IMG/VR virus record: IMGVR_UViG_3300027541_000009
Span: 1 to 64,000 of that record
Direction: 5' to 3' (one strand)
Length of the DNA stretch: 64,000 nucleotides
Shown: positions 1-64,000 of the stretch, one piece after another
Layout of the letters: each line of letters starts with the position of its first letter
Position numbering within the stretch: the first letter of the stretch is position 1
Notes under the pieces: generated by a model
The model's input: only the letters and a program-made list of their open reading frames with translations
The model's database searches: none
What the model was told of the DNA's origin: nothing
Translations under genes and position numbers: made by a program

Positions 1-123
1 CATTACAACTCAACAAGCACTCAACGAACAGTGTGGGACTCACTACAACTTCTTCCAAGTTGCTACTGCGGGTGATAATCTTTCCCGTCTTTGCCAAATT
101 AAGAATCAGACAGTGACCGTCAA

Positions 124-327
124 ATGACTTACCAAATCACCCGACAACTTCGTATTCACAACATTGAAGATGATTGGTTCTACCAACTTACTGATGATGG
201 TCAAGGTCTTGTAGAGATTAATCAATACACATCTCACGGAATTGAAGAAACTAAAACAGGGGAACCTTTTCACATTCCCAAAGATTGCCTTGAAACCTTT
301 ATCTCTGTCCTTCAAGAACTGAAATGA
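124..327 (+). CDS. hypothetical early protein
   Basis: ORF in a run of genes coupled by ATGA overlaps. Confidence 0.7.
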   Translation: MTYQITRQLRIHNIEDDWFYQLTDDGQGLVEINQYTSHGIEETKTGEPFHIPKDCLETFISVLQELK

Positions 328-509
328 GATACTACGAAAGTAGAACCTACGAACACCAGTGCGACTTTGATGCTAAAAACAGAGCACAAAAAGCATCACA
401 AGATTACTACAAAAAGTGGATAAATCTTCGTAAAGAAGTTCGTAATCTTGTAAGAGAACAAAACCTCACCATTACTCCTGAATTTTCTAAACTGATTGGA
501 CTGAAATGA
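324..509 (+). CDS. hypothetical protein
   Basis: ATGA overlap with both neighbours. Confidence 0.7.
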   Translation: MRYYESRTYEHQCDFDAKNRAQKASQDYYKKWINLRKEVRNLVREQNLTITPEFSKLIGLK

Positions 510-718
510 CTAACCACATCATTCCCAAAGTCGCATACATTCCTCTGGAATACCATATGTCTGTTGAAGATTTCTTGGAAGTTTGGAAGGATATGGAAAT
601 GGAAGATGAACCAACCCAAGAAGATTATGATACTTTTATTCTTGATAGGGGAAAATCGTATTTTTATGATATGAGAGGTGAGATTGAAAACAACATTCGT
701 TTGATAGAGGACAACTGA
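506..718 (+). CDS. hypothetical acidic protein
   Basis: Coupled ORF; resembles 22884..23081 (EPTQ.DYD and C-terminal LIEDN). Confidence 0.7.
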   Translation: MTNHIIPKVAYIPLEYHMSVEDFLEVWKDMEMEDEPTQEDYDTFILDRGKSYFYDMRGEIENNIRLIEDN

Positions 719-719
719 A

Positions 720-917
720 ATGAAAATGACTAAAGAGGCACAAGCAGTCGCAGATGCTATTGAAGAAGTGAGATTTGACTGGGGTGATATGGAACAATCT
801 CATCCTCATACTATTGCTGTTGCTACTCTTCGTAAAGTTGTAGAAGAACTCAAGTGGATTGGTATTACTGAAAAGAACATTCTTGAACTTGCGAATGAAC
901 TGGAGGAACTGAAATGA
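720..917 (+). CDS. hypothetical protein
   Basis: ORF in coupled run. Confidence 0.7.
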   Translation: MKMTKEAQAVADAIEEVRFDWGDMEQSHPHTIAVATLRKVVEELKWIGITEKNILELANELEELK

Positions 918-1237
918 CTGCCTTCAATTACAAAGGATACGGACGCATCTACACTAATCCAGAAAACATTCAAGATGTAGAACAAATCATTCAAGAACTT
1001 GATGAGTTTGAGTGGGGTTATTATACAGGAGGACTTGTAGCATCTTGGGATATGTATCCAAATGTTGAGTATGTTGGTAAGTTTGAACTGAATGAAGAAA
1101 AGTTCAAACAAATCTGTAAGGAACGAAACATTCCTGTTTTTGTCTTTAATGCTTATGATAATGATTATCCTCGTGGTTATGTCAAAACCTTGAATGTAGA
1201 AGAAATCAAAACACTTTCTTATGGAGAACTGAAATGA
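914..1237 (+). CDS. hypothetical protein
   Basis: ATGA overlaps. Confidence 0.75.
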   Translation: MTAFNYKGYGRIYTNPENIQDVEQIIQELDEFEWGYYTGGLVASWDMYPNVEYVGKFELNEEKFKQICKERNIPVFVFNAYDNDYPRGYVKTLNVEEIKTLSYGELK

Positions 1238-1560
1238 CTATCAAAGTAACTGAACTTCTCAAACTCTTTACCAAAGCAAATCAACTTGATTTGAGTGTTG
1301 AGGTTCGTGAGGACAAAGATGGTGATTATGTAGTTCGTATCTATGAAATGTTCCGTCCAGAAAACTTTGATGAAAAGGCAGTCATCACTCAAAAAGGTGA
1401 AAGTAACTGGAACAAGGATGGTTATAGTTTTGATTATATGATGGATGTTCTTGATGGAATGTTGGAAGAAAAACGACAAGAAGAAATCAAAGAACAAAAA
1501 CGACAAGAACTTCTTGCTCGTTTGACTGATGAAGAAAAAGAACTTCTGGGGGTAAAATGA
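1234..1560 (+). CDS. hypothetical protein
   Basis: ATGA overlaps. Confidence 0.75.
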   Translation: MTIKVTELLKLFTKANQLDLSVEVREDKDGDYVVRIYEMFRPENFDEKAVITQKGESNWNKDGYSFDYMMDVLDGMLEEKRQEEIKEQKRQELLARLTDEEKELLGVK

Positions 1561-1784
1561 CTAACGAAGAAAAACTCAAACTTATCCTCAAGGTTCTCAA
1601 AGAATACGCAGAGGTAAAACACTGCTATGAAGGTCTATTTGGAGATGATTATACTCCAAGTGCTGGTAGTTATGATGATGCCTTTGAGGATGGTTGTGCT
1701 TATGGTGAGATTACCTTTGCCCGCACTATGCTAGAATGTATTGGTGAAAAGTTTGAATACCCTTGTATGAAAGAAAATGACTGA
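1557..1784 (+). CDS. hypothetical protein
   Basis: ATGA overlaps. Confidence 0.7.
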   Translation: MTNEEKLKLILKVLKEYAEVKHCYEGLFGDDYTPSAGSYDDAFEDGCAYGEITFARTMLECIGEKFEYPCMKEND

Positions 1785-2136
1785 ACCTGAACTGGGACAA
1801 ATTTTATTTGGAAATCCCACAGAGGAATATAGTGTTCCTCGTGAGAAATGGATGGGTGGTCCATTCCAAATCTTGATTGATGCGATTACAGAAAAGACAG
1901 GAGAAAAAGATTATGGATACACTCCACATTTCTCCAACGATTTCTTTATCATCCGTCCTTATTATTGGGGTGATGAAGAAGATGAAATGGATAAACCTAA
2001 CTTTGAAATCCCAAGTGAAAACTTCCGTTTGACTTGGTATAAGTATCCTTTTAGGAGTTCTTATGCGAGTGAGAAACTTACTCCAAAGAGGTGGAACGAC
2101 CTGATTCAAAAATGTATTAAGAGTTTGGAAGAATGA
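1777..2136 (+). CDS. hypothetical protein
   Basis: Overlapping ORF in operon. Confidence 0.75.
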   Translation: MTEPELGQILFGNPTEEYSVPREKWMGGPFQILIDAITEKTGEKDYGYTPHFSNDFFIIRPYYWGDEEDEMDKPNFEIPSENFRLTWYKYPFRSSYASEKLTPKRWNDLIQKCIKSLEE

Positions 2137-2318
2137 CTAACAAACTAAAATTTACACAAGTATCACGAGTAATCTGCCCCAAGACTGGTGTTCATCATCT
2201 TGATGCGATTGATGAGAATGGAATACACTGGGTTGCTCAACAAGAAATTGGTGTGGAACGGTGGATTACATACAAAGAAGTTTGGAAAAAAGACCCTCAA
2301 CAACCATTAGACTTATGA
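2133..2318 (+). CDS. hypothetical protein
   Basis: ATGA overlap. Confidence 0.7.
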   Translation: MTNKLKFTQVSRVICPKTGVHHLDAIDENGIHWVAQQEIGVERWITYKEVWKKDPQQPLDL

Positions 2319-2566
2319 CTAAACAATACCCAATAGAAGACTGGGAGTTTGTTGAGGAGATTGAAACATCCTTCAACGACTGGTTTTATGGAAATCATAC
2401 TGAATGGACTTGGACTGTTGAATGGTTTGCGGGAGACTGTTCTGTTGAAGACCCAAAGACCCGTGAAGACCTGATGAGAAAATGGATTTACGCATCGTTC
2501 TATGAGGGTTTTATGCGAGGGAAATATGGTAAAATAGAAGAAGAGGTAGAAAATGATAATAAATAA
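2315..2566 (+). CDS. hypothetical protein
   Basis: Start moved to ATG 2315 (ATGA overlap with upstream stop). Confidence 0.7.
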   Translation: MTKQYPIEDWEFVEEIETSFNDWFYGNHTEWTWTVEWFAGDCSVEDPKTREDLMRKWIYASFYEGFMRGKYGKIEEEVENDNK

Positions 2567-2604
2567 AAGTGTCTATAGGAACCGCAATTCTCTACAGGCA
2601 GATT

Positions 2605-2629
2605 AGGTGCTCTTATGGGCACCTTTTCT
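2605..2629 (+). terminator. intrinsic terminator-like hairpin
   Basis: AGGTGCTC-TTAT-GGGCACCT followed by TTTCT. Confidence 0.6.
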
Positions 2630-2631
2630 AT

Positions 2632-2639
2632 TATAAATA
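2632..2639 (+). promoter_or_regulatory. T4-type late promoter
   Basis: TATAAATA upstream of the endonuclease ATG at 2662. Confidence 0.75.
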
Positions 2640-2661
2640 ATAATGCGGTTTCTGTAGAATA

Positions 2662-3486
2662 ATGATGACTTCACAAAGTCCAAGAATTTACATATACAAA
2701 ATTACCTTTGAGGAAGTTTTGTATTACTATTACGGTGTTCATAAAGAAAAAACATATAATGAGTATTATATGGGTTCTCCTATAACAAACAAATGGTGTT
2801 GGGAACTTTATACTCCAAAGAAACAAATATTGGAATTATTTGAGTTTAGTGATGAAGGTTGGATAAAAGCACAAGAAGTTGAAAAAAGATTAATACGACC
2901 TTTTTTTAATACTGATAAATGGTGTTTGAATGAGGGTTGTGGAGGACAAGTTTCTCTTTCTATTAGAAGAAAAACTGGTAAAAATATCGCAGAAAGAAAT
3001 AAAGAAAAAAATATTGGTATATTTGTTATGACGCAAGAAGAACTATCTAAAGCAGGTAGAAAAGGTGGTAAAATGGGAGCAAGAACACAAATGCAAAATA
3101 AAACTGGAGTGTTTGGTAGAACCAAAGAACAAATGACGGAAGATGGTAAAAAGGGAGCACAAAAAGTAAAAGAACTTGGTATAGGAATATTCTCACTAAC
3201 AAGTGAAGAATTATCTGCCTCTGCTAAAAAAGCATATGCGAATGGACTTGCTAAATTACCAAAAGAAGTAAGAAGTGAATATGGTAGAATGGGAGCAAGA
3301 ACACAGATGAAAAATGGAACTGGTATTTTTTCTTTAACACCAGAACAAAAAAGTGAATTAGCAAAAAGAAATAACGCACAAAGATGGATGTGCCTTGAAA
3401 CTGGTTATGTTTCTAACTCTGGTGGTTTATCAAAATACCAGAAAGCAAAAGGTATTGATACTTCTAAAAGAAAACGAATAGCATAA
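2662..3486 (+). CDS. GIY-YIG (Seg-like) free-standing homing endonuclease
   Basis: N-terminal RIYIYKIT...YYYYGVH...YMGS, downstream E and CLN; basic repeated C-terminal modules. Confidence 0.7.
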   Translation: MMTSQSPRIYIYKITFEEVLYYYYGVHKEKTYNEYYMGSPITNKWCWELYTPKKQILELFEFSDEGWIKAQEVEKRLIRPFFNTDKWCLNEGCGGQVSLSIRRKTGKNIAERNKEKNIGIFVMTQEELSKAGRKGGKMGARTQMQNKTGVFGRTKEQMTEDGKKGAQKVKELGIGIFSLTSEELSASAKKAYANGLAKLPKEVRSEYGRMGARTQMKNGTGIFSLTPEQKSELAKRNNAQRWMCLETGYVSNSGGLSKYQKAKGIDTSKRKRIA

Positions 3487-3544
3487 GGACACTTTACGAA
3501 CTGGAACACGGGCACTTGAAAACGGATGCCCTTTGTCGTATAAT
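3487..3544 (+). promoter_or_regulatory. early promoter with upstream palindromic box
   Basis: GGACAC-N8-CTGGAAC; TTGAAA-N17-TATAAT. Confidence 0.85.
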
Positions 3545-3567
3545 ATTTTCATACACACAGACACCTG

Positions 3568-3756
3568 ATGACTGACGAACAAATCCTTAACCTTGCTGAA
3601 AAGCATCTTGAAGTATTGGTTGATGATTATGAGGGAATAGAGTATTTTTCTTCAACCAAAAAACAAATGGTTGAGTTTGCCCTAAAAATCCACGAAATGG
3701 GTTATAATATGGGAAGAATGGAAGGACTTGAAGTAGGACTGACAAACAATGATTGA
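3568..3756 (+). CDS. hypothetical protein
   Basis: First ORF after promoter. Confidence 0.7.
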   Translation: MTDEQILNLAEKHLEVLVDDYEGIEYFSSTKKQMVEFALKIHEMGYNMGRMEGLEVGLTNND

Positions 3757-4033
3757 AATTGACCCCTCTCTTATTCTCAAATATGATAATCATATTTACT
3801 ATCACGGAGAAAAGTATCAAAAAGTAGAAGAACCCAAAAGTTTTTATGATAAACTCTGGGAAGAACTTGGGAAGAAAGTTGGATATGGTATTGATTGTGA
3901 TGAACTCACTGATAGAGTTATGGATTTGATTAGGAATAATATTCCAGAACCTATGGAAAATAAGTATCACTCTGATGTTCTTCAAGGATATAATACGGCA
4001 CTTAAAGATATAGATTTTAACTTCTATGGATGA
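3749..4033 (+). CDS. hypothetical protein
   Basis: Overlapping ORF. Confidence 0.7.
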   Translation: MIEIDPSLILKYDNHIYYHGEKYQKVEEPKSFYDKLWEELGKKVGYGIDCDELTDRVMDLIRNNIPEPMENKYHSDVLQGYNTALKDIDFNFYG

Positions 4034-4814
4034 TATAATCTTCAAAACCAAAGGCAAAGAAACATTCCGTATTCCTTTTCCAACTCCTGGAACCAAATGT
4101 CCCGAAACTAAACTTGAAGTGAAAGAAATGACTGAATATCAACCAACTCCACAAACACCAGAACAAGTAGATGAAGGTCTGCGTAATGCTTTTAGACAAG
4201 CAATGAAAGATGGTGTGATGGATGCTACTCCTTACCTGAAACAAATGAATTCCAATAAAGAAATTGAACTTCTAAAACAAGAAATCAAAATGCTCAAATC
4301 CAAACTTTCCCTTCTGGAAGAACTGGAAAAAACAAAATCACCAGTAGAAGAAGCATACAAAGAGTGGTGGGGGCAATATCCTGAATTGGAAACTGATTCC
4401 AAGTATGATGATATGAGGTGGCAGGGTTTCCAAGCAGGTTTTCAGGCAGCATATGAAGAGAAGGTAAGAGAAGATGATTATTATAATGAGGTTATTACAC
4501 AAAAAAATACTGAACCACAGTGTCCTGATGAACCAGAGTATTATGATGAAGTAGAATGGGATGAAAAAGATAATCCAAAACCTATGGATGAAGTTGTGAA
4601 TAGATTGGTGAGAAAATACGAAGCACAAAAACTTTTTAATAGATTGGTAGATGAACTTGGTTATGATTTTGATGCTTGTAATGATGTTGTAGATTTGGTA
4701 GAAGATTGGTTGCCGAAAGAACAATCAGCAGCAGGAAGTCAGAATGTAGATACTGAATTACTTGTGGATGGATTTAATCACTGTTTGCAGAAAATGAAGG
4801 AGATGCTACGATGA
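4026..4814 (+). CDS. hypothetical acidic/coiled-coil protein
   Basis: 262-aa ORF with coupled ends. Confidence 0.75.
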   Translation: MDDIIFKTKGKETFRIPFPTPGTKCPETKLEVKEMTEYQPTPQTPEQVDEGLRNAFRQAMKDGVMDATPYLKQMNSNKEIELLKQEIKMLKSKLSLLEELEKTKSPVEEAYKEWWGQYPELETDSKYDDMRWQGFQAGFQAAYEEKVREDDYYNEVITQKNTEPQCPDEPEYYDEVEWDEKDNPKPMDEVVNRLVRKYEAQKLFNRLVDELGYDFDACNDVVDLVEDWLPKEQSAAGSQNVDTELLVDGFNHCLQKMKEMLR

Positions 4815-4993
4815 CTAAACGAAACATAAAACAACAACTCCAGTATTCCTACTATGAGGATATGGAGGATGGTAGAACAATTGAAACGATTGATTATGAT
4901 GCCTTGATTGAAATTATTGATGATTTGTATGATAAAATTGAAACACTTCAAAGAGATAATGAATTTCTAAAATCTTATGCTTGGGAACGATGA
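4811..4993 (+). CDS. hypothetical protein
   Basis: ATGA overlap. Confidence 0.7.
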   Translation: MTKRNIKQQLQYSYYEDMEDGRTIETIDYDALIEIIDDLYDKIETLQRDNEFLKSYAWER

Positions 4994-5172
4994 CTGACGA
5001 ACAAATTGATACAATGCTCCAAATGCATAGGTATCTTATTCATTGTGAGATGAGTTATTTGGTTGATAAAACATTGAACCAAGATGACCGTGCTGCCGAA
5101 CTTCAAGAAAAAGTAAATAACGAAGAATGGACTAAATTTGCTCTATGGTTGAAGAAGATTAGAGATGAATAA
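4990..5172 (+). CDS. hypothetical protein
   Basis: Start moved to ATG 4990 (ATGA overlap). Confidence 0.7.
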   Translation: MTDEQIDTMLQMHRYLIHCEMSYLVDKTLNQDDRAAELQEKVNNEEWTKFALWLKKIRDE

Positions 5173-5977
5173 TGAAATGCCGTGGGTTAATCTCACACAA
5201 GAAGAAGTAGAAGAACTCCGCAGAAAAAAACACGAATTAACGGAATATGGAAAACAGAGGTTGAGAGAACTTATCTACAAACAGGATATGAAAAAAATGG
5301 AAGATGCTGCAAAAGACCTTGTTCTTGAAAATCTTACGCACGAAGAAATGCTTTCTCTTGCTGAACAAAGAGAAGCAGAAAACAAAGCACTTGAAGCATT
5401 AGACAAACTTTATGATGAAAATGGTGAAGGTATGAAACAACTTGCTGAAGATGAAAGAATCAAAGTGATTCAAACCGCTTGTGGTGCGATTGATAAGTAT
5501 TCTGATGCTCTCAAAGCACTTGCTGAAACAGAAAAGGTAGAGTTGCGAGTAGAGTTGGAAGCAAAGAAAAAAGAAAACTTTCAAGAACTTGCTGATGCTT
5601 GTATGAAAGATTATGAACAAAAGTATGGTCGTGATGTATTTCCAGTGGATGAGCATTGGGTGTATATGGTTTCCGAATATTTCGGCACAGGGGAGGGTCA
5701 AACTGTGTGTGTTATGATGACACAGGCAAATCCTGGTCATCCTGAAGATTTTGAAAACTCTACCAATAAGTATGTTGCTTGTACTACACAGCAATATCGT
5801 GCTGTGAGAGCATTCCATGAGCAGTTTGGCACTTGGTATCTTCATGGTCTCAGATTTCTCACTAAAGAAGATTTCTTTAGTGAATATTCATACTACATTC
5901 CTCCAGCAATGATGAAACTTCTCAATAGGAGTTGCTTCAAAGACTTCTACACCCGTGTTCATTACAATTTCTCATAA
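5165..5977 (+). CDS. hypothetical protein, coiled-coil N-terminal half
   Basis: 270-aa ORF. Confidence 0.75.
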   Translation: MNNEMPWVNLTQEEVEELRRKKHELTEYGKQRLRELIYKQDMKKMEDAAKDLVLENLTHEEMLSLAEQREAENKALEALDKLYDENGEGMKQLAEDERIKVIQTACGAIDKYSDALKALAETEKVELRVELEAKKKENFQELADACMKDYEQKYGRDVFPVDEHWVYMVSEYFGTGEGQTVCVMMTQANPGHPEDFENSTNKYVACTTQQYRAVRAFHEQFGTWYLHGLRFLTKEDFFSEYSYYIPPAMMKLLNRSCFKDFYTRVHYNFS

Positions 5978-6273
5978 TGACTTACGACCTAAACCAAGAA
6001 GCAAAACCATTCTCTTACACTCGTGAAGAGTTGTTTGAGTGTATCACAAAGATTATTACTTATCCTCTTGTGATTACTACCGATTCCGAAAGAGCAAAGG
6101 CAGCAGCAATCTTTATGGTTTTCAGTGACTATCTTGGAAACTATACCGAGAGTGATAATAATGGTGGGCATTATGTTTATGAATCTGATGCCACTGACTT
6201 TGAGGGTTATGTGATGGAAAGGTTTGGGTATCTAAACTATGGTGATGCAAGTGCAACGGAGTTGATGCGATGA
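5977..6273 (+). CDS. hypothetical protein
   Basis: TAATG overlap; start at 5977. Confidence 0.7.
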   Translation: MTYDLNQEAKPFSYTREELFECITKIITYPLVITTDSERAKAAAIFMVFSDYLGNYTESDNNGGHYVYESDATDFEGYVMERFGYLNYGDASATELMR

Positions 6274-6455
6274 GTAGATTTCAAGAAAATCCTGATGAGA
6301 TTGTGCTTCAAGACATTCAAATGTTTCATCTTGAAAGTATGAATGAACGCACCCTTTGGATTGGTGTTTATACTGAAGATGACAAAATCTATCACTTAAA
6401 CATTTCTGCTGATGGAGATAAACTACGTTATTATTGGAGCAATGAAACAGTTTAG
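6270..6455 (+). CDS. hypothetical protein
   Basis: ATGA overlap. Confidence 0.7.
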   Translation: MSRFQENPDEIVLQDIQMFHLESMNERTLWIGVYTEDDKIYHLNISADGDKLRYYWSNETV

Positions 6456-6783
6456 AACTTGGTTAGAAGATGCTTGGTGGTCTTGGGGAAATTGTATTAA
6501 CTTTAGGTTTGTCAATTACAATGACAACATAGACAGGTTAGCATTTTTTGAAGAATTGAATGTTGGTTGGTATCAAGAATACATCTATCCTTATGATGAT
6601 TGGTATAATCCAACTATCAGTAAAGAAAGAAAGTTGCGACTGGATGAGGGTATCCCCACAATCTATGTGACTGAAGAGCAATATGATGCTCTGATGGATG
6701 CAATCAATAATCCACCTAAACTTTCGCAAGGACTGATTGATTTAATGAATCGTAAAACACCTTGGGAGACAGAAAATGATTGA
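6442..6783 (+). CDS. protein with DUF1778/TacA-antitoxin-like C-terminus
   Basis: C-terminal IYVTEEQYDALMDAINNPPKLSQGLIDLMNRKTPW; GGAG before ATG 6442. Confidence 0.5.
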   Translation: MKQFRTWLEDAWWSWGNCINFRFVNYNDNIDRLAFFEELNVGWYQEYIYPYDDWYNPTISKERKLRLDEGIPTIYVTEEQYDALMDAINNPPKLSQGLIDLMNRKTPWETEND

Positions 6784-6934
6784 AGTAAAAGAAGAAACTG
6801 ATGGAACATTTACAATCAGTTGGGATGAAAATGACCCAGTAGAGAGTATCCTTAATACTTGGTCTGAAGAAGATTTCAAAAAAGCAATTGAAACAAATTT
6901 AATTAAACTTATGGAAGAGGAAAATAAAATATGA
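6776..6934 (+). CDS. small acidic hypothetical protein (52 aa)
   Basis: Translated by hand: MIEVKEETDGTFTISWDENDP... Confidence 0.65.
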   Translation: MIEVKEETDGTFTISWDENDPVESILNTWSEEDFKKAIETNLIKLMEEENKI

Positions 6935-6972
6935 TATCGATACTCTAACGGGACTATGGAACGTATAGTCAT

Positions 6973-7030
6973 GTGACACTTTTTGTACTGACCCCAACAT
7001 TCCCCGTTGGGGTTCAATCCAGGGTATATT
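6973..7030 (+). promoter_or_regulatory. early promoter of the Ubl/JAB genes
   Basis: GTGACAC-N8-CTGACC box centred 41.5 bp before TATATT. Confidence 0.7.
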
Positions 7031-7090
7031 ACTTGAGTCGGTGGGGGAGGGAACCTCACCAAAACCTGTCCTTCATTTTCAATTTTAATC

Positions 7091-7351
7091 ATGTCTTTCT
7101 TCGATCAAATCCGCACTGCTGATCAATCTGCTCCTGTGACTCTGCTTCTGAATGAAGAAAGCATCACTCTCAATGCAGATCAATTCCGTGGTAAAACTGT
7201 TTCCCAACTGTTCGGAGAGTATGGTCACACTCTTGGGAATGTCTCTCGCATCAACCGTTTTGTTCTCAACGGTGAGGTTGTTCCTGGTGATACCGTAGTG
7301 CGTCCTGGTGAAACTGTGCGGGGTGCAGTTTCTTCCGAAAGCAAAGGTTGA
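7091..7351 (+). CDS. ubiquitin-like (beta-grasp) modifier, PRTRC protein C-like
   Basis: 86 aa; beta-grasp-like pattern (KTVSQLF...FVLNGEVV.GDTVVRPGETV); ends ESKG; first gene of a JAB-E2-E1 cluster. Confidence 0.75.
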   Translation: MSFFDQIRTADQSAPVTLLLNEESITLNADQFRGKTVSQLFGEYGHTLGNVSRINRFVLNGEVVPGDTVVRPGETVRGAVSSESKG

Positions 7352-7372
7352 TCACAATAACTCTGATTTGAA

Positions 7373-7405
7373 ACCACATCAGTTTTTCTGATGTGGTAAT
7401 TTTTT
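7373..7405 (+). terminator. hairpin/terminator after Ubl gene
   Basis: ACCACATCAG-TTTTT-CTGATGTGGT followed by AA and a T run. Confidence 0.7.
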
Positions 7406-7426
7406 ATTATTCTACACACTAAATCA

Positions 7427-8512
7427 ATGACTGCTGTTACTGAAGAAATTCAAGATCAAACTGTCCAACAACAAGAAACTCCTAGTGTTCTTCGCACTCG
7501 TAGAGATGGTGTGTGGGAAATTTATGATGGTCCTTGGGGTTCTTATCTACGGGTAACTGATGATCCCGAAGCAAATGTAGAAATTACCGAAGATCATCTT
7601 AAAAAGTTTGAACTGAAAAAAGATATTCACCGCATCCCTGCAGAACTTTGGGCACGTTGGGTTAAACTTTGTTTCTATTTTGTAGACAAAGTTCCCAACT
7701 CTGTGGAAGTTTCTATTCGTATTCTTCGCAGTCAGGAAGATCCTAGTCAATATCGTTTTCTCGTTCCTCGTCAGAAAGTCTCTGGTGCTTCTGTGCGAGT
7801 GGAAAACTTTGATGAGGCAGTTGATATTGAGACTGGTGAAGAGATCGAACAGTATCCCCCTTCTGGTTGGATTCCTGTAGGATCTTCTCACTCTCACAAT
7901 ACCATGCAAGCATTCTTCTCAGGTATTGATGACAAATATGAACTTGATGATCCTGGTATTCACCTAGTCATCGGTTCAGTTGACACCAAAAACATGAAGT
8001 ATACTATTGCATCTTCTGTTGTTGGAAGTCGTCGTCGGTTTGAGTTGCCTTATGATAATCTCGTAGATGCAACTCCCGTGGAAGGTGTAAATTTCCATCC
8101 TAAAGTGATTGATTATGTTGATTGGTCAACACCTACTGTAGTTACTCCTAAGAAGTCTGGTGGTTCTTTCCTTAAAGTTCCTACCCAATGGACTAAAAAG
8201 GTATCGGATACTCCCAAAAATAACTTCAACAGTATGGAGTATTGGGGTTGGAATGATTCCGATGATTATAATGATCCTTTTTATTGGAATACTTCTTATT
8301 CTAATAAAGATGATGATATGGGTTTAGATTCAGTTAAGATCTGGCACATTACAGATACACTTAATGATTTTATGAATCAGAATAAAACTGAAGTCCACAA
8401 ACTCAATAATCTTAGGGAAGAACTCTATGACTTTTTGAGTGACTTGGAAGTTCTGTTGGATTCTCAAATCGAACAGAACTTCGAAGAACTTATTGAAAGT
8501 AACGTATATTGA
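7427..8512 (+). CDS. JAB/JAMM metallopeptidase (deubiquitinase-like), PRTRC protein A-like
   Basis: Exact H-x-H-x7-S-x2-D motif (HSHNTMQAFFSGID) with an upstream Glu (SVEVS). Confidence 0.88.
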   Translation: MTAVTEEIQDQTVQQQETPSVLRTRRDGVWEIYDGPWGSYLRVTDDPEANVEITEDHLKKFELKKDIHRIPAELWARWVKLCFYFVDKVPNSVEVSIRILRSQEDPSQYRFLVPRQKVSGASVRVENFDEAVDIETGEEIEQYPPSGWIPVGSSHSHNTMQAFFSGIDDKYELDDPGIHLVIGSVDTKNMKYTIASSVVGSRRRFELPYDNLVDATPVEGVNFHPKVIDYVDWSTPTVVTPKKSGGSFLKVPTQWTKKVSDTPKNNFNSMEYWGWNDSDDYNDPFYWNTSYSNKDDDMGLDSVKIWHITDTLNDFMNQNKTEVHKLNNLREELYDFLSDLEVLLDSQIEQNFEELIESNVY

Positions 8513-8520
8513 TATACCCC

Positions 8521-8578
8521 TGGACAGTTTCCGAACTGTCCAGGATTCCCCCATTTAAAGAGAAATGTCTGCTACACT
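8521..8578 (+). promoter_or_regulatory. early promoter overlapping the 5' end of the E2-like ORF
   Basis: TGGACAG-N8-CTGTCCA palindrome centred 41.5 bp before TGC-TACACT. Confidence 0.65.
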
Positions 8579-9554
8579 ACTGGAACAACCAAGAACGGAA
8601 ATGTCTGTAATTTTTCCAACTAAACCTGCAACTGTGAAACTGCATCCTCTTCCTAAAAATGCAGAGGCAATTACATATCGAGTAGAAGATAATATTATTC
8701 TTTCTGCATGGATGCCTGATGGTTATCATACTGTGCAAGAGCAATATGAAATGACTGATGATGATTTTTACCATGAGAACTGTGAGGGATGTGAACGTAA
8801 TTGTTATTCATTTCTAAATCAGTATACTGATGAAGAAACTGATGAAGTAGATTGGGATCAAGTTCCTGGTGGTTATTATGGACATTGCAATGTTTATGAT
8901 GAAGGTTATTGTGGTCAAGATTGTCCTGAAGGTCATGTAAAAAAAGATTCCAATCTGGAATTTGATATTTCTAACATGGTGTTTGAAATTTCACTCACTC
9001 ATCTTGGAGATTCTGCACGTTTTACTCCAGTTGCTGATAGTGCATATCTTGCCGCAGGTGTTTTTACTAATGATAATGTAAAAAGTACAGAAACTAGGAT
9101 GCCCGCAAATGTTTTCGGTTCCGAAGACAACCCTGAAGGTATTTGCTGGGGATATAATAGCAAACCACATACTCTCAGGGAAATTGTAACTGAATATTAC
9201 AACACTCCATTTAACAATGATCTCACACCCATCGAGTGCTTTGAGGAAAATTGTAGGAGTATTCGATCTATGAAAAATCGTCATGACTTCTGCAGTACAG
9301 ATGATAATTATCTTTGCCAAGGTGCAGATCAACTAATCATGGTAGATGCAGAGAAAAATAAGACTGCATTTTTCCATCTCCTGACTGCAGGATACAAGTC
9401 ACTATCAAAAGCACCCCATATTATGATACTCCCTGTCAAAGAGAGTACTATTCATAAAAATGGAAATGTATTTGAAGGATATTTGACAGATGAAGATTCT
9501 GTGGGAAAGCAGTGGTTTATTACAACTGATGGTCTTTTGATTGGTCAGGTGTGA
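8565..9554 (+). CDS. prokaryotic E2-like protein (Prok-E2_D/PRTRC protein B-like)
   Basis: PANVFGSEDNPEGICWG then YYNTPFNNDL, matching the E2 N-x-G.IC active-site pattern; lies between JAB and E1; alternative start ATG 8601. Confidence 0.7.
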   Translation: MSATLLEQPRTEMSVIFPTKPATVKLHPLPKNAEAITYRVEDNIILSAWMPDGYHTVQEQYEMTDDDFYHENCEGCERNCYSFLNQYTDEETDEVDWDQVPGGYYGHCNVYDEGYCGQDCPEGHVKKDSNLEFDISNMVFEISLTHLGDSARFTPVADSAYLAAGVFTNDNVKSTETRMPANVFGSEDNPEGICWGYNSKPHTLREIVTEYYNTPFNNDLTPIECFEENCRSIRSMKNRHDFCSTDDNYLCQGADQLIMVDAEKNKTAFFHLLTAGYKSLSKAPHIMILPVKESTIHKNGNVFEGYLTDEDSVGKQWFITTDGLLIGQV

Positions 9555-9608
9555 CACTTTTTCAGGTGTCCACTACCCCTTCAAAAGTCCATCCTCACCT
9601 GCTATAAT
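9551..9608 (+). promoter_or_regulatory. early promoter of the E1 gene
   Basis: GTGACAC-N8-GTGTCCAC, 41.5 bp before TGC-TATAAT. Confidence 0.8.
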
Positions 9609-9629
9609 AACTTCATAATCAAAAAACAA

Positions 9630-10343
9630 ATGAATTTCACTCCCGACAAAACTTTCGTTATTGGTTCTGGTGGAAGTGGTGGTCATCTTATTCCAGCACT
9701 TGCTCGTCTCCTTGCATATCACAAAAATACGCAAGATTCTACTCTAACCGTCATTGATGGGGATGAGTATGAAGAAAAGAATATGACTAGGCAAATTGTT
9801 GCACCTTCTCAGGTGGGATTGAACAAAGCACAAGCAATGAAAGACTTCTGTAATTATCAGGGTCTTGAGAACGTAGATTATAAAGCAGATTTCATTTCTG
9901 CTTCTACGTTTATTCCAATGCTTCGACGTTCAGAAGCACCTATGGTCATTGCATGTGTAGATAATGATGCAACTCGTCTTGCACTTATCAATGCAATCAA
10001 TTCAATGCCTGAAGATAAAGACTTTTTCTTCATCACTCCTGGTAACTCTGATGGAGTTGAAGATGTAAAAGGTCAAACTCTTTGGTATGGTAGAATCGGT
10101 GGAGTTAAAGTTGGTTGTAATCCTGCTCTAGTGTATCCCAACATTGATAATCCTCAAGATAGTATTCCACATCAAGGATCTTGTGCTCTTCATGCACCTT
10201 CTCGTCCTCAACTGATTGCTGCTAATTTTATGGCAGCATCTATTACTCTGATGGTGATTCAAAATCTTTTGGATGGTCAAATTGATCCATCTCAAAGTTC
10301 TATGTTCTTTAATCTTCGTAACCTGAAGACATCTGCTGCATGA
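9630..10343 (+). CDS. ThiF/E1-like ubiquitin-activating enzyme
   Basis: IGSGGSGG, DGDEYEEKNMTRQ, NKA, CVDN..TR, candidate catalytic Cys in QGSCA; no CxxC zinc motifs. Confidence 0.9.
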   Translation: MNFTPDKTFVIGSGGSGGHLIPALARLLAYHKNTQDSTLTVIDGDEYEEKNMTRQIVAPSQVGLNKAQAMKDFCNYQGLENVDYKADFISASTFIPMLRRSEAPMVIACVDNDATRLALINAINSMPEDKDFFFITPGNSDGVEDVKGQTLWYGRIGGVKVGCNPALVYPNIDNPQDSIPHQGSCALHAPSRPQLIAANFMAASITLMVIQNLLDGQIDPSQSSMFFNLRNLKTSAA

Positions 10344-10400
10344 GGACACAAAAGGAACTGGCACAGTGAACCTCCAGTTCCTCCACAGATGCCCTATAAT
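10344..10400 (+). promoter_or_regulatory. early promoter
   Basis: GGACAC-N8-CTGGCAC, 41.5 bp before TATAAT. Confidence 0.8.
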
Positions 10401-10422
10401 ACACAAGTAATCAACCAATCCA

Positions 10423-10758
10423 ATGTCCACCGAAACTATTGCTGTCAACGACAATCTAGTTAAAATTGATAATGTTTTGACTGCTTTGAACTACCTCCTA
10501 GAGGAAGTTCAGACTCGAAAAGAACAAATTGTCAATTCTATTGACGTTGGTGAAAAAGTTCGCAATGAAATCAACACCCGTCGATTCAAAGATGAATTGT
10601 TTTATTACATTCGCAATGAATATGGTGAGGGTCTTTGTCGTGAAGTTGCATTTATGGTAATGGAACGAATTGATGATGATATTGAAGCATTTATCAATTC
10701 TCGGGTAAACAAAGCACTTGCTGCTGCAGGTGTCAATCTAAACAACAATAACGTCTGA
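10423..10758 (+). CDS. hypothetical helical protein
   Basis: ORF after promoter. Confidence 0.75.
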   Translation: MSTETIAVNDNLVKIDNVLTALNYLLEEVQTRKEQIVNSIDVGEKVRNEINTRRFKDELFYYIRNEYGEGLCREVAFMVMERIDDDIEAFINSRVNKALAAAGVNLNNNNV

Positions 10759-10886
10759 TGGAAATTTCAACTTACAGTTTTTCAGGTGATATTATCACCG
10801 TCATTGGTTTTATTGGAGTTCTATCTACACTGTTAATTGTCTATACGGCATTTACTAGATATTTTAAAAATGCTCTTCGCAAATAA
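10758..10886 (+). CDS. small single-TM membrane protein (42 aa)
   Basis: TGATG overlap; hydrophobic IITVIGFIGVLSTLLIVYTAF. Confidence 0.55.
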   Translation: MEISTYSFSGDIITVIGFIGVLSTLLIVYTAFTRYFKNALRK

Positions 10887-10918
10887 TACTTCTAAATAAA
10901 TCAACCATTATTATTCAC

Positions 10919-11146
10919 ATGGAAAACGTCAAAACTATTAAAGATTACGAAAAAGAACTGAAAACAGAGAAGAAGAGATACGATAAACTTCTAAAGGCAC
11001 TTAAGAAGTGTACCAGTTCTTATCAGTATGAAAATCTTTATGATGAAATTGAAGTTCTCGCAGAAGATATCAATCAACTTCAAATGATCATCACCGAACT
11101 TAGACAGAAGAAAAAGAAAGAGCAGGAAGAACTACTTGAAATTTGA
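10919..11146 (+). CDS. coiled-coil hypothetical protein
   Basis: CTAAATA late-like element upstream. Confidence 0.7.
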   Translation: MENVKTIKDYEKELKTEKKRYDKLLKALKKCTSSYQYENLYDEIEVLAEDINQLQMIITELRQKKKKEQEELLEI

Positions 11147-11147
11147 A

Positions 11148-11372
11148 ATGACTAATATCTATTCTGAAATTCTAAAAATGGATAGTTTTGAATTGAATAA
11201 TAACCCGATGAATGAACAATTCTATAACATTCCATTGACTCCAGATCAACTTAAAACAGTGATGGATCTATTGACAGATGTTGGAGAGAATGCTATTCTC
11301 AATGACATCAGAGTTTTTCTAAACGAGGAGTATGGATTTGATTACGTTCCATTTTATGAATTTGAGGACTAA
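11148..11372 (+). CDS. hypothetical protein
   Basis: ATG 1 nt after upstream stop. Confidence 0.65.
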   Translation: MTNIYSEILKMDSFELNNNPMNEQFYNIPLTPDQLKTVMDLLTDVGENAILNDIRVFLNEEYGFDYVPFYEFED

Positions 11373-11382
11373 ATAATGCCAT

Positions 11383-11441
11383 TGTGCCACTTCTTCAGGT
11401 GGCACAATATGCTTGACAAACCACTCAAAACCTGTTATATT
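11383..11441 (+). promoter_or_regulatory. early promoter upstream of the tRNA cluster
   Basis: TGTGCCAC-N8-GTGGCACA; TTGACA-N17-TATATT. Confidence 0.9.
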
Positions 11442-11468
11442 AGGTACATAGTCAAGGAGGTTCTTCAA

Positions 11469-11618
11469 ATGATCAACACCTATCTTCTTCACGACGATTA
11501 CGAAAGTTTTGCTTCCAAGTATCTTGGAATTGATTACGAAGATTATGTGAATCTTCAACTGAGTCTTCCTGATGAAGATGAAATTGAGGAAGTTGAGTAC
11601 GAAGTTCCAGTTTTTTGA
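11469..11618 (+). CDS. small acidic protein (49 aa)
   Basis: AAGGAGG SD before ATG 11469. Confidence 0.75.
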   Translation: MINTYLLHDDYESFASKYLGIDYEDYVNLQLSLPDEDEIEEVEYEVPVF

Positions 11619-11680
11619 TAACTAACTTTCTAGGAAACTAGATTTTTTAAATACTACACTTCATAGTGTAGTATTATTAT

Positions 11681-11753
11681 GGGCAAGTAGCATAATGGAT
11701 AATGCATCAACCTTCTAAGTTGCCGATTGTAGGTTCGAGTCCTACCTTGCCTG
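11681..11753 (+). tRNA. tRNA-Arg(UCU)
   Basis: GGGCAAG/CTTGCCT acceptor stem, CT-TCT-AA loop, GTAGG-TTCGAGT-CCTAC T arm; no encoded CCA. Confidence 0.92.
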
Positions 11754-11780
11754 TTAGATTCTAATTAGAATCTAAATTAT

Positions 11781-11868
11781 GCGAGTGAGACTTGGTAGTC
11801 AGAGAGGTCTTATAAACCTTTTCCGCCAGATTAGCGGCTTTGAGATGGTTCGAATCCATCCACTCGTA
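11781..11868 (+). tRNA. tRNA with UAU anticodon (Ile) and long variable arm
   Basis: GCGAGTG/CACTCGT acceptor stem, AGGT-CTTATAA-ACCT, CCGC/GCGG variable stem, GATGG-TTCGAAT-CCATC. Confidence 0.8.
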
Positions 11869-11890
11869 TTACTCTAAACTACACTTAGAG

Positions 11891-11898
11891 TATAAATA
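11891..11898 (+). promoter_or_regulatory. T4-type late promoter
   Basis: TATAAATA upstream of HNH gene. Confidence 0.75.
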
Positions 11899-11922
11899 AA
11901 TGTGTAGAGTGATCTAACTCCT

Positions 11923-12339
11923 ATGATAGGAAAATGTAAAAACTGCGAAAAAAACTTTAAGTATTCTCCATCACAAGGAAAAGGAATTTATTGTTCAAAT
12001 AAATGCCAACAAAAAGATTACTACAAACAAAATATTACCGATTGGTTATCCAAAAAAATAACTGGAAAGGTTAGAGATGGAAGACCAAGTGATTTTGTTA
12101 GAAGGTATATGCTTGAAGAAGCAGGATACAAATGTTCTGAATGTGGTTGGGGAAAAGCAAATCCAACAAATGGTATTATCTATCTTGAAATAGACCACAT
12201 AGATGGTTCAAGAAAAAATGGGTATAGGGAAAATCTTAGAGTATTATGTCCCAATTGCCATACCTTAACTAATACCTACAAAACACTAAACAAAAATATA
12301 GGGTATCACAAATCAAGAAAACAACAATTAAATGATTAA
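11923..12339 (+). CDS. HNH homing endonuclease inside the tRNA cluster
   Basis: CSECGW...LEIDHIDG...N..ENLRVLCPNCH; N-terminal CxxC...YCSxxC. Confidence 0.88.
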   Translation: MIGKCKNCEKNFKYSPSQGKGIYCSNKCQQKDYYKQNITDWLSKKITGKVRDGRPSDFVRRYMLEEAGYKCSECGWGKANPTNGIIYLEIDHIDGSRKNGYRENLRVLCPNCHTLTNTYKTLNKNIGYHKSRKQQLND

Positions 12340-12342
12340 CTT

Positions 12343-12415
12343 GCTGGTTTAGCTATCTGGTGAAAGCACCCGACTCATAATCGGTATCAGGTGGGTTCGA
12401 TCCCCTCAACCAGCA
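12343..12415 (+). tRNA. tRNA with CAU anticodon (elongator Met or Ile2)
   Basis: GCTGGTT/AACCAGC acceptor stem, CT-CAT-AA loop, TTCGA T loop; identity not resolvable by eye. Confidence 0.88.
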
Positions 12416-12432
12416 CTTAATTTTTACTTACA

Positions 12433-12621
12433 ATGGACTTAATTCTTGCCCCACTTATTTGGTTATACAAACCAAGAGTTTCCCAATATAAGAATTCATG
12501 TTCTTATGAAGTAAATGTGGTTCAAGGATCACCAGAGTTTATTGATAATTCTAGTTCATTATTTAAACAATGTCTAAAGTATAGGATACAAGACTCTTTA
12601 AATGATAGCACAAGACCATGA
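12433..12621 (+). CDS. hypothetical protein
   Basis: ATGA overlap with next gene. Confidence 0.55.
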   Translation: MDLILAPLIWLYKPRVSQYKNSCSYEVNVVQGSPEFIDNSSSLFKQCLKYRIQDSLNDSTRP

Positions 12622-13388
12622 AACTGAAAGTCTTAAGTGATTTGCACCTGGAACATTTTACTGCCTGTCAGGTTTATCCTGTAGGTGAAGGTGATGTTCT
12701 AGTTCTTGCTGGTGACATTCTTAATGCCAAGCACTTCAAGACTGATGGTTATGTCCACGCAGTCTATGATAGATTCCTGAATGATTGCAGCAAGAACTAC
12801 GATAAAGTTCTTTATGTATTTGGAAATCACGAATACTATGGATATAATTATGAAGGTGCAAAGAGGAAGATAAAAGAGAATCTTCCTCATAATTTTCATA
12901 TTCTTGACAATGACACAGTTAAAATTGGAGACTGGAACTTTATAGGTTTCACTCTCTGGACAGACTTTAGAGATGAAAATGCTCTAGAAATGATGGAAGC
13001 AGCACAAGTGATGAATGACTATAAAGTTATTCGTATCACTCCAAAGTATCGGAAACTGAATCCAACAGATACTCTCAACTTCCATAAGGATAGTAAGAAG
13101 TATCTGCTAAATCAACTACAAACACTGAATGAAAACGTATTTGTCATCAGTCATCACGCACCGAGTTATCAATCTATTCCGCAGGAATACAAAAAGAATG
13201 CAAATGGTGCTTATTGTAGTAATCTTGATACTCTTATTCTAAATCATCCACAAATTAAATACTGGGTTCACGGACATACGCACACTGCTTTTGATTATAT
13301 GATTGAGCAGTGTAGAGTTATCTGCAATCCTGGTGGTTATCCTGGTCAAAACACTGGGCATGATTGTAATATGTTTATTGATCTTTAA
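12618..13388 (+). CDS. calcineurin-like metallophosphoesterase
   Basis: SDLH, AGDI, GNHE, SHH, HGHTH motifs. Confidence 0.92.
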   Translation: MKLKVLSDLHLEHFTACQVYPVGEGDVLVLAGDILNAKHFKTDGYVHAVYDRFLNDCSKNYDKVLYVFGNHEYYGYNYEGAKRKIKENLPHNFHILDNDTVKIGDWNFIGFTLWTDFRDENALEMMEAAQVMNDYKVIRITPKYRKLNPTDTLNFHKDSKKYLLNQLQTLNENVFVISHHAPSYQSIPQEYKKNANGAYCSNLDTLILNHPQIKYWVHGHTHTAFDYMIEQCRVICNPGGYPGQNTGHDCNMFIDL

Positions 13389-13396
13389 TTAAAATT

Positions 13397-13708
13397 ATGG
13401 CAACTTGGAGAGCAGATCTTTTCGTCAACTCAAGAGTGGGTAGAATCACCACTGAAGTTGAAGCAGCAACATTTTCTGGAGCAAAAGAACAAATTTATGC
13501 AAAGCATGGAAATGTTCAACAAATCACAAATTTAAGAGAAGTTAGAAATTCAAACGGGAGTCAAACTTCAAGTGGTGATTACAGTGGATTGTTACCAGCA
13601 ATAGCAATTCTATTTGTATTAGGATTGATAGTAACTTACTGGTACATTGCAGTTCCAGTCTTAGTGTTGATCGCAATTCTCTATTTTTATGGGAAATCAA
13701 ATGACTAA
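13397..13708 (+). CDS. hypothetical membrane protein
   Basis: C-terminal hydrophobic segments. Confidence 0.7.
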   Translation: MATWRADLFVNSRVGRITTEVEAATFSGAKEQIYAKHGNVQQITNLREVRNSNGSQTSSGDYSGLLPAIAILFVLGLIVTYWYIAVPVLVLIAILYFYGKSND

Positions 13709-13904
13709 AATTAAAACTCTACTTATTTTTTGCATTTTTAGTGCATGTCCAGCAGTAGCACAAGAATATGCTTATATCAATGTGAATCGAGTATGTGCTG
13801 CCATCGTTAACATTCCATATGCATCTGATAATTTTACAGATGAAGAATGGAATCAATTTCAAGATTGTGTTAAATTCATTGACAAATTTGACCGTGTAGA
13901 GTGA
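13701..13904 (+). CDS. hypothetical protein with signal-peptide-like N-terminus
   Basis: KIKTLLIFCIFSACPAVA; two further Cys. Confidence 0.6.
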   Translation: MTKIKTLLIFCIFSACPAVAQEYAYINVNRVCAAIVNIPYASDNFTDEEWNQFQDCVKFIDKFDRVE

Positions 13905-13911
13905 CATTGGT

Positions 13912-13968
13912 GGACACTTCTTCAAGTGTCCATTACACCCAGGATTTGCCCTGGACACCTGCTATAAT
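13912..13968 (+). promoter_or_regulatory. early promoter
   Basis: GGACAC-N8-GTGTCC, 41.5 bp before TATAAT. Confidence 0.85.
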
Positions 13969-13996
13969 ACTTACATACAAACAAAGGAGGTTTCAC

Positions 13997-14416
13997 ATGT
14001 CCCCGAAGTTCAAGTTCCCTCGCATCGAAGCAGGTCTTTATCAAGTTGTTAAAGATAAAGAACCTGTTGGACTGATTCAAAAGCAAGTCGATGGGAAGGA
14101 AGTTACTTGGTGGATCTATAACACTACCAATGTGGATGAAATTGGTGCTGTTACTTGTGTGGGCAATCCTGATGACCTACTGAGAGAAGCAAAGGAAGTT
14201 GCACAAAAATACTTTACTGAAAATTCTGAATCTAAATCTACTGTGGTTGAGCAGGAAGTAGTAGTGAAACCTGAGAAGAAAGTTGAACTTGAGGAAGACT
14301 TTTTTGATAGTATGAGTGCATTTGAAGATTTTGAAGATGGTTTTGTTAATGAGGAAGTTGACCTCTCTGATATTGACCTCTCTTACTCTGAAGAAGAGGA
14401 ACTTGCACTTGTTTAA
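13997..14416 (+). CDS. hypothetical protein with acidic tail (paralog of 18188..18589)
   Basis: AAGGAGG SD before ATG 13997. Confidence 0.8.
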   Translation: MSPKFKFPRIEAGLYQVVKDKEPVGLIQKQVDGKEVTWWIYNTTNVDEIGAVTCVGNPDDLLREAKEVAQKYFTENSESKSTVVEQEVVVKPEKKVELEEDFFDSMSAFEDFEDGFVNEEVDLSDIDLSYSEEEELALV

Positions 14417-14576
14417 TTTTAATATCTCGGATGATGGGAGCACTTTCCATGAGGATGCTCCCTCTTTTTTTATTGACGATGCAGAAGAATCTGCTTATGA
14501 ATTTTGCTATGAAGTAGAAATGAAAGCAGCAATGCTTGGTGTAACTGTAGACTACTACCTCATGGAATTTGTATGA
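14316..14576 (+). CDS. small acidic protein (start uncertain)
   Basis: C-terminal AAMLGVTVDYYLMEFV; ATGA overlap with next gene. Confidence 0.5.
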   Translation: MHLKILKMVLLMRKLTSLILTSLTLKKRNLHLFNFNISDDGSTFHEDAPSFFIDDAEESAYEFCYEVEMKAAMLGVTVDYYLMEFV

Positions 14577-14950
14577 CTGATTGGAAAGTTAAAGTAGAAA
14601 CTCAAGATCATCAAATTAGAACTGTTACTGTCCAAGACTTTACATACCCTTCAGATGCAAGTCGTGCAGCACTCGCACAAAGTGCAGGAACTAGAGTAAT
14701 AAGTGTTACTCCATCTTATCATGATGAAGATGATCCTCGATATAATTATTATTTCGATCATGATTATCATAAATCGGATGTATCAGATTATTCTACAGAA
14801 ACAAGAACTTACTATGAGGAAACAAAGTTAGATTGGTTTTCTTATTACTTAATTGCAACTTCAATTCCTACTCTAGTTCTATACTTCATCAATCCAGTAT
14901 TTGCTATCATCTTTAATGCTTTATTCTTGTGGTGGTGGTACAAAAAGTGA
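14573..14950 (+). CDS. hypothetical membrane protein
   Basis: Two C-terminal TM-like segments. Confidence 0.7.
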   Translation: MTDWKVKVETQDHQIRTVTVQDFTYPSDASRAALAQSAGTRVISVTPSYHDEDDPRYNYYFDHDYHKSDVSDYSTETRTYYEETKLDWFSYYLIATSIPTLVLYFINPVFAIIFNALFLWWWYKK

Positions 14951-14994
14951 ACTGTCCATATAAACCCACAAAACAAGATCCCACATGCTATAAT
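14938..14994 (+). promoter_or_regulatory. early promoter (degenerate left half-site)
   Basis: Right half CTGTCCA at the standard distance from TGC-TATAAT. Confidence 0.65.
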
Positions 14995-15008
14995 AACCCT
15001 AAGATAAC

Positions 15009-16244
15009 TTGATTATGAAGCACCTTCGACCTTACCAAACAAAAGCAATTGACATTCTAAAGAAGCATAACAAAGGTAAGGTGATCTTTCCCACTGGTGC
15101 AGGGAAAACTATTGTCATGCTGGAAGATGCAAAGCAGAGGATTCTATCTTCCAGCAAACCACTTAATTTTGTAATTGTTGCACCTAAGATTCTTCTTGCT
15201 GCACAACTTGCTTCTCAATTTCAATCATATCTGAAAGATCAGGATATTTATATTTCTCATGTCCACTCGGGTGAGAATGGAACAACAGACGTAAATCATA
15301 TTAAAGTAGGTTGCCAAGTCATCAAAAGCATTGGTAAGCATCATTTCATGTTTACCACTTATCAATCACTTCCTCGTATCAATGATGCAGGAATTGAGAT
15401 TGACTTCTGCTATTTTGATGAAGCACATCATTCTACAAAGAAAAATAACTTTGTAGGTGTTGCTCAGACATCACATGTCTCTAAAAATACTTTCTTCTTT
15501 ACTGCTACACCAAAGCACAATGATACTGAGAGTTCAATGTGCAACTCTCATGTTTATGGTGGCAATTTGATTTCAATTCCTGCAACTGACCTGGTTTCGG
15601 ATGGTTACATCATTCCACCACAGATCAGAACTTATACTGCAGAAACTGCAAGGACAAAGGATAATGCACCATTTGTAGATGCAGAAAATATAATCAATTT
15701 TCTGAACAGTATTGATGAGGAAATTCAAAATCCTAAAGTTCTAGTTGCATCTCCATCTACACAAGTCATTGTAAACATGTTCAGTGAGACTGACTTGCTG
15801 ATGGAACTTTCTGCACGTAACTTTACAGTTTGTCACATCACCAGTAAGTATGGGGCAATCATCAACAATCATAAAGTAACTCGTGAAGAGTTTTTTGAAC
15901 GTCTCAATGCTATGGGTGCAGATGACAATGCAAGGTTCATTATCTTTCACCATTCGATCATCAGTGAAGGAATTGATATTGCAGGCATGAATTGTGCATT
16001 GCTTCTTCGCAATCTTCCTTACATTGATATGGTTCAAACTATTGGAAGGATCATCCGAATGCACAAGCAAGATTATCAAGACATTCAAAACGGATTGATA
16101 GTTCCTGGTGACTTCTCAAAGTATCGGAAACCATGTGGCATTGTTTCAGTTCCAGTCAAGAACAACTATGGTGATGCTATTGCTCGTAGGTTGCAATCTG
16201 TTGTTGATGCCATCTTTGTAAGGGGTGAAACTCCAGTTGCATAG
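15009..16244 (+). CDS. superfamily 2 (DEAH-type, ResIII-like) helicase
   Basis: LRPYQ, PTGAGKT, DEAHH, TATP, ISEGID, QTIGRIIR. Confidence 0.9.
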   Translation: MIMKHLRPYQTKAIDILKKHNKGKVIFPTGAGKTIVMLEDAKQRILSSSKPLNFVIVAPKILLAAQLASQFQSYLKDQDIYISHVHSGENGTTDVNHIKVGCQVIKSIGKHHFMFTTYQSLPRINDAGIEIDFCYFDEAHHSTKKNNFVGVAQTSHVSKNTFFFTATPKHNDTESSMCNSHVYGGNLISIPATDLVSDGYIIPPQIRTYTAETARTKDNAPFVDAENIINFLNSIDEEIQNPKVLVASPSTQVIVNMFSETDLLMELSARNFTVCHITSKYGAIINNHKVTREEFFERLNAMGADDNARFIIFHHSIISEGIDIAGMNCALLLRNLPYIDMVQTIGRIIRMHKQDYQDIQNGLIVPGDFSKYRKPCGIVSVPVKNNYGDAIARRLQSVVDAIFVRGETPVA

Positions 16245-16267
16245 ATATTGCAACTTATAAATTTAAT

Positions 16268-16432
16268 ATGCCATTTACTAAGAAATTCCCAAAGTCTGGT
16301 GAAACTAAACACATTCGAGTTCCTGCGGTTTATGCTGACCTAGTGCAAGAGTTAATGGAAGTATTTGATAAGAAATTTGATCCAGAAAGAGGTCAACATT
16401 TTCTTAGAAAATACATCTCAAGTCTTCGATAA
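16268..16432 (+). CDS. small protein, possible ribbon-helix-helix DNA binder (54 aa)
   Basis: Translated by hand: ...ETKHIRVPAVYADLVQELMEVFD... Confidence 0.45.
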   Translation: MPFTKKFPKSGETKHIRVPAVYADLVQELMEVFDKKFDPERGQHFLRKYISSLR

Positions 16433-16444
16433 TCTTTTCTTTAA

Positions 16445-16500
16445 GGACACTTCTAAAACCGTCTGTAATACCTCCAGGGGAGGCAGAAAAGTGCTATAGT
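16445..16500 (+). promoter_or_regulatory. early promoter
   Basis: GGACAC-N8-CCGTC; TGC-TATAGT. Confidence 0.65.
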
Positions 16501-16522
16501 AGGTTCATGAATGGAAAGACCT

Positions 16523-16645
16523 ATGAACACTCCGAACTGGGTCAAGAACTCAGGAAAACAGAAGAAAACAAAAGGTATTTCTAAAAACAAATTAAAATCC
16601 AGAAAACAAGCACTTCAAGCAATTAAGAGGAAATTTGCATTATGA
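16523..16645 (+). CDS. small Lys-rich protein (40 aa)
   Basis: Translated by hand: MNTPNWVKNSGKQKKTKG...; ATGA overlap. Confidence 0.6.
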   Translation: MNTPNWVKNSGKQKKTKGISKNKLKSRKQALQAIKRKFAL

Positions 16646-16896
16646 ATTGTGTTCTTCAAGTAGGAAAAAATAATACCTCATATTCTAGAGGATATTATTA
16701 TGTTGGAGGAGAAGATCCAACTCCATATATACATAGAGCAACAGTCTATGATTCAGAAAAAGATTTTGTTAAAGATCTTTTACAAAGTCATGATGATATT
16801 TGGAATGTTATTTTCATTTCAGATATTGAAGACTGTAGTTCACAAACTCCATATTTTGATTGTTACGAAAAATCAAGGAGGTTAAATTATGTCTAG
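16642..16896 (+). CDS. hypothetical protein
   Basis: Coupled ORF. Confidence 0.65.
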   Translation: MNCVLQVGKNNTSYSRGYYYVGGEDPTPYIHRATVYDSEKDFVKDLLQSHDDIWNVIFISDIEDCSSQTPYFDCYEKSRRLNYV

Positions 16897-17128
16897 AACA
16901 CATCGAATTATTCCTGAATGGAGACATCCTTTTAAAAAACCAAAAACAACTGGGGAAATTAGAAAAAACGTAGGGTTACTTGCTGATGTAAAGACGGATG
17001 ATCTTGAATATAGTATTTCTCACCTCAATCGTCTTCATCGTAGTATTCCTATTCATTGGGATGATAAGTACGTTTCTTCTCTCTTTGAAGACAAACACAA
17101 TTACAAATACAAATCAAAAACACAATAA
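16889..17128 (+). CDS. basic hypothetical protein
   Basis: MSRT...P..WDD pattern. Confidence 0.65.
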   Translation: MSRTHRIIPEWRHPFKKPKTTGEIRKNVGLLADVKTDDLEYSISHLNRLHRSIPIHWDDKYVSSLFEDKHNYKYKSKTQ

Positions 17129-17156
17129 ATAACCATCAAAAGTATTCTAAAGTCAA

Positions 17157-17324
17157 ATGGAACTTAAACTCACTGACAAAGAAAAGAATATTATTCTACA
17201 GGCCTTGTATTATTATGAAGATAATAAATGGTTTGGTAACAAAGATGACGTGAATGCATTGATTAAAAAGTTCGAAAAGAGTGAAAAACTAAATACAGAA
17301 AATTGGATACTCTGCGACTACTAA
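17157..17324 (+). CDS. hypothetical protein (55 aa)
   Basis: Translated by hand; AATAAATA late-like element upstream. Confidence 0.55.
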   Translation: MELKLTDKEKNIILQALYYYEDNKWFGNKDDVNALIKKFEKSEKLNTENWILCDY

Positions 17325-17325
17325 C

Positions 17326-17505
17326 ATGGTTTATTCGCATACTCCTGGAACTTCATTAGCATTTCTACAATTAGAAAATGCTATTAAGGGAAAAACAAAA
17401 GATAATCTTAACGAATTAGTTGGTGAGTTAAAAGTTCTATATGACAAAGCAGTAGAAGTAGATTCTATGTGTAATGATATTAAATCTGGTTCTTATATTC
17501 TTTAA
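17326..17505 (+). CDS. hypothetical protein (59 aa)
   Basis: Translated by hand; starts 1 nt after upstream stop. Confidence 0.55.
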   Translation: MVYSHTPGTSLAFLQLENAIKGKTKDNLNELVGELKVLYDKAVEVDSMCNDIKSGSYIL

Positions 17506-17630
17506 TATAGTAATTCTCCAAACTCCACAGAGTTGATTATATTCATATTTTGATTATTGTCAATATGGGTTTCCCTACCTGATAATATCTTTTAAAAAAC
17601 TGATTTTGATGTTAATGTAAAGCACAACAG

Positions 17631-18107
17631 ATGGACTACTTACAAATTGAACCGAATCAAACTATTCTAGTATTGAATAGTTCTTATGAACCCCTTAATT
17701 TTACAAATTGGAGACGTGCAGTAGTCCTTCTGTTGAAGAATAAAGCACAAGTATTATCTAATCGTGTTATCAGACTTTTAACTTATGTGAGGATACCTCT
17801 ATCTAAGATAAGAGCAAATCGACCAACTCGTTCACTTGTCTATAAACGTGATGATAATACTTGTCAGTATTGTGGATCTAGAGAAAGACTAACTATAGAT
17901 CATATTATTCCAAAATCTCGTGGTGGAGAAGATACATGGGAAAATTTGGCAACTGCATGTTATTCATGTAACATCAAGAAAGGAAACAAAACACCAGAAG
18001 AAATTGGAATGTTTTTGCTTAAGAAACCAAAAGCACCATTGAGTAAGATGAACCTATCCCTCAATAAATCAAATATCAAAGAGTGGAAAGAGTACATTTA
18101 TGTCTAG
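17631..18107 (+). CDS. HNH endonuclease (McrA-like, common cellular type)
   Basis: VLNSSYEPL...RDDNTCQYCG...TIDHIIPKSRGG..TWENLATACYSCNIKKG. Confidence 0.9.
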   Translation: MDYLQIEPNQTILVLNSSYEPLNFTNWRRAVVLLLKNKAQVLSNRVIRLLTYVRIPLSKIRANRPTRSLVYKRDDNTCQYCGSRERLTIDHIIPKSRGGEDTWENLATACYSCNIKKGNKTPEEIGMFLLKKPKAPLSKMNLSLNKSNIKEWKEYIYV

Positions 18108-18164
18108 TGCCACTTTTTGAACTGTCTATATATCCTTCGGTTGGTCCCGATCCCGTGCTATGAT
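18107..18164 (+). promoter_or_regulatory. early promoter
   Basis: GTGCCAC-N8-CTGTC, 41.5 bp before TGC-TATGAT. Confidence 0.8.
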
Positions 18165-18187
18165 TACGGAGTAATCGAAAGGAAAGC

Positions 18188-18589
18188 ATGACTCTCAAGT
18201 TCGAGAAAATCGAAGCAGGTCAATATCGCATTGCTCAAGGTAGTGGAATGATTGGTTTTGTTCGCAAACAGTCTGCTAGCAAGTGGGTTATGTATAAATG
18301 CACCAATCTTTCTATGCTTGGCAATCCTGTTGCTGTAACAAAGACTCTCAAGGATATGAAAGTTCAAGCAGAAGATATTTTCAGCAACTATGAAGTTCCT
18401 GAAATTACTGAAGAAAGTCCTGAACTTGATGCTCTTCTGAATGAAGTTCAATCTGCTCCTGATAAGTTTGAACTTATGAAGGAAATGCTTGAGAAGGGAA
18501 ATTTGATTGAGTTTAATGAGTACAACCTCGAAGGTGAGCAAGTTCCTTTTAGTGAATTTCTTACTGAAGATCAAGCAGTTGCAATTTAA
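18188..18589 (+). CDS. hypothetical protein with acidic tail (paralog of 13997..14416)
   Basis: IEAG.Y, G..RKQ, W..Y..TN motifs shared. Confidence 0.8.
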   Translation: MTLKFEKIEAGQYRIAQGSGMIGFVRKQSASKWVMYKCTNLSMLGNPVAVTKTLKDMKVQAEDIFSNYEVPEITEESPELDALLNEVQSAPDKFELMKEMLEKGNLIEFNEYNLEGEQVPFSEFLTEDQAVAI

Positions 18590-18594
18590 TTAAA

Positions 18595-18774
18595 ATGATT
18601 ACGGTTGAATTGACTCAAGAAGAGTATGATTCTGCATACAAAGCAATTCGATCTTGTGCAGATTGTGGTTCACCTTCAATTTGGGAACCACATTATCCTT
18701 TTTTAAATCGTGTTCTTTTGAAAATGATGAAAGCAGAAGACCCAGAGTATTACAAAAACATTGGTCCTTGGTGA
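18595..18774 (+). CDS. hypothetical protein (59 aa)
   Basis: Translated by hand; TGATG overlap with next ORF. Confidence 0.55.
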   Translation: MITVELTQEEYDSAYKAIRSCADCGSPSIWEPHYPFLNRVLLKMMKAEDPEYYKNIGPW

Positions 18775-18941
18775 TGAATGAAAGACATATTGGATATGAA
18801 ATAGATTGTGATTATCAGTGGGTGAACATGCTCACAACAATGAAAGAAAAGAATCCACAGAGATTCTATGAGTTTTATGATGATAACACCATTTACCATT
18901 ATATGGATAAACTTCAGTATCGTCATTTGACTACTGACTGA
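18774..18941 (+). CDS. hypothetical protein
   Basis: Start moved to ATG 18774. Confidence 0.6.
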   Translation: MNERHIGYEIDCDYQWVNMLTTMKEKNPQRFYEFYDDNTIYHYMDKLQYRHLTTD

Positions 18942-18996
18942 CACTTGTGGAAGTGGCACAGTACATTACCCACTGAGTCCAAATTTACCCTATAAT
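18938..18996 (+). promoter_or_regulatory. early promoter
   Basis: CTGACAC-N8-GTGGCAC, 42.5 bp before TATAAT. Confidence 0.8.
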
Positions 18997-19016
18997 GAGG
19001 ACATCGAGAAAAGGCA

Positions 19017-19280
19017 ATGACCAACTCAAATCTCTCTAAAATCAAACCCAAACTTCGCACTCAAGGTGTTGTATCAGGGAACTTCGGACGTGCTAAAGTT
19101 AAAGCAGGTTCTCCAATGCGTGATCTTGGTGTCACAAATGCCAAGGTAGTTAAAGTCAACACTCAAGAGGAGTATTTGCATCGTCTATATCGTGCTTATG
19201 CAGCAGCAGATGATGTAAAATTGAAGAAGTTTATTTTTGATGAGATCAAAAAGATTCTGATTCAAAGGGGAGAATGGTAA
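19017..19280 (+). CDS. basic hypothetical protein
   Basis: ORF after promoter. Confidence 0.75.
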   Translation: MTNSNLSKIKPKLRTQGVVSGNFGRAKVKAGSPMRDLGVTNAKVVKVNTQEEYLHRLYRAYAAADDVKLKKFIFDEIKKILIQRGEW

Positions 19281-19447
19281 TGACTGGAATACAAATTGAA
19301 TGTGAGATTCAAAAAGCAGTCAAGCAGCACTTGCTTGACTGTATGACAAGACCAGAGTATTATAATTATCCTCATGTAGATCTAATTGCAGATTATACTG
19401 CAAAGATTGAAAAGATTGATAAATTTCTAGAAATTTTTGATAAGTAA
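19280..19447 (+). CDS. hypothetical protein (55 aa)
   Basis: TAATG overlap; translated by hand. Confidence 0.55.
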   Translation: MTGIQIECEIQKAVKQHLLDCMTRPEYYNYPHVDLIADYTAKIEKIDKFLEIFDK

Positions 19448-19453
19448 CTTGTT

Positions 19454-19642
19454 TTGATTCCCTCTCTTGAAAAAATGAAACCAAAAATCTACAACATTCT
19501 TTCAGAAGCAATAGAAGAGGGAATTACTTTAGGTTATCGAAGAGCACATAAACATGTAGATAACCCATCTGAACAACATATCCTAGATTCAATTCATGAT
19601 TCGATTATGAATCAAGTTTGTGAATACTTTGATTTTGAGTGA
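19454..19642 (+). CDS. hypothetical protein
   Basis: ORF track; start could be ATG 19476. Confidence 0.65.
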   Translation: MIPSLEKMKPKIYNILSEAIEEGITLGYRRAHKHVDNPSEQHILDSIHDSIMNQVCEYFDFE

Positions 19643-19643
19643 C

Positions 19644-19829
19644 ATGACTACATTTGTTGCAGGATTGGAAGTATATTATAATGGGATGTATGGTGTAATA
19701 AGACACGTTGATGATCAATACATTACAGTTTGTACAAAACTTGGATATCATAAATCTAAAGATGTGTGTATTGTTGTTTATCGAGACCGATACGAATTGA
19801 TAACACTTAAAACCGAGTCAGAAAAGTGA
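19644..19829 (+). CDS. hypothetical protein
   Basis: Start moved to ATG 19644. Confidence 0.6.
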   Translation: MTTFVAGLEVYYNGMYGVIRHVDDQYITVCTKLGYHKSKDVCIVVYRDRYELITLKTESEK

Positions 19830-19832
19830 GGA

Positions 19833-19891
19833 TGTGCCACTTGTAGAACTGGCACAGTAAAATCCCATACCCTCAGTTTCTGTGCTATGAT
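19833..19891 (+). promoter_or_regulatory. early promoter
   Basis: TGTGCCAC-N8-CTGGCACA, 41.5 bp before TATGAT. Confidence 0.85.
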
Positions 19892-19977
19892 ACTCGTATC
19901 AAAGGTTGAAGATGTGCCCTGATTTCAGTGGTAAGTTTCAGTTTTAATTCTCTTTTCTTTTTTTGGTTTTCATCAAA

Positions 19978-20118
19978 ATGCAACTCAATTTTGAAGAACT
20001 TGATGCTATCCTTGCACTCATTGAGTTCCATGATGATTGGGATGAAGTTAGTGAAATCATCGGATGCAACATTTCAGAACTCTATGACAAACTCTCTGAA
20101 ATGAGAGATGAAGTCTGA
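19978..20118 (+). CDS. small acidic protein (46 aa)
   Basis: Translated by hand: MQLNFEELDAILALIEFHDDW... Confidence 0.6.
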   Translation: MQLNFEELDAILALIEFHDDWDEVSEIIGCNISELYDKLSEMRDEV

Positions 20119-20154
20119 TTTAATAAATTATTACACCCATTTTACACTAAACTA

Positions 20155-20706
20155 ATGCATTTCATCGACTATCTAGAAACTCAGGTTAATTGGAATAAAG
20201 TTTTTGGTGTTGTTGATTCCGTCTATTCTGATGATGGATTCAAGTCCAATGCAGACAACTTTATTCGATCTATTTCCATTGAGAAAGCAATCGAAAAGTT
20301 TTCAGATGTCGAACGTGTAGATAAAAATGGGTATGATTTTTTGTATGATAAATCAGTAAAGGTTGAAATGAAAGTGGGTAAGAATTTGTTTTATAAAAAC
20401 AACCCATTTACCACCAAAAAATTCAAAGTTAAGTCTTTTCTTTCCGCAACAAAAACTGTTGAGGATTTTCAACAAGTTAGCACATTCGATTATCTTTTGG
20501 TGATTGATCTTACTGCACGTCGAGTTGTAGTTGTTGAAGATGAAGTTGCACGTCCACTTTATGAAAGTGGTGCAGATGGTGCTATGATTCAACTGACCAA
20601 AGGTACATTCTATGAATGTGAAATTGGTGAAGTTAATCCTATTGCACCAAAATATAAACTCTCTGAGTTGATTGAGAGTGCATATCAAACTTTTCTTGAT
20701 TTTTGA
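20155..20706 (+). CDS. putative PD-(D/E)xK nuclease-fold protein
   Basis: GYDF...KVEMK spacing resembles PD...(D/E)xK. Confidence 0.45.
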   Translation: MHFIDYLETQVNWNKVFGVVDSVYSDDGFKSNADNFIRSISIEKAIEKFSDVERVDKNGYDFLYDKSVKVEMKVGKNLFYKNNPFTTKKFKVKSFLSATKTVEDFQQVSTFDYLLVIDLTARRVVVVEDEVARPLYESGADGAMIQLTKGTFYECEIGEVNPIAPKYKLSELIESAYQTFLDF

Positions 20707-20717
20707 GGTTTAGTAAA

Positions 20718-20894
20718 ATGACTTACCAAGATCTTCTTTTGTTTCTTCAGACTCTCGACCATAATCAACTCAAATGTGAAGTTGCAGTTTATGATGAACT
20801 ATCTGACGTATTGAAAGATGCTATATCTTTGAGAATCACCGATCGTGAAACACATTCAGTGATTGATAAAGATTATCCATATCTTGTAGTCTAA
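20718..20894 (+). CDS. hypothetical protein
   Basis: ATG 20718. Confidence 0.6.
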   Translation: MTYQDLLLFLQTLDHNQLKCEVAVYDELSDVLKDAISLRITDRETHSVIDKDYPYLVV

Positions 20895-20906
20895 TTATTA
20901 TATGAG

Positions 20907-20966
20907 TGTGCCACTTGTACAAGTGGCACTGATGCTATTGTGGTGCCTAAGATTCTAGGGTATTAT
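20907..20966 (+). promoter_or_regulatory. early promoter
   Basis: Perfect palindrome GTGCCACTTGTACAAGTGGCAC; TATTAT. Confidence 0.8.
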
Positions 20967-20989
20967 AGATTCATGGTTGAGGAATTCCA

Positions 20990-21154
20990 ATGACTTACAT
21001 CCCGCATCTGTCATACATTCCATATTTGAAGGTGCCTGAAAATCGGGTGCGTCTTGCATTTGATTGGTATAATAGGAATGTAAACCATCCGATGAACTTT
21101 CCGTGCTATGCTTACTGGATTCAGGAGTGTGAAAATGATGGAACCGACTACTAA
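20990..21154 (+). CDS. hypothetical protein (54 aa)
   Basis: GAGGA SD; translated by hand. Confidence 0.6.
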   Translation: MTYIPHLSYIPYLKVPENRVRLAFDWYNRNVNHPMNFPCYAYWIQECENDGTDY

Positions 21155-21335
21155 AAATATGCTTGATACTGTACTGATGATTGAAGACATTTTATCTACA
21201 AAACAGATGACTGCTCTTCGAGACATTCTCTACTTCTACAAAGAGTTTGAGTTGGAACTTTATAAGTATCCCCCTGAGGATACTTTGTTCACTGAAACTC
21301 AAAGAGAATTATTTAAAATCTTTGACATTAAATGA
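21135..21335 (+). CDS. hypothetical protein
   Basis: AGGAG SD before ATG 21135. Confidence 0.6.
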   Translation: MMEPTTKNMLDTVLMIEDILSTKQMTALRDILYFYKEFELELYKYPPEDTLFTETQRELFKIFDIK

Positions 21336-21538
21336 CACACATTTCTTTTACTTCTGGTGAGATTCTAGACATAATTTCTGCACTAGATGAAAAAGCAGAA
21401 AATGCAGAAGAATTTGAATATTATGAGTTGTCTGCTTATTACTTAAATCTTGTAAAACAATTTAGGATTGTTTCTAATACATTGAATGAGTATCAACCAG
21501 AAAATCGAGTAGCAAATCTTATTCTCACTATAAATTGA
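21332..21538 (+). CDS. hypothetical protein
   Basis: ATGA overlap. Confidence 0.65.
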   Translation: MTHISFTSGEILDIISALDEKAENAEEFEYYELSAYYLNLVKQFRIVSNTLNEYQPENRVANLILTIN

Positions 21539-21631
21539 GAATTTGTACTCAATAAGTTTCAAAAGGTTGCGAAATAGACTCATCTCTGATACATTATACA
21601 AGTACCTTTTAATTTGACTAAAACCATACTA

Positions 21632-21790
21632 ATGGAAGAAACTATCACTACTCATAAATCTGTAAACATTTCAGTCTATTTCAATGATGAAATGGATGAC
21701 GGTGAAGTACAAGATTTTGTAGATCGCATCCTTCACAAGTATCAACATCCAGATGATGTTGTAAAAGATTATGAATATTGGTATGAATAA
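21632..21790 (+). CDS. small acidic protein (52 aa)
   Basis: Translated by hand. Confidence 0.55.
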   Translation: MEETITTHKSVNISVYFNDEMDDGEVQDFVDRILHKYQHPDDVVKDYEYWYE

Positions 21791-21825
21791 AGATTATAAA
21801 TAACGAGAATACTATTTTTTTAACT

Positions 21826-22032
21826 ATGACTGAACAACAGCAACATCTAATTCAACTTCTTCAGCAGAGAGATGAAATCTCTAAAAGAAATGCTAATGAT
21901 AGGGAACTTATTCTAAAACTTCAAGGTGCAATTGAATATCTAACCCAAATTGGGGTAACATTGCCCGAACCCCCAACAGAAGAAACTGCAGAAACTGCAG
22001 AATCAACTGAAGAAGTTAGCACAGAAGAGTGA
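21826..22032 (+). CDS. late-expressed coiled-coil protein
   Basis: TATAAATA at 21795-21802 directly upstream. Confidence 0.7.
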   Translation: MTEQQQHLIQLLQQRDEISKRNANDRELILKLQGAIEYLTQIGVTLPEPPTEETAETAESTEEVSTEE

Positions 22033-22040
22033 TATTCTTG

Positions 22041-22106
22041 ATTCAATGTGCCACTACTTTTAGTGGCACATTGAATCTCCCAAGCACACGTTTGGTGTGC
22101 TATGAT
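22041..22106 (+). promoter_or_regulatory. early promoter with extended palindrome
   Basis: ATTCAATGTGCCAC-N8-GTGGCACATTGAAT; TGC-TATGAT. Confidence 0.85.
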
Positions 22107-22138
22107 ACTCGTATCAAAGGTTTTGAAGTTCTCTTGTT

Positions 22139-22495
22139 ATGACGTTTTTTGAAACCCTGACTAAAGAAGACTATCTAGAAAAGTATAAAGATAGCACAAA
22201 GTCAAAAGTTCGATCAAAAATCAATGAACTCCTTGATGACGGTTGTAGTCAGGAATCAATCGAGGAGTTTATTGATATATTTGGTGAAGATCAAATAGAA
22301 GGTTTTCATGATTCTTATTGTGGAAATCATTATTCTGGTGCAGAATATGCCAAACAATTTGTAAATGATTGTTGGTATGAGGTGTTTGATAGGATGCCAG
22401 GATTTATGGAAATTGACTGGGTAAAAACCTGGAACAATTTAACTGATGATTATACGATTACTGATAAAGGTAACGTTTTTAATAAAAACTTCTGA
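22139..22495 (+). CDS. ArdA-like antirestriction protein (C-terminal domain)
   Basis: YCG.HYSGAEYAKQFV...EIDWVKTW.NL..DY....GNVF resembles ArdA domain 3; acidic. Confidence 0.55.
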   Translation: MTFFETLTKEDYLEKYKDSTKSKVRSKINELLDDGCSQESIEEFIDIFGEDQIEGFHDSYCGNHYSGAEYAKQFVNDCWYEVFDRMPGFMEIDWVKTWNNLTDDYTITDKGNVFNKNF

Positions 22496-22510
22496 TTTTT
22501 ACTTATTAGC

Positions 22511-22717
22511 ATGAACTACAAAGTTACTGAGATTGAATTTGATTTCACTGATGATCTTAATGAAGATGCACTAGATTTTGAATCAAAAGATGAAATCTAT
22601 GATGATGTATTGTCTACCGTTTGGGAAGCAGATGATGAAGATGATCTAATTGAAGAAATCACTGCTGCTCATGGTTGGTGCATCAAGTCCATTGATTATG
22701 TTCACGTTCTGAAATGA
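22511..22717 (+). CDS. very acidic hypothetical protein
   Basis: About one third D/E. Confidence 0.7.
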   Translation: MNYKVTEIEFDFTDDLNEDALDFESKDEIYDDVLSTVWEADDEDDLIEEITAAHGWCIKSIDYVHVLK

Positions 22718-22881
22718 CCGAACTCAAAGATTATTACTTCACTGATGGGCAGATTGACTTTATCATGAACTTTCTCCGTGATAATGCTCATAATCCAGAA
22801 TACAAAGGTGACAAAGATTGGATACAAGATTTGTCCAATCAAATTGAAGACCAAATTGTCAATCATCCCACCAATGACTAA
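22714..22881 (+). CDS. hypothetical protein (55 aa)
   Basis: ATGA overlap; translated by hand. Confidence 0.55.
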   Translation: MTELKDYYFTDGQIDFIMNFLRDNAHNPEYKGDKDWIQDLSNQIEDQIVNHPTND

Positions 22882-22883
22882 CA

Positions 22884-23081
22884 GTGACCCAAATTATTCC
22901 AAAAATCTCATTAGTTGAGTTTAGTTTCTCGGTAGAAAGTTTTATGGATGAATGGGAGTATTATACTCCTGATGAAGAACCTACTCAAAAAGATTATGAT
23001 GAATGGGTAATGTCTTATACTTATGAGATATTAAAAGATCCAGACTATTCTCCACATGTTAAATTGATCGAAGATAACTGA
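22884..23081 (+). CDS. acidic hypothetical protein
   Basis: GTG start; resembles 506..718. Confidence 0.65.
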   Translation: MTQIIPKISLVEFSFSVESFMDEWEYYTPDEEPTQKDYDEWVMSYTYEILKDPDYSPHVKLIEDN

Positions 23082-23083
23082 TT

Positions 23084-23344
23084 ATGTATCGAAACCTTGC
23101 TAATTTGAAACAACGGGTCGATGATCTGATTGCAACATATGGTGAAGATGCCAATGTTGCAGCATTTGTCTTCAGTCCTGCTGATGTATTTGAAATGGAT
23201 GAAAACTTCAATGAGGTTTATCTTCCAAATGAAGATGCAAATGAAGTTCTCTATGAAGTGGGAAACACTGATTACATTTACGAGCAAATTGGTGAATGTA
23301 TTGATGATGAAATTCGCAGGTTAAAGTTGAAAAAAACCTATTGA
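23084..23344 (+). CDS. acidic hypothetical protein
   Basis: ORF track. Confidence 0.7.
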   Translation: MYRNLANLKQRVDDLIATYGEDANVAAFVFSPADVFEMDENFNEVYLPNEDANEVLYEVGNTDYIYEQIGECIDDEIRRLKLKKTY

Positions 23345-23379
23345 ATTTGAAATTTATCTAAAAACTCTGGAAATTTGTA

Positions 23380-23799
23380 ATGTCTTACACTCAATTTGTT
23401 GCAACTGCATCTCTGTCTGTTGTTGATGACTTTAACTTGAAAAGTTATCTCGATGCAATCTCAACTCGTTCATTAACTGAAGAGAACTTCTTGCTTGAAG
23501 AGTATGGTGAAGTTGATGGTAAAATTGATCTCGATTTTGATAGTTATGTTCATCAAGTTGGAGATCGAATTCTAATTGAATGTGACACTGAAGAAGATAA
23601 TAACAACTCTGAAGTTTGGGATTGGTTAATTGATCAATTTCTTCCTATTATGACTTCTCAATTTGTTGAAATTAAATCTGCAACTGTTGATAGTCGCAAT
23701 GGTGTTGATATTGATTTCACTCTTTATGGGAAAGATCATAAAATTGTTCAACTGAGTGATTTGGTTGGAAATTATCTGTCCAGTCTTGCAGTTCAGTGA
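23380..23799 (+). CDS. acidic hypothetical protein
   Basis: ORF track. Confidence 0.75.
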   Translation: MSYTQFVATASLSVVDDFNLKSYLDAISTRSLTEENFLLEEYGEVDGKIDLDFDSYVHQVGDRILIECDTEEDNNNSEVWDWLIDQFLPIMTSQFVEIKSATVDSRNGVDIDFTLYGKDHKIVQLSDLVGNYLSSLAVQ

Positions 23800-23804
23800 T
23801 GCGG

Positions 23805-23862
23805 TGTGCCACTTGTACTGGTGGCACAGTAAATGAGCACGGTGCCCAAAATGTGGTATTGT
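23805..23862 (+). promoter_or_regulatory. early promoter
   Basis: TGTGCCAC-N8-GTGGCACA; TGG-TATTGT. Confidence 0.8.
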
Positions 23863-23925
23863 ATAGGGGTGGTGAGGGAAGGGCAACCAACCCACCCCAC
23901 AAACGTCAAACTAACTCAAACTAAA

Positions 23926-24078
23926 ATGACTGTTGATTTCTCGAAAGATGTTATGCTCGGTATGCTCCGCAAGGGTGCTACTGGCAATCAGATTCTGGAC
24001 ATCCTGAATGTGATTGTGAGTGATAAAGATGCAGACATTGAGGGTGGTTATGCTGCTTTGAGTGACGACGACATCTGA
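23926..24078 (+). CDS. small protein, MLGMLRKG family (50 aa)
   Basis: Start moved to ATG 23926; paralog at 29578. Confidence 0.75.
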   Translation: MTVDFSKDVMLGMLRKGATGNQILDILNVIVSDKDADIEGGYAALSDDDI

Positions 24079-24172
24079 TTAAATAGAAACGATAGAGTGC
24101 AAGTCCCTGTTACATCCTGATGAGGTGTATCACACTTGCACCATCAACTTAATTCATTTGCTTTTGACTCCA

Positions 24173-24358
24173 ATGTTTGTTGCTTGCCCTGTTACTTTCA
24201 CTCTTGAAGATGCAGAGTGGTTTGATGACATTGATGAAGCAAAAGAAGATGCACTTGATTGGAGTGTAGAACTCTCTGGTGAGAATGTGATTGTTTATGA
24301 AGCAATCGAAGGCAATTATGGTTACGACTTCAAACCTGTAAGTTCTATCTGTGCCTGA
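24173..24358 (+). CDS. acidic hypothetical protein
   Basis: Start moved to ATG 24173. Confidence 0.65.
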   Translation: MFVACPVTFTLEDAEWFDDIDEAKEDALDWSVELSGENVIVYEAIEGNYGYDFKPVSSICA

Positions 24359-24360
24359 TC

Positions 24361-24416
24361 GACAGTGCTACAACTGTCCACTTTCATCCTAATCGGCACC
24401 TGTGGGGTGCTACAAT
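24361..24416 (+). promoter_or_regulatory. early promoter
   Basis: GACAG-N8-CTGTC, 41.5 bp before TGC-TACAAT. Confidence 0.75.
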
Positions 24417-24440
24417 AGGTTCATCAACCAAAAAGGAACA

Positions 24441-24662
24441 ATGAATCAAACTCAAATTGTTGATGCCATCCTTGATGCACTGAATAATCTCTATAATTGG
24501 GATGTAAATTGCTTTCACTATTGGATTGAAGAACTGTATGATGGTGATGATGAGATTTGGAATAACTGGACTCTAGATAATCTTGCTCGTATTGAGAAGG
24601 ATGTAATGTATTCTTTCGGTGATTTGATGGATCAGGGTCGTGCCGAACTGATTGGCAAATGA
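24441..24662 (+). CDS. acidic hypothetical protein
   Basis: AAGGA SD before ATG 24441. Confidence 0.7.
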   Translation: MNQTQIVDAILDALNNLYNWDVNCFHYWIEELYDGDDEIWNNWTLDNLARIEKDVMYSFGDLMDQGRAELIGK

Positions 24663-24920
24663 GAAGCAAGACATTAACTTTCAAAGCACCGAACAAGATG
24701 CGAACTATAATTCTTATCTTTGCAGTTGCATTTATCTTCTCTCCTGGAGTAAGAAATCTAACTGCAAATACTCTTCACACTGTTGCTGACATTATTTCTT
24801 CCAAATGAGCAAACAAGAGTTTATGAAGAAAGTTATTCTTCAAATTCGATTTCTTACCAATCATGGAAGGCATAAAGAAGCAAGTGAATTGTATATCAAG
24901 CACTTTGGAGTTTAAGATCA

Positions 24921-24982
24921 TGTGTGACACATGTTTTAGTGGCACACTACACTCCCCAAACCCCCTCTAGACCTGCTATACT
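24921..24982 (+). promoter_or_regulatory. early promoter
   Basis: TGTGTGACAC-N8-GTGGCACA; TGC-TATACT. Confidence 0.8.
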
Positions 24983-25004
24983 GAACGGAGTTCAGACAAA
25001 CGCA

Positions 25005-25679
25005 ATGGATCGCACCCAAGTTATTGCAAAGATTCAGTCGATTCTGAAACTGAAAGAAAACACCACGTTTGATAGTGAAGCAGATGCTGCTGCAAAGATG
25101 ATTGATAAACTTTGCAAGCAATATGGTGTAACTATCGGTGAAGCAACTGAAACTCAAGTTTTTGATGAGGAGTTTGCATCATTCAAACGTCTAAATACTG
25201 CACTTTCTCTTCTTCTCAATGCTGTTGCTACTTTCTATGATGCAAAAGCATATTTGAAGAATGGTGATAACAAGTCTCTGCAAGTGATCGGTAGTGAAGC
25301 ACAACAGATTCAAGTGCGACTCTATTATGATTACCTTGTTCAGGTGATGGAGAAAGAGGCAGAAGTTGCACATAAAGCAGAGAAAGTTATGGCAGAACTG
25401 ACTGGTGCAACTGTATCTCGTAGTTTCAAGATTAACTTCCGTAAAGCATTTGCAGAAAAAGTTTTTGAACGTCTGCAAGATATGAAACGTGAAGAAAATC
25501 GAGTACATGATGATGCAGAAGCAGTCGATAAGAAACTTTCTACGATGCGATTCGGTCGTGCTCGCAGAATGAATGGTGCTAACGGTGCTGGTGCTTTTGC
25601 TGGTTCAAACGTTGGTGCTGGTGTATCTCTGAACCGTCAAGCATCTGGTTCTGTTGCAAAACAACTGTGTGGAGTGTGA
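25005..25679 (+). CDS. DUF2786-domain protein
   Basis: IAKIQSILKL..NTTF..EADAAAKMIDKL..QYG; start moved downstream of the promoter. Confidence 0.7.
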   Translation: MDRTQVIAKIQSILKLKENTTFDSEADAAAKMIDKLCKQYGVTIGEATETQVFDEEFASFKRLNTALSLLLNAVATFYDAKAYLKNGDNKSLQVIGSEAQQIQVRLYYDYLVQVMEKEAEVAHKAEKVMAELTGATVSRSFKINFRKAFAEKVFERLQDMKREENRVHDDAEAVDKKLSTMRFGRARRMNGANGAGAFAGSNVGAGVSLNRQASGSVAKQLCGV

Positions 25680-25719
25680 GTTAATCTCACTTCCTTCTTT
25701 TCCTTTTATTCTTAATATC

Positions 25720-26043
25720 ATGAACGCACAAATGACTGTTGATGAATGTAAAGTAATGTGGGTTGTTGGAGCACTCGAACGACTTGCAACTTTGGGTTTG
25801 ATTGGTGCTGATATTCCATTGAAACTTACTGCTAATGCAGTAGAAGATTATCTTGAAATTGATGAGCACAGGGAACTTCTGTTCGATTCTGATTTTGAAA
25901 TTGCAAGTATTTTCAATGCGATTGCCAATGATGAAACTGACACAGATCCAGATGACATTAAACCAATGATTGAACTTCTTCTGGAGTATAAGAACAACCG
26001 AACTGAGGTTGTAAAGTATGCACTGTCCCAACAATTTGTTTGA
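25720..26043 (+). CDS. hypothetical protein
   Basis: Start moved to ATG 25720. Confidence 0.7.
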   Translation: MNAQMTVDECKVMWVVGALERLATLGLIGADIPLKLTANAVEDYLEIDEHRELLFDSDFEIASIFNAIANDETDTDPDDIKPMIELLLEYKNNRTEVVKYALSQQFV

Positions 26044-26387
26044 TTATCATGACACAAACTGTAACTCTTAAATTTAATCTTACACAAGAAGATTTCGAAG
26101 ACATTATTGATGCTGCAGGTTACTCGATTGGTTACTGGGCAACCGAAGGATTTATAACTGGAGAAACATACAATTTGATTGATGCTGAGTTTGAAACATT
26201 TGAAATCACCAAAGATCAAGTTGAACTTGCCATGGCAAATGTAGTCAATGGTGAGTATGATGTTTCTAAAACCATTCAAGAAAGTGTAACAAATGCCATT
26301 ACACAAAATGAGTTTGGTGAGATTGATGGTGATTGTGCAGATGTATTGATTCAACTCTGCTGTTTTGATGAAATTGTCTATGCTTGA
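26040..26387 (+). CDS. acidic hypothetical protein
   Basis: C-terminal D.DCADVLIQL..FDEIVY. Confidence 0.7.
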   Translation: MIIMTQTVTLKFNLTQEDFEDIIDAAGYSIGYWATEGFITGETYNLIDAEFETFEITKDQVELAMANVVNGEYDVSKTIQESVTNAITQNEFGEIDGDCADVLIQLCCFDEIVYA

Positions 26388-26404
26388 GTGAGTTGTTGAT
26401 GTCA

Positions 26405-26463
26405 TGTGCCACTTGTTTTAGTGGCACAATAAATGAGCACAGACCCCTCTGGGGTGCTATAGT
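26405..26463 (+). promoter_or_regulatory. early promoter
   Basis: TGTGCCAC-N8-GTGGCACA, 41.5 bp before TATAGT. Confidence 0.85.
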
Positions 26464-26487
26464 GAACGGAGTTCACAAGGATGAGGA

Positions 26488-27066
26488 ATGACCACTTTCA
26501 CCATCAATAAAAAGGGTCAAGAAATCTCTTTTGAGAGCAAGTTTAATACTTTGGAAGATGTAAAGTCTTATCTTGCTGAAAATGTCAAATATAATGATTT
26601 TGTCGATAGTTTATTATCCAAGAAAAGTGTATCTGTATCGCAAGTTTCTTGGATGCACTATCTCGCAACTCAAAGTGTGATTGATTCTGAAACTCCAGTT
26701 GAGTTTGGACCTTACAAGCAACTGGTCAACAAAATGTATGATGCAGGTGCTTATCGTGCCAGCAAGTTTCAAGTGAGACTGCCTGGAATTACTCTGAGCA
26801 CTGTAACTAAAGGTGCCAACATTGGTTGTATTTATCTCTTTGAAAACAACTATTATGTTGGTAAGATTACTGCTACTGGTGAACTGAAAGGTAATGTCAG
26901 TGATGATGTAAAGAATTTGCTAGAAGATGCCAATGATAATCTTCTGCAACTGGCAAAGATTTATGGACATGAGACTGGTTCTTGTTCAATTTGTGGTCGC
27001 ACACTAAATGATCCACTCTCTATTCAAATGGGAATTGGTCCTATTTGTGCAAAACGTTTCTCCTGA
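26488..27066 (+). CDS. protein with C-terminal DUF6011-like zinc ribbon
   Basis: CSICGRTLNDPLSIQMGIGPIC. Confidence 0.75.
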   Translation: MTTFTINKKGQEISFESKFNTLEDVKSYLAENVKYNDFVDSLLSKKSVSVSQVSWMHYLATQSVIDSETPVEFGPYKQLVNKMYDAGAYRASKFQVRLPGITLSTVTKGANIGCIYLFENNYYVGKITATGELKGNVSDDVKNLLEDANDNLLQLAKIYGHETGSCSICGRTLNDPLSIQMGIGPICAKRFS

Positions 27067-27082
27067 TTTTTAATTCTAAAAA

Positions 27083-27265
27083 ATGACAAATTTTAATCGT
27101 GACCAACTGATTTCTGATTATGTTGATCAGATTCTTGATAACATGACTACCAAAGATTTGATGCAAATTGTTGGTAGTCAACTCGAAGAAAATCTTGAAT
27201 CTTATTCTGATGAAGAACTTCTAACTGAAATTGGTGATCATTACCCAGAACTTCTAACTGACTGA
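27083..27265 (+). CDS. acidic hypothetical protein
   Basis: ORF track. Confidence 0.7.
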   Translation: MTNFNRDQLISDYVDQILDNMTTKDLMQIVGSQLEENLESYSDEELLTEIGDHYPELLTD

Positions 27266-27287
27266 TTCTTTATTTTTTCATAGAATA

Positions 27288-27536
27288 ATGTTTGATCAAC
27301 TTGTGTTTGAAGCACATCAGATTCCTGGTGCAATTCAAGGAAAGTATAAGTTCAGCAATGATTGGAGTATTTCTGTTGTTGCTGGACTTCCTGGAAGTGG
27401 ATTGTATGGAAATGTGACTGATAACACTTATGAGGTTGCAATCTTCCGACCGAATGGTAACATGACTGAAGATGTAATTGGTTGGAATACTAAAGAGGAA
27501 GTAAGTGCAATGATGAAAGTTCTTGTGCATCTGTAA
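27288..27536 (+). CDS. hypothetical protein
   Basis: YKFSNDWSISVV...G.YG...YEVAI pattern. Confidence 0.7.
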   Translation: MFDQLVFEAHQIPGAIQGKYKFSNDWSISVVAGLPGSGLYGNVTDNTYEVAIFRPNGNMTEDVIGWNTKEEVSAMMKVLVHL

Positions 27537-27581
27537 GCATACCCATCAGGGATGCTGATAGGTAGAAGAACCGTAGACCCC

Positions 27582-27610
27582 TTGACAAGCACCCAGATTG
27601 GTGCTATGAT
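27582..27610 (+). promoter_or_regulatory. canonical sigma70 promoter without a clear upstream box
   Basis: TTGACA-N17-TATGAT. Confidence 0.85.
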
Positions 27611-27625
27611 GAACGGAGTTCAGAG

Positions 27626-27862
27626 ATGAGTCAAGTGACTTCTTTCAGTCAAGTGTTTGAGAAAGAGATTGAAACTGCCTGGAATGAAACTGTTTCTGAT
27701 CTGACTCCTGAACAGAAAAAAATGCTGATGAACTCTACTCCTCAAGATTGGGCACAAGCAATTTCTGATTGTGCGAAAAGTCCTGAGTTTTGGATGAGTG
27801 TTGGTGCTGCATTTGTAACTGGAATTGCTCAAGGTTTCAGTAATGCAATGAATGACCTGTAA
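27626..27862 (+). CDS. hypothetical protein
   Basis: ORF after promoter. Confidence 0.7.
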   Translation: MSQVTSFSQVFEKEIETAWNETVSDLTPEQKKMLMNSTPQDWAQAISDCAKSPEFWMSVGAAFVTGIAQGFSNAMNDL

Positions 27863-27896
27863 GGTATCATCCACTCACCTGAGTCCAATGATACAA

Positions 27897-27956
27897 TGTG
27901 CCACCTGTAGCACTGGCACAATACACCCCCCAAACCCCTGCTGGGGATGCTATGAT
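27897..27956 (+). promoter_or_regulatory. early promoter
   Basis: TGTGCCAC-N8-CTGGCACA; TGC-TATGAT. Confidence 0.85.
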
Positions 27957-27980
27957 TACGAAGTAATCAAGGATGACCTG

Positions 27981-28154
27981 ATGACTGCTGCACAACGGAT
28001 GGAAAAGCAATTCTTTTGCAATTTCATTTCTCTTATCAATGAGGTGCAAGGTAAGCAGAAACTTCCTTCTCAACTGAAAGGAAATCGTAAATCTGCTTGG
28101 TGCAAACAAAGCAAAAATCCCAAGCAAAAGAAAGATGCACTCTCCCGAGTTTGA
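27981..28154 (+). CDS. basic hypothetical protein
   Basis: Start moved to ATG 27981 (after promoter, AAGGA SD). Confidence 0.7.
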   Translation: MTAAQRMEKQFFCNFISLINEVQGKQKLPSQLKGNRKSAWCKQSKNPKQKKDALSRV

Positions 28155-28161
28155 TTTCAAA

Positions 28162-28338
28162 ATGATTCAATCCATTGCTGAAATGATTGTAGAATCAAAA
28201 GATGATTCTCAAACTGCAATCAACATTCAAGAGATGCACAAAACACAAGAAGGTGCAGAAACTCTACGATTGATTGTAAGAGATAACATTGCAGGTGCTG
28301 GTGATATAATTGCCAATGCACTTTGGAATCAACTCTAA
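28162..28338 (+). CDS. hypothetical protein
   Basis: ATG 28162. Confidence 0.6.
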   Translation: MIQSIAEMIVESKDDSQTAINIQEMHKTQEGAETLRLIVRDNIAGAGDIIANALWNQL

Positions 28339-28793
28339 ATCCCATCTGTCCCACATAAACAACAAAAACTCATGATTCTTCGATTTACGCAAGACATTCA
28401 GACCAAACAAACTGTTTATGTTGTGTGTGATAATGATGGAACACCCAAAACATTAACAACTGATATTACAAAAGCAATTCAATTGACACAATCAAAATGA
28501 CAATAATTGCATTGATTGGATTGATTGTTTTACTCATCATTGGTTATTCACTTTTATCCATTTAATGATTACATTTGCCTGGATACTTCTTATAGGAAAG
28601 ACTCTTACAGCAATCTGGGCATTAAGTTTAGTATGGAAAGAGTATCAAAATTACAAAAAGAAAAAGGCACATTATGACTGAAGAAACACTGAATCTCTTT
28701 ATTGAACAAGAAGAGAAAAGACAATATATTGAAGAAGCAGAAAAGTTGAATATCACTGTTGAATACTACATTCTTGAGTTTCTAAACTGACTT

Positions 28794-29048
28794 ATGACAT
28801 ACAAACAATTCCTTGATCTAGCAACACAATATCATCAACAATATCCAGAGATGAGGAAAGGTCAAGCATTTATGAATTGTCTTTATCAAGTCAATCCATA
28901 CTTGCATGATTTAATCTCCACTACTGAGTTTGATTGTTTTTATGATAACTCACGTTATTGGAACTTTCTTCAAATCGTAGAAAAAAACATTACTGATCAA
29001 GTAGAAAACAAACGTTTTAACTTACCAAAAGTAATTAAATTGTATTGA
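28794..29048 (+). CDS. hypothetical phage protein (RxGQA motif)
   Basis: EMRKGQAFMNCL...DCFYD. Confidence 0.65.
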   Translation: MTYKQFLDLATQYHQQYPEMRKGQAFMNCLYQVNPYLHDLISTTEFDCFYDNSRYWNFLQIVEKNITDQVENKRFNLPKVIKLY

Positions 29049-29148
29049 TTATTACTTGTTTAAAAATGTATTAAAAAATATATTGTTGTGTTTATATTAG
29101 TCTGATAAGATGTTGTATAAATACTCTGTTTTATTTGCCTCTGTACTG

Positions 29149-29202
29149 CCTTATAGACTCTATCTATTCCCTTATAGACTCTATCTATTCCCTTATAGAC
29201 TC
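29149..29202. repeat. 21-bp tandem repeat (about 2.6 copies)
   Basis: CCTTATAGACTCTATCTATTC at 29149 and 29170, partial at 29191. Confidence 0.95.
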
Positions 29203-29254
29203 TTATGAGTACCTCAATTAAATGGTGATATTTATAGTCATCTAAGGCTGCATA

Positions 29255-29283
29255 AGTATAGCACACCTCTAAAAATCTGTCAA
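29255..29283 (-). promoter_or_regulatory. minus-strand sigma70 promoter
   Basis: Reverse complement reads TTGACA-N17-TATACT with TGC extension. Confidence 0.8.
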
Positions 29284-29316
29284 CCCCCCACAAAAACTCT
29301 AAGAACCCAGCAAAAG

Positions 29317-29434
29317 TTTTCCACAGGTTTCGGAGTAAACTCAGTGTTTGCAATGCTTTATAAGAATTGCCCTGTGGAAAACTTTATAAAATCTGTGGAA
29401 AAACCTGTGGAAAACTATGTCAACCTGTGGAAAA
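29317..29434. repeat. cluster of five TTTTCCACA (cyanobacterial DnaA-box consensus) 9-mers
   Basis: TTTTCCACA at 29317; TGTGGAAAA at 29373, 29394, 29406, 29426. Confidence 0.85.
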
Positions 29435-29467
29435 CTATTAGAATCTCAGCATGAGTCTCTGATGTGG

Positions 29468-29525
29468 TGTGCCACTTGTGAAACTGGCACAGTAAATGAG
29501 CACAGACCCCGATCTGTGGTATTAT
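29468..29525 (+). promoter_or_regulatory. early promoter
   Basis: TGTGCCAC-N8-CTGGCACA; TGG-TATTAT. Confidence 0.8.
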
Positions 29526-29577
29526 TAAAGGGTGGAGGGAGTGCCCACCACAAGTTCACAACACTAACTCAAACAAA

Positions 29578-29721
29578 ATGCAAGTTCAACTCTCCCGTGA
29601 TCTGATGCTTGGTATGCTTCGCAAGGGGCAGATTGGTTCTCAGATTCTTGCAATTCTTGATGTAATTACTTCCATGGACCCTGAGACTTCTGAGGATGAG
29701 GAAGTGCCTGCTGCTGCCTGA
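29578..29721 (+). CDS. small protein, MLGMLRKG family (47 aa)
   Basis: Translated by hand: MQVQLSRDLMLGMLRKGQIGSQILAILDVI... Confidence 0.75.
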   Translation: MQVQLSRDLMLGMLRKGQIGSQILAILDVITSMDPETSEDEEVPAAA

Positions 29722-29786
29722 TAAGATCGTTCATCACTTCGATATAATGCAACATCGTTCACTATATCTGTGGTGAAATCATTATC

Positions 29787-30217
29787 TTCGTGGTACAATG
29801 CATCATGAACAGTTCGTCTATGAAGTTCGTTATTAAACAACCTCTGAGACAATGAACTTCGTGGTAATTCTCATACGTGGGGGACTTCGTTATTCTGAAC
29901 TCCCAGAGAGTTACTGAGTTTCATACATTTGCCGCAGTATAATACAAACTGTTCGTCCATTAAGTTTTCTTAATGTATGGACAGTTTTTTATACTATTGA
30001 CAGCACATAGAAGTTCGTGGTATAATCTTAGGGCAATCAGTTCGTTATATGAATTGTAGTTGCTTCGTGATTGTGTTTTTATGATGAAGTTCGTCAGTAT
30101 TTCATACGTGGGGGACTTCGTTATAAAAATCACACAGTATTGTTAATATCTTATACGTGGGGGTGTTGGGTATAAAAATCACTCTTCGTTGTTATACACG
30201 AATAACGAAGTCTTCGT
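29787..30217 (+). repeat. TTCGT array with 23-bp direct repeats
   Basis: 13 TTCGT on + strand; TCATACGTGGGGGACTTCGTTAT at 29871 and 30102. Confidence 0.85.
29997..30026 (+). promoter_or_regulatory. sigma70 promoter in ORF-free region
   Basis: TTGACA-N18-TATAAT with TGG extension. Confidence 0.7.
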
Positions 30218-30540
30218 TGATTCTTATTAAACAGCACTGTTTAATTCTTATTGGCAGTTATTTCTGATTGTTGTTGATTGTTATTATAAACCGATGCCCC
30301 CGATATATAAAAACAAGGGTCCCTTATAAGCTATAAACGTTCACCAACGGGCATTCAATTGTCACTCACTTAAAAAAATTCCGAGGGATAAAAAGAAGTT
30401 TCAAAACCTCGTGCCCTAAAAAAATTTTCCGAGAAAATTTGAGAATTCTGTAAGATTTTTGCAAGGGGGGCACCTCTCAGAAAAGTCGAAGAATCAGAAT
30501 TACTATATAATCTTTGAAAAGATGTAAAGAAGAATAAAAC

Positions 30541-30693
30541 ATGGAATTAAATTTCGATGAATACGAGAGAGACTTGCTGATTGATACAATTCAGTATAGA
30601 TTAGAATCTGACGAGGAGTTAATTTTAAGTGAGAGTTTGAAGGATGAATTACAGGACCTTCTCAGAAAAGTAGAAGACGATGAATACTTATAA
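30541..30693 (+). CDS. small acidic protein (50 aa)
   Basis: Translated by hand: MELNFDEYERDLLIDTIQYRL... Confidence 0.6.
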   Translation: MELNFDEYERDLLIDTIQYRLESDEELILSESLKDELQDLLRKVEDDEYL

Positions 30694-30844
30694 TGTATCA
30701 GTAAATGGTAAAGAAGTACTTACACAAATACATTCAGAGGAACTTGAAGGATCTCTTAAAATATTGAGAGGATTGGTATGGGCATCTGGTGGATCTGATA
30801 AGGATATTGAAGTATTTCTAAATAACACAGACACGACGACTTGA
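30680..30844 (+). CDS. hypothetical protein (54 aa)
   Basis: Translated by hand; overlaps upstream ORF. Confidence 0.55.
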   Translation: MNTYNVSVNGKEVLTQIHSEELEGSLKILRGLVWASGGSDKDIEVFLNNTDTTT

Positions 30845-30886
30845 CTTGTTGTGGTATAATAAAAGTAGTTAATCAATGAAATTTTT

Positions 30887-31633
30887 ATGGCAAAAGGTTT
30901 TACAGTAAAAGCAAAAAGTCCTGAAGTATCTTCTGACGAGTTTGATATCAGTGCAGCAAAAGAATCAATTAGAGGTAAGTCGATTGTATTCTGTTTACCT
31001 GGACGGGGAGTTTCATATACATATTTGAAGAATTTTGTTCAGTTGTGTTTTGATCTTGTACAGAATGGTGCGAGCATTCAGATCTCACAAGATTATTCTT
31101 CCATGGTGAACTTTGCACGTTGTAAAGTACTAGGTGCAAATGTTCTTCGTGGACCAAAGCAAGTACCTTGGGATGGAAAACTTGCATATGACTACCAGTT
31201 GTGGATTGATAGTGATATTGTTTTCAGTACTGAAAGTTTCTATCGTCTCGTTGCAATGGATAAAGACATTGCTGCTGGTTGGTACTGCACAGAAGATGGA
31301 AAAACCACGTCTGTTGCCCACTGGCTCGAGGAAGATGACTTCAAGAATAATGGTGGAGTTATGAATCACGAGACTCTTGAGAGCATTTCTCGTCGTAAAA
31401 AACCCTTTACGGTTGATTATACGGGATTTGGATGGGTTCTGATTAAGAAAGGTGTCTTCGAATCTCTTGAGTATCCCTGGTTTGCACCGAAGATGCAGGT
31501 CTTTGATAGTGGAGAGGTTCAAGATATGTGTGGAGAGGACGTTTCGTTCTGTCTCGATGCAAAAGAAGCAGGTTTTGAGATTTGGTGCGATCCTCGTATT
31601 AGAGTTGGACATGAAAAGACTCGGATTATCTGA
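30887..31633 (+). CDS. GT-A-fold glycosyltransferase-like protein (cyanophage conserved)
   Basis: WIDSDI DxD motif, TGFGWVLIKKGVFE, GEDVSFC, VGHEK. Confidence 0.7.
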   Translation: MAKGFTVKAKSPEVSSDEFDISAAKESIRGKSIVFCLPGRGVSYTYLKNFVQLCFDLVQNGASIQISQDYSSMVNFARCKVLGANVLRGPKQVPWDGKLAYDYQLWIDSDIVFSTESFYRLVAMDKDIAAGWYCTEDGKTTSVAHWLEEDDFKNNGGVMNHETLESISRRKKPFTVDYTGFGWVLIKKGVFESLEYPWFAPKMQVFDSGEVQDMCGEDVSFCLDAKEAGFEIWCDPRIRVGHEKTRII

Positions 31634-31666
31634 GAATCTTTCTTGACGAACGTTTCTGAAACTGTT

Positions 31667-31694
31667 AAAGTGTCTTTCATAAGGCACTTTTTTT
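31667..31694 (+). terminator. intrinsic terminator
   Basis: AAAGTGTCTT-TCAT-AAGGCACTTT plus T run; overlaps a TTGACG-N17-TAAAGT promoter-like element. Confidence 0.7.
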
Positions 31695-31776
31695 ATTCTG
31701 ATGTGTTCTTATTGCGTTTTTAAGTCTTATATGCGTTAAAAATGCGTTAAAAAAACCAAATTGGAGATATTGAAGT

Positions 31777-31911
31777 ATGGCAATGAATAAAAAAACGATG
31801 AAGATCGAACCAAATCCCAAAAATACTCGACAGGGACAAGGTAAAAACACAAAATATGCTGCAACTTCACGAAATCGAGCAAAAAAAGCATATCGTGGAC
31901 AAGGAAGGTGA
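31777..31911 (+). CDS. small basic protein (44 aa)
   Basis: GGAG SD; translated by hand, ends KKAYRGQGR. Confidence 0.7.
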   Translation: MAMNKKTMKIEPNPKNTRQGQGKNTKYAATSRNRAKKAYRGQGR

Positions 31912-32511
31912 ATGTATTGTCTTGAAGGGAACGACGAGTGGACTCAATTAGACCCTCAAGACATCTGGGTATACAATAAATTACAACTAAGTGCCCTTTT
32001 AGGGTATCAATGTGGTCCCGTAGGAACGTCCGTACCTTCCTCGGGACTTTATATTGTCCGTCCAGTGATGAATTTCTTAGGAATGGGTCGTAATTCTCGA
32101 ATCGAATACTTAAAAAGTAGTACCGATCACCTACATCCAGGTGAATTTTGGTGTGAAGTCTTTAAAGGTGAGCACTTAAGTGTTGATTTTTACAAAAAAG
32201 AATGTGTTTTAGTCGTAAAGGGTCATAAAAATCATAAAAATCCACTATATAAATGGTCATGTTGGTCTAAAATTAATAAGATAATCGGATTTCCTCCGAT
32301 TTTGTCTTCATTAATTGGAAATTATGAGTGGATTAACTGTGAATTTATAGGAAATAAGTTAATTGAGGTGCAATTGCGTCGAAATCCAGATTTTCGATAT
32401 GAAAATACGATTGCAATACCTGTATGGAAGGGTGAAAAAGTTAAAAATATGAAAAATTATCGTTTTATTTCTGATCCTGACTATCAGAGAGAAGGATTTT
32501 ATGTAAAATAA
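31912..32511 (+). CDS. hypothetical protein with ATP-grasp-like motifs
   Basis: YIVRP...GMG; EVFKGEHLSVD; INCEF...LIEVQLR. Confidence 0.5.
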   Translation: MYCLEGNDEWTQLDPQDIWVYNKLQLSALLGYQCGPVGTSVPSSGLYIVRPVMNFLGMGRNSRIEYLKSSTDHLHPGEFWCEVFKGEHLSVDFYKKECVLVVKGHKNHKNPLYKWSCWSKINKIIGFPPILSSLIGNYEWINCEFIGNKLIEVQLRRNPDFRYENTIAIPVWKGEKVKNMKNYRFISDPDYQREGFYVK

Positions 32512-32519
32512 ATACTAAA

Positions 32520-32879
32520 TTGGGAGATTTATGTAAATTGGAAAAATTCTCAATGGGTAATCACCTCTTACTAGAGGTTTATAACGTAGAATATACATTA
32601 CTTAACACTTTAGAACCGTTACTAGAAGTCATGCAGAATGCCGTCTGCCGTGCTGGTATGACCATTCTGAATACTTCTAGTCATGTGTTTCAACCACAAG
32701 GTCTAACGGTCGTTCTAACCCTCTCTGAGAGTCATTGCTCTTTACATTCATGGCCAGAACAGGGTTGTGCTGCAATAGATGTTTATACTTGCGGTGAAGG
32801 AAATCCAAAAATAGTTGCAATTGAACTTTTAAAATATTTTAACTCAGAAAACTATAATCTTCGTGAGTTAGATAGATAA
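32520..32879 (+). CDS. speD: S-adenosylmethionine decarboxylase proenzyme
   Basis: GNHLLLE..., LSESHCSLHSWPEQGCAAIDVYTCG; true start probably 32538 (TTG) or 32553 (ATG). Confidence 0.92.
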   Translation: MGDLCKLEKFSMGNHLLLEVYNVEYTLLNTLEPLLEVMQNAVCRAGMTILNTSSHVFQPQGLTVVLTLSESHCSLHSWPEQGCAAIDVYTCGEGNPKIVAIELLKYFNSENYNLRELDR

Positions 32880-32945
32880 AGTGTAGGAGATAGCAACCTC
32901 CTTTATAAAAGTTCTGTTTTTATTTTTAAAAACAGGAGCTAACCA

Positions 32946-33179
32946 ATGTCAAATTTACCAGTAGATAGAGATTCAAATTATATGAGAGAAATGTGGGGAA
33001 CCGCAAAATTAGTGACTGACTATCAGGCAGATTCAAAGGTATTACAAGAAGTTGTTCATGATATGGCACCTTCTTATCGTTTGACAAAACAATCAGAACT
33101 TCATGAAAGAATTAGAAATGATGAAGACTATGATGATTGGAGTTATGGACTAGAACCTTCTTATACAAATCATCCATAA
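32946..33179 (+). CDS. conserved cyanophage hypothetical protein
   Basis: AGGAG SD. Confidence 0.75.
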   Translation: MSNLPVDRDSNYMREMWGTAKLVTDYQADSKVLQEVVHDMAPSYRLTKQSELHERIRNDEDYDDWSYGLEPSYTNHP

Positions 33180-33235
33180 TTTTGTAACTTATCAAAAACA
33201 TCATAAATATTCATGATTATTTCTTTATAATCTAA

Positions 33236-33637
33236 ATGGGTCTTAAGATTTCGAGGGCATTTAAGGATATTAGTCTGTCTTTTAGTAGACATCCTGTGAC
33301 TAATGATATTCTTGTCCTTAAAAATGAAGACGCAATTAAGAAAACAGTGATTAATTTAGTCAGAACACGTATTGGAGAGAGGTTCTTCAATAGTTTATTG
33401 GGGACCTCTATTGCAGATGCATTGTTTGAACTTGCTGATCTAGATTATGTAACTTTATATAAAGAAGAGATTTATAATGTCCTAAGAAACTTCGAACCCC
33501 GTGTCAGAGTTAATAATGTAGAAGTTCAAATTGAAGATGATACATATGATTTAAATATTAGAATACAATATGATATCATTGGATTGCCATTTCCAGCACA
33601 AGAAATAGAATTTTTACTTCAACCGACTAGAATATAA
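33236..33637 (+). CDS. gp25: baseplate wedge subunit gp25
   Basis: DISLSF..HPVTND...AIK..V.NL..T..GERFF...FEPRV; ATAAATA at 33203. Confidence 0.92.
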   Translation: MGLKISRAFKDISLSFSRHPVTNDILVLKNEDAIKKTVINLVRTRIGERFFNSLLGTSIADALFELADLDYVTLYKEEIYNVLRNFEPRVRVNNVEVQIEDDTYDLNIRIQYDIIGLPFPAQEIEFLLQPTRI

Positions 33638-35520
33638 TGTCATTCAATCAGTTTACCAATTTAGATTTTAGTTCATTACGAACTCAAATCAAAGAATATT
33701 TGAGATCTAACAGTAATTTTACTGACTTTGATTTCGAGGGCTCTAATTTCTCAACTCTGATTGATCTATTAGCATATAATTCTTATATTACATCATTTAA
33801 TACGAATATGGCTGTCAATGAGGCATTCATTGATAGTGCAACCGTTCGTGAAAATGTTGTATCTCTTGCTAGAAATATTGGATATGTTCCACGTTCAAAA
33901 AGATCTGCAAGAGCAAATATTTCATTCTCAGTAAATACTACAGGATTTAATTCTAAGACTGTAACTTTAAAAGCAGGAATTGTAGCATTAGGTGCAGTTG
34001 AAAGTGGAAATTATATTTTCTCTATCCCACAAGATAAAACGGCAGTAGTTGATAATAATAATATTGCTACATTTACTGATATTCCCATCTATGAAGGAAG
34101 TTATCTAACAAAGTCATATGTATTAGATAATTCACAAACAAATCAAAGATTTATTATTCCAAATGCTAATGTAGATATATCTTCCGTTAAGGTTTACGTT
34201 ACTGATACCAAAACAGAAGAATACAAACTATACTCAAATATTTTTGAAGTTGAAAGTACCTCTAGAATCTTTTTGATTCAAGAAATCGAAGATGAAAAAT
34301 ATGAGGTTATATTTGGAGATAATATTTTAGGAAAGAGACCATCAAATGGAAGTTCTATTGTTATTAGTTACATCGTAACTAATGGTAAAGAAGCAAATGG
34401 ATCTTCTAGTTTTACATTTTCTGGTGTATTGATTGATAATAATCAAAATAAATTAACTACAGGAATATCTGATCTATCAACCACACAATCTGCAGAAAAT
34501 GGTGATGATATAGAATCTGTAGATAGCATTAAGTACTTAGGACCTAGAGTTTATTCATCTCAGTATAGAGCAGTCACTGCAAATGATTACAAAGGTCTAA
34601 TACCATATATATTCCCTAATGTGGAAAGTGTCACTGCATATGGTGGTGATGAATTAGATCCACCAGAATATGGAAAGGTCTTCATTTCAATTAAACCTAG
34701 AAATGGATCATACATATCTCAAATTACAAAAGAAAGTATTAAAAAAGATTTAAAACAATACTCAATTGCTGGAATTAAACCTGAGATTGTAGATTTAAAA
34801 TATTTGTATGTTGAAATGGATGTAAATGTTTATTATAACAAGAGTTTTGTCTCACGTCCTTTAGATATTCAATCTGCAGTAATTAATACTCTTAAAGAGT
34901 ATTCAACTTCCACAGATTTAAATTCTTTTGGTGGAAGATTTAAATATAGTAAAGTTATATCATTAATTGATAATGTAAATTCTGCAATTACATCAAACAT
35001 CACAAAAATAAAGATAAGAAGAAATTTACAACCAGCTTTAAATAGACTGGCAACTTATGAACTTTGTTTTGGTAATCAATTCCATCTTAAGAGAAACAAA
35101 AATGGTGATATGACTGGTTATAATATTAAGTCTACTGGATTTAATATAAAAGATGTAGAAGGAACCGTATACTTAAGTGATATTCCAATTGATGATGAAA
35201 AGGGATCTATATTCTTCTTTAGAATTAAAAATAATTTACCAGTGATGGTAAGCAAAAATGTAGGTACAATAGATTATAAGAAAGGTGAGATTCGATTAAA
35301 TCCAGTTATTTTTACAGGAGTGTCAAGTACTGAAGGTATTGAAGTTCAAGCAATTCCAGAATCAAATGATGTCATTGCTTTGAGAGATATATATTTAGAA
35401 CTTAACATGGCAAATACTGTAGTAAATATTATAGAAGATACAATTGTTTCTGGTGAAAATCTATCAGGATCAGATTATGCAGTAACATCCAGTTATGTAA
35501 ACGGAGAGTATACAAGATAA
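33637..35520 (+). CDS. gp6: baseplate wedge subunit gp6
   Basis: FTDFDFEGSN..LIDLLAYN, RAVTANDY, YGKVFISIKP. Confidence 0.93.
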   Translation: MSFNQFTNLDFSSLRTQIKEYLRSNSNFTDFDFEGSNFSTLIDLLAYNSYITSFNTNMAVNEAFIDSATVRENVVSLARNIGYVPRSKRSARANISFSVNTTGFNSKTVTLKAGIVALGAVESGNYIFSIPQDKTAVVDNNNIATFTDIPIYEGSYLTKSYVLDNSQTNQRFIIPNANVDISSVKVYVTDTKTEEYKLYSNIFEVESTSRIFLIQEIEDEKYEVIFGDNILGKRPSNGSSIVISYIVTNGKEANGSSSFTFSGVLIDNNQNKLTTGISDLSTTQSAENGDDIESVDSIKYLGPRVYSSQYRAVTANDYKGLIPYIFPNVESVTAYGGDELDPPEYGKVFISIKPRNGSYISQITKESIKKDLKQYSIAGIKPEIVDLKYLYVEMDVNVYYNKSFVSRPLDIQSAVINTLKEYSTSTDLNSFGGRFKYSKVISLIDNVNSAITSNITKIKIRRNLQPALNRLATYELCFGNQFHLKRNKNGDMTGYNIKSTGFNIKDVEGTVYLSDIPIDDEKGSIFFFRIKNNLPVMVSKNVGTIDYKKGEIRLNPVIFTGVSSTEGIEVQAIPESNDVIALRDIYLELNMANTVVNIIEDTIVSGENLSGSDYAVTSSYVNGEYTR

Positions 35521-35521
35521 G

Positions 35522-38500
35522 ATGTCAGACATAAAGAAAGTAAAAATTCAGAATATTATTGAGAGTCAAATTCCAGAATTCTTAAATGAGGAAAATCCTC
35601 TTTTCAAAGAATTCTTAAATCAGTATTACATATCTCAAGAATATCCAACAGGTGCAATAGATTTAGCAACAAACATTTTAGAATATAAATCTATTTCTGG
35701 ATTTAATAATGAGAAATTTTTCAGTGCCTTTGTACCTCCCGTTGTAACGAAAGCAATTCTTTCAATAGATGATGTTATTAATGTTTCCCATACAATAGGA
35801 TTTCCTGATAGTTATGGATTAATCAAGATTGATGATGAAATTATTACATATACATCTAAAACAAAAACAACTTTTGAAGGTTGTGTAAGGGGTTTTAGTG
35901 CCATTGATAAGATCCCATCTGATTCACAATTAGATTCAATTTACTTTACTTCCACTGAAGCACAGGATCACCCAATAAATTCATCAATTAATAATTTGAA
36001 TTTATTGTTTTATCAAAAGTTATTTGAAAAGTTTAAGTTCCAATTCTTACCTGGATTTGAGAATAGAAACTTTGTTCCTGGAATAAACTTACAAAATATT
36101 TTAACAAGGGCAAAAGATTTTTATACTACTAAAGGTACTGATGTATCATATAAAATTCTTTTTAAAATTTTATATGGAGTAGACATAAGTTTAATTAAGC
36201 CTCAAGAATATATGCTGAGGCCTTCTGATAGTAATTATTTTGTTACTAAAAATATTTTAGTTGAAAAAATCTCAGGAGATGTCAATCCTTTAGATCTTGA
36301 TGGTAAAACATTATTTCAAAATATCCCAAATGTAGGTACTGCAAGTGCTGCAATTTATAATGTAGAGTATAGACCTGTTGAGGGTAGAAATTTTTATGAA
36401 ATATCTTTAGATTCTACTTCATTCATTTTTGATTTTATATCAACTAAAAAGACAAATTTATCAGAATCTGAACCTTTAAATACAAATTCTCTTTTAGTTG
36501 ATAGTACTATTGGATTTCCAAAATCTGGAACATTACTAATAAAAACTAAAAATGCAAATATTCCCATAGTAGCTAATTACTCAGATAAGACTGCAAATCA
36601 ATTTTTAAATGTTTCTGGAATAGTCGCACCACTAAATGAAGGTGATGAAATTATTGAAAATAATTTTGCATATTCATACCTAGGTTCAGATATAGTTGAA
36701 TTTAGAATACTGAACATTATAGATACTGTCGATTATTCACAATCATCTAATTTAAGAGTAGATGATAGAATCTCACTATCTACATTTGGATTAGATCTCT
36801 TAGATAAACCGGAATTTAATTCTTGGATTTATAATATCCCAACAACTCACAATATACAGTCAGTAACACCAACATCTGAAGATAGTATTTGGAGAATTGA
36901 ACTTAAAGATGCAGTAAAATTTACCATAGGTGAGTCTATTAAATTATTAAATCCAGATTTTCCTGATGACAATGAATTGATTGTTACTGTAAGAACTACT
37001 ATTAATACTAAAACTATAGAAGTTTTAAGTCCAGTAGTTATTACAAATAAATCTCAAATTAAAAAAATTATTAGAAAGTCCAATGTATTAGCATTTCCTG
37101 AAGTTAACAGTTTGACCTCAGGAGTTCAAAATACATACTCAGATGAGCAAGTAAACAATTTATATGTAACATCATCTGGATTACCAGATTATCAAGTCTT
37201 AGCTGATAGTAGAGCAGTTCGAGTTAGTACTCCTCCGATGCCAGTTAATGCTGGATCTGCTACTACTACGATTCTTAATACAGATAAAGTACATAGATTT
37301 TATACTGGAGAAAAAATATATTATTTTCCATCATCAGTATCCGGAATTATTACTGGGCAATACTATGTTACTACAGTAGGAAATAGTAACGATAGTTCCC
37401 AAATTAAACTTTCTTTAAGTAATAGTGATCTATATTCGGAAAAATATATTAATGTAGGATATGGAGTAACTAATGATTATTTTGTAAAAAATGATTATGA
37501 AAATAAAACTCTAGAGCATCAAAAACTATTAAAAAAAATTACTTTAACTAAAGAAGAAAATACATTAACTAGTCCAGAAGAAATATCGACAAATAATAAA
37601 ACTGTAGGAATTTTAGTAAATGGAGTAGAAATTTATTCATCTACTCTATATGATGAAAACATCTATTATGGAAAGTTAGATAATGTTCTCATCACCAATA
37701 ATGGATCTGGATATGATGTAATTAATTACCCCAAAGTAGATGTATTCGATTCTGAAGGATATGGTGCAAAAGTATGCCCTTCAATTACAGGATCTGTTAA
37801 AGAAATTAAAATAATACGTCCAGGTATAGGATATCAATCTAAACCTAAAATTTCTATAATTGGTGGAAATGGATCAGGTGCAGTTTTAAAACCAAACTTA
37901 ATAAAATCTAGAATTACCTCAGGATTTAGAGGTGATGGTAATGGTGTAAACCCATCTACAGATGTTATAACATTTGTAAGTAATCATAATTTTGACGATG
38001 GTGAGCAGGTTATATATTTAAATAATTCAAATTCTCCTATTTCACCATTACAAAATAATTCAGTTTATTTTGTAGGAAGAGAAAATGATACTCAGATTAA
38101 ACTTTACGAAAATCGAGAAAATGCTGCTAAAAAACAAAATAATATCAATTTAGTAGGAATAAGTTCAGGATTTCATTATTTTAGAACACTGAATAGTAAA
38201 AATACAATAACAAAAATTTATGTTGAAGATTCTGGATCAAATTATTCAAATAAATTCATAAGAGTACCTTCAATCCAAAGTACAAATGTAAATGAAGTTA
38301 ATGGTGTAAACACTTTTGACAATTATATTTTTGCAAAAAATCACACCTTTAAAGATGGAGATTTAGTTGTATATTCATCTACTGAAACTGAAATAGTAGG
38401 ATTGAATACAGAAACCCAATATTATGTTCATATAATCGATGAAAATAAATTTAGATTATCTTTAGCAGGTGTAGGTAATAGTACAAATATAGAAAATTAT

Positions 38501-41500
38501 AAAAATAAAAAATATGTAAAATTTAATAGCATTGGAGTAGGTACTCATACTTTTTCATATCCTCCGATTCAAATAGTAATCGAATCTGTTCCTGAAATAT
38601 CATCTTCAGAAATTATTGAACCTATCTTAGAACCTGTTGTCCTTGGATCATTTGACAATATTTTTATTGAGGAAAGTGGGTTCAAATATGGTGTACCAAA
38701 TATAGTAAACTTTCATAGAAGACCAAATATTGGAATATCTAGTATTACTTCAGAAGCAATATTAAAACCAATTGTACTTGATGGAAAAGTTGTTGATATC
38801 CAAATTTTAAGTCATGGAGCTGGATATACTAATGATATAGATGTAGTAATTTCTGGATCTGGAAGATATGCAGAATTTAAACCAATTGTAGAAAATGGTG
38901 AGATTTCAGATGTTATTATTCTCAATGGTGGAATTAATTATCTTCCAAAAAATACTGAGTTGAGAATTAAAAGAAGAGGTATAGACGCAAAGTTTATTGG
39001 AAATATTTTTGAATGGAAAATAAATCAAGTAGAAAAAAATAAAAGATTACTTACAAATTCAGATGAAGGAGTATTAGTTCCAAGTAAAAATCAACAGTAT
39101 GGATTACAATTTATAAATTTCTACCCACCGAAATTATTAAGAAAGAGTTTAAATGATCACTTAGATAATCAAAATAGAGAAGTATTGACTGAACTACATT
39201 CACCAATACTTGGATGGTCATATGATGGATATCCAATTTATGGACCATATACTAAAATTGGATTAGAAATGACTAAAGTGAGAAGTAGTTATCAAAAAAG
39301 AGTAGAGACTGATAGTAAACTTAGACCTATTGGACAGGGATTTCCAGATGGATTTTTCATACAGGATTATCAGTACGATTCTTCAACTGGAGATTTGGAT
39401 CAATATAATGGAAAATTTGTAATTAATAGTGATTTCCCGAATGGAACATATGCATATTTCTTAACTATTGATAATGAAATAAATTCAAATCCCGTTTATC
39501 CATATGTTTTTGCAAGTGAATTAAAAAATTCAATTATTAAAGAGAACACTAACCCTGCCTTTAATCAAGATTTAAATATTTCAGACTTAGGATTGATTAG
39601 AAATGTTGGTCCTTACTATATAAATTCAGTAAATTCAAATTATAATTTAATAAACAAGGTAAAAGATTCATATAGACAAACTTTTATAGTTAATGAAATA
39701 GAATCTTCAGGAATTGATGGGATCAATGTATATAATGCGGGGCAAGATTATAAAGTAGGAGATATTATATTTTTTGATAACTCTGGCACAGATGGTACAG
39801 GAATTTCTGCAGTAGTATCTGGAATTAAAGGAAAAGATATTTCAAATTTACAAGTTGGAATTAATACTTTTAATGAAACTACTTTTATAAAATCATCTAA
39901 TAGAATTACTGGAATTACAGAAGTTCCACATGGATTTAGAAATGAAGATAGAATTGTTGTATCTTCAATGTCTAATATTGATTTTAGATATCTAGAAGGA
40001 TTTAGACAAATTATTGTTAACGAAAAATCAGTAGGATTGTTGAAAAATATTGGAACTATCCTAGAAACTGGAACTCAAACTTCTATAGATGTAAATGATA
40101 CTTCTGTATTTGAAGTCAATGATTATATTAGAATCGATAATGAATTATTACAAATTACAAAAATATCAGAGCAACAGTCAAAACTTTATGTGAATAGACT
40201 TGAAAATATTGGTGTTCATACTGTTGGAATCTCCAGTGTAACATTACTTCCTCGTAAATTTACATATTTCTTAAATGATTCTTCAGGTAGAGACATCATT
40301 GGAAATAATACTTTCTATTTTAATCCTTATAGTGAAGTAGGTATTGGAAGTACAACTACAGTGTATGAACAATTTGATGGTTCTCTATTAACTATTCCAT
40401 CAAAATCAATTTATATTCCAAACCACAAATATCAAACTGGTCAAGCATTAACTTATGGAGTTGGCATAGGTGGAACTGGAATGTTAGTTTCAAATAATTT
40501 AACATCTCCAAGTTATAATCTTGATGATGGACAAACGGTATATGTAGTAGATTTAGGTAGAGATTTTATTGGACTATCTACTATAGGTTTTGTATCAATT
40601 TCAGGAATAGGTACAGATTATAACTCAGTATACTTCTTACAAAATCCACCAGGAATAGGAATTGGACATTCTCTCACAACTCAAAATGAAAAAATATTGG
40701 GAGATGTTAAAAATTACTTTATTGACGTTGTAACTAATGATGATCACCAATTACTTACAGGAGATAAAGTAAAATTAAATCTCAATCCCAATGATAGTAG
40801 AACTATCAAATTAAGATATGATCCAAATATTAGAAAAATAACTACAGATTTTGTAGGATTTGCTGGAACTTATGTTAATTTAGAAACATCTGAAATTTAT
40901 ATTGAAAATAATACTTTTAAAACAGGTGATAAAGTAGTTTACTATGCAAGTCCATCGGGAACAATTGGAAACTTAGTAGATAATGGAACATACTTTATCA
41001 TTAAATATAATTCAGATAAAGTTAAATTGGCAGAATATCCATCAGATGCTAAAAGTGGGATTGCTATCAGTTTCAGTTCTACTGAAACTGGAACTCACAA
41101 TTTAGCATTAATTAATCCACCACTAGAGATTACAAAAGGAGATACTGTTACATTTGATGTTTCAGATCCAAGTCTTCTTGAGATGAATTTTAAATTATAT
41201 AAAGATTTAAATTTGAAAAAAGAGTTAGAAAGTTATAAGTATCAAACTAATTCGGGTGACTTTAAGATTAGGACTGCAACAACTCAATATCCATCTGAAT
41301 TATATTATACATTCTTGTCTAATTCTAAATTAGACACCAGAAAAGATGAGATATCAAAAGATGATGAAGTAATAGGTAGAAACATGATTAGGATTATACC
41401 CAGTCAGTTTAGAAAAGAATATCCTATAATTTCAACTGGAAATACTTCCTTTAAGATAGATTTCCAATCTATTCCAGAAAACACAAATTATAATGTTAAT

Positions 41501-43294
41501 ACTGGCGTTTCTACAATATTCTATACTTCAAATTCTAAATTTATTACTGGACCAATTAATGATATTAAAATAAACTTTAAAGGAAAAGGATATAGAAAAG
41601 TACCAAAAATTAAAACCATACGAAGTGTATCTGGTAAAAATGCCACACTAGAACCAAGATCCAGTTCGATAGGAAAAGTAAGTATACTGAATAGAGTCAA
41701 AGATGGATTTGATTATCCAACAGATGCTACATTAAAACCATTTTTAAGTTCTCCTGCAATTATACAAGTTAAAGATATTTTAAGAGTTGAAAAAATTAAT
41801 ATTTTATCAGGAGGATCAGGATATAATACTCCACCATCATTAAGAGTTATAGGAAGTAATGAATTAAAATTATCTGCATCTATACAGGGAGGTTCAGTCA
41901 CTTCAGTAAAAGTAGATAAAAATGTAAATGATTTAAAAAATCCGTTAAGAATTGTTCCAACAAGAAATTCAAATGGATATGATATTGATAATATTACTAG
42001 ATTGGGAACCAATGTAACATTAGAGTTAATTAATTCAAACTCTCAAATTTATCCATTGGTTTCATCTGGATATGGGAAAACAGAAACAGAATTCCCATTT
42101 GCAGTTGGAGACGAGATTTTTATTGAAAATTGTAGAGTAGACTTGAGTGAGACTGATGAATCTGGAAATATAATACCAAAAAATAATTATAATTCTTCAA
42201 ACTATGGATATAGATTCTTTAAAGTAACTGGAATAAACACAAATAATTATACTGTTACTTATAGTATGGATGGAATAGGTTCTAATTTGGGAAATTATGT
42301 TAATGATTTTGGTTATGGTAGTGTTGTCAACAGAAAAAATATGGCAGAATTTGAAATGATTCTTGCTGATGATCTATCATATTTTTCTAAAGAGACTGTT
42401 GTTGGTATTGATAATTCTGGAAGAGAAGTATTTTCTGCAGAAATAATGGAGAATGGTTGGGATAATGAAATTAATCAGATGAGAGTGATTAACGCAAAAG
42501 GTACTCTTAAGGAAGGAAATAGAATCAAAGGTTTGATATCAAATCTGACTGGAACAGTGACAAATGTAAATTCATTTAACATTCCAACTTCTGTTGGAAT
42601 TTCTAGAGAAAAAGTTAATGACTTTGGTGATAGAAATGGATTACTCAATGATTACCAACAAAGAATCTCTGATAATAACTACTATCAGAAGTTTTCATAT
42701 TCAATTAAGAGTACTTTACCATATTCTACTTGGAGAGAGTCTGTAAAATCATTAGTACACCCTGCAGGATTTAAAGAATTCTCTGATCTTGATGTTGTAA
42801 GTATTGGTTCTACAATATTAAACAAAGATATTTCAGTAAACGTATTGGGATCATCACTAGACTTAACTATAAACATTGATAGTGAAAAATCAATGTATAC
42901 TAGAAATAATTTTGGAATGGTTACAGAGGAAGATCAATTTGAAGATGGATCGATTCAGAGAATAATATTCGATGAAGGTATTGCACTTAAATCTTATATT
43001 TTAAATAAAACTAATAAAGTCATACCAATAGATGATATTAGTCCACAATTTACTGGATTTACAACTACTACTGGAGGGGTAGTTGTTGGATTAACCACAT
43101 TTAAACTGAAAAACAAAGGAAATCCACTATTCTATAAAGAATTCAATTCCTCAAGTTCTTCTATTGTCAATTTAAATAACAATTCATTTAAAATTATCAA
43201 TCATAACTTCCAATCTGGTCAAAAAGTTTCATATGAAGTGGTGTCATCAGAGGCAATACCTACTGCAATAGTTGACAATATTATCGAATATTAA
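35522..43294 (+). CDS. gp7: baseplate wedge initiator gp7-like, N-terminal part
   Basis: ESQIPEF...Y..KGT..S.KILFKILYG; HSPILGWSYDGYPIYGPY; YYQKFSYSIKS...VHPAGFK; position between gp6 and gp8. Confidence 0.8.
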   Translation: MSDIKKVKIQNIIESQIPEFLNEENPLFKEFLNQYYISQEYPTGAIDLATNILEYKSISGFNNEKFFSAFVPPVVTKAILSIDDVINVSHTIGFPDSYGLIKIDDEIITYTSKTKTTFEGCVRGFSAIDKIPSDSQLDSIYFTSTEAQDHPINSSINNLNLLFYQKLFEKFKFQFLPGFENRNFVPGINLQNILTRAKDFYTTKGTDVSYKILFKILYGVDISLIKPQEYMLRPSDSNYFVTKNILVEKISGDVNPLDLDGKTLFQNIPNVGTASAAIYNVEYRPVEGRNFYEISLDSTSFIFDFISTKKTNLSESEPLNTNSLLVDSTIGFPKSGTLLIKTKNANIPIVANYSDKTANQFLNVSGIVAPLNEGDEIIENNFAYSYLGSDIVEFRILNIIDTVDYSQSSNLRVDDRISLSTFGLDLLDKPEFNSWIYNIPTTHNIQSVTPTSEDSIWRIELKDAVKFTIGESIKLLNPDFPDDNELIVTVRTTINTKTIEVLSPVVITNKSQIKKIIRKSNVLAFPEVNSLTSGVQNTYSDEQVNNLYVTSSGLPDYQVLADSRAVRVSTPPMPVNAGSATTTILNTDKVHRFYTGEKIYYFPSSVSGIITGQYYVTTVGNSNDSSQIKLSLSNSDLYSEKYINVGYGVTNDYFVKNDYENKTLEHQKLLKKITLTKEENTLTSPEEISTNNKTVGILVNGVEIYSSTLYDENIYYGKLDNVLITNNGSGYDVINYPKVDVFDSEGYGAKVCPSITGSVKEIKIIRPGIGYQSKPKISIIGGNGSGAVLKPNLIKSRITSGFRGDGNGVNPSTDVITFVSNHNFDDGEQVIYLNNSNSPISPLQNNSVYFVGRENDTQIKLYENRENAAKKQNNINLVGISSGFHYFRTLNSKNTITKIYVEDSGSNYSNKFIRVPSIQSTNVNEVNGVNTFDNYIFAKNHTFKDGDLVVYSSTETEIVGLNTETQYYVHIIDENKFRLSLAGVGNSTNIENYKNKKYVKFNSIGVGTHTFSYPPIQIVIESVPEISSSEIIEPILEPVVLGSFDNIFIEESGFKYGVPNIVNFHRRPNIGISSITSEAILKPIVLDGKVVDIQILSHGAGYTNDIDVVISGSGRYAEFKPIVENGEISDVIILNGGINYLPKNTELRIKRRGIDAKFIGNIFEWKINQVEKNKRLLTNSDEGVLVPSKNQQYGLQFINFYPPKLLRKSLNDHLDNQNREVLTELHSPILGWSYDGYPIYGPYTKIGLEMTKVRSSYQKRVETDSKLRPIGQGFPDGFFIQDYQYDSSTGDLDQYNGKFVINSDFPNGTYAYFLTIDNEINSNPVYPYVFASELKNSIIKENTNPAFNQDLNISDLGLIRNVGPYYINSVNSNYNLINKVKDSYRQTFIVNEIESSGIDGINVYNAGQDYKVGDIIFFDNSGTDGTGISAVVSGIKGKDISNLQVGINTFNETTFIKSSNRITGITEVPHGFRNEDRIVVSSMSNIDFRYLEGFRQIIVNEKSVGLLKNIGTILETGTQTSIDVNDTSVFEVNDYIRIDNELLQITKISEQQSKLYVNRLENIGVHTVGISSVTLLPRKFTYFLNDSSGRDIIGNNTFYFNPYSEVGIGSTTTVYEQFDGSLLTIPSKSIYIPNHKYQTGQALTYGVGIGGTGMLVSNNLTSPSYNLDDGQTVYVVDLGRDFIGLSTIGFVSISGIGTDYNSVYFLQNPPGIGIGHSLTTQNEKILGDVKNYFIDVVTNDDHQLLTGDKVKLNLNPNDSRTIKLRYDPNIRKITTDFVGFAGTYVNLETSEIYIENNTFKTGDKVVYYASPSGTIGNLVDNGTYFIIKYNSDKVKLAEYPSDAKSGIAISFSSTETGTHNLALINPPLEITKGDTVTFDVSDPSLLEMNFKLYKDLNLKKELESYKYQTNSGDFKIRTATTQYPSELYYTFLSNSKLDTRKDEISKDDEVIGRNMIRIIPSQFRKEYPIISTGNTSFKIDFQSIPENTNYNVNTGVSTIFYTSNSKFITGPINDIKINFKGKGYRKVPKIKTIRSVSGKNATLEPRSSSIGKVSILNRVKDGFDYPTDATLKPFLSSPAIIQVKDILRVEKINILSGGSGYNTPPSLRVIGSNELKLSASIQGGSVTSVKVDKNVNDLKNPLRIVPTRNSNGYDIDNITRLGTNVTLELINSNSQIYPLVSSGYGKTETEFPFAVGDEIFIENCRVDLSETDESGNIIPKNNYNSSNYGYRFFKVTGINTNNYTVTYSMDGIGSNLGNYVNDFGYGSVVNRKNMAEFEMILADDLSYFSKETVVGIDNSGREVFSAEIMENGWDNEINQMRVINAKGTLKEGNRIKGLISNLTGTVTNVNSFNIPTSVGISREKVNDFGDRNGLLNDYQQRISDNNYYQKFSYSIKSTLPYSTWRESVKSLVHPAGFKEFSDLDVVSIGSTILNKDISVNVLGSSLDLTINIDSEKSMYTRNNFGMVTEEDQFEDGSIQRIIFDEGIALKSYILNKTNKVIPIDDISPQFTGFTTTTGGVVVGLTTFKLKNKGNPLFYKEFNSSSSSIVNLNNNSFKIINHNFQSGQKVSYEVVSSEAIPTAIVDNIIEY

Positions 43295-43323
43295 ATATTT
43301 TTACCATTGCATTTATTAGTGAA

Positions 43324-43330
43324 ATAAATA
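43324..43330 (+). promoter_or_regulatory. late promoter between the two gp7-like ORFs
   Basis: ATAAATA in a 100-bp AT-rich gap. Confidence 0.6.
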
Positions 43331-43394
43331 TTTTAAACATATGTTACTTTTTATCATATTTTGAATAGATTCAGTAAAATATTAACCTAAATTT

Positions 43395-46300
43395 ATGCCA
43401 ACAAGAGTAGTTCCAGGTTTTGGTGCTGTTTTAAAACCGAACTTTAATACCAGTTATAGTGTTACTTCAATAGATGTAATTAATGGTGGAACTGGATATG
43501 CATCAACAGACCCACCTAAAATAGTAATACAAGGAACTAGCACTCCTGCAGTTGAAGGAATTTTTGAGCCTGTAATAAATATCGATGGAGAAATAACAGA
43601 AATAATAATAATTGATGGGGGTAGTGGATATATTCCTAATAAAATTTTTGGAGATAAAATAGGAATACAGACGACTTCATATGTAGAAAGTTCAAAACTT
43701 GTACAAAAAGGAACAGATACCAATAATCCATACGTTTCTGTTGCATCAACCGAGTCTAGTATTATTATGGAAGTTATTGGAGGTAATGGATCCTCCATAT
43801 ATGAAAATGGATATAATGTTGCAGTGTCTACATCTGTAGTTGGAGTTTCTTCTTCAGTAATTCCAAATTTTTCATCAAATCAAAATGAATTTTATGGATT
43901 CTTTAATCCATTTCCTGCATATTTAACTAGTGGATCAGGTACTGGTGCAAAGTTCAGTGTTTTTATCGTTTATAATTCTACTACAGGATCTCCAATATCA
44001 ACATCTTTAATTTTAAGAGAGGGTGGAAGAGGATATTCAATTGGAGATACAGTTTCAATTGCAGGAACTTTTATGAATGGGTCATCTCCAGAAAATGACC
44101 TAACATTTACGGTATCAAAATTATCTAATACAAGGATTGTATCTGCAGCTAACAGTTCATTTAATGATATTCCATCATCAACCATAGTTGGATTTGGTAC
44201 TGGTGCTAAATTTAATGTCTCTAGAGATTTATTTGGAGATATATCAGTAATTGATGTCTCATATGGTGGTTCTGGTTATGCAATGACTGATAAAATTAGT
44301 GTGGCAGGAACTTACATTGGAGGAATAAGTCCACAAGATGATCTATTATTATCTCCAATTTTATTAGGTACAGATAAACTTCCAAAAACTTTATATGTTA
44401 ATAAAACAGATGATAATAATATAAAAGTATCAGGTCTATCTACTTCACAACCTTTAAATCTTTTAAGTCTTGGAATAGGAACACATAGTTTCACTTTAGA
44501 TGATCCAAATGCAAGTTCATTAATTGCAATTGATAATGTTGTTCAAAATCCAATTTATAATACTAATTTAAATTTAGAATTGGATGCAAATATTTCTACT
44601 GCATCTTCAAGTATTACAGTAAGTTCTGGAATATCTTCAATATTTACTACGGATATAATTAAAATTGGTAATGAATTAATGAAGATTATTAATTTGGGAA
44701 TATCAGGTCCCAATGACATTGAAGTTGAACGTGGTTTTATGGGAACATCTGCAGATTCGCATATAGCAGGTTCTTCAATTGAAATTGTAAGAGGAAATTA
44801 TAATATTATTAAGGATGAAATATATTTTGCATCTCCACCATATGGTCCAACTGGACTTCCTGGAATTGAAATTACATCTAGATTCAATGGAAGAGCATTT
44901 AGTAGAAGGTTTGATCCAGGAATTCCAAATGATAAAAATATCATTTTTGATGACATCTCAGATCAATTTACTGGAATTGGAGCAACGGAATTTATATTAA
45001 AGTCTAAGGGTGAGGATGTAGTTGGAATATTTACTAATACGAATAGTATTTTGGGAAGTACAATTGATATTAATAATAATCCATTCATCTTAATTAACAA
45101 TATTCCTCAAATATCTAAAAAAGATTTTACCATCGATACTCCTGGTCAAAATACAATTAGATTCATTAGTGGAGTTCCATTAGCAGGAAAAATTACAAAG
45201 GTAGGCATTACCACAGGATATGGATATGTGCCCCTTGTAGGTGCTTCTGCAACGGTCTCAGTATCCTCAAGTGGTTCTATTGATAATGTGTATCTTACTG
45301 GGTATGGAAGTGGGTATAGAACCCCTCCAGTTATTGATATACTGTCCACTGTAGGATCTGGAGCAAAGATCTCAGCTTCAGTAGGAGTAGGTGGAACTAT
45401 AACTGGACTAACTATAGTTAATTCTGGATATGGATATACTAATTCACAATTACCAAATGTTAGAATTGGAATCCCATCAAGTTATAGTGATTTATCATTA
45501 GAGTATGTATCTGGAAGTGGATTGGGGCAAGGTGCTAAAGTTTCAGTAAATGTTGGAAGTGCATCTAGTATTATAGGATTTAATTTAGAAGAAAATGGAG
45601 TCTCATATAAAGTAGGAGATATCCTAAAAGTTGTAGGGTTAACTACAAATCCGAATGTAGGTAATTCTTTTGAAGAATTTGAAATTACAGTTGAAGAGAT
45701 ATTTACTGATAAATTTAGTGGATTTTACCCTGGACAATTCATACAATTTGATAGTATCAGTAAATATTTTAATGGAACTAAAACTAAATTTATATTAACA
45801 GTAACTGTTGCAGGAACTACTGAAGTTTTAAGTTTAAAAACTGATCCAAATTCTGATTTAAGAATAGAAAATAATTTATTTGTTTATATTAATGATGTAC
45901 TCCAAGTTCCAGGTGAATCTTACACCTATTCGGGATCTAGAATTATTTTCAAAGAAGCTCCCAAAACAGGATCTAAGTGCGATATTTTATTCTATAGAGG
46001 ATCCGATTTAGATGTTGAACAAGTAGATCCACCAAAAACTATTAAGGAAGGTGATATTGTAAGAATTAAAGAAAATATTTTTGATTTATTTGATAGAGAA
46101 CAATTTGATAGAGTTGTTAAAAACATTGTATCAACTGAAATTTTAGATACATTCCCATATGATAGTTTGGGAATTAATACGAATCCAACAAAAGAAAGAC
46201 CTTTAGATTGGACAAAACAAACTCAAGATAAAATAATTAATGGAGTTTTATATTCAAAAGCAAGACCTGGATTAAAATCAAGAATTATCCCCAATACAAG

Positions 46301-48239
46301 TATTATTAAAAACGTATCACAAGATGATGAACAAATCTATGTAAATAATGCATTCCCATTATTTTCAGATTTAGATAAAAACAAAGGTATAAGTGAGGAA
46401 TTGAGAGACATATTTATTGTAAACAACATAGATATCAATCCCGGAATTTCTACTGCAATAGTTTCTGCTGCTACTACAATTTCAAATATAGATTTAGTAG
46501 ATCCTGGCAATGGTTATTACCAATTAACTAATCCTGAAGTTTCAATATCTCCATCATTCATAGTTAAGAAAGATCCAATTTATAATTGGCAAACTATCAG
46601 TGGAATTACAACTTTAAATTACAATGCAGTATCTGCAGGAAATCTTATTGTTGCAATAGGTGAAGATAATAATTTGGCAATAAGTACAAATGGATTAGGT
46701 TGGAATAATGTTTCAATAGGTGGATCATCAATTATAGATTTTAATGCAGTTGAGGTTGCACAACCTTCAGATAGATACGTTGCTGTTGGAAGTAGTGCAA
46801 ATGTGTATAGAGCATTGGGTGTAAATAATTCTACTACAACTTGGACAAAAGTATCTCTAATCAAAGAAGTCCAATATGTTGGGCAAACTTTATCTAGAAT
46901 TCCAAGTACATATTCAGGAACATTTAATGATCTTTCATATAATAGTGCTAAAGATGTATGGGCAATAGTTGGAACTTCAGGTGGATTGTTTTCTTCTGTA
47001 GGAATAAACACTGACAGAATGGTTGAACGTATAATATCGTTTAATGATTTAAATTCAATTACTAATAATAATGATACATTTGTATCTGTTGGAAATAATG
47101 GAGACATAGTTTATTCTCCAGATGGAATTTTCTGGTATCCATCTCCAAATAAGATTACAGTTCAGAATTTAAATGATGTCGTTTGGGATGGTAATAAATT
47201 TGTTGCAGTGGGAAATAATGGAATTATCTTAATTTCTTCAAATGGAATAGATTGGTCAGAACTTGTAATTGAAAATACTTCTATTAATTTTAAAAAGATA
47301 AAATATTATGATAATTTCTATACTTCACTTGATAGTAATGGAACTTTACTCTTCTCTTTTGATTTAATTCATTGGGTTAAGAGAGATACAAATCAATTAA
47401 ACCCAATTAATGATTTAATCTATATCCCAAATCTTGGAAATGAAGGTAGATACATTGGTGTTGGAAATAGTGGTACGATAATATATGCGGAACCTATAAT
47501 TAATAAAGCAGTTGCTATAAGTACAGTGTCTGATGAAAAGATTTCATCTATTACTATAGTAAACGGTGGATTTGGATATTCTAGAATAAATCCACCACCA
47601 ATTCTTATTCAATCAGATACTATTAAAAAAGAAGAAATTAAATCTATTAAGGCAATTGGTGATTATGGAACAATTATTGGAATTAATACATTTTCTGAAG
47701 GATCTCCTGGAATTGGAACTACTTCACCTAAACTAGAATTTGTCCTTAAATCTGAATTTTATGATAATGATTCTCTAGGAATAGGATATTCATCACTCAA
47801 TACATATGGTGTACAATATAGTTCACTTTCTGTTGGAGATTACTTTGTTCTTGTAGATACTAATGCAACATGTGGTCATGCTTTAACTGGAATAACGACC
47901 AGTAAAAATGGAATGGCAAATTATCCAGAATCTAGAGTTGGAACTGCAGTCAGTTTCCTGGATGGAGTTTATATTGTTGAAAGTGTAACTCCAGCATCTC
48001 TCGGAATTGTTACTGTAGGATGTAATTTTGCACCAATTCCTTCTATAGGTGCAGATGTAATTGAAGTAAATCCAGGTGTAAATACTACTGGTTATTATGG
48101 AAGTTACAGTTGGGGTAAAATATTTGGTTATGAATCTAGATCTAGAGGAATTCCTAAAGATTTCGTAGTCAATACCAATGATGGTCTTGTTGGATTGAAT
48201 ACTGGTCCTAAGATTTATAGAAGTCGTGGACTTATTTAA
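43395..48239 (+). CDS. gp7-like C-terminal part / large baseplate protein with beta-propeller insertion
   Basis: GGSGY repeats, DDISDQF.G....F.L, GDIVRIKE, YSWGKI C-terminus; Asp-box-like repeats. Confidence 0.7.
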   Translation: MPTRVVPGFGAVLKPNFNTSYSVTSIDVINGGTGYASTDPPKIVIQGTSTPAVEGIFEPVINIDGEITEIIIIDGGSGYIPNKIFGDKIGIQTTSYVESSKLVQKGTDTNNPYVSVASTESSIIMEVIGGNGSSIYENGYNVAVSTSVVGVSSSVIPNFSSNQNEFYGFFNPFPAYLTSGSGTGAKFSVFIVYNSTTGSPISTSLILREGGRGYSIGDTVSIAGTFMNGSSPENDLTFTVSKLSNTRIVSAANSSFNDIPSSTIVGFGTGAKFNVSRDLFGDISVIDVSYGGSGYAMTDKISVAGTYIGGISPQDDLLLSPILLGTDKLPKTLYVNKTDDNNIKVSGLSTSQPLNLLSLGIGTHSFTLDDPNASSLIAIDNVVQNPIYNTNLNLELDANISTASSSITVSSGISSIFTTDIIKIGNELMKIINLGISGPNDIEVERGFMGTSADSHIAGSSIEIVRGNYNIIKDEIYFASPPYGPTGLPGIEITSRFNGRAFSRRFDPGIPNDKNIIFDDISDQFTGIGATEFILKSKGEDVVGIFTNTNSILGSTIDINNNPFILINNIPQISKKDFTIDTPGQNTIRFISGVPLAGKITKVGITTGYGYVPLVGASATVSVSSSGSIDNVYLTGYGSGYRTPPVIDILSTVGSGAKISASVGVGGTITGLTIVNSGYGYTNSQLPNVRIGIPSSYSDLSLEYVSGSGLGQGAKVSVNVGSASSIIGFNLEENGVSYKVGDILKVVGLTTNPNVGNSFEEFEITVEEIFTDKFSGFYPGQFIQFDSISKYFNGTKTKFILTVTVAGTTEVLSLKTDPNSDLRIENNLFVYINDVLQVPGESYTYSGSRIIFKEAPKTGSKCDILFYRGSDLDVEQVDPPKTIKEGDIVRIKENIFDLFDREQFDRVVKNIVSTEILDTFPYDSLGINTNPTKERPLDWTKQTQDKIINGVLYSKARPGLKSRIIPNTSIIKNVSQDDEQIYVNNAFPLFSDLDKNKGISEELRDIFIVNNIDINPGISTAIVSAATTISNIDLVDPGNGYYQLTNPEVSISPSFIVKKDPIYNWQTISGITTLNYNAVSAGNLIVAIGEDNNLAISTNGLGWNNVSIGGSSIIDFNAVEVAQPSDRYVAVGSSANVYRALGVNNSTTTWTKVSLIKEVQYVGQTLSRIPSTYSGTFNDLSYNSAKDVWAIVGTSGGLFSSVGINTDRMVERIISFNDLNSITNNNDTFVSVGNNGDIVYSPDGIFWYPSPNKITVQNLNDVVWDGNKFVAVGNNGIILISSNGIDWSELVIENTSINFKKIKYYDNFYTSLDSNGTLLFSFDLIHWVKRDTNQLNPINDLIYIPNLGNEGRYIGVGNSGTIIYAEPIINKAVAISTVSDEKISSITIVNGGFGYSRINPPPILIQSDTIKKEEIKSIKAIGDYGTIIGINTFSEGSPGIGTTSPKLEFVLKSEFYDNDSLGIGYSSLNTYGVQYSSLSVGDYFVLVDTNATCGHALTGITTSKNGMANYPESRVGTAVSFLDGVYIVESVTPASLGIVTVGCNFAPIPSIGADVIEVNPGVNTTGYYGSYSWGKIFGYESRSRGIPKDFVVNTNDGLVGLNTGPKIYRSRGLI

Positions 48240-48266
48240 TAAATAATAAAAAGTTTCTCGTGTAAA

Positions 48267-49832
48267 ATGCCTGCAATTATATCTGACCAATTTAGAATAA
48301 TGAATGCTGAAACTTTTGTAAAAAGCATCGTTTCAGTAGGAAATAGTACAAATTATTACTATACATTTTTAGGTCAACCAAATTGTTATAACGAATTGGC
48401 AGGTGGATCTCCAAATTGGGGAGAAGGTCTACCACCTCTAGATGGATTTCAAGAAGAAAATGAAATAAAAAATAGTATTATATCTCTAAAAAGAGTAACT
48501 GATAGTGATATCAGGAGAATGATACGTAAGTTGAAATGGATTTCGGGAAATACATATGAAATGTATCGTCATGATTATTCAATCTATAATAAAACACCAA
48601 ATACAACTCAAAGTAGTTTATATGAAGCAAATTATTATGTAATTAACGAAGATTTTAGAGTTTATATTTGTCTACAAAATGGAACAGATCCAGAAAATCC
48701 TAGAGGGAAACCATCATTCGATGAACCAACTTTTATTGATCTAGAACCAAGACCTGCAGGAACAAGTGGAGATGGATATATTTGGAAATATTTGTTTACA
48801 ATTAAACCATCAGAAATTGTAAAATTCGATTCAATTGAATATTTACCAGTTCCTGAAAAGTGGGGTGAGATCGGTGAAAGTATTTCTACCAAAAATAATG
48901 CTATAGAAGGAAAAATTGAAATAGTTACTATCAAAAATAGAGGTTCCGAATATCAACCTATTTCTCAAACTTTTACAAATGTACCTATTCTTGGAGATGG
49001 AACTGGAGGTAGAGCAACTATAACAGTCGATTCATTTGGTAAAGTTTCTGAAGTTTATGTTACAGATGGTGGACATGGATATACTAAAGGTATCATAAAG
49101 TTTGAACCAGGTGCACCTGGGATTACAACTTCCTTATCTAATGGTGGAACAATGGCAGAATTTGATGTCATTATTCCACCAAAAGGTGGTCATGGTTATG
49201 ATATTTACAGAGAACTAGGAGCATATCGAGTTCTTATTTACTCTAGATATATTACAGATGAAACAAATCCTGATGTTATTTTAGGAAATGATTTTGCAAG
49301 AGTTGGAATCCTTAAAAATCCAACAGTTTTGGGGAGTGAAGTAGAATTACTTAATAAATCTGAAGTCAGTGCATTAAAATCATTAAAATTAGTTGGAATT
49401 ACCTCACAAACTACTTATGCAGTAGATAGTAGAATTACACAAACTGTCGGTTTAGGTAAAACTGCAATCGGATTTGTTGCATCATGGGATAATGTTACTG
49501 GAGTTTTAAAATATTACCAACCTGTTGGACTTGCTACTGTAGGTGTAAGTTATAAATTACATGATTTTACATCTTCCCCAGAGTCTGGTGGAAATATATT
49601 AATTAATTCATCATCAATTGTAGGACCTGCATTAAATATTCATACAGGTTTTACTGGTCTCAGTACGGTAATAAATAATAGGACTTATCAATTGGGTAGT
49701 TACTTTAATTCTGGTATTTCATCTGCCGAATATAACACTAAATCAGGTGAAATAATTTATATTGATAATAGACAACCAATTCCTCGTTCTAGAAATCAAA
49801 AAGAAGATATTAAAATAGTTTTGGAGTTCTAA
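48267..49832 (+). CDS. gp8: baseplate wedge subunit gp8
   Basis: MPAIISDQFRIMNA..F; W..G..YEMYRHDY; DGYIWKYLFTI; KEDIKIVLEF; ATAAATA at 48239. Confidence 0.92.
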   Translation: MPAIISDQFRIMNAETFVKSIVSVGNSTNYYYTFLGQPNCYNELAGGSPNWGEGLPPLDGFQEENEIKNSIISLKRVTDSDIRRMIRKLKWISGNTYEMYRHDYSIYNKTPNTTQSSLYEANYYVINEDFRVYICLQNGTDPENPRGKPSFDEPTFIDLEPRPAGTSGDGYIWKYLFTIKPSEIVKFDSIEYLPVPEKWGEIGESISTKNNAIEGKIEIVTIKNRGSEYQPISQTFTNVPILGDGTGGRATITVDSFGKVSEVYVTDGGHGYTKGIIKFEPGAPGITTSLSNGGTMAEFDVIIPPKGGHGYDIYRELGAYRVLIYSRYITDETNPDVILGNDFARVGILKNPTVLGSEVELLNKSEVSALKSLKLVGITSQTTYAVDSRITQTVGLGKTAIGFVASWDNVTGVLKYYQPVGLATVGVSYKLHDFTSSPESGGNILINSSSIVGPALNIHTGFTGLSTVINNRTYQLGSYFNSGISSAEYNTKSGEIIYIDNRQPIPRSRNQKEDIKIVLEF

Positions 49833-49838
49833 TAAAAA

Positions 49839-52800
49839 ATGCCTCAAAATACAAACCTAAATGTTTCTCCATATTTTGATGATTTTGATCCATTAAAGAA
49901 TTATCAAAGAGTACTATTTAAACCTGGATATCCAATCCAGTCAAGAGAATTAACTACATTACAATCAATATTACAGAATCAAATTGAAAAGTTTGGGCAA
50001 CATTTCTTCAAAGAAGGATCTGTAGTAATTCCCGGACAAGTTGCTTATGACTCTGAATATACTTCAGTACAAATAAATGATACACATTTAGGAATTCCAG
50101 TTTCATCCTATATTGATAAATTAGTAGGTAAAAAAATAAAAGGTGAAACTAGTGGAGTTGTTGCAAAAGTAGAAAATTATATTACAGGTGTAGAATCAGA
50201 ACGTTCAAATTATACTTTATATGTAAAATACTTAAGTTCAAGTGATACAGATTTTACTACCACTACATTTTTAGATGGAGAAAATTTAATAACTCTTGAG
50301 ACAATCGATTATAGTTTAACGTCTATTGTTGCAAACACTACATTTGCAACTACAATTATTAGTGAATCCACCTCTACAGGATCTGCAATTAAAATTGTTG
50401 AGGGGATTTATTTTATTCGTGGATTCTTTATTACAGTACCTTCCCAAACTGTAATATTAGATCAATATTCAAATTCACCATCTTATAGAATAGGTTTACT
50501 GATCAATGAAGAATTTTCAGTAGCTTCAAATAATAATGATGATTTATTTGATAATGCTCAAGGATTTTCTAACTTTGCTGCTCCTGGTGCAGATAGATTA
50601 AAGATAACTACAACTTTAATCAAAAAAGAGTTAGAAGATTTTAATGATGAAGATTTTGTAGAGTTAGTAAGAATTGAAAATGGTGAAATTAAAAAATTTG
50701 TAAACACTACTAATTATAATTTAATTAGAGATGAATTAGCAAAAAGAACTTATGATGAGTCTGGTGATTATTATATTAAACCTTTTGTAGCATCAATAAA
50801 AGAATCTCTAAATGATAGAGTTGGAAACAATGGAATTTATCTAGAAGGTTTAAAAACAAAGCAAGGTAATACAGCATCTGATGATTTGGCTTGCATCTCT
50901 ATAAGTCCAGGTAAGGCTTATGTAAGAGGATATGGGATTGAAACAGTAAGTAATGAATTAATAGATTTACAAAAACCAAGAACTACTAATAAAGTTATTA
51001 ATTCGGCACTTCCATTTAATATCGGTAGACAAATTACAATTAATAATGTATATGGTTCAGTACCAGTAGGATTTTCAACATTATCTACTGTATATTTGTA
51101 TTCAGATAGGACCACCACTCCTGGAGTTTCATCTGGTGAAATGATAGGAGTTGCTAACGTATATGATTTGAAATCAAAATCATCTGAGTATGCAAATCAA
51201 ACTACAGAATATGAAATATCTTTATATGATGTCCAGACATATACGTTATTAACTTTAAATGCAAACATACAAACTTTAGCAGAATCTACATTTGTCGAAG
51301 GAACAAGTAGTGGAGCAACTGGATATTTAGTATCTACTATTTCAAATTCAAATATTTTAACTTTATATCAAGTATCTGGATCTTTCTTACCCAATGAATC
51401 ATTAAAATTCAATGGAGTGGATGATGGTAGAATTGTTGTAAGTATAAAAGATTATAATTTATCAGATGTACACCAATTTGTAGGAAATAGTGGAGTTTCT
51501 GGAGTTGGAACTTTTACTGCAGATCCAGTCCTATCTAATAGAATTGTTTTAGGAGAACTTGCCGCACAGTTTACAATTACTGGTGCTTCTGGTGGAACAA
51601 GTAATGTTTCAACATCAAGTACAATATTTTATTCTACAGTAAATGTTGGAGATATTATAACATATACAAAACAAGGACAGACTGTTCCAACATACAATAA
51701 AGTTTCTAGTGTAAATGATTATTCTTACTTAACAATAATTCCAACAACTTCAGTTTCTGGAGTATCCAGTGGAGGATTACCAACATCTACAATAGTCGTA
51801 AATGATTTAAGAAAAGCTACATTAGAAATTCAAAAAACATCTAATGCTTATCTTTATTCTAAATTAGAAAATTCTAATGTTTCAAATGTAGATCTAACTG
51901 GATCTAGTATTATATTTAAAAAGTCTTATGATCTAAGCTCTGGTGATATCTCATCTGGATCTGTAAGTAAAACTTTAGAGACAGATTTAGATTTAACTTT
52001 AGAGCCCTTTGACGAAGAGGATTATACTTTAACTTATAAAAATACTGGTAAGGTTGAACCTTTAAATGATCAAAAAGTTTCAATTTCAGGTAGAACTATT
52101 TCTATTTCAGGTCTTACTGGATCAGGACCTGCTACTTTAACTGCGACTTTCAAAAAAATAAATACAAAAAATAAAAAGAAAGTATATAATCGTTCAACAT
52201 CTTTAATTGTATCCAGATCTAATTCAACATCTTCAGGAATTGGGAAATCAACTTTAGATGATGGTTTAGTATACAGTTCAATTTATGGTGTAAGAGTACA
52301 GGATAAAACTATTTCATTAAATATTCCAGATGTTGTAAGTATTACAGGAATATTTGAATCTTCAGATACATCTGATCCAAAACTTCCAGTTCTTACACTT
52401 ACTTCTTTAAATTCTGCATTAACTAATGCAGTGAAAGGTGAAAGAATCATTGGTAAAACTAGCAATGCTGTTGCTACGTATGTAAATAGATTAGATGCCA
52501 ATCAATTAGAATTAGTATATCTCAACGAGAATACATTTAGATCTGGTGAAGTTGTAGTATTTGAGGAATCTAAAATTTCGGGTGAAGTTTTAGATATTAC
52601 TGTCGGTGATAAGAATATTAAATCATCATACACTTTAGATTCTGGATATAGAAGTGAGTATCTAGATTTTTCTAGAATTATTAGAAAAGAAGATAGTGCA
52701 TCTCCAACCAAAAAAATTAGAATTATATTTAACAACTATACATTAAATGCTGAAGATAATGGTGATTTTGTAACTGTAAATTCTTATGATAAAGAAAGAT

Positions 52801-55800
52801 TTAAAAATGATATATTGTCAGTAGATGGTTATCGATCCACTGATGTGATAGATCTCAGACCTAGAGTTCTTCCATATTCTGGAACATATTCTCCGTTTGA
52901 ATATAGATCCAGACAATTTAGTACATCTTCAAATTCATCACCACATATCTTCTCACAAGATAGATTTATAAATCTATCCTATGATTATTATCTTCCAAGA
53001 ATTGATAAACTTTTCTTAAGTAAAGATGGTATTTTTACTTTAAATAGTGGAGTTCCATCAATTAATCCAAAATCACCAGATAATTTAGATTATGCTTTAG
53101 AAATTGCAACATTATATTTACCTCCATATTTGTATGATGTAAAAGATGTTAAAATAAACTTTACAACACATAAGAGATATACTATGAAAGATATCTCTAG
53201 GTTGGAGGATAGAATATCTAATATTGAATATTATACTTCACTTTCACTTTTAGAATCAGACACTCAAAATTTAGTAATTAGAGATCCGCAAACAGGATTA
53301 GATAGATTCAAGGCTGGATTTTTTGTTGACAATTTTAAATCAAATAGTGGTGGGGATCTTTCAAGTCCAATTTATAAAGCAAGTGTAGACACTGCATTAG
53401 GAATGCTGAGACCGCAGCACTATACTACCTCCGTTGATCTTTTACTAGGTTCCGAATCTATTGTTGGTATTGGAACAACATCAAATCCATCAGTAGACCT
53501 TAGATTTGCAAATGATTTAGGATCACTTAATATTAAGAGAACTGGAGATATAATTTCTTTAAATTATTCAGATGTAAAATATATTGAGAATAAATTTGCA
53601 ACCAGAATTGAAAATGTTAATCCATTCTTAGTAACTACTTGGATTGGTAGTCTTGAATTAAATCCATCTACAGACACATGGATTGAAACTAGAAGAACAG
53701 AAAGAACTGAAGATATTGAAGGAACGTATAGGACTGCTATGCAACTTCTTGGAGTTGATAGTAATACTGGATTATCTCCAGTTGATTGGGGTGCTTGGGA
53801 AACTAATTGGACTGGAACAACAACTGTTGCGGGACCATCATTAGGTAGAATTAACGTAGGAAGTCAATTAACTAGCACAAATTGGTTTGGATGGGGAGTC
53901 ACCCAAAACTTCAGAGATACTATTATAGATGTAAGAAATGAAACCACGACTACTACAACAAACCAATCAAGACAAGGAATTCAATTTGGAGTAAGTGAAA
54001 GATTTGATAGCACAAGTCTAGGAGATAGAGTCGTTTCTAGATCAATTATTAGTTTAATGAGATCTAGAAATATTGAAGTTATTGCAAGAAGACTGAAACC
54101 TAATACTAGATTTTATGGATTCTTCGATAATGTAGATATGACTGAGTATATTGTTCCAAAACTCATTGAAGTTACAATGAGCAGTGGAACATTTGCTAAA
54201 GGTGAAACTGTAGTTGGTGTATTGGGATCAAAGACTATCAGATTTAGACTTGCAAACCAAAATCACAAGTATGGTCCATATAATGCACCAATTGAGGTCT
54301 ATAAGACTAATCCATATCAACCAGAAAATTCATTATCAACAAATTATTCATCAACAACAACAGTTCTTAACGTAGATACTGCAAGTTTAGAACTTCAAGC
54401 AAATTCAGAATTCTTTGGATCTATTTCTGCTAATATGAAATTAGTAGGTGAAACTAGTGGTGCAATTGCCACTGTATCTCAAATTAGACTTATTACTGAT
54501 AATGCAGGAGTCTTTATTGGTTCATTGTTTATCCCAGATCCAACAACTCCATCTACTCCTTCATTTAAAACAGGAACTAAAACATTTGTATTGACTTCAA
54601 GTTCTACTAATTCTTCAATTGTTGGATTTACTCAAAGTACGGCAGAAAATAACTTCACTTCAAGTGGAACTTTAGATAATGTTGAAGAGTTGACACTTAG
54701 AATTAGAAATGCTGATGTAGAAAGAATTCCTAGATCAGAATCTAGAGTAGTAACTAGTGTAGAAAGTGGTCTTGAAGTTGCTGCAATAACTGAAAATAGA
54801 TCAGTTACAACAATATTCCCACCACCTCCAAGAAGAATTGATCCACTTGCTCAATCTTTTGAAGTCACTGATCCAAATGGAGTATTTGTTACTAAGTGTG
54901 ATGTTTATTTTAGAAGTAAGTCATCAAATGATATTCCAGTTGTTCTACAAATTAGAACAATGCAAACTGGTTTACCAACTCAAACTATATTACCATTCTC
55001 TGAAGTAACATTAGATTCAGATAATGTAAAAGTTTCAGAAGATGGAACAGTTTCCACTACATTTACATTCCCATCACCTGTATACTTAGAGTCTGGGAAT
55101 GAATATTCTTTAGTATTACTTTCATATTCAGATGAATATACAGTATGGATCTCCAGAATGGGTGAAGCAGATGTTTCAACATTAGATTTACCGGAAAGTG
55201 AAAGAATTATTGTTTCTCAACAACCTCTTCTTGGATCATTATTTAAATCACAAAATGCATCAACTTGGGATGCAAGTCAATATGAAGATCTTAAATTTAC
55301 TCTTTATAGAGCAGAATTTTCTAGAACTGGTGGTTCCGTAAGATTCTATAATCCAGATCTAGGAATTGGTAATAGACAAGTTGCATCATTAAGACCAAAT
55401 CCAATAACTGCTTATTCAAGATCTGCTGTCATTGGATTGGGTAAGAGTTTGTCCTCAGCAGACTCTGTATTATTCACCAATGGTAGTACCATTACTCAAG
55501 AAAATAATACAAATTTCTCAGGTAATTTAAAATCAGTTCTTGGGGCAGTTGGTGTCGGATCTACCTTAAGTATTACAAATTCTGGAACAGGATTTGTAGG
55601 ATTCTTAACAACTTATTCAAATGTTGATTTAGTTACTCTTACTGGTTCAGGATCTGGAGCAAAAGCAAGCATTACTGTTTTCAATGGAGTTGCTATAGCA
55701 GCTACAGTCTCTAAAGGTGGTTCTGGATATGCAGTTGGAGATACTTTAACAATAGATTCGGAAAATACTGGAAACTTTGGTAAAAACTTAATTTTAAGTA

Positions 55801-57320
55801 TTCCAAATAAAGTTGGAGTTATATCCGCATACAATTCAATAATTGTAGATAATATACAAGGAACAATTAGTATCAATAATACCGATGATATTATTGTTGG
55901 AGTTAATACTATATCTGGTGCATATGTAAGTTCAAATCAAATTATATCTGATGGATTACACTTTAAAGTATTCCATAATAATCATGGAATGTATGCTGCA
56001 AATAATAGAGTTACTATTTCTGGAATTGATCCAGATGTTGCACCAGTAAAACTAACAGCAAATATTACTGCCACATCTACCACAATTAATGTAAACTCCG
56101 TTGGTATATTTACCAGTTTTGAGGGTCTTCCTGTTGATGTGTCTAATCCAGGTTATATCATCATCAATAATGAAATAATCGGATACACCTCATATGATTT
56201 AGCATCAAATACTATTTCTGGAATTTCTGGATTAAGAGGTTTAGATGGAAGTACTATTAATTCACACATCACTAATGACAATGTATTCAAATATGAATTT
56301 AATGGTGTATCATTAAGAAGAATTAATAATTCTCATCTTTTAAGTAATACAGATACTACAAAATATCCAACTGAAATGGATTCATATCATGTTAAAATAG
56401 ATATGAGTAAAAATGGAAAAGATAGATTGGCCATTAATCAATTGTATTTTAATAATACTAAGTCTGGAGGTACTTATTCTTCACAGAATGTTCAAGTAAA
56501 TAGCATAACTGGACCAAAAGCAACTCAAAATATGGTATTTAATACCATTAGACCAAATGTTCAAACATTACTCCCATCTACTACAAGTATTCAATCTAAA
56601 GTTAGAACTTTCAGTTCTACATCCATAAATGGATCAGAAAGATCTTTTGTAGATAAAGGATTTGAAAATATTTCATTGAATTCTAATAATTTATTTAATG
56701 ATTCTAGAATGATTTGTTCTAAAATAAATGAAATTAACAATTTACAAAATTATCCAGGAAATAAATCATTTACATTAGAAATGTTCTTAAGTACAGGAGA
56801 TACAAGAGTTTCTCCAATGATTGACTTGGATAGAGTTAATGTTATAACAACAATGAATAGAATTGATAATCCAATTAACAATTTCTCTGAAGATCCTAGA
56901 ATTAATCAAATATCTGATGATCCAAACTCTGCAATTTATGTTTCCAAGATTGTTAAATTACAAAAACCATCTGATAATTTAAAAGTCATATTTGATGCAT
57001 ATAGACATTCTACAAATGAAATACGAATAGCATATCGTTTGTTTAGAAGTGACACTCCTTCAGATCAACAACTTTATGAATTATTCCCAGGATATGATAA
57101 TCTAGATCCTATTGGTAATATAATAAATCCATCAAATAATAGTGGAAGATCCGATAGATTTATAGAACCCTCTAATACTTCTAATGATTTTGGCAATTAT
57201 GAATATACTGCTAAAAATCTTCCTATATTCGATGGATTCCAAATAAAAGTTATTATGACGGGAACAAATCAATCTTATGTTCCATTGATCAGAGATTTAA
57301 GAATTATCGCAACAATATGA
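49839..57320 (+). CDS. DUF4815/VrlC-like large virion structural protein
   Basis: NLNVSPYFDDF..KNYQRVLFKPG.P.QSRELT.LQ; APGADR; DPLAQSF. Confidence 0.85.
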   Translation: MPQNTNLNVSPYFDDFDPLKNYQRVLFKPGYPIQSRELTTLQSILQNQIEKFGQHFFKEGSVVIPGQVAYDSEYTSVQINDTHLGIPVSSYIDKLVGKKIKGETSGVVAKVENYITGVESERSNYTLYVKYLSSSDTDFTTTTFLDGENLITLETIDYSLTSIVANTTFATTIISESTSTGSAIKIVEGIYFIRGFFITVPSQTVILDQYSNSPSYRIGLLINEEFSVASNNNDDLFDNAQGFSNFAAPGADRLKITTTLIKKELEDFNDEDFVELVRIENGEIKKFVNTTNYNLIRDELAKRTYDESGDYYIKPFVASIKESLNDRVGNNGIYLEGLKTKQGNTASDDLACISISPGKAYVRGYGIETVSNELIDLQKPRTTNKVINSALPFNIGRQITINNVYGSVPVGFSTLSTVYLYSDRTTTPGVSSGEMIGVANVYDLKSKSSEYANQTTEYEISLYDVQTYTLLTLNANIQTLAESTFVEGTSSGATGYLVSTISNSNILTLYQVSGSFLPNESLKFNGVDDGRIVVSIKDYNLSDVHQFVGNSGVSGVGTFTADPVLSNRIVLGELAAQFTITGASGGTSNVSTSSTIFYSTVNVGDIITYTKQGQTVPTYNKVSSVNDYSYLTIIPTTSVSGVSSGGLPTSTIVVNDLRKATLEIQKTSNAYLYSKLENSNVSNVDLTGSSIIFKKSYDLSSGDISSGSVSKTLETDLDLTLEPFDEEDYTLTYKNTGKVEPLNDQKVSISGRTISISGLTGSGPATLTATFKKINTKNKKKVYNRSTSLIVSRSNSTSSGIGKSTLDDGLVYSSIYGVRVQDKTISLNIPDVVSITGIFESSDTSDPKLPVLTLTSLNSALTNAVKGERIIGKTSNAVATYVNRLDANQLELVYLNENTFRSGEVVVFEESKISGEVLDITVGDKNIKSSYTLDSGYRSEYLDFSRIIRKEDSASPTKKIRIIFNNYTLNAEDNGDFVTVNSYDKERFKNDILSVDGYRSTDVIDLRPRVLPYSGTYSPFEYRSRQFSTSSNSSPHIFSQDRFINLSYDYYLPRIDKLFLSKDGIFTLNSGVPSINPKSPDNLDYALEIATLYLPPYLYDVKDVKINFTTHKRYTMKDISRLEDRISNIEYYTSLSLLESDTQNLVIRDPQTGLDRFKAGFFVDNFKSNSGGDLSSPIYKASVDTALGMLRPQHYTTSVDLLLGSESIVGIGTTSNPSVDLRFANDLGSLNIKRTGDIISLNYSDVKYIENKFATRIENVNPFLVTTWIGSLELNPSTDTWIETRRTERTEDIEGTYRTAMQLLGVDSNTGLSPVDWGAWETNWTGTTTVAGPSLGRINVGSQLTSTNWFGWGVTQNFRDTIIDVRNETTTTTTNQSRQGIQFGVSERFDSTSLGDRVVSRSIISLMRSRNIEVIARRLKPNTRFYGFFDNVDMTEYIVPKLIEVTMSSGTFAKGETVVGVLGSKTIRFRLANQNHKYGPYNAPIEVYKTNPYQPENSLSTNYSSTTTVLNVDTASLELQANSEFFGSISANMKLVGETSGAIATVSQIRLITDNAGVFIGSLFIPDPTTPSTPSFKTGTKTFVLTSSSTNSSIVGFTQSTAENNFTSSGTLDNVEELTLRIRNADVERIPRSESRVVTSVESGLEVAAITENRSVTTIFPPPPRRIDPLAQSFEVTDPNGVFVTKCDVYFRSKSSNDIPVVLQIRTMQTGLPTQTILPFSEVTLDSDNVKVSEDGTVSTTFTFPSPVYLESGNEYSLVLLSYSDEYTVWISRMGEADVSTLDLPESERIIVSQQPLLGSLFKSQNASTWDASQYEDLKFTLYRAEFSRTGGSVRFYNPDLGIGNRQVASLRPNPITAYSRSAVIGLGKSLSSADSVLFTNGSTITQENNTNFSGNLKSVLGAVGVGSTLSITNSGTGFVGFLTTYSNVDLVTLTGSGSGAKASITVFNGVAIAATVSKGGSGYAVGDTLTIDSENTGNFGKNLILSIPNKVGVISAYNSIIVDNIQGTISINNTDDIIVGVNTISGAYVSSNQIISDGLHFKVFHNNHGMYAANNRVTISGIDPDVAPVKLTANITATSTTINVNSVGIFTSFEGLPVDVSNPGYIIINNEIIGYTSYDLASNTISGISGLRGLDGSTINSHITNDNVFKYEFNGVSLRRINNSHLLSNTDTTKYPTEMDSYHVKIDMSKNGKDRLAINQLYFNNTKSGGTYSSQNVQVNSITGPKATQNMVFNTIRPNVQTLLPSTTSIQSKVRTFSSTSINGSERSFVDKGFENISLNSNNLFNDSRMICSKINEINNLQNYPGNKSFTLEMFLSTGDTRVSPMIDLDRVNVITTMNRIDNPINNFSEDPRINQISDDPNSAIYVSKIVKLQKPSDNLKVIFDAYRHSTNEIRIAYRLFRSDTPSDQQLYELFPGYDNLDPIGNIINPSNNSGRSDRFIEPSNTSNDFGNYEYTAKNLPIFDGFQIKVIMTGTNQSYVPLIRDLRIIATI

Positions 57321-57517
57321 TACCAGTAGAAGGGCATCGAAATCTCTTTAGAGATGAAAAAAGTAATGCAATTGTAAATTGCAATGATTATGAATATCAA
57401 GAATATCTTAAAATTAAAAATAAAAAATTAACTGAACAAAATGAAATAGATAAATTGAGATCCGAATTGGATGAAATTAAATCCCTTTTAAAAGATCTAT
57501 TAAAGTCTAAAGTATAA
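57317..57517 (+). CDS. small conserved structural-region protein
   Basis: IPVEGH.NL.RD..SNAIVN; ATGA overlap. Confidence 0.75.
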   Translation: MIPVEGHRNLFRDEKSNAIVNCNDYEYQEYLKIKNKKLTEQNEIDKLRSELDEIKSLLKDLLKSKV

Positions 57518-57545
57518 ATATAATAAGAAAGATAATAGTTTAATC

Positions 57546-57887
57546 ATGTCGGTATACGTAAGTAATATTACTATTCCAATTGGGGCTGACTTTGAACAAA
57601 CTTTTAGTTTGGAAGATAATGTTTTAAATTCTTATTTGGACTTGACTGGTTACACTGGATCTTCCTTACTTAAAAAACATCCTTCATCTCTAACTACTGC
57701 TGCATCATTTGAAGTTCATTTTACAAACAGATCATATGGTGAATTAACTATTTCTTTAGGATCTAGTATAACATCATCATTAAAACCTGGAAGATATTGT
57801 TATGATATATTGATATCTGATGGAACAAAAAAAAGTAGAGTAGTTGAAGGTAGTGCCTTAGTTACTGCAGGAGTTACTACAAGCTAA
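57546..57887 (+). CDS. virion structural protein (beta-sandwich, baseplate/fibre associated)
   Basis: GADFEQTF...DLTGYT...L.PGRYCYDILI...RVVEG; TATAAATA at 57513. Confidence 0.7.
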   Translation: MSVYVSNITIPIGADFEQTFSLEDNVLNSYLDLTGYTGSSLLKKHPSSLTTAASFEVHFTNRSYGELTISLGSSITSSLKPGRYCYDILISDGTKKSRVVEGSALVTAGVTTS

Positions 57888-57888
57888 A

Positions 57889-58107
57889 ATGACACAAGTA
57901 AACAGCAGGTTAGGATCTCAAAATACAATAAAAGTTATTCCCTCAATAGGAGCAGCAACTATAGGAGCTTTGCGTGATGTAGATACAAGTAATCTAGGTA
58001 ATGGATACGTTTTAGTTTATGACTCAGCAACAAAAAAATGGGTTGCTACCGATCAATTAACACCAGGGGAAACTCAAAATTTAATCATCAATGGAGGAAA
58101 TTTCTAA
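57889..58107 (+). CDS. small fibre-associated structural protein
   Basis: L.DVD...GYVLVYD...KW; ends INGGNF. Confidence 0.7.
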   Translation: MTQVNSRLGSQNTIKVIPSIGAATIGALRDVDTSNLGNGYVLVYDSATKKWVATDQLTPGETQNLIINGGNF

Positions 58108-59907
58108 ATGGCAAGTTACATCAAGATTAAAAGGTCTACTGGAACAGTAGCACCAGCATCACTTCAATATGGAGAACTTGCTTATACCGCTGGAGTGGGT
58201 ACCCACGGAAATAGTGGTGGAAGGCTTTTCATTGGTGATAATGTACCAAATGCAATAGCAATTGGTGGTAGATACTATGCAGATTTACTTAGTATTGCTC
58301 CAGGATTAGTAGCAGGACAATCCAATCCAACTACTGCTGCAAATGGATTTGTAGCAATTTTAGATCAAAATAGAAAAGTTGATCAATGGAATGTAGATAA
58401 TCTTACTTTAGATGGTAACACTTTATCATCCACAAATGTAGATGGTGATATTAATTTAGACCCAAATGGAACGGGTGAAATTGTAGTTCCAGATGATACA
58501 TATTTAACTTTTGGTACAAGTAAAGATACTAAAATTAAATATGATGAAACTACAGATAATAGATTAGAAGTAACCGGTGCAGACTGGAACTTTGCAGATG
58601 GAGTAGCAATTAGTGTAAGTGACATTACATCATCAACCTCCACCTCAACTGGGGCATTTATCGTTTCTGGTGGAGTAGCAATTGGTGAAAATCTCAATAT
58701 CGGTGGAAATGCAGATTTTGATGGAGACTTAAATTTAGATGGTGGAGATTTAACATCTAATCTCTCGTCATTTAACATTTTTCCACAAAATGTAGTAACA
58801 ATTGATGCATTTGCTGCTGCAGAGACCATTGGGATTGGCAGTGACTCATCTTCAACTACTGTAACTATCAGATCAACCACACCTTCAACATCTCCTACTA
58901 CAGGGGCACTTGTTATCAATGGTGGGGTTGGTATTGCCAGTGATTTAAATATTGGTGGAACTACTAACTTTAATTCTAATGTAGAAATCCAAGATCATTT
59001 AGTAATTCATGATTATTTGACCGTAGAAGGTAATACTAATTTAGGAGATTCTTCTACTGATCAAGTAACCATTACTGGAAATCTATATCAAACTGGAATT
59101 TCAACTATTGTCGGTGAACTTTATGTAGATGCAGTTGGAATCAACTCAAATACCATTTTTACAAGACCTGGATCTGGTGATAAATTATTCATCGATCCTT
59201 TCCCATCTGGCCTCAGTAATGAAGGAACTGTTGTCATTAAAGGTGATCTTCAAGTTGATGGTACTACTACAACTGTTAATTCTGTTACAGTAACTAGCAA
59301 TAACCCAATTTATATTGTAGGTGATAATGCATCTACTAGAACAGTAGTATTAACTGTTGCAACTGGAAGTGAATTAACTATAGACAGTGTTGCTGGAATC
59401 AATACTAATGATGTAGTAACTGGAAATAATATTCCATCAAATACTGTAATTTCCAGCATAGACTCAGGAAATAAAGTAATTACATTATCAAATGCAATTA
59501 CTGGAACAGTAAATTCTGGAGATCAAATTACAGTAAGTCAAGGTGTCGATACTAATGATGATAGAGGTATCGGATTTAAATATGTTTCTTCTGGAATTGG
59601 AACACAGGCAGTAGTCAAAACTGGATTCTTCGGTTATGTAGATGCAAATTCACGTTGGACCTATGTTCCAGATGCAGGACTTGCAGGAAACGTAGTAACA
59701 GGAACCAAAGGATTCCTAGATATCAAAGGAATTTATTATCAAAGTGGTGATTTCTCAACCAATGGTGTCACTTACTTTGACAGTGATGGATTAATGAAGT
59801 CTACAGTTGCTCCTGGATCTGGAATTAGCACCTCAAACTATATTCTAACAACAGATGAGTTTGGAGTTCCAACTTGGACTGACACAATTGATGGAGGACT
59901 ATTCTGA
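58108..59907 (+). CDS. tail fibre/fibre-like protein with Mtd-type N-terminus
   Basis: IKIKRSTGTVAP..LQYGELAY; beta-rich repeats; ends IDGGLF. Confidence 0.7.
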   Translation: MASYIKIKRSTGTVAPASLQYGELAYTAGVGTHGNSGGRLFIGDNVPNAIAIGGRYYADLLSIAPGLVAGQSNPTTAANGFVAILDQNRKVDQWNVDNLTLDGNTLSSTNVDGDINLDPNGTGEIVVPDDTYLTFGTSKDTKIKYDETTDNRLEVTGADWNFADGVAISVSDITSSTSTSTGAFIVSGGVAIGENLNIGGNADFDGDLNLDGGDLTSNLSSFNIFPQNVVTIDAFAAAETIGIGSDSSSTTVTIRSTTPSTSPTTGALVINGGVGIASDLNIGGTTNFNSNVEIQDHLVIHDYLTVEGNTNLGDSSTDQVTITGNLYQTGISTIVGELYVDAVGINSNTIFTRPGSGDKLFIDPFPSGLSNEGTVVIKGDLQVDGTTTTVNSVTVTSNNPIYIVGDNASTRTVVLTVATGSELTIDSVAGINTNDVVTGNNIPSNTVISSIDSGNKVITLSNAITGTVNSGDQITVSQGVDTNDDRGIGFKYVSSGIGTQAVVKTGFFGYVDANSRWTYVPDAGLAGNVVTGTKGFLDIKGIYYQSGDFSTNGVTYFDSDGLMKSTVAPGSGISTSNYILTTDEFGVPTWTDTIDGGLF

Positions 59908-59908
59908 T

Positions 59909-60145
59909 ATGCAAAATGATGTTGATGTGAATATTTTAATTAATACTTATCACAATAAAATTTCTACGTTATATAATCAAAATATACTGTTAGAAGCAAA
60001 GGTCCAATCCTTAGAAAAAGATTGGACCTCCGAAAAAAATGCATTGTTAATGAAAAATTTAGAATTGCAAAAAAAAGTAGATGAACTTTCCAGATCAAGC
60101 AATAAAAAGTCATCTCAAAAATTTTCTGATGCAGAGGTAGAGTAA
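59909..60145 (+). CDS. coiled-coil hypothetical protein
   Basis: Start moved to ATG 59909. Confidence 0.7.
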   Translation: MQNDVDVNILINTYHNKISTLYNQNILLEAKVQSLEKDWTSEKNALLMKNLELQKKVDELSRSSNKKSSQKFSDAEVE

Positions 60146-60960
60146 TGTCCCAACCATCATCTAGACAAGAACTCTTAGATTATTGTTTAAGAAAACTGGG
60201 ATATCCAGTGTTAGAAATAAATGTAGATGATGATCAGTTAAATGATAGATTAGATGATGCTCTTCAATATTTCCATGAACGTCACTTTGATGGAATTGAA
60301 AGAGTATTTTTGAAGCACAAATTATTGCATGAGGAAGTAGACCTAATTAAAAATAATCCAACATATACTACTGGACATGCTACATCTGGAATTACCACTG
60401 CAACTCTAGAAGAACCTCAAAATTTTATCCCATTACCAGATACTGTAATTGGGGTTAATATGGTATTTAAATCCGATGCTAATACCATTAGTGCAGGAAT
60501 GTTTAATATTAAGTATCAAATCTTTTTAAATGATTTGTATTATTATGGAGCATTGGATTTAATGAATTATGCAATGACTAAGATGTATCTTGAAGATATT
60601 AGTCGAATAATTACTCCAGATGTTCAATTAAGATTCAATAAAAAGCAACATAGGTTATATCTTGATATTGATTGGGGTATGGTAAATAGTGATTCATATA
60701 TTGTAATAGATTGCTATAGAATTGTAGATCCTGCAAATTTCCCAAAAGTTTATAACGATTATTGGTTAAAGAAATATTTAACAGCATCTATTAAAAAGCA
60801 ATGGGGACAGAATTTAATTAAATTCAATGGGGTTCAACTTCCAGGGGGAGTAACAATGAATGGAGATAGATTATATACAGATGCAGAAAAAGAATTAGAA
60901 GAGATTGAAAGACAACTCAGAGACGAGTATGAATTGCCACCTCTTGGTCTTATAGGATAG
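60145..60960 (+). CDS. gp13: neck protein gp13
   Basis: LDYCLRKLGYPVLEINVDDDQ; KKQWGQNLIKFNGVQLPGGVTMNG. Confidence 0.95.
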   Translation: MSQPSSRQELLDYCLRKLGYPVLEINVDDDQLNDRLDDALQYFHERHFDGIERVFLKHKLLHEEVDLIKNNPTYTTGHATSGITTATLEEPQNFIPLPDTVIGVNMVFKSDANTISAGMFNIKYQIFLNDLYYYGALDLMNYAMTKMYLEDISRIITPDVQLRFNKKQHRLYLDIDWGMVNSDSYIVIDCYRIVDPANFPKVYNDYWLKKYLTASIKKQWGQNLIKFNGVQLPGGVTMNGDRLYTDAEKELEEIERQLRDEYELPPLGLIG

Positions 60961-60971
60961 GGAGGTGAGAT

Positions 60972-62360
60972 ATGCCTCTTAATCCATATTTTTTAAATGG
61001 ATCTCCATCTGAACAGAGATTAATTCAAGATTTAATCAATGAGCAGTTGAAGATGTTTGGGCAAGATGTAGTTTACATGCCCAGAAAATTTATAACAGAG
61101 AAAAAGATAATAAAAGAGATTTTAGTATCTAAATTTGATGATAATTTTCACATCGAAGCTTATATTGCAAATTTTGATGGATTTGGTGGAAGTGGAGATA
61201 TCTTATCAAAATTTGGTGTTAGAAGTACAGATGAAATAACTTTTATTATATCTAGAGAAAGATTTGAAGACTTTATATCACCCTTTGTTTCTGGGCAGAA
61301 TGATGTATTTTTAACTACAAGACCACAAGAAGGTGATTTAATTTATTTTCCATTAGACAATGGTTTATTTGAAGTAAAGTACGTAGAGGCAAAAAAACCA
61401 TTTTATCAATTAAACAATTTGTATGTTTATGAATTGAGATGTGAACTCTTTGAATATGAAGATGAAGTTATTGATACTGGATTAGAAGAAGTTGATACTA
61501 CGGTCCAAGATTTTGGATATACTATAACTTTGAATATGGTAAAAGAAAATGCAAATAGTGCAACAATTAAGACTGAACCTGCAATAAATCTTTCTCCAAA
61601 TCGTATTCCAAATGCACAATCTGTAAGATATATTGATATTTTAAATGGTGGATCTGGATATAAATCCACCCCATCCATATCTTTAAGTAAACCTGTATCT
61701 GGAGGTGTTCAGGCAACTGCAGTTGCTATTATGACAAGTAGGGGTAATGATTCTACCGTAGATAAGATTTTAATAGTTAATCCAGGATATGGTTATACAA
61801 CTCCACCAAAAATTACGGTAAAATCAAATTCGGGTAGTGGATTTATTGGGACTTCTATTTTAGCATCTGGAACACTAGGACCTATAACAATTTTGGATAG
61901 TGGTGAAGGATATACATCTATACCAACTATAGGAATAACATCTTCATCTACTGGAGATTCTGCAGAATTGGTTCCTATTATTAATACATCAGGTAAAGTC
62001 ACTGCAGTGTATTATAGTGATGCAGGAATTGGATATACTGCAATTCCTAATATAACGGTATCTTCACCAATAGGTGTTTCTACTGGCAATTATATCTTTA
62101 ATGAAATTGTTAAAGGTGTTTCTACTGGAACTAGTGCATATGTTAAGAGTTGGGATTATGATACTAGAATTCTCAAGTTAGCAATAGTAAGTGGGAAATT
62201 TGCAGTTGGGGAATCTATTGCAGGTTATGGTGCAACATATAAAATATATTCAATAGATGATTATGATGTATACGATACTTATGCATCAAATGAAGAAATA
62301 GAAGAAGAAGCAGATCAGATTATAGATTTCAATGAAAAGAATCCTTTTGGGGAATTCTAA
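60972..62360 (+). CDS. gp14: neck protein gp14
   Basis: EQRLIQDLINEQLKMFG; P.EGDLIYFP; FNEKNPFGEF. Confidence 0.93.
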   Translation: MPLNPYFLNGSPSEQRLIQDLINEQLKMFGQDVVYMPRKFITEKKIIKEILVSKFDDNFHIEAYIANFDGFGGSGDILSKFGVRSTDEITFIISRERFEDFISPFVSGQNDVFLTTRPQEGDLIYFPLDNGLFEVKYVEAKKPFYQLNNLYVYELRCELFEYEDEVIDTGLEEVDTTVQDFGYTITLNMVKENANSATIKTEPAINLSPNRIPNAQSVRYIDILNGGSGYKSTPSISLSKPVSGGVQATAVAIMTSRGNDSTVDKILIVNPGYGYTTPPKITVKSNSGSGFIGTSILASGTLGPITILDSGEGYTSIPTIGITSSSTGDSAELVPIINTSGKVTAVYYSDAGIGYTAIPNITVSSPIGVSTGNYIFNEIVKGVSTGTSAYVKSWDYDTRILKLAIVSGKFAVGESIAGYGATYKIYSIDDYDVYDTYASNEEIEEEADQIIDFNEKNPFGEF

Positions 62361-62386
62361 ATAAAGTAAGGATTGTATTTTAAATC

Positions 62387-63442
62387 ATGTTAGGTAATCA
62401 TACATACCACGAAATAATCAGAAGGACTACAGCATCTTTTGGCACACTTTTTAATAATATCTACATACAGCATAAAGATGCTGAAGGGGATGAATTTAGT
62501 TTAATTAAAGTTCCTATTGCATATGGTCCAATTCAAAAATATTTGGCAAGAATTGAACAAAAACCAGATTTAAGAAAAAGGAATGCCATAACTTTGCCAA
62601 GAATGTCTTTTGAAGTTGGGCAGTTATCTTACGATCCTAGCAGAAAATCTTCTACATTACAAACGTTTAAATCTATCACTGGAACTGATAACAAACCGGT
62701 AAGTACTTACATGCCAGTTCCATATAATTTACCATTTGAATTGACAATTGCAACCAAATATAATGATGATATGTTCCAAATTGTGGAGCAAATATTACCA
62801 TATTTTAGACCAGAATTTAATATTACAGTAAATCTAACTTCAACTTTAGGTGAGAAAAGGGATGTACCCATAATTCTCCAAAATGTTTCACCATTCCAAG
62901 ACAATTATGAAGGGGGATTTGATGAACGTAGGTTTATGCAATGCACATTGACTTTCGTAGCAAAAATATTCTTATTTGGTTCAGTTCCATCTGATCAAGA
63001 TGGCAACATTATTAAAAGAGTTCAAGTTGATTATTATTCAGATACTAATAGAGTAAATGCATCTAGACAACTGCGTTATGTGGTTACACCTAGAGCAACA
63101 AAAGATTATAATAAAGATAAGACTACTACACTTTCTCAAGATATTGGAACAGAAGTTACCGAGTTTACAGTTTCAAATGCAAATCTTTTAGTACCAAATA
63201 GTTACATACAAATAAATGATGAGAATATGTATATTAAATCCATCAACAATGATGAGATAACTGTGTTACGTGGTCAGGATGGAACAACTATATCTGAACA
63301 TGAAGAAGGTGATTACATAAATGCAATCACACAAGAAGATGATGATATGATTATACCAGGTGATGATTTTGAATTTGATGAAGAACTTTTTGATTTTGGT
63401 GATGGTAGAATTTATAGCCCAAGAAAGGGTGAAGACCTATGA
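62387..63442 (+). CDS. gp15: tail sheath stabiliser/terminator gp15
   Basis: YHEIIRR...FGTLFNNI; VPIAYGP.QK; LPRMSFE; QIVEQILPYF.P. Confidence 0.93.
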   Translation: MLGNHTYHEIIRRTTASFGTLFNNIYIQHKDAEGDEFSLIKVPIAYGPIQKYLARIEQKPDLRKRNAITLPRMSFEVGQLSYDPSRKSSTLQTFKSITGTDNKPVSTYMPVPYNLPFELTIATKYNDDMFQIVEQILPYFRPEFNITVNLTSTLGEKRDVPIILQNVSPFQDNYEGGFDERRFMQCTLTFVAKIFLFGSVPSDQDGNIIKRVQVDYYSDTNRVNASRQLRYVVTPRATKDYNKDKTTTLSQDIGTEVTEFTVSNANLLVPNSYIQINDENMYIKSINNDEITVLRGQDGTTISEHEEGDYINAITQEDDDMIIPGDDFEFDEELFDFGDGRIYSPRKGEDL

Positions 63443-63864
63443 GTAATAAATTTGATAAAATCAATGAAACTTTAGATATTGAGGCAGAAGCAGTATCTAC
63501 AGAGTATATTGAAAAAGTTAAAAAAGAAATAAAAAAACCAGTTTCTGAAGATGAGGCACATAATGATTATGAATACACTCGTCAAAATTTGTATGACTTA
63601 ATAGAAAAGGGACAAGAAGCAATTTATGAAATGTTGGAAATTGCAAAAGAGACCCAAAAAGCAAGAGATTTTGAAGTTGCAGGACAATTGATAAAGAGTG
63701 TTGGTGATGTTTCAGATAAATTATTAGATCTTCAACATAAAATGAAAAAATTAAAGGAAGAAGATAAATCATCTTCACCTACCAATGTAACTAATAATGC
63801 TCTTTTTGTTGGTTCTACTGCAGACCTTCAAAAATTTTTAAAAGAAAGTATGAAAGATAAATAA
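63439..63864 (+). CDS. gp16: terminase small subunit gp16
   Basis: DYEYTRQNLYDLIEKGQEAI; NVTNNALFVGSTADLQKFLK. Confidence 0.93.
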   Translation: MSNKFDKINETLDIEAEAVSTEYIEKVKKEIKKPVSEDEAHNDYEYTRQNLYDLIEKGQEAIYEMLEIAKETQKARDFEVAGQLIKSVGDVSDKLLDLQHKMKKLKEEDKSSSPTNVTNNALFVGSTADLQKFLKESMKDK

Positions 63865-63875
63865 TCAAAAAGACA

Positions 63876-64000
63876 ATGAAATCATATTCAGAACTAAGTA
63901 AAATTTTTGAGCAATTAAAAGATTACAAATCTCCAGAAAATATTGCTAAAAAGCATAATGTTCTACTGTCTCTCATTAAACAGCAATTAAAAATTGGAAA
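63876..64000 (+). CDS. partial late gene (truncated by window end)
   Basis: ATAAATA at 63857; MKSYSELSKIF...IAKKHNVLLSLIKQQLKIG. Confidence 0.6.
   Translation, partial: MKSYSELSKIFEQLKDYKSPENIAKKHNVLLSLIKQQLKIG

What the first reader, a model, noticed from the sequence alone, without database searches (positions are those of the whole stretch)
3487..29525. About 20 early promoters share a spaced palindromic box at a fixed helical position
Seen: consensus approximately (T)G(T/G)G(C/A)CAC-N8-(G/C)TG(G/T)C(A/C). Copies start at 3487, 6973, 8521, 9551, 10344, 11383, 13912, 14938, 16445, 18107, 18938, 19833, 20907, 22047, 23805, 24361, 24921, 26405, 27897 and 29468. In every case the centre lies 40.5-42.5 bp before the first T of the -10 hexamer (about -53 from the TSS). 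Most lack a good -35 but have an extended TGn -10. Inference: the site of a dimeric activator (phage- or host-encoded) defining the early regulon, functionally like the T4 MotA box but palindromic. Upstream motifs at cyanomyovirus early promoters have, as I recall, been reported, so novelty is uncertain; the binding factor is the open question.
Basis: partly seen in the sequence, partly recalled or inferred. Interest (0 to 1): 0.7.

Follow-up and report, generated by a model that had tools for sequence, protein, structure and literature searches.

The report
Conserved cyanophage early-promoter box
A 24-bp palindromic box sits at one fixed distance upstream of about 20 promoters for small genes in this T4-like cyanophage; it is real, it occurs in all seven named T4-like cyanophages scanned, and the protein that reads it is still unknown.

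Summary
All 20 sites exist. The consensus is TGTG(C/A)CA(C/G)-TT-N4-AA-(G/C)TG(G/T)CACA, and each box centre lies 40.5-42.5 bp before a TAnnnT -10 element. The core pattern matches 16 times in the window against 0.22 expected.

Each box opens a promoter cassette of about 60 bp. The cassette runs from the stop codon of one small gene to the next gene. It consists of the box, a 28-30 bp variable spacer that often holds a hairpin, and a -10 that is usually the extended TGn type. There is no -35 above background.

The same cassette, with the same spacing, occurs in 645 distinct boxes from more than 100 viral contigs. It also occurs in Syn9, S-T4, S-PM2, S-SSM7, P-SSM2, P-SSM4 and P-HM2, clustered in each phage's small-ORF region.

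The two half-sites vary independently. 22% of boxes cannot form a hairpin and no T-run follows the box. It therefore behaves as a protein operator at about -65 to -42, not as a terminator.

156 picocyanobacterial genomes show no enrichment, so a phage-encoded factor is more likely than a host regulator. No candidate was found.

It is a new member of a known kind: a PeSL-like early cassette, and probably the Syn9 early element. It is not MotA-like.

The parts
3485..3544 (+). Cassette 1: degenerate box 3485-3508, spacer hairpin followed by a T-run, -10 TATAAT at 3539; next ORF at 3568
   Evidence: The box cannot fold (dG 0); the spacer hairpin is -9.0 kcal/mol. A paralogous cassette lies at 211528 in the same record.
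6972..7030 (+). Cassette 2: box 6972-6995, -10 TATATT at 7025; next ORF at 7091
   Evidence: Box dG 0; spacer hairpin -6.8.
8520..8578 (+). Cassette 3: box 8520-8543 (GGACAG/CTGTCC type), -10 tgcTACACT at 8573; next ORF at 8601
9550..9608 (+). Cassette 4: box 9550-9573, which overlaps the stop codon of ORF 8565-9554; -10 tgcTATAAT at 9603; next ORF at 9630 (ThiF-like)
10342..10400 (+). Cassette 5: box 10342-10365, -10 TATAAT at 10395; next ORF at 10423
   Evidence: Box dG 0.
11383..11441 (+). Cassette 6: perfect box 11383-11406; the only copy with a consensus TTGACA -35; -10 tgtTATATT at 11436
13910..13968 (+). Cassette 7: box 13910-13933, -10 tgcTATAAT at 13963; next ORF at 13997
14936..14994 (+). 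Cassette 8: weak box 14936-14959, -10 tgcTATAAT at 14989; next ORF at 15009 is a helicase. Syn9 has the same pairing: box centre 49089, then helicase gp75.
16443..16500 (+). Cassette 9: weak box 16443-16466, -10 tgcTATAGT at 16495
18106..18164 (+). Cassette 10: box 18106-18129, directly after the HNH endonuclease ORF 17631-18107; -10 tgcTATGAT at 18159; next ORF at 18188
18937..18996 (+). Cassette 11: box 18937-18960, -10 TATAAT at 18991; next ORF at 19017 (basic, 87 aa)
19833..19891 (+). Cassette 12: box 19833-19856, -10 tgcTATGAT at 19886
20907..20966 (+). Cassette 13: box 20907-20930 (22 of its 24 bp form a perfect palindrome), -10 TATTAT at 20961; next ORF at 20990
22047..22106 (+). Cassette 14: perfect box 22047-22070, spacer hairpin, -10 tgcTATGAT at 22101; next ORF at 22139
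23805..23862 (+). Cassette 15: perfect box 23805-23828, spacer of the 'gtaaatgagcac' type, -10 tggTATTGT at 23857
   Evidence: RNA contig depth rises 2-4 fold here.
24358..24416 (+). Cassette 16: box 24358-24381 (GACAG/CTGTC type), -10 tgcTACAAT at 24411; next ORF at 24441
24923..24982 (+). Cassette 17: box 24923-24946, -10 tgcTATACT at 24977; next ORF at 25005 (DUF2786/DUF7168)
   Evidence: A variant DNA contig is joined inside this box.
26405..26463 (+). Cassette 18: perfect box 26405-26428, spacer hairpin, -10 tgcTATAGT at 26458; next ORF at 26488
   Evidence: The box plus its flank is 97% identical to an unannotated stretch of Synechococcus phage S-T4.
27897..27956 (+). Cassette 19: box 27897-27920, -10 tgcTATGAT at 27951; next ORF at 27981
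   Evidence: A variant DNA contig is joined inside this box.
29468..29525 (+). Cassette 20: box 29468-29491, -10 tggTATTAT at 29520
   Evidence: In RNA run X15 a high-depth contig starts at 29549, roughly 15-17 nt past the predicted start site; the previous contig ends at 29371.

Best explanation
Each site is the upstream element of a compact promoter cassette that separates small genes in the hyperplastic region just upstream of the baseplate genes. This region is probably the early region. The cassette has three parts. First comes a 24-bp palindromic box that begins at or within about 20 nt of the previous stop codon. Next comes a 28-30 bp spacer of free sequence that often folds into a hairpin, sometimes with a T-run. 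Last comes a -10 element, usually of the extended TGn type, with no -35. The box would occupy about -65 to -42 (centre about -53.5), which is where RNA polymerase alpha-CTD normally touches DNA. I take the box to be the operator of a sequence-specific, two-fold symmetric DNA-binding protein that acts on RNA polymerase from that fixed position. The box is found in every T4-like cyanophage examined and is not enriched in picocyanobacterial genomes. The factor is therefore more likely encoded by the phage lineage than by the host. It could be delivered with the virion to switch the early promoters on, or made early to switch them off. Shown: the motif, its spacing, its distribution, the independence of its half-sites, and its absence from hosts. 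Inferred: protein binding, early timing, the direction of the effect and the origin of the factor.
For: Motif and spacing. 20 of 20 sites are verified, with the centre 40.5-42.5 bp from the -10. There are 16 exact core matches against 0.22 expected.

An unselected histogram over 645 distinct boxes from more than 100 viral contigs shows TAnnnT starting at 40.5, 41.5 and 42.5 in 145, 348 and 205 cases, against roughly 20 per other offset. TGnTAnnnT gives 97, 187 and 77 against about 1-2. Information content is high across the box and the -10 and near zero in the spacer. The spacing is therefore conserved without the spacer sequence being conserved.

Protein site rather than hairpin. Watson-Crick frequency at mirrored positions equals the value expected if the halves were independent: 0.61 against 0.61, 0.86 against 0.86, 0.62 against 0.61. 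The largest excess is 0.62 against 0.52 at -8/+7. Pairing left and right halves from different sites changes mean dG only from -7.9 to between -7.0 and -7.4. 22% of boxes have no useful hairpin, the same as the control. No T-run follows the box. In this genome 5 of 26 boxes have dG 0 yet keep the core bases and the spacing.

Lineage-wide distribution. Cassettes with the -10 at 41.5 cluster in Syn9 (44.8-53.0 kb, the gp55-gp93 small-ORF region upstream of gp25/gp6), P-SSM2 (44.6-68.8 kb), P-HM2 (35.7-39.8 kb), S-PM2 (2-23 kb) and P-SSM4 (39.7-51.4 kb). In S-SSM7 the core pattern clusters at 43.0-51.8 kb, but the -10 spacing was not measured there. The box-to-helicase pairing is conserved between this phage and Syn9.

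Hosts. Five Synechococcus/Cyanobium genomes have fewer matches than the reversed control. In 151 further genomes of the same family, about 26 matches at up to 1 mismatch compare with about 27 for the control. The multi-hit cases, on short contigs with AT-rich phage-like spacers (two shared by two genomes), look like phage DNA in host bins; their downstream promoters were not checked.

Transcription. Six metatranscriptome runs hold 70-96% of the sampled words of window 19.0-25.0 kb. In the four that were laid on the window, RNA contig depth is uneven, 3-54x across 24.0-29.9 kb in X15 and X17, and it steps up at the 23.8-kb and 29.5-kb cassettes. DNA depth is roughly flat, 39-59x and 28-47x.
Against: No binding protein was identified. 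The record has no HTH_3, Ogr/Delta or AsiA match, and no above-threshold Crp-type HTH or MotA match. None of the 19 small or unassigned ORFs checked among the 71 shared with five reference cyanophages has a recognisable transcription-factor domain.

The most conserved trinucleotides of the two halves are 14-15 bp apart, about 1.4 helical turns. This is unusual for a simple helix-turn-helix dimer.

A phage-encoded factor cannot be made before the first transcripts. An activator role therefore needs delivery with the virion, for which there is no evidence here.

No transcription start sites were mapped. The RNA runs are held only as contigs.

36% of boxes form hairpins of -10 kcal/mol or better, slightly more than the 27% in the half-swap control. 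A secondary RNA-level role is therefore not excluded.
Confidence: 0.6

Rival explanations
1. The box is the stem-loop of a PeSL-type cassette. Once transcribed, it folds into a hairpin that terminates, attenuates or stabilises the upstream transcript. Its fixed position would then only reflect cassettes being copied as units.
For: PeSLs of T4-like phages pair an early promoter with a stem-loop, which in some phages lies just upstream of the promoter. Perfect boxes fold at -14 to -15 kcal/mol. 36% of 454 boxes reach -10 or better, against 27% in the half-swap control. The boxes lie right after stop codons.
Against: There is no compensatory covariation. 22% of boxes cannot fold, the same as in controls. 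No T-run follows the box. About a third of cassettes carry a separate, better hairpin between the box and the -10, several with T-runs, and that hairpin fits the PeSL stem-loop role better. Spacing to the -10 is held to within 1 bp although spacer sequences are unrelated, which a terminator does not need.
Confidence: 0.12
2. The box is mainly a recombination substrate. It is a conserved sequence kept uniform by gene conversion, and it lets gene cassettes be swapped, deleted or inserted between related cyanophages (PeSL-style modular shuffling). It has little direct role in transcription.
For: PeSLs were shown to mediate such shuffling. In DNA run X1 a minor contig (depth 8.7 against about 40) joins 27901 back to 24928, inside the left halves of two boxes. 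Other small contigs share only the box with this genome. The boxes lie in the most variable, ORFan-rich region. The record holds two divergent copies of that region.
Against: Recombination alone does not explain why each half-site is conserved base by base across phages whose proteins are only 40-60% identical. It also does not explain the exact distance to the -10. Shuffling is probably a consequence of the repeats, not the reason they are conserved. The two roles are not exclusive.
Confidence: 0.13
3. The box is read by a host transcription factor that is conserved across marine Synechococcus and Prochlorococcus. The phage borrows this factor to fire its first promoters before any phage protein exists.
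For: Early promoters must work with what is in the cell at injection. The cassette is shared by phages of both host genera. NtcA-activated cyanobacterial promoters likewise combine a palindrome, a -10 and no -35 (established knowledge; NtcA sites in cyanophages are discussed in PMC3037559).
Against: 156 picocyanobacterial genomes show no enrichment, and their multi-hit contigs look like phage DNA. The box is not the NtcA site (GTA-N8-TAC, centred at -41.5), nor the CRP, LexA or CIRCE pattern as I recall them.
Confidence: 0.13
4. The promoter-proximal half (C/G)TGGCAC is a sigma-54 type -24 element.
For: TGGCAC matches the -24 consensus, as I recall it.
Against: There is no conserved GC element 10 bp downstream; information content is about 0.02-0.35 bits across the spacer. 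The distal half is equally conserved, in mirror image. A -10 element lies at a fixed distance. Cyanobacteria lack rpoN (established knowledge).
Confidence: 0.01

Closest known systems
PeSL (promoter-early stem-loop) cassettes of T4-like phages (Arbiol et al. 2010, PMC2839356; Comeau et al. 2014, PMC4122927)
   Same: Both are short repeated intergenic cassettes that hold an early-type promoter. Both are concentrated in hyperplastic regions directly upstream of small ORFans. Both often include a hairpin and are associated with rearrangement breakpoints.
   Different: PeSLs were described for coliphage, Yersinia-phage and vibriophage groups, not for cyanophages. They have good -35 and -10 boxes and an AT-rich upstream region. 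Their stem-loops are conserved as structures, with variable position. Here there is no -35. A GC-rich, sequence-conserved palindrome takes the place of the AT-rich region at an exact distance, and it is not conserved as a structure.
Early-gene regulatory element of cyanophage Syn9 (Doron et al. 2016, ISME J 10:1437; recalled from memory, paper not held)
   Same: The same box-plus-(-10) cassette precedes genes gp61, gp68, gp73, gp75, gp78 and gp90 in the Syn9 small-ORF region. That region is syntenic with window 3-30 kb.
   Different: I could not read the paper. Identity with the published motif, and the early timing, are inferred and not checked.
P2 Ogr / P4 Delta activator sites at P2 late promoters (recalled from memory)
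   Same: Both are a dyad-symmetric element centred about 55 bp upstream of the start site of promoters that lack a -35. Both are thought to work through the RNA polymerase alpha subunit.
   Different: The P2 dyad is TGT-N12-ACA; here the outer triplets are TGT-N18-ACA. No Ogr/Delta zinc-finger gene is present. P2 uses the site for late genes, not early ones.
NtcA-activated cyanobacterial promoters
   Same: Both have a palindrome with an 8-bp centre, a TAnnnT -10 and no -35.
   Different: The NtcA site is GTA-N8-TAC centred at -41.5 (PMC3037559, and established knowledge). This box is CAC-N8-GTG within a 24-bp palindrome, sits 12 bp further upstream and is absent from host genomes.
T4 MotA box of middle promoters
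   Same: Both are a phage-specific upstream element that stands in for a missing -35.
   Different: The MotA box is asymmetric, is centred near -30 and needs MotA and AsiA. Neither gene is present, and cyanomyoviruses in general lack them (PMC2984593).

Membership tests
PeSL cassette (T4-like phages) | Sigma-70-type early promoter inside the repeat | tested here: inconclusive
   A -10 is present in 26 of 26 cassettes of this record, of the TGn-extended type in 15 of the 20 window cassettes. The -35 is no better than background, 2.9 against 2.6 matches of 6.
PeSL cassette (T4-like phages) | Stem-loop that can act as a terminator or attenuator | tested here: inconclusive
   The box itself shows no covariation, 22% of boxes are unfoldable and no T-run follows. 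A separate spacer hairpin is enriched: mean dG -6.0 against -3.4 when shuffled, and 34% against 12% reach -7 or better. Terminator function was not tested.
PeSL cassette (T4-like phages) | Concentrated in hyperplastic regions upstream of ORFans | tested here: met
   All 20 lie between 3.4 and 29.6 kb among small ORFs. Of the ORFs sent to Pfam or PHROGs, most matched no family of known function. The region lies directly upstream of gp25/gp6.
PeSL cassette (T4-like phages) | Recombination between cassettes (indels, replacements, mini-circles) | tested here: inconclusive
   One minor DNA contig is joined inside two boxes (27901 to 24928). Other contigs share only the box. These are assembled contigs, not reads.
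Cyanomyovirus (Syn9-type) early regulatory element | Same motif upstream of Syn9 early genes | not testable with these tools
   The cassette is present in Syn9 at box centres 44785, 47215, 48569, 49089, 51011 and 53007. The paper that defines the element and the early class is not held.
Cyanomyovirus (Syn9-type) early regulatory element | Transcripts start downstream of the cassette early in infection | not testable with these tools
   Only metatranscriptome contigs are available. Their depth steps are consistent with promoters but give no 5' ends and no timing.
T4 MotA-dependent middle promoter | Asymmetric MotA box centred near -30 in place of the -35 | tested here: not met
   The box is palindromic and centred 41.5 bp upstream of the -10, at about -53.5.
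T4 MotA-dependent middle promoter | motA and asiA genes | tested here: not met
   MotCF gives only a sub-threshold hit inside the UvsW-like ORF. AsiA gives none.
NtcA / CRP-family class II promoter | GTA-N8-TAC (or TGTGA-N6-TCACA) centred at -41.5, with sites in the host regulon | tested here: not met
   The sequence and the position differ. There is no enrichment in 156 host-family genomes.
P2 Ogr/Delta-type activation | Dyad near -55 at promoters without a -35 | tested here: met
   The centre is at about -53.5 and there is no -35. The start site is predicted, not mapped.
P2 Ogr/Delta-type activation | TGT-N12-ACA dyad and an Ogr_Delta zinc-finger activator gene | tested here: not met
   The outer triplets are TGT-N18-ACA. 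PF04606 has no match in the record.

The most novel reading that the evidence does not exclude
T4-like cyanophages, which lack Alt, Mod, MotA and AsiA, control their whole early gene class through one lineage-specific DNA-binding protein that has not been recognised. It would read a 24-bp palindrome at -53.5. It would either be injected with the DNA to recruit host RNA polymerase to promoters that lack a -35, or be made early to shut those promoters off. It would belong to a protein family with no detectable similarity to known transcription factors.
Probability: 0.35. Interest if true: 0.7.

Novelty: new member of a known kind. Interest (0 to 1): 0.42.

Why it matters
T4-like cyanophages are among the most abundant viruses in the sea, and it is unresolved how they start and time their gene expression without the T4 toolkit. 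This analysis shows four things about the box. It is one invariant module found in every Synechococcus and Prochlorococcus myovirus scanned. It is constrained in sequence and in spacing but not in RNA structure. It sits where alpha-CTD would bind. It has no counterpart in host genomes. This narrows the open question to one concrete experiment: find the protein that binds this 24-mer. It also gives a simple sequence signature for marking putative early transcription units in uncultured cyanophage contigs, and for spotting phage DNA in host bins.

Tried and rejected
Literature. Doron et al. 2016 could not be opened by DOI or PMC id. Eight full-text searches and several papers gave no explicit description of this box. 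Only the PeSL papers were relevant.

Host regulon. Pattern scans of 5 and then 151 picocyanobacterial genomes showed no enrichment.

Search for the binding protein. I clustered 2,960 ORFs from box-bearing loci. The widely shared families are mostly small acidic proteins.
- A basic 87-aa family (19017-19280) occurs only in the S-TIM5 and S-B05 groups.
- A 54-aa family (16268-16432) has a strand-helix-helix pattern (pLDDT 69). It has no match in the phage collection or in five reference cyanophages by profile search.
- Neither family can be the universal factor.
- Family scans of the whole record found no Ogr_Delta or HTH_3. The one Crp-HTH hit is spurious and lies inside an S-adenosylhomocysteine hydrolase.
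- Of the 71 ORFs shared with five reference phages, Pfam scans of 19 small or unassigned ones gave no transcription-factor domain.

Start-site mapping. The RNA runs are stored as contigs, so no 5' ends were obtained. A loose end seen at 24946 was not listed as a joint, so I do not rely on it.

Sigma-54 reading. Rejected.

Divergent promoters on both sides of one box. 210 of 803 boxes have a TAnnnT on both sides. That is close to my rough estimate of about 25% by chance, which was not computed with a tool.

Complex prediction was not used, because there was no candidate protein to test.

Full report
**What the window is.** The window is the first 64 kb of a 284,050-bp IMG/VR virus record. The record has 33% G+C in the window. 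It encodes T4-type baseplate proteins gp6 and gp8 and psbA and psbD. Its gp6 is 61% identical to that of Synechococcus phages Sf-FS3, S-SCSM2R and S-SSM7. It is therefore an uncultured T4-like cyanomyovirus. Sequencing runs labelled riverine metagenome hold the sequence, both as DNA and in metatranscriptomes.

**The observation.**
- When the sites are registered on CA(C/G)-N8-(G/C)TG, the centre of every site lies 40.5-42.5 bp upstream of the first T of a TAnnnT hexamer.
- The consensus extends to a 24-bp palindrome, TGTG(C/A)CA(C/G)-TT-N4-AA-(G/C)TG(G/T)CACA.
- The core pattern GMCAS-N8-STGKC matches 16 times in the window, all on the + strand, against 0.22 expected from shuffles.
- 15 of the 20 promoters have TGn in front of the -10.
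- The best -35 match (2.9 of 6) is no better than upstream of random TAnnnT hexamers (2.6 of 6).
- A weight-matrix scan of the whole record finds no further promoter-linked copy in the window. It finds six more, with the same spacing and strand, at 202.8-229.9 kb.

**Anatomy of the cassette.**
- Where an upstream ORF of 45 or more codons could be called (22 of 26 cassettes), its stop codon lies from 19 nt before the first base of the box to 14 nt inside it.
- A 28-30 bp spacer follows, then the -10. The next start codon lies about 20-65 nt after the -10.
- Information content is high across the box and the -10 and close to zero in the spacer.
- About a third of spacers fold better than shuffled sequence: mean dG is -6.0 against -3.4, and 34% against 12% reach -7 kcal/mol or better.
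- Several spacer hairpins are followed by a T-run that leads into the -10, for example at 3496, 202817, 211539, 213062 and 229896.
- If the -10 spans -12 to -7, the box spans about -65 to -42.

**Is it a hairpin or a protein site?** I collected 454 distinct, oriented sites from 108 sources.
- At every mirrored pair of positions, the observed Watson-Crick frequency equals the value expected from independent half-sites. The only modest excess is 0.62 against 0.52 at -8/+7, where a third of sites are A·G or C·T.
- Re-pairing left and right halves from different sites barely changes the predicted stability (-7.9 against -7.0 to -7.4 kcal/mol).
- 22% of boxes have no useful hairpin, the same as the control.
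- The 8 nt after the box are T-poor.
- In this record 5 of 26 boxes have dG 0 but keep G-9, C-7, A-6, T+5, G+6, C+8 and the spacing.
- The distance to the -10 is held to within 1 bp even though the spacers are unrelated in sequence. In an unselected histogram over 645 distinct boxes, TAnnnT starts at 40.5, 41.5 and 42.5 in 145, 348 and 205 cases, against about 20 per other offset.

These features fit recognition of double-stranded DNA by a two-fold symmetric protein that must face RNA polymerase. They do not fit selection for RNA pairing. A terminator role fits the spacer hairpins better.

**Distribution.** Most of these have the same downstream promoter. The higher-G+C subgroup is also related to Synechococcus myoviruses. 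Among named phages, similar cassettes occur only in Synechococcus phages, in unannotated DNA. I then scanned complete reference genomes.
- Syn9: six cassettes at 44.8-53.0 kb, in front of gp61, gp68, gp73, gp75 (helicase), gp78 and gp90. This is the small-ORF block just upstream of gp25/gp6.
- P-SSM2: about 15 cassettes at 44.6-68.8 kb.
- P-HM2: cassettes at 35.7-39.8 kb.
- S-PM2: about 15 cassettes at 2-23 kb.
- S-SSM7: ten core-pattern matches at 43.0-51.8 kb; the -10 spacing was not measured there.
- P-SSM4: cassettes at 39.7-51.4 kb.

The window's 3-30 kb block is syntenic with the Syn9 block, including a box in front of a helicase gene. The cassette is thus a lineage-wide feature of T4-like cyanophages of both Synechococcus and Prochlorococcus.

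**Is it early?** I recall that Doron et al. (2016) reported three temporal classes for Syn9 and 'a novel regulatory element' for the early genes. The paper is not in the library. That this box is that element is therefore an inference from position, not something I verified.
- Six metatranscriptome runs hold 70-96% of the sampled words of window 19.0-25.0 kb.
- RNA contig depth varies from 3x to 54x in runs X15 and X17 across 24.0-29.9 kb, while DNA depth stays at 39-59x and 28-47x.
- RNA depth steps up at the 23.8-kb and 29.5-kb cassettes.
- In run X15 a high-depth contig starts at 29549, roughly 15-17 nt beyond the predicted start site; the previous contig ends at 29371.

This is consistent with active promoters but does not map start sites or timing.

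**Who binds it?**
- Five Synechococcus/Cyanobium genomes, reached through psbA loci, have fewer near-matches than the reversed control.
- In 151 genomes of the same family, about 26 matches at up to 1 mismatch compare with about 27 control matches. The multi-hit cases are short contigs whose boxes have AT-rich, phage-like spacers. Two such boxes are shared between two genomes at the same 1.27-kb spacing. This looks like phage DNA in host bins, although their downstream promoters were not checked.
- A host regulon for this site is therefore unlikely, which points to a factor encoded by the phage lineage.
- I did not find that factor. The record has no HTH_3, Ogr/Delta or AsiA match, and no above-threshold Crp-HTH or MotA match.
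- Of the 71 ORFs shared with five reference phages, the 19 small or unassigned ones sent to Pfam gave no transcription-factor domain.
- Two small candidates near boxes are restricted to subsets of phages: a basic 87-aa family and a 54-aa family with a ribbon-helix-helix-like pattern.

**Comparison with known systems.** The nearest described kind is the PeSL cassette of T4-like phages. The two share the early-type promoter, the stem-loop, the location in hyperplastic regions in front of ORFans, and involvement in modular shuffling.
- Shared here: the location, the repetition, an accompanying hairpin, and a hint of recombination. A minor DNA contig joins 27901 to 24928 inside two boxes, and other contigs share only the box.
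- Different here: there is no -35, and a sequence-conserved GC-rich palindrome sits at an exact distance where PeSLs have AT-rich DNA.
- In geometry the box resembles the dyads bound by P2 Ogr near -55 (from memory), but the sequence and the protein family do not match.
- It is not an NtcA, CRP, MotA or sigma-54 element.

**Verdict.** The MotA analogy fails. The direction of regulation and the origin of the factor are open. The element is a new member of a known kind, not a new kind. Its main value is that it makes the unknown regulator of cyanomyovirus early genes directly testable.

Noticed in passing
window 900-64000, compared with 210000-277000 of the same 284-kb record: The record holds two colinear but divergent copies of the small-ORF region plus the baseplate module. 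Identities are 40% for gp25, 49% for gp6, 49% for gp8 and 37% for the helicase. All other T4 core genes are single copy. This is either a large duplication or a chimeric metagenome contig that runs about 1.4 times round the circle into a second phage. G+C and tetranucleotide content do not decide between them.
   Followed up: partly
window 24923-24946 and 27897-27920: In DNA run X1 a minor contig (depth 8.7 against about 40) joins 27901 back to 24928, inside the left halves of two boxes. Small contigs in X7 share only the 24-bp box with this genome. This suggests that co-occurring relatives are rearranged at boxes.
   Followed up: partly
window 16268-16432 (+): A conserved 54-aa protein (10 ORFs, 9 distinct sequences, among the box-bearing loci) has an N-terminal 'HIRVP' strand region and two helices (AF2 pLDDT 69). 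The pattern resembles a ribbon-helix-helix DNA-binding protein. It is encoded just upstream of box 16443. It is absent from five reference cyanophages and from the phage collection.
   Followed up: partly
window 7427-8512 and 9630-10343 (+): A Prok-JAB domain protein and a ThiF (E1-like) protein are encoded two genes apart, each behind its own box cassette. This is an E1/JAB pair in a phage early-type region.
   Followed up: no
window 2662-3486, 11923-12339, 17631-18107 (+); tRNAs at 11680-12416: A homing-endonuclease-like ORF, two HNH endonuclease ORFs and three tRNA genes (Arg-tct, Ile-tat, Met-cat) lie among the cassettes.
   Followed up: no
window 23833-24078 (+): The longest ORF here starts inside the promoter cassette, so its conserved N-terminus is a translation of the conserved spacer and -10. 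Gene callers probably place starts too far upstream at such cassettes, as they also may for Syn9 gp61.
   Followed up: no
G014:C28, G154:C133, G103:C41 and others (host-family genome bins): Several picocyanobacterial assemblies contain short contigs whose boxes have AT-rich, phage-like spacers. Two boxes are shared by two genomes at the same 1.27-kb spacing. They look like cyanophage DNA binned with host genomes; downstream promoters were not checked.
   Followed up: no
record 138619-139872 (+), outside the window: The phage encodes a full-length S-adenosyl-L-homocysteine hydrolase (E 1.7e-65), an auxiliary metabolic gene.
   Followed up: no

Follow-up and report, generated by a model that had tools for sequence, protein, structure and literature searches.

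A predicted ubiquitin-like protein-tagging gene cassette carried by an uncultured T4-like cyanophage

Ubiquitin-like protein conjugation in bacteria has been characterised only on the host side (CBASS, Bil, and Bub), and a viral locus that appears to encode a modifier, its activating (E1) and conjugating (E2-like) enzymes, and a tag-removing protease raises the question whether a phage may carry a tagging cascade of its own. Such a locus is present in the window analysed here, namely, positions 1 to 64,000 (64,000 nucleotides) of the IMG/VR record IMGVR_UViG_3300027541_000009, which represents an uncultured T4-like phage whose cyanobacterial host is inferred only from the similarity of structural genes. 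Four consecutive genes of the + strand, 7091-7351 (86 aa), 7427-8512 (361 aa), 8565-9554 (329 aa), and 9630-10343 (237 aa), were proposed in an earlier note to form a complete Ubl-JAB-E2-E1 set, comparable to that of the PRTRC cassette. Our inspection of the sequence confirmed the presence of these ORFs and of their characteristic motifs, and results of our analysis support the core of this interpretation, although the identification of the E2 is indirect and protein ligation is inferred. The note did not mention a co-conserved fifth gene, a hairpin downstream of the Ubl gene, two-residue tails in the homologues of the Ubl, or the distant versions of the cassette in cultured phages.

The product of the first gene (7091-7351, + strand) is a predicted beta-grasp protein, which ends with SESKG, with the terminal Gly86 encoded by the codon 7346-7348. 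Its AF2 model has a beta-beta-alpha-beta-beta-beta topology with a disordered tail, and the Foldseek search with this model indicated similarity to Ubl, SUMO, NEDD8, TGS, and TtuB structures with a probability of 1.00 (E about 2e-3). The Gly86 is invariant in 33 homologues, 20 of which contain exactly two additional, variable residues after it, as in a precursor, which calls for a processing protease. The protein is ThiS/MoaD/SAMP-like and resembles ThiS and MoaD more than Prok_Ub. A language-model/structure atlas search returned ThiS clusters at 0.92 with 188 shared features, and weak ThiS Pfam hits were obtained for 5 of 33 family members, while none of the 33 was hit by the Prok_Ub profile (PF14454), and hhalign gave an E-value of only 0.3. 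A terminator-like hairpin with a 10-bp stem, followed by a T-run, is located between the Ubl and JAB genes (7373-7397, + strand). A strong hairpin followed by a T-run occurs at the same position, but with unrelated sequence, in 7 of 10 related loci, and possibly functions as an attenuator, although contigs from RNA libraries do span it.

The second gene (7427-8512, + strand) encodes a JAB/JAMM metalloprotease. Its product was hit by the Prok-JAB profile PF14464 (E 4.7e-6; 26.9 bits vs. the gathering score of 25) and by the PRTRC_A model (E 3e-5), and contains the motif H155-S-H157-x7-S165-x2-D168 (7889-7930) preceded by Glu94. The residues E94, H155, H157, S165, and D168 are invariant in 15 JABs of cyanophage, Vibrio, Salmonella, and Bacillus phages and PRTRC-A, all of which are hit by Prok-JAB. 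The fourth gene (9630-10343, + strand) encodes a ThiF-family, E1-like adenylyltransferase (PF00899, E 6.6e-10, above the gathering score), for which PRTRC_ThiF is the best NCBIfam match (E 1.2e-16), and the closest solved sequences are those of UBA5 and Uba1. It contains the GSGGSGG, DGD..KNMTRQ, CVDN, and QGSC motifs. The adenylation motifs and the G-S-C motif are invariant in 12 relatives, and the single invariant Cys185 (codon 10182-10184) is conserved in 9 E1s, including PRTRC ThiF and the versions of Bacillus and Salmonella phages.

The assignment of the third gene product (8565-9554, + strand) as an E2-like protein is the least direct. The protein contains the PANVF...EGICWG...YYNTPF motifs, and its AF2 model (pLDDT 86) shows an N-terminal beta domain with a four-Cys cluster (C73, C76, C108, and C120), a central core of about residues 125-240, and a C-terminal alpha/beta domain (about 240-329). 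The order of secondary structure elements in the core, namely, a four-strand meander, an Asn loop, the Cys, and two helices, matches that of a UBC core. Searches with this protein gave no direct Pfam, NCBIfam, or PDB match, and the whole-chain Foldseek search against the PDB did not confirm the E2 fold, the best E2-type hit being Tsg101 UEV at E 2.8. Neither ORF3 nor its 31 close relatives are hit by the Prok-E2_D profile (PF14460), which represents the PRTRC protein B family, and the hhalign comparison with PRTRC-B is marginal (E 0.0016, probability 16%). However, the family profile of ORF3 finds 130 representatives, and 4 of 100 distant members are hit by Prok-E2_D. Two bridging proteins link these families. 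One of them (P0295) is hit by the ORF3 family profile at E 2.7e-5 and itself hits Prok-E2_D at 27.9 bits (GA 25), while the other, a Brasilonema plasmid protein, scores 129.5 bits for Prok-E2_D and 29.8 bits for the family profile. Additionally, 80 of 100 named hits in the atlas search were Prok-E2_D, with a structural TM of 0.61, and UQ_con and E2-CBASS clusters were also listed. Residues N182 (codon 9108-9110), C194 (codon 9144-9146), N217, and D219 are invariant in 100 divergent members at a mean column identity of 14%. These results suggest that the core is a divergent Prok-E2_D-like domain.

The gene order Ubl-JAB-E2-E1 is kept in all complete related viral loci, down to 34% E2 identity, as well as in three much more distant contigs (L024, L026, and L028), and distant versions occur in cultured Bacillus and Salmonella phages. 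This co-conservation is of notice, as its absence was named in the earlier note as an argument that would refute the proposed cascade. In every related locus the E1 gene is followed by a gene of unknown function (10423-10758, + strand; 111 aa), the products of which are 25-61% identical. A weak relative of this gene follows the E1 in L024. No Pfam hit was obtained for its product, and the atlas search returned only unnamed viral clusters. The left edge of the module is marked by a junction (7008-7019) at which co-occurring strains differ upstream: contigs from four RNA-library runs all break there, and three of these runs carry the same alternative upstream sequence. Genes upstream of the cassette are not conserved in relatives, whereas the cassette is. 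The cassette sequence is present in 24 riverine metatranscriptome libraries, but as RNA libraries can contain DNA, this does not prove transcription, and our promoter scan was uninformative. Homologues in Salmonella phage Arash were detected as protein by LC-MS (PMC10585845).

We consider it more likely than not that this cassette is a virus-borne, reduced, and diverged relative of the PRTRC system, i.e., operon type 6d (PMC1779556), and is inferred to act in protein conjugation. No biochemical result for this cassette or for any PRTRC/6d system was found in the literature that could be searched, and by homology only, one may propose that the 86-aa protein is a tag, which, where it is synthesized with a two-residue tail, is trimmed by the JAB protease to expose the invariant C-terminal Gly. 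In the phage studied here, the protein already ends at that Gly, and the retention of the JAB even where the tag is mature points to a second, deconjugating role, which would make the mark reversible. The E1 would adenylate Gly86 and take the tag onto Cys185 as a thioester, to pass it to Cys194 of the E2-like protein, with Asn182 helping catalysis as in UBC enzymes. The extra N- and C-terminal domains of the latter would take the place of an E3 and choose the target, to which the tag would be joined by an isopeptide bond. The hairpin probably lets the tag be made in excess over the enzymes. The weakest step of this interpretation, and one that we propose only tentatively, is that the phage tags host proteins during takeover or counters host defences. 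The presence of ArdC-type anti-restriction genes and a RecBCD inhibitor among the neighbours of distant versions is in line with this interpretation.

Other explanations appear less likely. The same conjugation chemistry could be directed to the phage's own proteins, such as virion or assembly proteins, or the enzymes could be packaged and delivered with the DNA. In phage Arash, the E1 homologue (gp246c) and the weak Prok-E2_D protein (gp248c) are annotated as structural proteins, which means that they were detected by LC-MS in purified particles, and the known phage Ubl-JAB pair, lambda TAPI/TAPK, serves tail assembly (PMC1779556). However, 116 of 272 Arash proteins were called structural, and the authors note carry-over of abundant enzymes (PMC10585845), while in our window the cassette lies about 23 kb from the structural module, among small non-structural ORFs, which makes this possibility unlikely. 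More doubtful is a role in superinfection exclusion, i.e., as a weapon against competing phages or other mobile elements, by analogy to Bil, which tags the tail protein of a rival phage. [quoted passage not shown] 57-80% for the E1), as expected for a component involved in an arms race. Nevertheless, the PADLOC hits of the E1 cover only its nucleotide-binding N-terminus, no hits were obtained for the Ubl, JAB, or E2, and the close E2 family is essentially virus-only, with one 4-kb MAG contig among 185,579 species genomes.

We regard as improbable that the cassette is a sulfur-carrier system, in which the E1 would thiocarboxylate the beta-grasp protein, as with ThiS, MoaD, or TtuB, to supply sulfur for a cofactor, tRNA, or DNA modification, with the JAB only trimming the carrier. 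The ThiS/MoaD-like features of the tag, the secondary NCBIfam hits of the E1 to ThiF and MoeB, the tRNA cluster 1.3 kb downstream, and the binning of phage thiF/moeB as sulfur-relay genes in virome surveys (PMC10134843) speak in its favour. However, no rhodanese, cysteine desulfurase, ThiG/MoaE, or TtuA-like partner is adjacent or co-conserved, in the window or in the distant contexts examined, the E1 has no rhodanese domain and no conserved Cys other than C185, and a Cys-bearing E2-like protein is strictly co-conserved. ThiS-like tags, such as SAMPs and TtuB, may also serve as protein modifiers. Equally improbable in our view is that ORF3 is not a catalytic E2 and its Asn...Cys block is a convergent or structural feature, with the E1 alone ligating or adenylating the tag or another carboxylate, as in MccB/PaaA-type ThiF chemistry. 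While the lack of a direct profile or PDB fold match and the marginal profile-profile score would agree with this, the two independent bridging proteins, the same register of every weak alignment, the atlas results, the invariant residues, and the UBC-like order of secondary structure elements argue against it.

The comparison with PRTRC (TIGR03734-03741) indicates both similarities and clear differences. Common to both are a small beta-grasp protein ending in K-G, a Prok-JAB protease, an E2 (of Prok-E2_D type in PRTRC, linked to it indirectly here) with a conserved Cys and no upstream His, and a short ThiF-type E1 with a conserved Cys, encoded by separate genes in one operon on a mobile element. 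The K-G ending of PRTRC protein C, indicated in the earlier note, was verified on one example, which ends in T-K-G, as does a small ORF of phage Arash. However, the gene order is Ubl-JAB-E2-E1 instead of C...B-A-ThiF, and no ParB or PRTRC_E hit was found among the adjacent ORFs scanned, which were not all ORFs of the window, while the co-conserved set comprises only the Ubl, JAB, E2, E1, and the 111-aa protein, without ParB, protein D, or protein E. The JAB lacks the JAB-N (DUF2016) domain, which was found only in the plasmid PRTRC-A and in none of 14 phage-type JABs. The E2 is larger, with the four-Cys module and an extra C-terminal domain, and the scores are far below the equivalog cut-offs (60.8 vs. 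144.75 bits for PRTRC_ThiF, TIGR03736; 23.7 vs. 101.8 bits for PRTRC_A), which indicates homology of the E1 but not equivalog status. In addition, the cassette is carried by T4-like phages and not by plasmids or ICEs.

PRTRC itself has no known function, and we found no report of a phage cascade of this kind in the searchable literature. A strictly co-conserved phage version is a tractable entry point to this class, and it raises the possibility that viruses of bacteria, like viruses of eukaryotes, use protein tagging to manipulate the cell. Distant versions exist in cultured Bacillus and Salmonella phages, where genetics is possible. A broader, and still tentative, possibility is that phages run a reversible tagging cascade, with target recognition built into the E2, to modify host proteins or disarm host defences during infection, and that, if so, the PRTRC/6d class is at heart a tool used by mobile elements on entering a cell and not a host defence. 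The mostly viral origin of the Prok-E2_D-like clusters nearest to ORF3 would fit this. No solved structure matches this E2 or JAB by sequence, and the phage thiF/moeB hits counted in virome studies as sulfur-relay auxiliary metabolic genes may in part be E1s of such cassettes.

Like the cassette described here, Bil (BilABCD) comprises separate Ubl, E2, JAB, and E1 genes without an E3, its Ubl can need C-terminal processing, and its JAB both processes and deconjugates (PMC11601596), but Bil is host-encoded, its Ubl is ISG15-like, and of the four proteins studied here only the E1 gave a weak hit, to BilD (E 0.0026). Type II CBASS Cap2/Cap3, with its MBL and Pycsar variants, shares E1 and E2 chemistry and a JAB protease, and the PADLOC E1-E2 models hit E1 residues of about 2-120 (E 5.6e-8). 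However, Cap2 is an E2-E1 fusion that conjugates a CD-NTase rather than a beta-grasp tag, whereas here the E1 and E2 genes are separate, and no CD-NTase or effector is present among the neighbours. The Bub (6E/DUF6527) pathway is also a diverged bacterial Ubl/E1/E2/peptidase operon on mobile elements, of unknown biological role, but it works through Tyr/Ser oxyesters and lacks catalytic Cys, while both the E1 and the E2 of the phage cassette keep an invariant Cys. The ThiS-ThiF, MoaD-MoeB, TtuB-TtuC, and archaeal SAMP-UbaA systems share a ThiS-like beta-grasp protein with a C-terminal Gly and a compact single-domain E1, but have no E2, and the sulfur-carrier pathways need sulfurtransferase partners. 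The lambda/T1 TAPI (Ubl) and TAPK (JAB) proteins are likewise a phage-encoded Ubl-JAB pair, but one without E1 or E2, encoded in the tail module and with the Ubl fused to another domain.

The four plus-strand ORFs listed in the earlier note lie exactly where the note placed them and contain the motifs that it described. While ORF2 passes the gathering score of Pfam for Prok-JAB and ORF4 passes it for ThiF, searches of ORF1 and ORF3 against Pfam, NCBIfam, PHROGs and PADLOC gave no useful match. In NCBIfam, the best matches are PRTRC_A in the case of ORF2 and PRTRC_ThiF in the case of ORF4 (E 1.2e-16), although both fall far below the equivalog cut-offs. The contig, of which the first 64 kb were analyzed (IMG/VR UViG_3300027541_000009, 284 kb), encodes baseplate, neck and sheath proteins that are T4-like, and the closest counterpart of its gp6, about 61% identical, is encoded by Synechococcus phages of the S-SSM7 type. 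A cyanobacterial host is thus likely, but this is inferred only from the similarity of structural genes. No near-identical phage is present in GenBank: a megablast search of GenBank phages with the cassette found no match, and neither did a tblastn search of phages with ORF3. Three giant ORFs of 2590, 1614 and 2493 aa (35522-43294, 43395-48239 and 49839-57320, plus strand) lie within the baseplate/tail module, next to the gp6-like and wedge genes.

The product of ORF1 is predicted to be a ubiquitin-like tag. About 90 metagenomic clusters are 54-97% identical to it, and in an alignment of 33 of them the Gly residue that ends the protein studied here is invariant, whereas 20 of the 33 carry exactly two further residues of variable sequence. 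This is the pattern of a modifier that is made as a precursor and trimmed to expose its Gly. The AlphaFold model of ORF1 (pLDDT 77.5) has the beta-beta-alpha-beta-beta-beta order of a beta-grasp, with a disordered tail, and Foldseek matches it to Ubl domains, SUMO, NEDD8, TGS and TtuB at a probability of 1.00, with E of about 2e-3 and TM of 0.5-0.58. By language-model features and weak Pfam hits, it is nearest to proteins of the ThiS/MoaD/SAMP type and not to Prok_Ub, and its profile-profile comparison with PRTRC protein C was not significant. It still shares the K-G ending with PRTRC protein C and with a small ORF (107-307 of the Arash locus, ending T-G-T-K-G) beside the cassette of Salmonella phage Arash.

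ORF2 encodes a JAMM protease. Residues E94, H155, H157, S165 and D168 are invariant in 15 proteins, which come from cyanophage relatives, Vibrio, Salmonella and Bacillus phages, a gut phage and a plasmid PRTRC-A, and all 15 of them hit Prok-JAB. The PRTRC-specific N-terminal domain (DUF2016) was found only in the plasmid protein. A search of PDB sequences with the JAB profile gave only a non-significant hit (E 0.65) to an uncharacterised protein. In three related loci, L013 (5152-5392), L015 (5157-5397) and L019 (4942-5178), a group I intron (Rfam RF00028, 55-63 bits against a gathering score of 50) splits the JAB gene exactly between the codons for H-S-H and N-T-M-Q-A-F-F-S-G of the JAMM motif, and the reading frame resumes after it. 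The JAB gene of the window has no intron.

The product of ORF4 is an E1-like protein, the nucleotide-binding and adenylation motifs of which are invariant among 12 relatives. It contains exactly one invariant Cys, C185 (codon 10182-10184), which is also conserved in PRTRC ThiF, in a Clostridium plasmid protein and in the Bacillus and Salmonella phage homologues. It has no rhodanese domain and no second conserved Cys pair. The closest solved sequences are those of UBA5 and the Uba1 adenylation domain.

The critical case is that of ORF3, for which direct searches were negative. The whole-chain Foldseek search of the PDB with a good model (pLDDT 86) gave no significant hit, PDB sequence searches with the ORF3 profiles found nothing, and a Pfam scan of 31 close relatives gave nothing relevant. 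However, an exhaustive profile search found 130 representatives. In 100 divergent members, with a mean column identity of 14%, the only invariant residues are N182, C194, N217 and D219, while W195, G196, G276 and G327 are nearly invariant. Several results tie this family to Prok-E2_D. Four of the 100 members hit Pfam Prok-E2_D, and one of them, designated P0295, is found by the ORF3 profile at a library-wide E of 2.7e-5 and passes the gathering score of Prok-E2_D (27.9 against 25 bits) over most of the domain. A Brasilonema plasmid protein, which is an unambiguous Prok-E2_D (129.5 bits), is hit by the broad ORF3 profile over the active-site block at 29.8 bits. The profile-profile comparison of the close ORF3 family with PRTRC protein B was not significant, and a further comparison with this protein was marginal (E 0.0016), but every weak alignment puts the Asn...Cys-x-Gly block in the same register. 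In the ESM Atlas, 80 of the 100 named clusters nearest to residues 120-245 are Prok-E2_D and mostly viral, and the best structural neighbour is a Prok-E2_D cluster (TM 0.61), with UQ_con and CBASS-E2 clusters appearing lower down. Additionally, the secondary structure of the model in residues 128-238 has the order of a UBC core without its first helix, namely, a four-strand meander, a loop with N182, C194, and then two helices.

Taken together, these results suggest that residues of about 125-240 form a very divergent E2 of the Prok-E2_D type, although the assignment is indirect. This is the family of PRTRC protein B, which Iyer et al. (PMC1779556) described as an E2 with a conserved Cys but no upstream His. 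The other parts of ORF3, an N-terminal beta domain with four invariant Cys (C73, C76, C108 and C120) and a C-terminal alpha/beta domain, are additions that are absent from the PRTRC-B-type proteins of roughly 250 aa, and we infer that they recognise the target.

The set of genes is co-conserved. In the 16 IMG/VR loci, in which the identity of the E2-like protein is 34-100%, all complete ones keep the order Ubl-JAB-E2-E1 on one strand, with identity ranges of 57-80% for the E1, 53-86% for the Ubl, 48-62% for the JAB and 34-52% for the E2. The genes upstream are not conserved. A gene encoding a protein of 111 aa and of unknown function (10423-10758) follows the E1 gene everywhere, and a search of the Atlas with its product returned only unnamed viral clusters. 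Some relatives have insertions of about 1.2 kb inside the cassette, as in locus L010 (between Ubl 3368-3697 and JAB 4905-5921) and locus L008 (between E1 7103-7816 and the counterpart of the fifth gene, 9044-9388), and in locus L021 the Ubl-JAB gap is of 365 nt, so the module tolerates insertions between its genes. Much more distant contigs keep the same gene order. One of them, L028, has two tandem tag genes (4162-4476 and 4540-4815), both ending E-S-K-G, and lies downstream of an ArdC/MPTase-PolyVal anti-restriction gene.

The close E2 family is essentially virus-only, as it was found in only one 4-kb MAG contig among 185,579 species genomes. Distant E2-like/JAB/ThiF sets are carried by cultured large phages, where they are annotated only as hypothetical, ThiF or 'structural protein'. 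In Bacillus phage vB_BceM_WH1, they comprise gp214 (E2-like), gp215 (JAB) and gp216 (ThiF), and in Salmonella phage Arash they comprise gp248c, gp247c and gp246c. The Arash proteins were detected by LC-MS in purified particles.

A 10-bp hairpin with a T-run lies between the tag and JAB genes (7373-7397), and a comparable hairpin with unrelated sequence occupies the same place in 7 of 10 relatives. We read it as a putative attenuator that lets the tag outnumber the enzymes. A scan for promoters found fewer sites than the shuffled sequences (18 against 24.9) and is therefore uninformative with regard to the timing of expression. Twenty-four riverine metatranscriptome libraries hold the cassette, although RNA libraries can hold DNA, and thus its transcription is not proven by their content. 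Contigs from four of those libraries match at about 100% identity and break at 7008-7019, where three runs carry the same alternative upstream sequence. This marks the left edge of the module and indicates that co-occurring strains differ just upstream of the cassette. In two metatranscriptome runs, very short contigs (34-57 nt) of very high depth (about 330, against 5-17 for the neighbours) correspond to positions 6300-6353, inside the ORF 6270-6455, which could represent a small abundant RNA or a sequence shared with other organisms.

The layout of the cassette, the family matches and the shared Cys and K-G signatures place it nearest to the PRTRC system, that is, operon type 6d. It is not a member of this system, as the NCBIfam cut-offs are missed by a wide margin, DUF2016 is absent, no ParB or proteins D and E were found among the adjacent ORFs scanned, the tag is not recognised as Prok_Ub, and the gene order differs. 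Bil, type II CBASS and Bub are more distant, and membership in Bil and CBASS was considered and rejected. While types 6A, 6B, 6C and 6E have been characterised, we found no characterisation of 6d/PRTRC, and no report of a bacteriophage carrying a full tag-E1-E2-JAB set, in the literature that we could search, which omits most subscription journals, so that an earlier mention elsewhere cannot be excluded. Results of our analysis indicate that the cassette is a real and well-conserved feature, and that it appears to be a new, virus-borne variant of a kind of system that is known but functionally unexplored.

The chemistry that we propose is inferred from homology and conserved residues. It would include trimming of the tag by the JAB where needed, adenylation and formation of a thioester at C185 of the E1, transfer to C194 of the E2, the choice of target by the extra domains of the E2, and reversal by the JAB. 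The retention of the JAB even though the tag of this phage is already mature argues for a deconjugating role. With regard to the biological role, we tentatively favour an action on host proteins or host defences, given the non-structural neighbourhood of the cassette, the presence of anti-restriction and RecBCD-inhibitor genes next to its distant versions, and the fast evolution of the E2. The tagging of the phage's own proteins remains possible in view of the proteomics of Arash particles, and so does a role in competition with other phages. A sulfur-carrier role is unlikely, because no sulfur-transfer partner is conserved while a Cys-bearing E2-like protein is.

An ORF at 2662-3486 (plus strand) is homing-endonuclease-like (phrog_314), and a Cys-rich ORF of 138 aa (11923-12339, plus strand), located between the tRNA genes, looks HNH-like by eye. 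A 90-nt tRNA-like gene at 11780-11869 (plus strand) has an 8-bp acceptor stem, a long variable arm and the anticodon loop CUUAUAA (anticodon UAU, Ile/AUA). It is called by ARAGORN but missed by the tRNA model of Rfam at the gathering score, while the tRNA-Sec model gives 35.8 bits against a gathering score of 47, and its fold has a z-score of -3.2.

Follow-up and report, generated by a model that had tools for sequence, protein, structure and literature searches.

A conserved array of host-type DnaA boxes in a non-coding hub of T4-like cyanophages

The locus

Near the middle of a cyanophage genome fragment, a run of small plus-strand genes is interrupted by a 529-bp stretch (29049-29577) with no credible open reading frame (ORF). 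Within it, the nonamer TTTTCCACA, the published DnaA-box consensus of cyanobacteria, occurs five times in 118 bp (29317-29434), with one copy facing four copies of opposite orientation. We analysed this hub in the first 64,000 nt of IMG/VR record IMGVR_UViG_3300027541_000009, referred to here as the window. Only one further copy of the nonamer lies in the window, inside an ORF; shuffled sequences give 1.54 copies per window, and by our own Poisson estimate from that rate the chance of five copies within 118 bp is about 1e-11. The repeated unit is longer than nine bases and reads CCTGTGGAAAAC(T). The features of the hub, and of related hubs mentioned below, are collected in Table 1; comparison loci carry L numbers and sequencing runs carry X numbers.

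The window belongs to a T4-like cyanomyovirus (Kyanoviridae). It encodes T4-type baseplate and neck proteins, and its gp6 is 61% identical to that of Synechococcus phages S-SSM7, S-SCSM2R and Sf-FS3. G+C content is about 33%, and almost all genes are on the plus strand. A megablast search of the region against 50,697 deposited phage records found no close relative; a more sensitive blastn search found only the box array of phage DSL-LC03 and a microvirus. The same sequence is present in riverine metagenomes and metatranscriptomes. Ten ORFs neighbouring the hub have no informative PHROG match. Among 81 small ORFs of the window, no DnaA DNA-binding domain (PF08299) was found; weak Pfam matches, both below curated confidence, were to Rsd/AlgQ, a sigma-70 regulator (E = 7e-4), and to YacG, a gyrase inhibitor (E = 5e-3). 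No Rfam family was found in the hub, and the 145 nt after the boxes fold no better than shuffled sequences (z = -1.34).

Table 1. Features of the hub in the window and of comparison loci
Sequence	Position	Strand	Feature	Observation
Window	11680-12416		Three tRNA genes	Arg-TCT, Ile-TAT (by ARAGORN only), Met-CAT
Window	28794-29048	+	Last ORF (84 aa) of the upstream run of small genes; left boundary of the hub	Only a weak match to PHROG 8466, of unknown function
Window	29027-29086		Easily melted AT-rich tract	Fifth least stable 60-bp window of the 64 kb by nearest-neighbour energy; top 0.03%
Window	29064-29082	+	Conserved AT-rich 19-mer (AAATGTATTAAAAAA-type element)	About 250 bp from box 1, downstream of the leftward promoter
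Window	29116-29123	+	TATAAATA, T4-type late-promoter-like motif pointing right	One of only 7 copies in the window
Window	29149-29203		Perfect 21-bp tandem repeat, 2.6 copies	Tandem Repeats Finder; one copy fewer in contigs of metatranscriptome runs X15 and X16
Window	29229-29236	-	TATAAATA, pointing left
Window	29255-29283	-	Near-consensus sigma-70-type promoter firing leftward, away from the boxes	TTGACA-17-TATACT with TG extension; 11 of 12 matches
Window	29317-29325	+	DnaA box 1 (TTTTCCACA), facing boxes 2-5	The 13-mer AGTTTTCCACAGG is invariant in all six aligned relatives
Window	29326-29372		Conserved 47-bp spacer between the convergent boxes
Window	29373-29434	-	DnaA boxes 2-5, same orientation	Starts 29373, 29394, 29406, 29426; 21/12/20 bp apart
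Window	29482-29490; see also L132 and L198		Short motifs recurring in hubs of distant relatives	ACTGGCAC, ATAAGACTC or its complement, and TTCGTTATA
L132	3978-3986, 4098-4106		Short motifs, as above
L198	3997-4005, 4277-4285		Short motifs, as above
Window	29517-29525	+	Candidate rightward promoter (extended -10, TGgTATTAT) for the downstream genes	Inferred from the sequence
Window	29578-29721	+	First downstream ORF (47 aa); right boundary of the hub	No family match
Window	29997-30026	+	Perfect sigma-70 consensus promoter, 560 bp right of the array	TTGACA-18-TATAAT with TG extension
Window	58779		Sixth copy of TTTTCCACA	Inside an ORF
L124 (same contig as L324, IMGVR_UViG_3300032236_001159)	7400-7507		Orthologous hub; all five boxes read TTCTCCACA	56/21/11/11 layout, AT-rich 19-mer and leftward promoter kept
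L197 (P-SSM2)	5110-5320		Array of the palindromic motif CTCG[AT]CGAG
L323 (Syn1)	6306-6440		Annotated 44-aa hypothetical protein Syn1_073	Overlaps the three-box array; probably not a gene
L059	19-146		Array of TTTTCCACA just upstream of terminase genes	Siphovirus-like contig
L060	5-56		Array of TTTTCCACA just upstream of terminase genes	Siphovirus-like contig
L107	4250-4460		Array of TTTTCCACA just upstream of terminase genes	Siphovirus-like contig
L350 (Microvirus mar31, MZ089777)	1955-2076		11 head-to-tail copies of CCTGTGGAAAA in the non-coding region	One more box-like site upstream

An earlier note, made from the sequence alone, had described the five boxes together with an AT-rich tract, 21-bp tandem repeats and a strong promoter pointing away from the boxes. 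That observation is confirmed: every one of these features is present. Two details require correction. The AT-rich tract, which the note placed next to the boxes, is about 230 bp from the first box. The 21-bp repeats are absent from the five closest relatives aligned and vary in copy number between samples, so they are unlikely to be iterons.

Conservation of the array

The note had named the frequency of the nonamer elsewhere in the genome and its conservation in related phages as tests of its proposal, and we examined both. A first scan of IMG/VR for two boxes within 30 nt returned more than 116 loci, of which about 30 were T4-like cyanophage contigs with the boxes a few kb upstream of gp25 and gp6. 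To avoid selecting on the boxes, we then fetched 80 loci by homology to the neighbouring 248-aa protein; these contained 70 boxes in 855 kb, and about 65 of them sat in groups 1-9 kb upstream of that gene. Nine of 24 loci with at least 4 kb of upstream sequence had an array. A scan for the full layout (box-GG, 40-70 bp, CC-opposed box, then another opposed box) matched 112 IMG/VR stretches. We re-found the layout in 79 loci, of which 74 share proteins with the window and 68 carry the 248-aa gene.

The layout consists of one box facing three or four opposed boxes across a spacer. Of 111 cores, the spacer is 47 bp in 52 and 68-70 bp in 51, two classes that differ by about two helical turns; each class keeps conserved sequence, with shared blocks in the 47-bp class. 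The 21/11-12/20-22 bp spacing of the opposed boxes recurs across related phages. In six aligned relatives overall column identity is 56%, yet the 13-mer around box 1 does not vary.

The array also occurs in two cultured phages. DSL-LC03, the only complete genome examined, has 10 boxes where about 2.2 are expected by chance; seven of them lie in one 457-bp hub within a 606-bp gap, and it is the single such hub of the genome. Syn1 has three boxes 12 bp apart, hidden under an annotated ORF. The array is not universal in the family: P-SSM2 and S-SSM7 have no boxes in the 10 kb upstream of the neighbouring gene. P-SSM2 (L197) and seven other T4-like cyanophage loci (L148, L154, L172, L174, L177, L188 and L194) carry arrays of 5-7 copies of the palindromic motif CTCG[AT]CGAG in the corresponding non-coding region, instead of the DnaA boxes or within about 500 bp of them; L167 and L191 have both kinds.

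In L124 the orthologous hub keeps its layout, but all five boxes carry the same base change, at box position 3 in both orientations. Scans for the variant found no second phage contig in IMG/VR with the TTCTCCACA layout, and no clear host for it. Arrays of TTCTCCACA do occur in bacterial-looking metagenome contigs, so it may be a natural DnaA-box variant; alternatively, the coordinated change could point to a co-evolving binder.

DnaA-box arrays are not limited to T4-like cyanophages. Three GC-rich (57-58%) siphovirus-like contigs (L059, L060 and L107) have 3-6 perfect boxes; L059 and L107 were typed by Pfam (terminase, portal, capsid), and L060 has the same ORF layout as L059. A gut microvirus carries 11 tandem box units; a DnaA-box-dependent priming signal on single-stranded DNA is known for plasmids. 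These arrays hint that phage use of DnaA boxes is wider than assumed.

Resemblance to cyanobacterial chromosomal arrays

Published work gives TTTTCCACA as the DnaA box of cyanobacteria, including marine Synechococcus, with in vitro binding shown for Cyanothece (PMC2275245, PMC4674748). The phage boxes resemble those of cyanobacterial chromosomes beyond the nonamer. Across 160 phage boxes, the flanking bases are biased toward A at -2 (75%), G at -1 (69%), G at +1 (77%) and G at +2 (59%); arrays in cyanobacterial chromosomes show G at -1 (64%), G at +1 (72%) and G at +2 (43%). Across 36 phage loci, adjacent boxes of the same orientation are 11-12 bp apart in 26 of 65 cases and 20-22 bp apart in 24 of 65, that is, one or two helical turns, and the chromosomal arrays show the same 11 and 20-22 bp spacings. 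Of seven chromosomal arrays checked, only one lies directly upstream of dnaN; we therefore refer to them as chromosomal arrays and not as origins.

Promoters, the AT-rich element, and transcription

In 54 of 66 arrays with enough flanking sequence, a near-consensus sigma-70 promoter lies within 400 bp to the left of box 1 and fires leftward, against a background of 0.034 per 400 nt; the most common distance from box 1 is 33-50 bp. A rightward promoter lies to the right in 38 of 66 arrays, most often 46-71 bp away. The leftward promoter faces a strand with no credible gene: the only long minus-strand ORFs in the window and in L132, a distant relative, overlap the repeats and look spurious. The predicted leftward transcript has a conserved 5' leader and runs toward a distal pair of boxes and an AT-rich element. 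In the window the AT-rich tract lies about 160-220 nt downstream of this promoter, and the arrangement recurs in relatives.

The 13-base core of the AT-rich 19-mer has 16 hits in 2.0 Mb of fetched loci. Thirteen lie within 800 bp of a DnaA box, and one more lies beside the variant array of L124; the element is almost exclusive to these hubs. It directly follows the last box in L026, L078 and L097. By contrast, two more distant array-bearing phages (L122 and L128) have no unusually unstable tract within 700 bp. Reading of the sequence beside the boxes, without a validated scoring model, gave no convincing run of DnaA-trio repeats, and spacer positions one turn away from box 2 do not resemble a box.

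RNA evidence comes from assembled contigs without strand information, which do not show transcript direction or ends. In RNA run X17, contig depth is 7.8 up to 29178 and 23.6 over 29174-29371, no contig covers 29372-29548, and depth is 47.9 from 29549 onward; a DNA run is flat across the region. This pattern fits separate transcription units on either side of the array, with a downstream start near the candidate extended -10. Cumulative GC skew rises steadily in DSL-LC03, with no switch at the hub, and does so in the window as well; since nearly all genes are on one strand, this says little either way.

A tentative composite origin

The earlier note proposed that the boxes form either an oriC-like phage origin that recruits host DnaA or a DnaA sink that blocks host chromosome initiation. 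This interpretation is supported in part: the genome is that of a T4-like cyanophage, the nonamer is the cyanobacterial consensus, and the array is under selection, but the choice between origin and sink is not settled. The fixed convergent layout, the flanking promoters and the linked AT-rich element fit an origin or regulatory hub better than a plain sink.

We are fairly confident that the sites are functional and are bound by host DnaA, although this binding is inferred from sequence. The boxes match the host consensus perfectly and share the flanks and phasing of host arrays; no DnaA DNA-binding domain is found among the 81 small ORFs of the window, and no DnaA-like product appears among the features fetched for DSL-LC03. 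As to what bound DnaA would do, our favored but tentative reading, held at less than even confidence, is that the hub is the primary replication origin of the phage, built from host-type and T4-type parts. In this view, host DnaA binds one box on the left and four opposed boxes on the right, one or two helical turns apart, so that the proteins can form an ordered complex across the conserved spacer. The sigma-70 promoter 34 bp left of box 1 would fire away from the array, and its non-coding transcript would run toward the easily melted AT-rich element. Transcription and DnaA together would open the DNA, with the RNA possibly acting as an R-loop primer as at T4 oriF and oriG, and the phage's own helicase loader, helicase and polymerase would then take over. 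Our analysis establishes the sequence features, their conservation, their layout and their resemblance to host chromosomal arrays; that DnaA binds, that the DNA opens here, that an RNA-DNA hybrid primes synthesis and that replication starts here are inferences.

Several considerations favor this reading. The layout is fixed and not merely rich in sites, the promoters are already near consensus and are not overlapped by boxes, so they look used rather than controlled, and a conserved AT-rich element travels with the boxes. A T4-type origin is a promoter plus an unwinding element, and this hub adds host DnaA boxes to that plan. A single theta-type origin has been predicted for the cyanomyovirus Syn9 (PMC2984593). 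On the other side, the AT-rich element is not adjacent to the array in the window and is not found near every array, no clear DnaA trios were seen, some family members lack the array, and the coordinated change in L124 could point to a binder other than the usual host DnaA. In addition, T4-like phages encode their own helicase loader, so a need for DnaA is not obvious.

It is possible, though less likely than not, that a large group of T4-like cyanophages has one oriC-like origin that needs host DnaA, instead of several DnaA-independent R-loop origins as in T4. Phage replication would then be gated by the host's replication-licensing state; in cyanobacteria that state may follow light and the cell cycle, which could help explain why cyanophage replication depends on light, a link that is our speculation. 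T4-like cyanophages are among the most abundant viruses of the ocean's main primary producers, yet for how they start replication the reviewed literature offers only the skew-based prediction for Syn9. The hub provides a concrete, conserved candidate site, present in cultured phages and so open to direct test. If host DnaA is used, it would be an unusual case of a large lytic phage with its own replisome depending on, or interfering with, the host initiator, and would link phage replication to host physiology.

Alternative readings

The strongest rival, which we consider unlikely but not negligible, is that the array is a regulatory site: host DnaA bound between two divergent early promoters would tune their output, so that early phage transcription responds to the state of the host's replication machinery, while replication starts elsewhere. 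The array does sit between divergent near-consensus promoters in most related phages, with box 1 upstream of the -35 of the leftward one and the last box upstream of the rightward one, and contig depth changes at the hub in run X17. DnaA acts as a transcription factor in bacteria and stimulates lambda pR (PMC8477408). However, the promoters have an extended -10 and should be strong without an activator, and the boxes do not overlap the core promoters, so simple repression is unlikely. Nor does this reading explain the linked AT-rich 19-mer, or why the leftward promoter faces a strand with no credible gene.

It is improbable that the sites are bound by something other than host DnaA, such as a phage-encoded DNA-binding protein or another host factor, with the match to the DnaA box being mimicry or coincidence. 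The coordinated change in L124 is as expected if sites and binder co-evolve, conservation extends beyond the nonamer to a 13-mer, some marine phages (pelagiphages) encode the DnaA DNA-binding domain (PMC8477408), and only 64 kb of this phage genome is visible. Against this stand the lack of PF08299 among the small ORFs scanned, the lack of a DnaA-like product among the DSL-LC03 features, the match of flanks and spacings to cyanobacterial arrays, and the occurrence of TTCTCCACA arrays in bacterial-looking contigs.

Least likely is a DnaA sink, in which the multiplying phage genome soaks up host DnaA and stops new rounds of host chromosome replication: five to eight perfect boxes per genome copy, multiplied by phage copy number, would outnumber the 1 to 12 boxes reported for cyanobacterial oriC regions (PMC4674748), arrays also lie upstream of terminase genes in unrelated phage-like contigs, where an origin is less expected, and the microvirus carries 11 units, but a sink needs many sites and no fixed layout, whereas here the convergent 1+3-4 arrangement, two discrete spacer lengths, flanking promoters and AT-rich element are all conserved and box number stays small (3-8).

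Comparison with known systems

Full-text searches found no paper describing DnaA boxes in cyanophages, although an earlier mention in subscription-only literature, which lay outside these searches, cannot be excluded.

The hub shares with bacterial oriC, in particular cyanobacterial oriC upstream of dnaN, an identical box consensus, the same preferred flanking bases, the same one- and two-turn spacing of same-orientation boxes, and an AT-rich element in the same region (PMC4674748). It differs in sitting in a lytic T4-like phage that has its own replisome, with no dnaA or dnaN nearby, with the AT-rich element at a distance in the window, no convincing DnaA-trio and no GC-skew switch. The T4 origins oriF (uvsY) and oriG (gene 34) consist of a promoter plus a downstream unwinding element, primed by an R-loop. 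The hub is similar in having a promoter whose predicted transcript would run into an easily melted AT-rich tract, in a phage of the same broad group; here, however, the promoter is sigma-70-type and not a MotA-dependent middle promoter, the AT-rich tract is not next to it, and T4 origins have no DnaA boxes.

Transcriptional activation of origins, as in lambda pR stimulated by host DnaA (PMC8477408) and in E. coli oriC flanked by the gidA and mioC promoters, likewise combines host DnaA sites with nearby transcription, and promoters firing away from the site would add negative supercoiling between them. Lambda initiates with its own O protein at its own iterons, and no such initiator or iterons are seen here. 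DnaA titration loci, such as E. coli datA and the DnaA-box clusters of B. subtilis, are also clusters of high-affinity boxes outside the host origin; the present array is carried by a virus, with a fixed convergent layout, flanking promoters and an AT-rich partner element. Iteron origins with DnaA boxes (P1 oriR, pSC101, F, RK2) resemble the window in having DnaA boxes, direct repeats of about 21 bp and an AT-rich tract within a few hundred base pairs. An iteron origin is rejected here because the repeats are absent from the five closest relatives aligned and vary in copy number, and because no neighbouring ORF has a Rep-like family match.

Finally, Ori-Finder has been used to propose DnaA boxes as part of the origin in two unrelated lytic phages, Pseudomonas phage vB_PseuGesM_254 (PMC11512268) and phage G (PMC12484599). 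Those are single-genome software predictions; here the array is perfect, host-specific and conserved in layout across 79 confirmed loci.

What the first reader, a model, noticed from the sequence alone, without database searches (positions are those of the whole stretch)
29787..30217. Strand-biased array of TTCGT words and 23-bp direct repeats in an ORF-free region
Seen: 13 TTCGT on the + strand in ~430 bp versus 2 on the minus strand; those two form a hairpin at 30184-30210. A rough composition estimate gives fewer than one per strand by chance. TCATACGTGGGGGACTTCGTTAT recurs exactly (29871, 30102), with a partial third copy at 30153, and a TTGACA-N18-TATAAT promoter (29997) sits inside the array. 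Inference: a multivalent protein-binding platform (origin, packaging or nucleoid anchoring) or a repetitive ncRNA that sponges an RNA-binding protein.
Basis: partly seen in the sequence, partly recalled or inferred. Interest (0 to 1): 0.6.

Follow-up and report, generated by a model that had tools for sequence, protein, structure and literature searches.

The report
Cyanophage iteron array beside DnaA boxes
The TTCGT cluster is real and is conserved, always on the same strand, in related uncultured T4-like cyanophages; there it sits against a cluster of host-type DnaA boxes in a gene-free control region, so it is most likely a protein-binding repeat array of a replication-origin-like region, not chance and not a structured RNA.

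Summary
There are 13 TTCGT on + and 2 on - in 29787-30217, against 0.35 expected per strand (Poisson 1e-16). This is the only such cluster in the 284-kb phage genome. The window is a T4-like cyanomyovirus.

The array consists of two diverged tandem 231-bp modules. Each has its own sigma70-type promoter and terminal hairpin.

About 40 diverged IMG/VR relatives carry 10-17 TTCGT on the gene strand and 0-3 on the other, in the syntenic ORF-free region. That region is only 45-51% identical to the window. The consensus there is TTCGTTATAC. A tight sub-array with 13/17-bp spacing is interleaved with 7-8 perfect cyanobacterial DnaA boxes (TTTTCCACA). It lies between divergent promoters and has no RNA fold.

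The window has five such boxes at 29317-29434, split from the array by a 340-bp insertion. DnaA-box clusters near the baseplate genes occur in at least 119 viral contigs and in S-PM2 and Syn9, and they sit next to different, lineage-specific oriented repeats.

Best reading: iteron-like DNA sites for an unidentified protein, in an origin-like or early-control region that also recruits host DnaA. No binder, transcript or replication data could be obtained.

The parts
29050..29100 (.). AT-rich block (88% AT over 29050-29099) at the left edge of the ORF-free region. Its core, AAATGTATTAAAAAA, recurs next to the DnaA boxes of S-PM2 and in the relatives. It is a candidate unwinding element, or the end of the leftward transcript.
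29149..29203 (.). 2.6 perfect tandem copies of a 21-bp unit (CCTTATAGACTCTATCTATTC).
29255..29283 (-). Near-consensus sigma70-type promoter (TTGACA-17-TATACT with TG) reading leftward, away from the DnaA boxes. A 12/12 counterpart sits at the same relative place in relative L017. The predicted leftward RNA shows no significant fold.
29317..29434 (.). Five perfect cyanobacterial DnaA boxes: TTTTCCACA at 29317, and TGTGGAAAA at 29373, 29394, 29406 and 29426. The 284-kb genome has only one other cluster (4 boxes at 239066-239129) and 4 single boxes.
   Evidence: consensus from PMC4674748
29452..29721 (+). Window-specific insertion between the DnaA boxes and the TTCGT array. It holds a repeated intergenic element (29452-29520, with paralogues near 19833, 23797 and 26389) and a 47-aa ORF (29578-29721). 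In relatives the boxes directly abut the TTCGT array.
29766..29996 (+). Unit 1 of the array. It has an extended -10 promoter-like TGgTACAAT (29791-29799, read by eye) and 6 TTCGT (29787-29952). The exact 23-mer is at 29871-29893. A long hairpin at 29946-29987 is followed by TTTTTT, as in an intrinsic terminator.
   Evidence: (I4)
29997..30227 (+). Unit 2 of the array. It has the promoter TTGACA-18-TATAAT (29997-30026) and 7 TTCGT on + (30014-30213). The exact 23-mer is at 30102-30124, with a partial copy at about 30151-30173. The hairpin at 30184-30210 is an inverted pair of the motif (TTCGTT / AACGAA). The module is homologous to the promoter-proximal right half of the relatives' region.
30227..30320 (.). 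The block best conserved between the window and its relatives. It holds the palindrome TTAAACAGCACTGTTTAA, a T-rich stretch with 12-mer repeats (30217, 30241, 30274), and TTATTATAAACCG..CCCCC..TATATAAAAAC.
   Evidence: (D6)
30541..30844 (+). Two small overlapping ORFs (50 aa at 30541-30693; 54 aa at 30680-30844) immediately downstream. They are found in 39-40 of 40 TTCGT-array loci but in only 1-2 of 96 loci that have DnaA boxes without the array. No known domain.

Best explanation
The TTCGT words (ASTTCGT in the window; TTCGTTATAC in relatives) are direct-repeat DNA recognition sites, iteron-like, for a still unidentified sequence-specific protein. They belong to a conserved 1.1-1.5 kb ORF-free control region. 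That region lies between the block of small early genes and the baseplate genes in a clade of uncultured T4-like cyanophages. It also holds a cluster of host-type DnaA boxes, an AT-rich block and divergent sigma70-type promoters. The most likely function is a replication-origin-like element: host DnaA and the TTCGT-binding factor assemble side by side, with flanking transcription assisting opening or priming. In this window the ancestral layout is rearranged. A 340-bp insertion separates the boxes from the array, and the promoter-bearing module is tandemly duplicated, which doubles the count. Shown: enrichment, strand lock, conservation, juxtaposition with DnaA boxes, position between divergent promoters, and absence of RNA fold in the tight array. 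Inferred: protein binding, DnaA recruitment and a replication role.
For: (1) Enrichment is far beyond chance and unique in the genome.
(2) Conservation holds without sequence alignment. Ten loci found through the neighbouring 50-aa ORF carry 12-15 TTCGT on + and 0 on - (L022: 6/0) in the 1.0-1.1 kb directly upstream of the ORF, although that region is only 45-51% identical to the window. Of 34 loci found through the DnaA-box/TTCGT junction, 31 have 10-17 on + against 0-2 on -, while their flanks sit at background.
(3) TTCGT 5-mers of a reference are kept in relatives below 90% identity about twice as often as other 5-mers (0.55-0.74 against 0.30-0.36).
(4) In L017 the DnaA boxes (3114-3324) and the tight TTCGT array (3285-3410) lie after a + strand terminator (2931-2967). 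They sit between a 12/12 leftward promoter (2876..2848) and an 11/12 rightward promoter (3513-3541). The tight array folds no better than shuffles on either strand (z -0.9 and -0.6).
(5) Boxes and motif form a composite unit, CTGTGGAAAAC-TA-TTCGTTATAC.
(6) TTTTCCACA is the published cyanobacterial DnaA box. The phage encodes no DnaA DNA-binding domain.
(7) The architecture recurs with other words. At least 119 viral contigs have the convergent DnaA-box triple, and 57-60 of them have gp6/gp25 homologues in the same locus. Only 4 have TTCGT arrays. Others have different one-stranded repeats, such as TGAATAC x11, TGAAAAT x9 and TCTCGAC x8, and S-PM2 has AAATCTCA-type repeats. This is the pattern expected for lineage-specific initiator/iteron pairs.
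(8) The window's inverted motif pair at 30184-30210 resembles the inverted half-iterons that Rep dimers use for autoregulation (analogy from established plasmid biology).
Against: No binding protein was identified. There is no Rep_3, lambda-O or DnaA-domain homologue in the genome. Flanking small ORFs have no domains, and the Cys-rich basic 100-aa ORF gave nothing. Spacing (13/17 bp in relatives; 13-68 bp in the window) is not the 11/22-bp helical phasing typical of plasmid iterons. In the window itself most sites lie downstream of plausible promoters, and both units fold well as RNA (z -5.4), so an RNA role there is not excluded. GC skew is monotonic and uninformative. Two small cyanobacterial genomes of unknown identity showed no clustered perfect boxes, so recognition by the actual host's DnaA rests on literature from other cyanobacteria. 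T4-type phages are known to start replication from R-loops and recombination, not from DnaA.
Confidence: 0.5

Rival explanations
1. A transcriptional control region only. TTCGT sites are operators for a phage or host regulator, and DnaA acts as a transcription factor. Together they tune the divergent and tandem early promoters, with no role in replication.
For: The sites flank the -10 elements of both window promoters: TTCGT sits just upstream of TGgTAYAAT and again 13-14 nt downstream. In relatives a TTCGT sits right after the -10 of the rightward promoter (TATACT-A-TTCGT). The boxes and tight array occupy a divergent-promoter spacer. DnaA is an established transcription factor, which is general knowledge.
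Against: An operator array of 8 or more sites spread over 130 bp, well away from either promoter, is unusual. The combination of a DnaA-box cluster, one-stranded direct repeats and an AT-rich block is the classic origin layout. The lineage-specific repeat turnover next to conserved boxes matches initiator/iteron co-variation.
Confidence: 0.2
2. An RNA-level motif. The window makes two sRNAs of about 190 nt, or a long leader of the 50-aa-ORF operon. Their repeated UUCGU words bind or titrate an RNA-binding protein, for example the phage RegA-type translational repressor.
For: There are a promoter plus hairpin/T-run for unit 1 and a consensus promoter plus hairpin for unit 2. Both units fold far better than shuffles, at -57.1 and -59.0 kcal/mol with z -5.4. 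The strict strand bias suits an RNA. In relatives about 5 sites lie in the transcribed leader. From memory, untested: the T4 RegA SELEX consensus shares GUUAU with TTCGTTATAC.
Against: The densest array in relatives lies upstream of the rightward promoter and downstream of a terminator, and it has no fold signal on either strand. The two window units fold differently. There is no Rfam match. TTCGT is at background frequency in the rest of the genome, including translation start regions. The low folding energies are largely explained by the terminator hairpins and the inverted motif pair.
Confidence: 0.15
3. Preferred primase start sites on the lagging-strand template. TTCGT followed by T equals a T4-type primase site (5'-GTT) plus the template of a pentamer primer, pppACGAA. 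The sites would be placed on the strand displaced by rightward R-loop transcription at an origin.
For: This is inference from established T4 primase specificity (GTT/GCT, pppAC-NNN primers). The conserved word is exactly five templated bases, and the next base is T in 63% of 133 sites. All sites lie on the strand that rightward transcription would displace.
Against: 37% of sites lack the required 3' T. GTT is common everywhere, so an array would add little. No precedent for such arrays is known. Conservation extends beyond the word (TATAC), which a primase template does not explain.
Confidence: 0.05
4. A packaging (pac) recognition region or a centromere-like partition site.
For: Arrays of short oriented repeats are typical of pac sites and of ParR/ParG-type centromeres (general knowledge).
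Against: The array is not near a terminase gene. T4-type phages package by headful without a strong pac site. There are no partition genes nearby. The association with DnaA boxes is unexplained by either role.
Confidence: 0.03

Closest known systems
Iteron-type origins with DnaA boxes (P1 oriR, F oriS, pSC101, RK2 oriV; lambda ori iterons)
   Same: Both have many short direct repeats in one orientation next to a cluster of host DnaA boxes and an AT-rich block. Repeat number and spacing vary between relatives. The repeat sequence is lineage-specific beside conserved DnaA boxes. An inverted copy of the motif lies near a promoter (window 30184-30210).
   Different: No adjacent or recognisable Rep/O-type initiator gene was found. 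The repeat core is short (7-11 bp, against 17-22 bp). Spacing is 13/17 bp or irregular, not about 11/22 bp. The host element is a lytic T4-like myovirus. No functional test exists.
Phage T4 origins (oriF/oriG R-loop origins; oriE with iterons and RepEB)
   Same: The virus type is the same. Strong promoters sit next to an easily unwound stretch. From memory, oriE is described as carrying short iterons and lying in a region of early transcription.
   Different: T4 origins are not known to use DnaA boxes. There is no repEA/repEB-like gene and no sequence similarity. Cyanophages lack MotA-type middle promoters. None of this could be tested here beyond the promoter scans.
DnaA-box clusters outside oriC (E. 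coli datA, DARS; DnaA boxes downstream of lambda pR)
   Same: A dense cluster of consensus boxes could titrate or sense host DnaA, or activate transcription and replication.
   Different: Here the cluster is carried by a lytic phage, it is paired with a second repeat family, and a second cluster lies elsewhere in the genome (239 kb).
Protein-sponge sRNAs with repeated motifs (CsrB/RsmZ type)
   Same: Both have many copies of a short word on one strand within promoter-to-terminator units of about 190 nt (window only).
   Different: The word is not presented in conserved hairpin loops. The densest copies in relatives are not in a transcription unit. No cognate RNA-binding protein is known.

Membership tests
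Iteron-type replication origin | Multiple direct repeats of one recognition word, all in the same orientation | tested here: met
   13 on + against 2 on - in the window. 12-17 on + against 0-3 on - in about 40 relatives.
Iteron-type replication origin | DnaA boxes adjacent to the iterons | tested here: met
   The two are interleaved in relatives. In the window there are five boxes 350-470 bp upstream, separated from the array by an insertion.
Iteron-type replication origin | AT-rich unwinding element next to the repeats | tested here: inconclusive
   There is an 88% AT block at 29050-29099 with a conserved core, on the far side of the boxes. The stretch right of the array is only 66-71% AT.
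Iteron-type replication origin | Cognate initiator (Rep/O-type) encoded by the replicon, usually adjacent | tested here: not met
   No Rep_3, Phage_rep_O or DnaA domain IV match in the 284-kb genome. Neighbouring ORFs have no domain hits. An unrecognised small protein remains possible.
Iteron-type replication origin | Helically phased spacing (about 11 or 22 bp) | tested here: not met
   Spacings are 13/17/19/24 bp in relatives and 13-68 bp in the window.
Iteron-type replication origin | Supports initiation of replication | not testable with these tools
DnaA-box cluster (oriC/datA-like) | Several 9-mers matching the host-clade consensus within about 100-250 bp, far above background | tested here: met
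   Five perfect TTTTCCACA in 118 bp, against 4 single boxes in the rest of the genome outside the two clusters. The consensus comes from the literature.
DnaA-box cluster (oriC/datA-like) | Bound by the host's DnaA | not testable with these tools
   The host is unknown. Two small cyanobacterial genomes showed no clustered perfect boxes.
Structured sRNA / protein-sponge RNA | Own promoter and terminator | tested here: inconclusive
   Predicted for both window units. The tight array of relatives lies outside any predicted unit. No expression data exist.
Structured sRNA / protein-sponge RNA | Conserved secondary structure presenting the motif | tested here: not met
   Units 1 and 2 fold differently. 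The tight array does not fold. No Rfam family matches. Covariation could not be assessed because the homologues are either too close or unalignable.
T4 R-loop origin (oriF/oriG type) | Promoter followed by a downstream unwinding element; the transcript primes the leading strand | tested here: inconclusive
   A leftward consensus promoter at 29283..29255 runs into the AT-rich block about 150-200 nt downstream. Its predicted RNA is unstructured. Priming is not testable.

The most novel reading that the evidence does not exclude
A large group of T4-like cyanophages start (or gate) genome replication at a plasmid-like origin upstream of the baseplate genes. That origin combines host DnaA boxes with lineage-specific iterons bound by a small, unrecognised phage initiator. 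The TTCGT array would be one such iteron set. Phage replication would then be tied directly to the state of the host's DnaA.
Probability: 0.3. Interest if true: 0.8.

Novelty: new variant of a known kind. Interest (0 to 1): 0.62.

Why it matters
Replication origins of marine T4-like cyanophages have not been mapped. The only statement found is a predicted single theta origin in Syn9 (PMC2984593). No paper in the searchable library links cyanophages with DnaA boxes.

A conserved DnaA-box cluster with adjacent lineage-specific oriented repeats gives a concrete candidate locus that can be cloned. It also predicts dependence on a host initiator in a phage family whose model member, T4, does not use DnaA.

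It also gives a defined bait, the TTCGT array, for finding a new sequence-specific DNA-binding protein among the many orphan early genes.

Tried and rejected
- Similarity to cultured phages: BLAST of the region against 50,697 phage records found nothing. The relatives' region matched only 58 bp in S-SCSM2R.
- P-SSM2: its syntenic gap shares only the right-edge block and has no oriented array.
- Rfam at E<=1: no relevant family.
- Exact 22-mer scan of viral contigs: it returned only 100%-identical copies of the same phage, so no diversity.
I did not try to reach reads another way, so there are no expression or coverage data.
- Composite DnaA-box+TTCGT in 401 cyanobacterial genomes: 39 single hits, and the reversed control hit at a similar or higher rate. 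It is therefore not a host feature.
- Text search for the 9-mer: only primer sequences and irrelevant papers.
- GC and AT skew: monotonic because nearly all genes are on +, so no origin signal.
- Candidate binder: Pfam, PHROGs and the Atlas gave nothing on the 50-, 54-, 47-, 84- and 100-aa ORFs.
- Co-occurrence of the 50/54-aa ORFs with the array: real, but confounded by shared ancestry, so I make no binding claim and ran no complex prediction.
- Leftward putative RNAs: no fold signal.
- Syn9 paper (Weigele 2007): not held in the library.
- Syn9 whole-genome skew: I fetched only the first 50 kb and did not fetch the rest or compute a skew, because nearly all genes there are on one strand, as in the window's genome, where skew was uninformative.

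Full report
**Context.** The window is the first 64 kb of a 284,050-bp IMG/VR virus record. Its large ORFs match T4-type baseplate wedge, hub and tail-sheath-stabiliser families. The 248-aa protein just downstream of the finding is 80-86% identical to proteins of Synechococcus and Prochlorococcus myoviruses such as P-SSM2, S-SSM7 and S-SCSM2R. The element is therefore a T4-like cyanomyovirus (Kyanoviridae-type). Nearly all genes are on the + strand. The finding lies in an ORF-poor stretch of about 1.5 kb (29050-30540), between a block of small early-type ORFs and the baseplate module.

**Observation.**
- There are 13 TTCGT on + and 2 on - in 29787-30217.
- The two - copies form one arm of the hairpin at 30184-30210.
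- The exact 23-mer is at 29871 and 30102, with a partial third copy.
- TTGACA-18-TATAAT is at 29997.
- The genome-wide rate is 0.33 per 431 bp per strand, and no other 450-bp window holds more than 4.
- TTCGT is the top 5-mer of the region, with Poisson 1.3e-16.

A structural point was missed. The array is two tandem, diverged 231-bp modules (73% column identity) with TTCGT sites in register. Each module begins with a promoter-like element. Unit 1 has TGgTACAAT at 29791-29799 (read by eye), and unit 2 has the consensus promoter at 29997. Each ends in a hairpin: 29946-29987 followed by TTTTTT, and 30184-30210. The independent enrichment is thus about 6-7 sites per unit.

**Relatives.** The exact 23-mer found only identical copies of the same phage. 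The 50-aa ORF at 30541 gave ten diverged IMG/VR loci at 52-70% amino-acid identity.
- In the 1.0-1.1 kb directly upstream of the ORF in these loci there are 12-15 TTCGT on the gene strand and none on the other (6/0 in the most distant). The non-coding DNA there is only 45-51% identical to the window.
- The extended consensus is TTCGTTATAC(A).
- Part of each array is tight, with 13/17/19/24-bp spacing. At its left edge it is interleaved with 7-8 perfect copies of TTTTCCACA, giving a composite unit CTGTGGAAAAC-TA-TTCGTTATAC.
- TTTTCCACA is the published cyanobacterial DnaA box (PMC4674748).
- Searching that junction found 36 viral contigs. 34 were analysed, and 31 of them have 10-17 TTCGT on one strand against 0-2 on the other, with background levels in their flanks. 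Of the three exceptions, two are cut by contig ends and one (L035) simply has no array.
- TTCGT words of a reference are retained in relatives below 90% identity about twice as often as other 5-mers.
- In the 171-kb contig that carries L017, the only cluster of such triplets is at this locus; one isolated triplet lies elsewhere.
- Five cultured cyanomyoviruses have none.

**The window's own DnaA boxes.** Five perfect boxes lie at 29317-29434. A 340-bp insertion separates them from the array. The insertion contains a 47-aa ORF and a repeated intergenic element that also occurs near 19833, 23797 and 26389. The genome has one more cluster of four boxes, at 239066-239129 next to a GIY-YIG endonuclease gene, and only four single boxes elsewhere.

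**DNA or RNA?** In relative L017 the order along the + strand is as follows:
1. a 12/12 leftward promoter (2876..2848);
2. a + strand terminator (2931-2967);
3. the DnaA boxes (3114-3324);
4. the tight TTCGT array (3285-3410);
5. an 11/12 rightward promoter (3513-3541).

The boxes and tight array therefore sit in a spacer between divergent promoters. That array folds no better than shuffles on either strand (z -0.9 and -0.6). This argues for recognition as double-stranded DNA.

About five further TTCGT lie downstream of the rightward promoter, in the leader of the 50-aa-ORF operon. The window's unit 2 is homologous to this part (30117 aligns with L017 3631, and 30213 with 3776), and unit 1 is its duplicate. 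In the window most copies are therefore probably transcribed. Both units fold well (z -5.4), largely because of the terminal hairpins. An additional RNA role cannot be excluded, but no Rfam family matches and the two units do not share a fold.

**Generality.** 57-60 of these have gp6/gp25 homologues in the same fetched locus.
- S-PM2 has three boxes at 19231-19264, followed by the same AT-rich core as window 29060-29085.
- Syn9 has a pair at 52565/52589, 1.7 kb upstream of its baseplate wedge gene.
- P-SSM2, S-SSM7 and S-SCSM2R have no cluster.
- Only 4 of the 119 contigs carry TTCGT arrays. Others carry different one-stranded repeats next to the boxes: TGAATAC x11, TGAAAAT x9, TCTCGAC x8 and CGCCAAG x7. 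S-PM2 has AAATCTCA-type repeats.

Conserved host-factor boxes beside lineage-specific oriented repeats is the pattern seen where a replicon-specific initiator co-varies with its iterons.

**What it is not.** The composite box+TTCGT is not a feature of 401 sampled cyanobacterial genomes; matches were no more frequent than for the reversed control. The phage encodes no DnaA DNA-binding domain, no Rep_3 and no lambda-O homologue, so the boxes would have to use host DnaA, and the TTCGT binder is unknown. The 50- and 54-aa ORFs co-occur almost perfectly with the array (39-40 of 40 loci, against 1-2 of 96). This is confounded by common descent, and neither protein looks DNA-binding.

**Mechanism, with steps marked.**
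- Shown: an orientation-locked, selectively retained word array coupled to DnaA-box clusters in a conserved non-coding region with divergent promoters.
- Inferred: a sequence-specific protein binds TTCGT(TATAC) head-to-tail, and host DnaA binds the neighbouring boxes. Together they open or mark the region for replication start, with flanking transcription assisting. The leftward promoter runs into the AT-rich block, and the rightward promoters run through the dispersed sites.
- The inverted motif pair at 30184-30210 may be an autoregulatory site, by analogy with Rep dimers.
- I give this 0.5. A purely transcriptional operator role gets 0.2, an RNA-level role 0.15, primase start sites 0.05 and pac or centromere 0.03.

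**Limits.** There are no transcript, coverage or binding data. Skew is uninformative. The spacing is not helically phased. No initiator was found. Whether the actual host's DnaA recognises these boxes is taken from the literature on other cyanobacteria, and two small cyanobacterial genomes of unknown identity showed no clustered perfect boxes. Statements about T4 oriE iterons, primase specificity and the RegA SELEX consensus come from memory and are leads, not tests.

Noticed in passing
window 29317-29434: Five perfect cyanobacterial DnaA boxes (one TTTTCCACA, four TGTGGAAAA) in 118 bp, upstream of the reported array.
   Followed up: yes
G000:C1:239066-239129 (L023 1567-1630): A second cluster of four DnaA boxes in the same genome, with the same convergent layout. 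It lies between a - strand GIY-YIG homing-endonuclease gene and + strand small ORFs, and has no TTCGT array beside it.
   Followed up: partly
L191-L309 (IMG/VR), S-PM2 19231-19264, Syn9 52565-52597: Convergent DnaA-box triples or pairs are widespread in T4-like cyanophage contigs (at least 119), often within a few kb of gp25/gp6. They are flanked by different lineage-specific one-stranded repeats, for example TGAATAC x11 in L226 and TCTCGACGAGA x8 in L291.
   Followed up: partly
window 29452-29520; also about 19833, 23797, 26389: A repeated intergenic element with a conserved hairpin (GTGCCAC..GTGGCAC) followed by AGTAAATGAGCACAG. There are four copies ahead of small ORFs, possibly a terminator/promoter cassette of early genes.
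   Followed up: partly
window 29149-29203: 2.6 perfect tandem copies of a 21-bp unit (CCTTATAGACTCTATCTATTC), downstream of the leftward promoter. Function unknown.
   Followed up: no
window 29255-29283 (-); L017 2848-2876 (-): A conserved near-consensus sigma70 promoter pointing leftward, although virtually all genes are on +. The predicted transcript of about 190 nt is AT-rich and unstructured and ends near the AT-rich block.
   Followed up: partly
S-PM2 RefSeq record NC_006820, 19177-19333: The record annotates tRNA-Asn and tRNA-Leu across the stretch that holds the three DnaA boxes and the AT-rich block. The sequence there does not look like tRNA, so the feature coordinates in this copy may be shifted.
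   Followed up: no
window 32520-32879: A 119-aa ORF containing SESHCSLHSWPE. From memory this looks like the self-cleavage motif of S-adenosylmethionine decarboxylase (speD-type auxiliary gene). It was not searched against families.
   Followed up: no
window 35522-57320: Three giant structural ORFs (2590, 1614 and 2493 aa) matching baseplate-wedge and virion-protein PHROGs. GC content drops to 27-31% across them, against 35-39% upstream.
   Followed up: no
L063-L142 (genome contigs): (TTCGTTA)n or (TTCGTTR)n heptamer microsatellites of up to about 57 copies are common in Bacteroidota (Saprospiraceae, Kordia, Flavobacterium) and in some filamentous cyanobacteria, often just beside gene ends. 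They are unrelated to the phage array.
   Followed up: no
window 11680-12416: Three phage tRNA genes: Arg-TCT, Ile-TAT (90 nt long) and Met-CAT.
   Followed up: no
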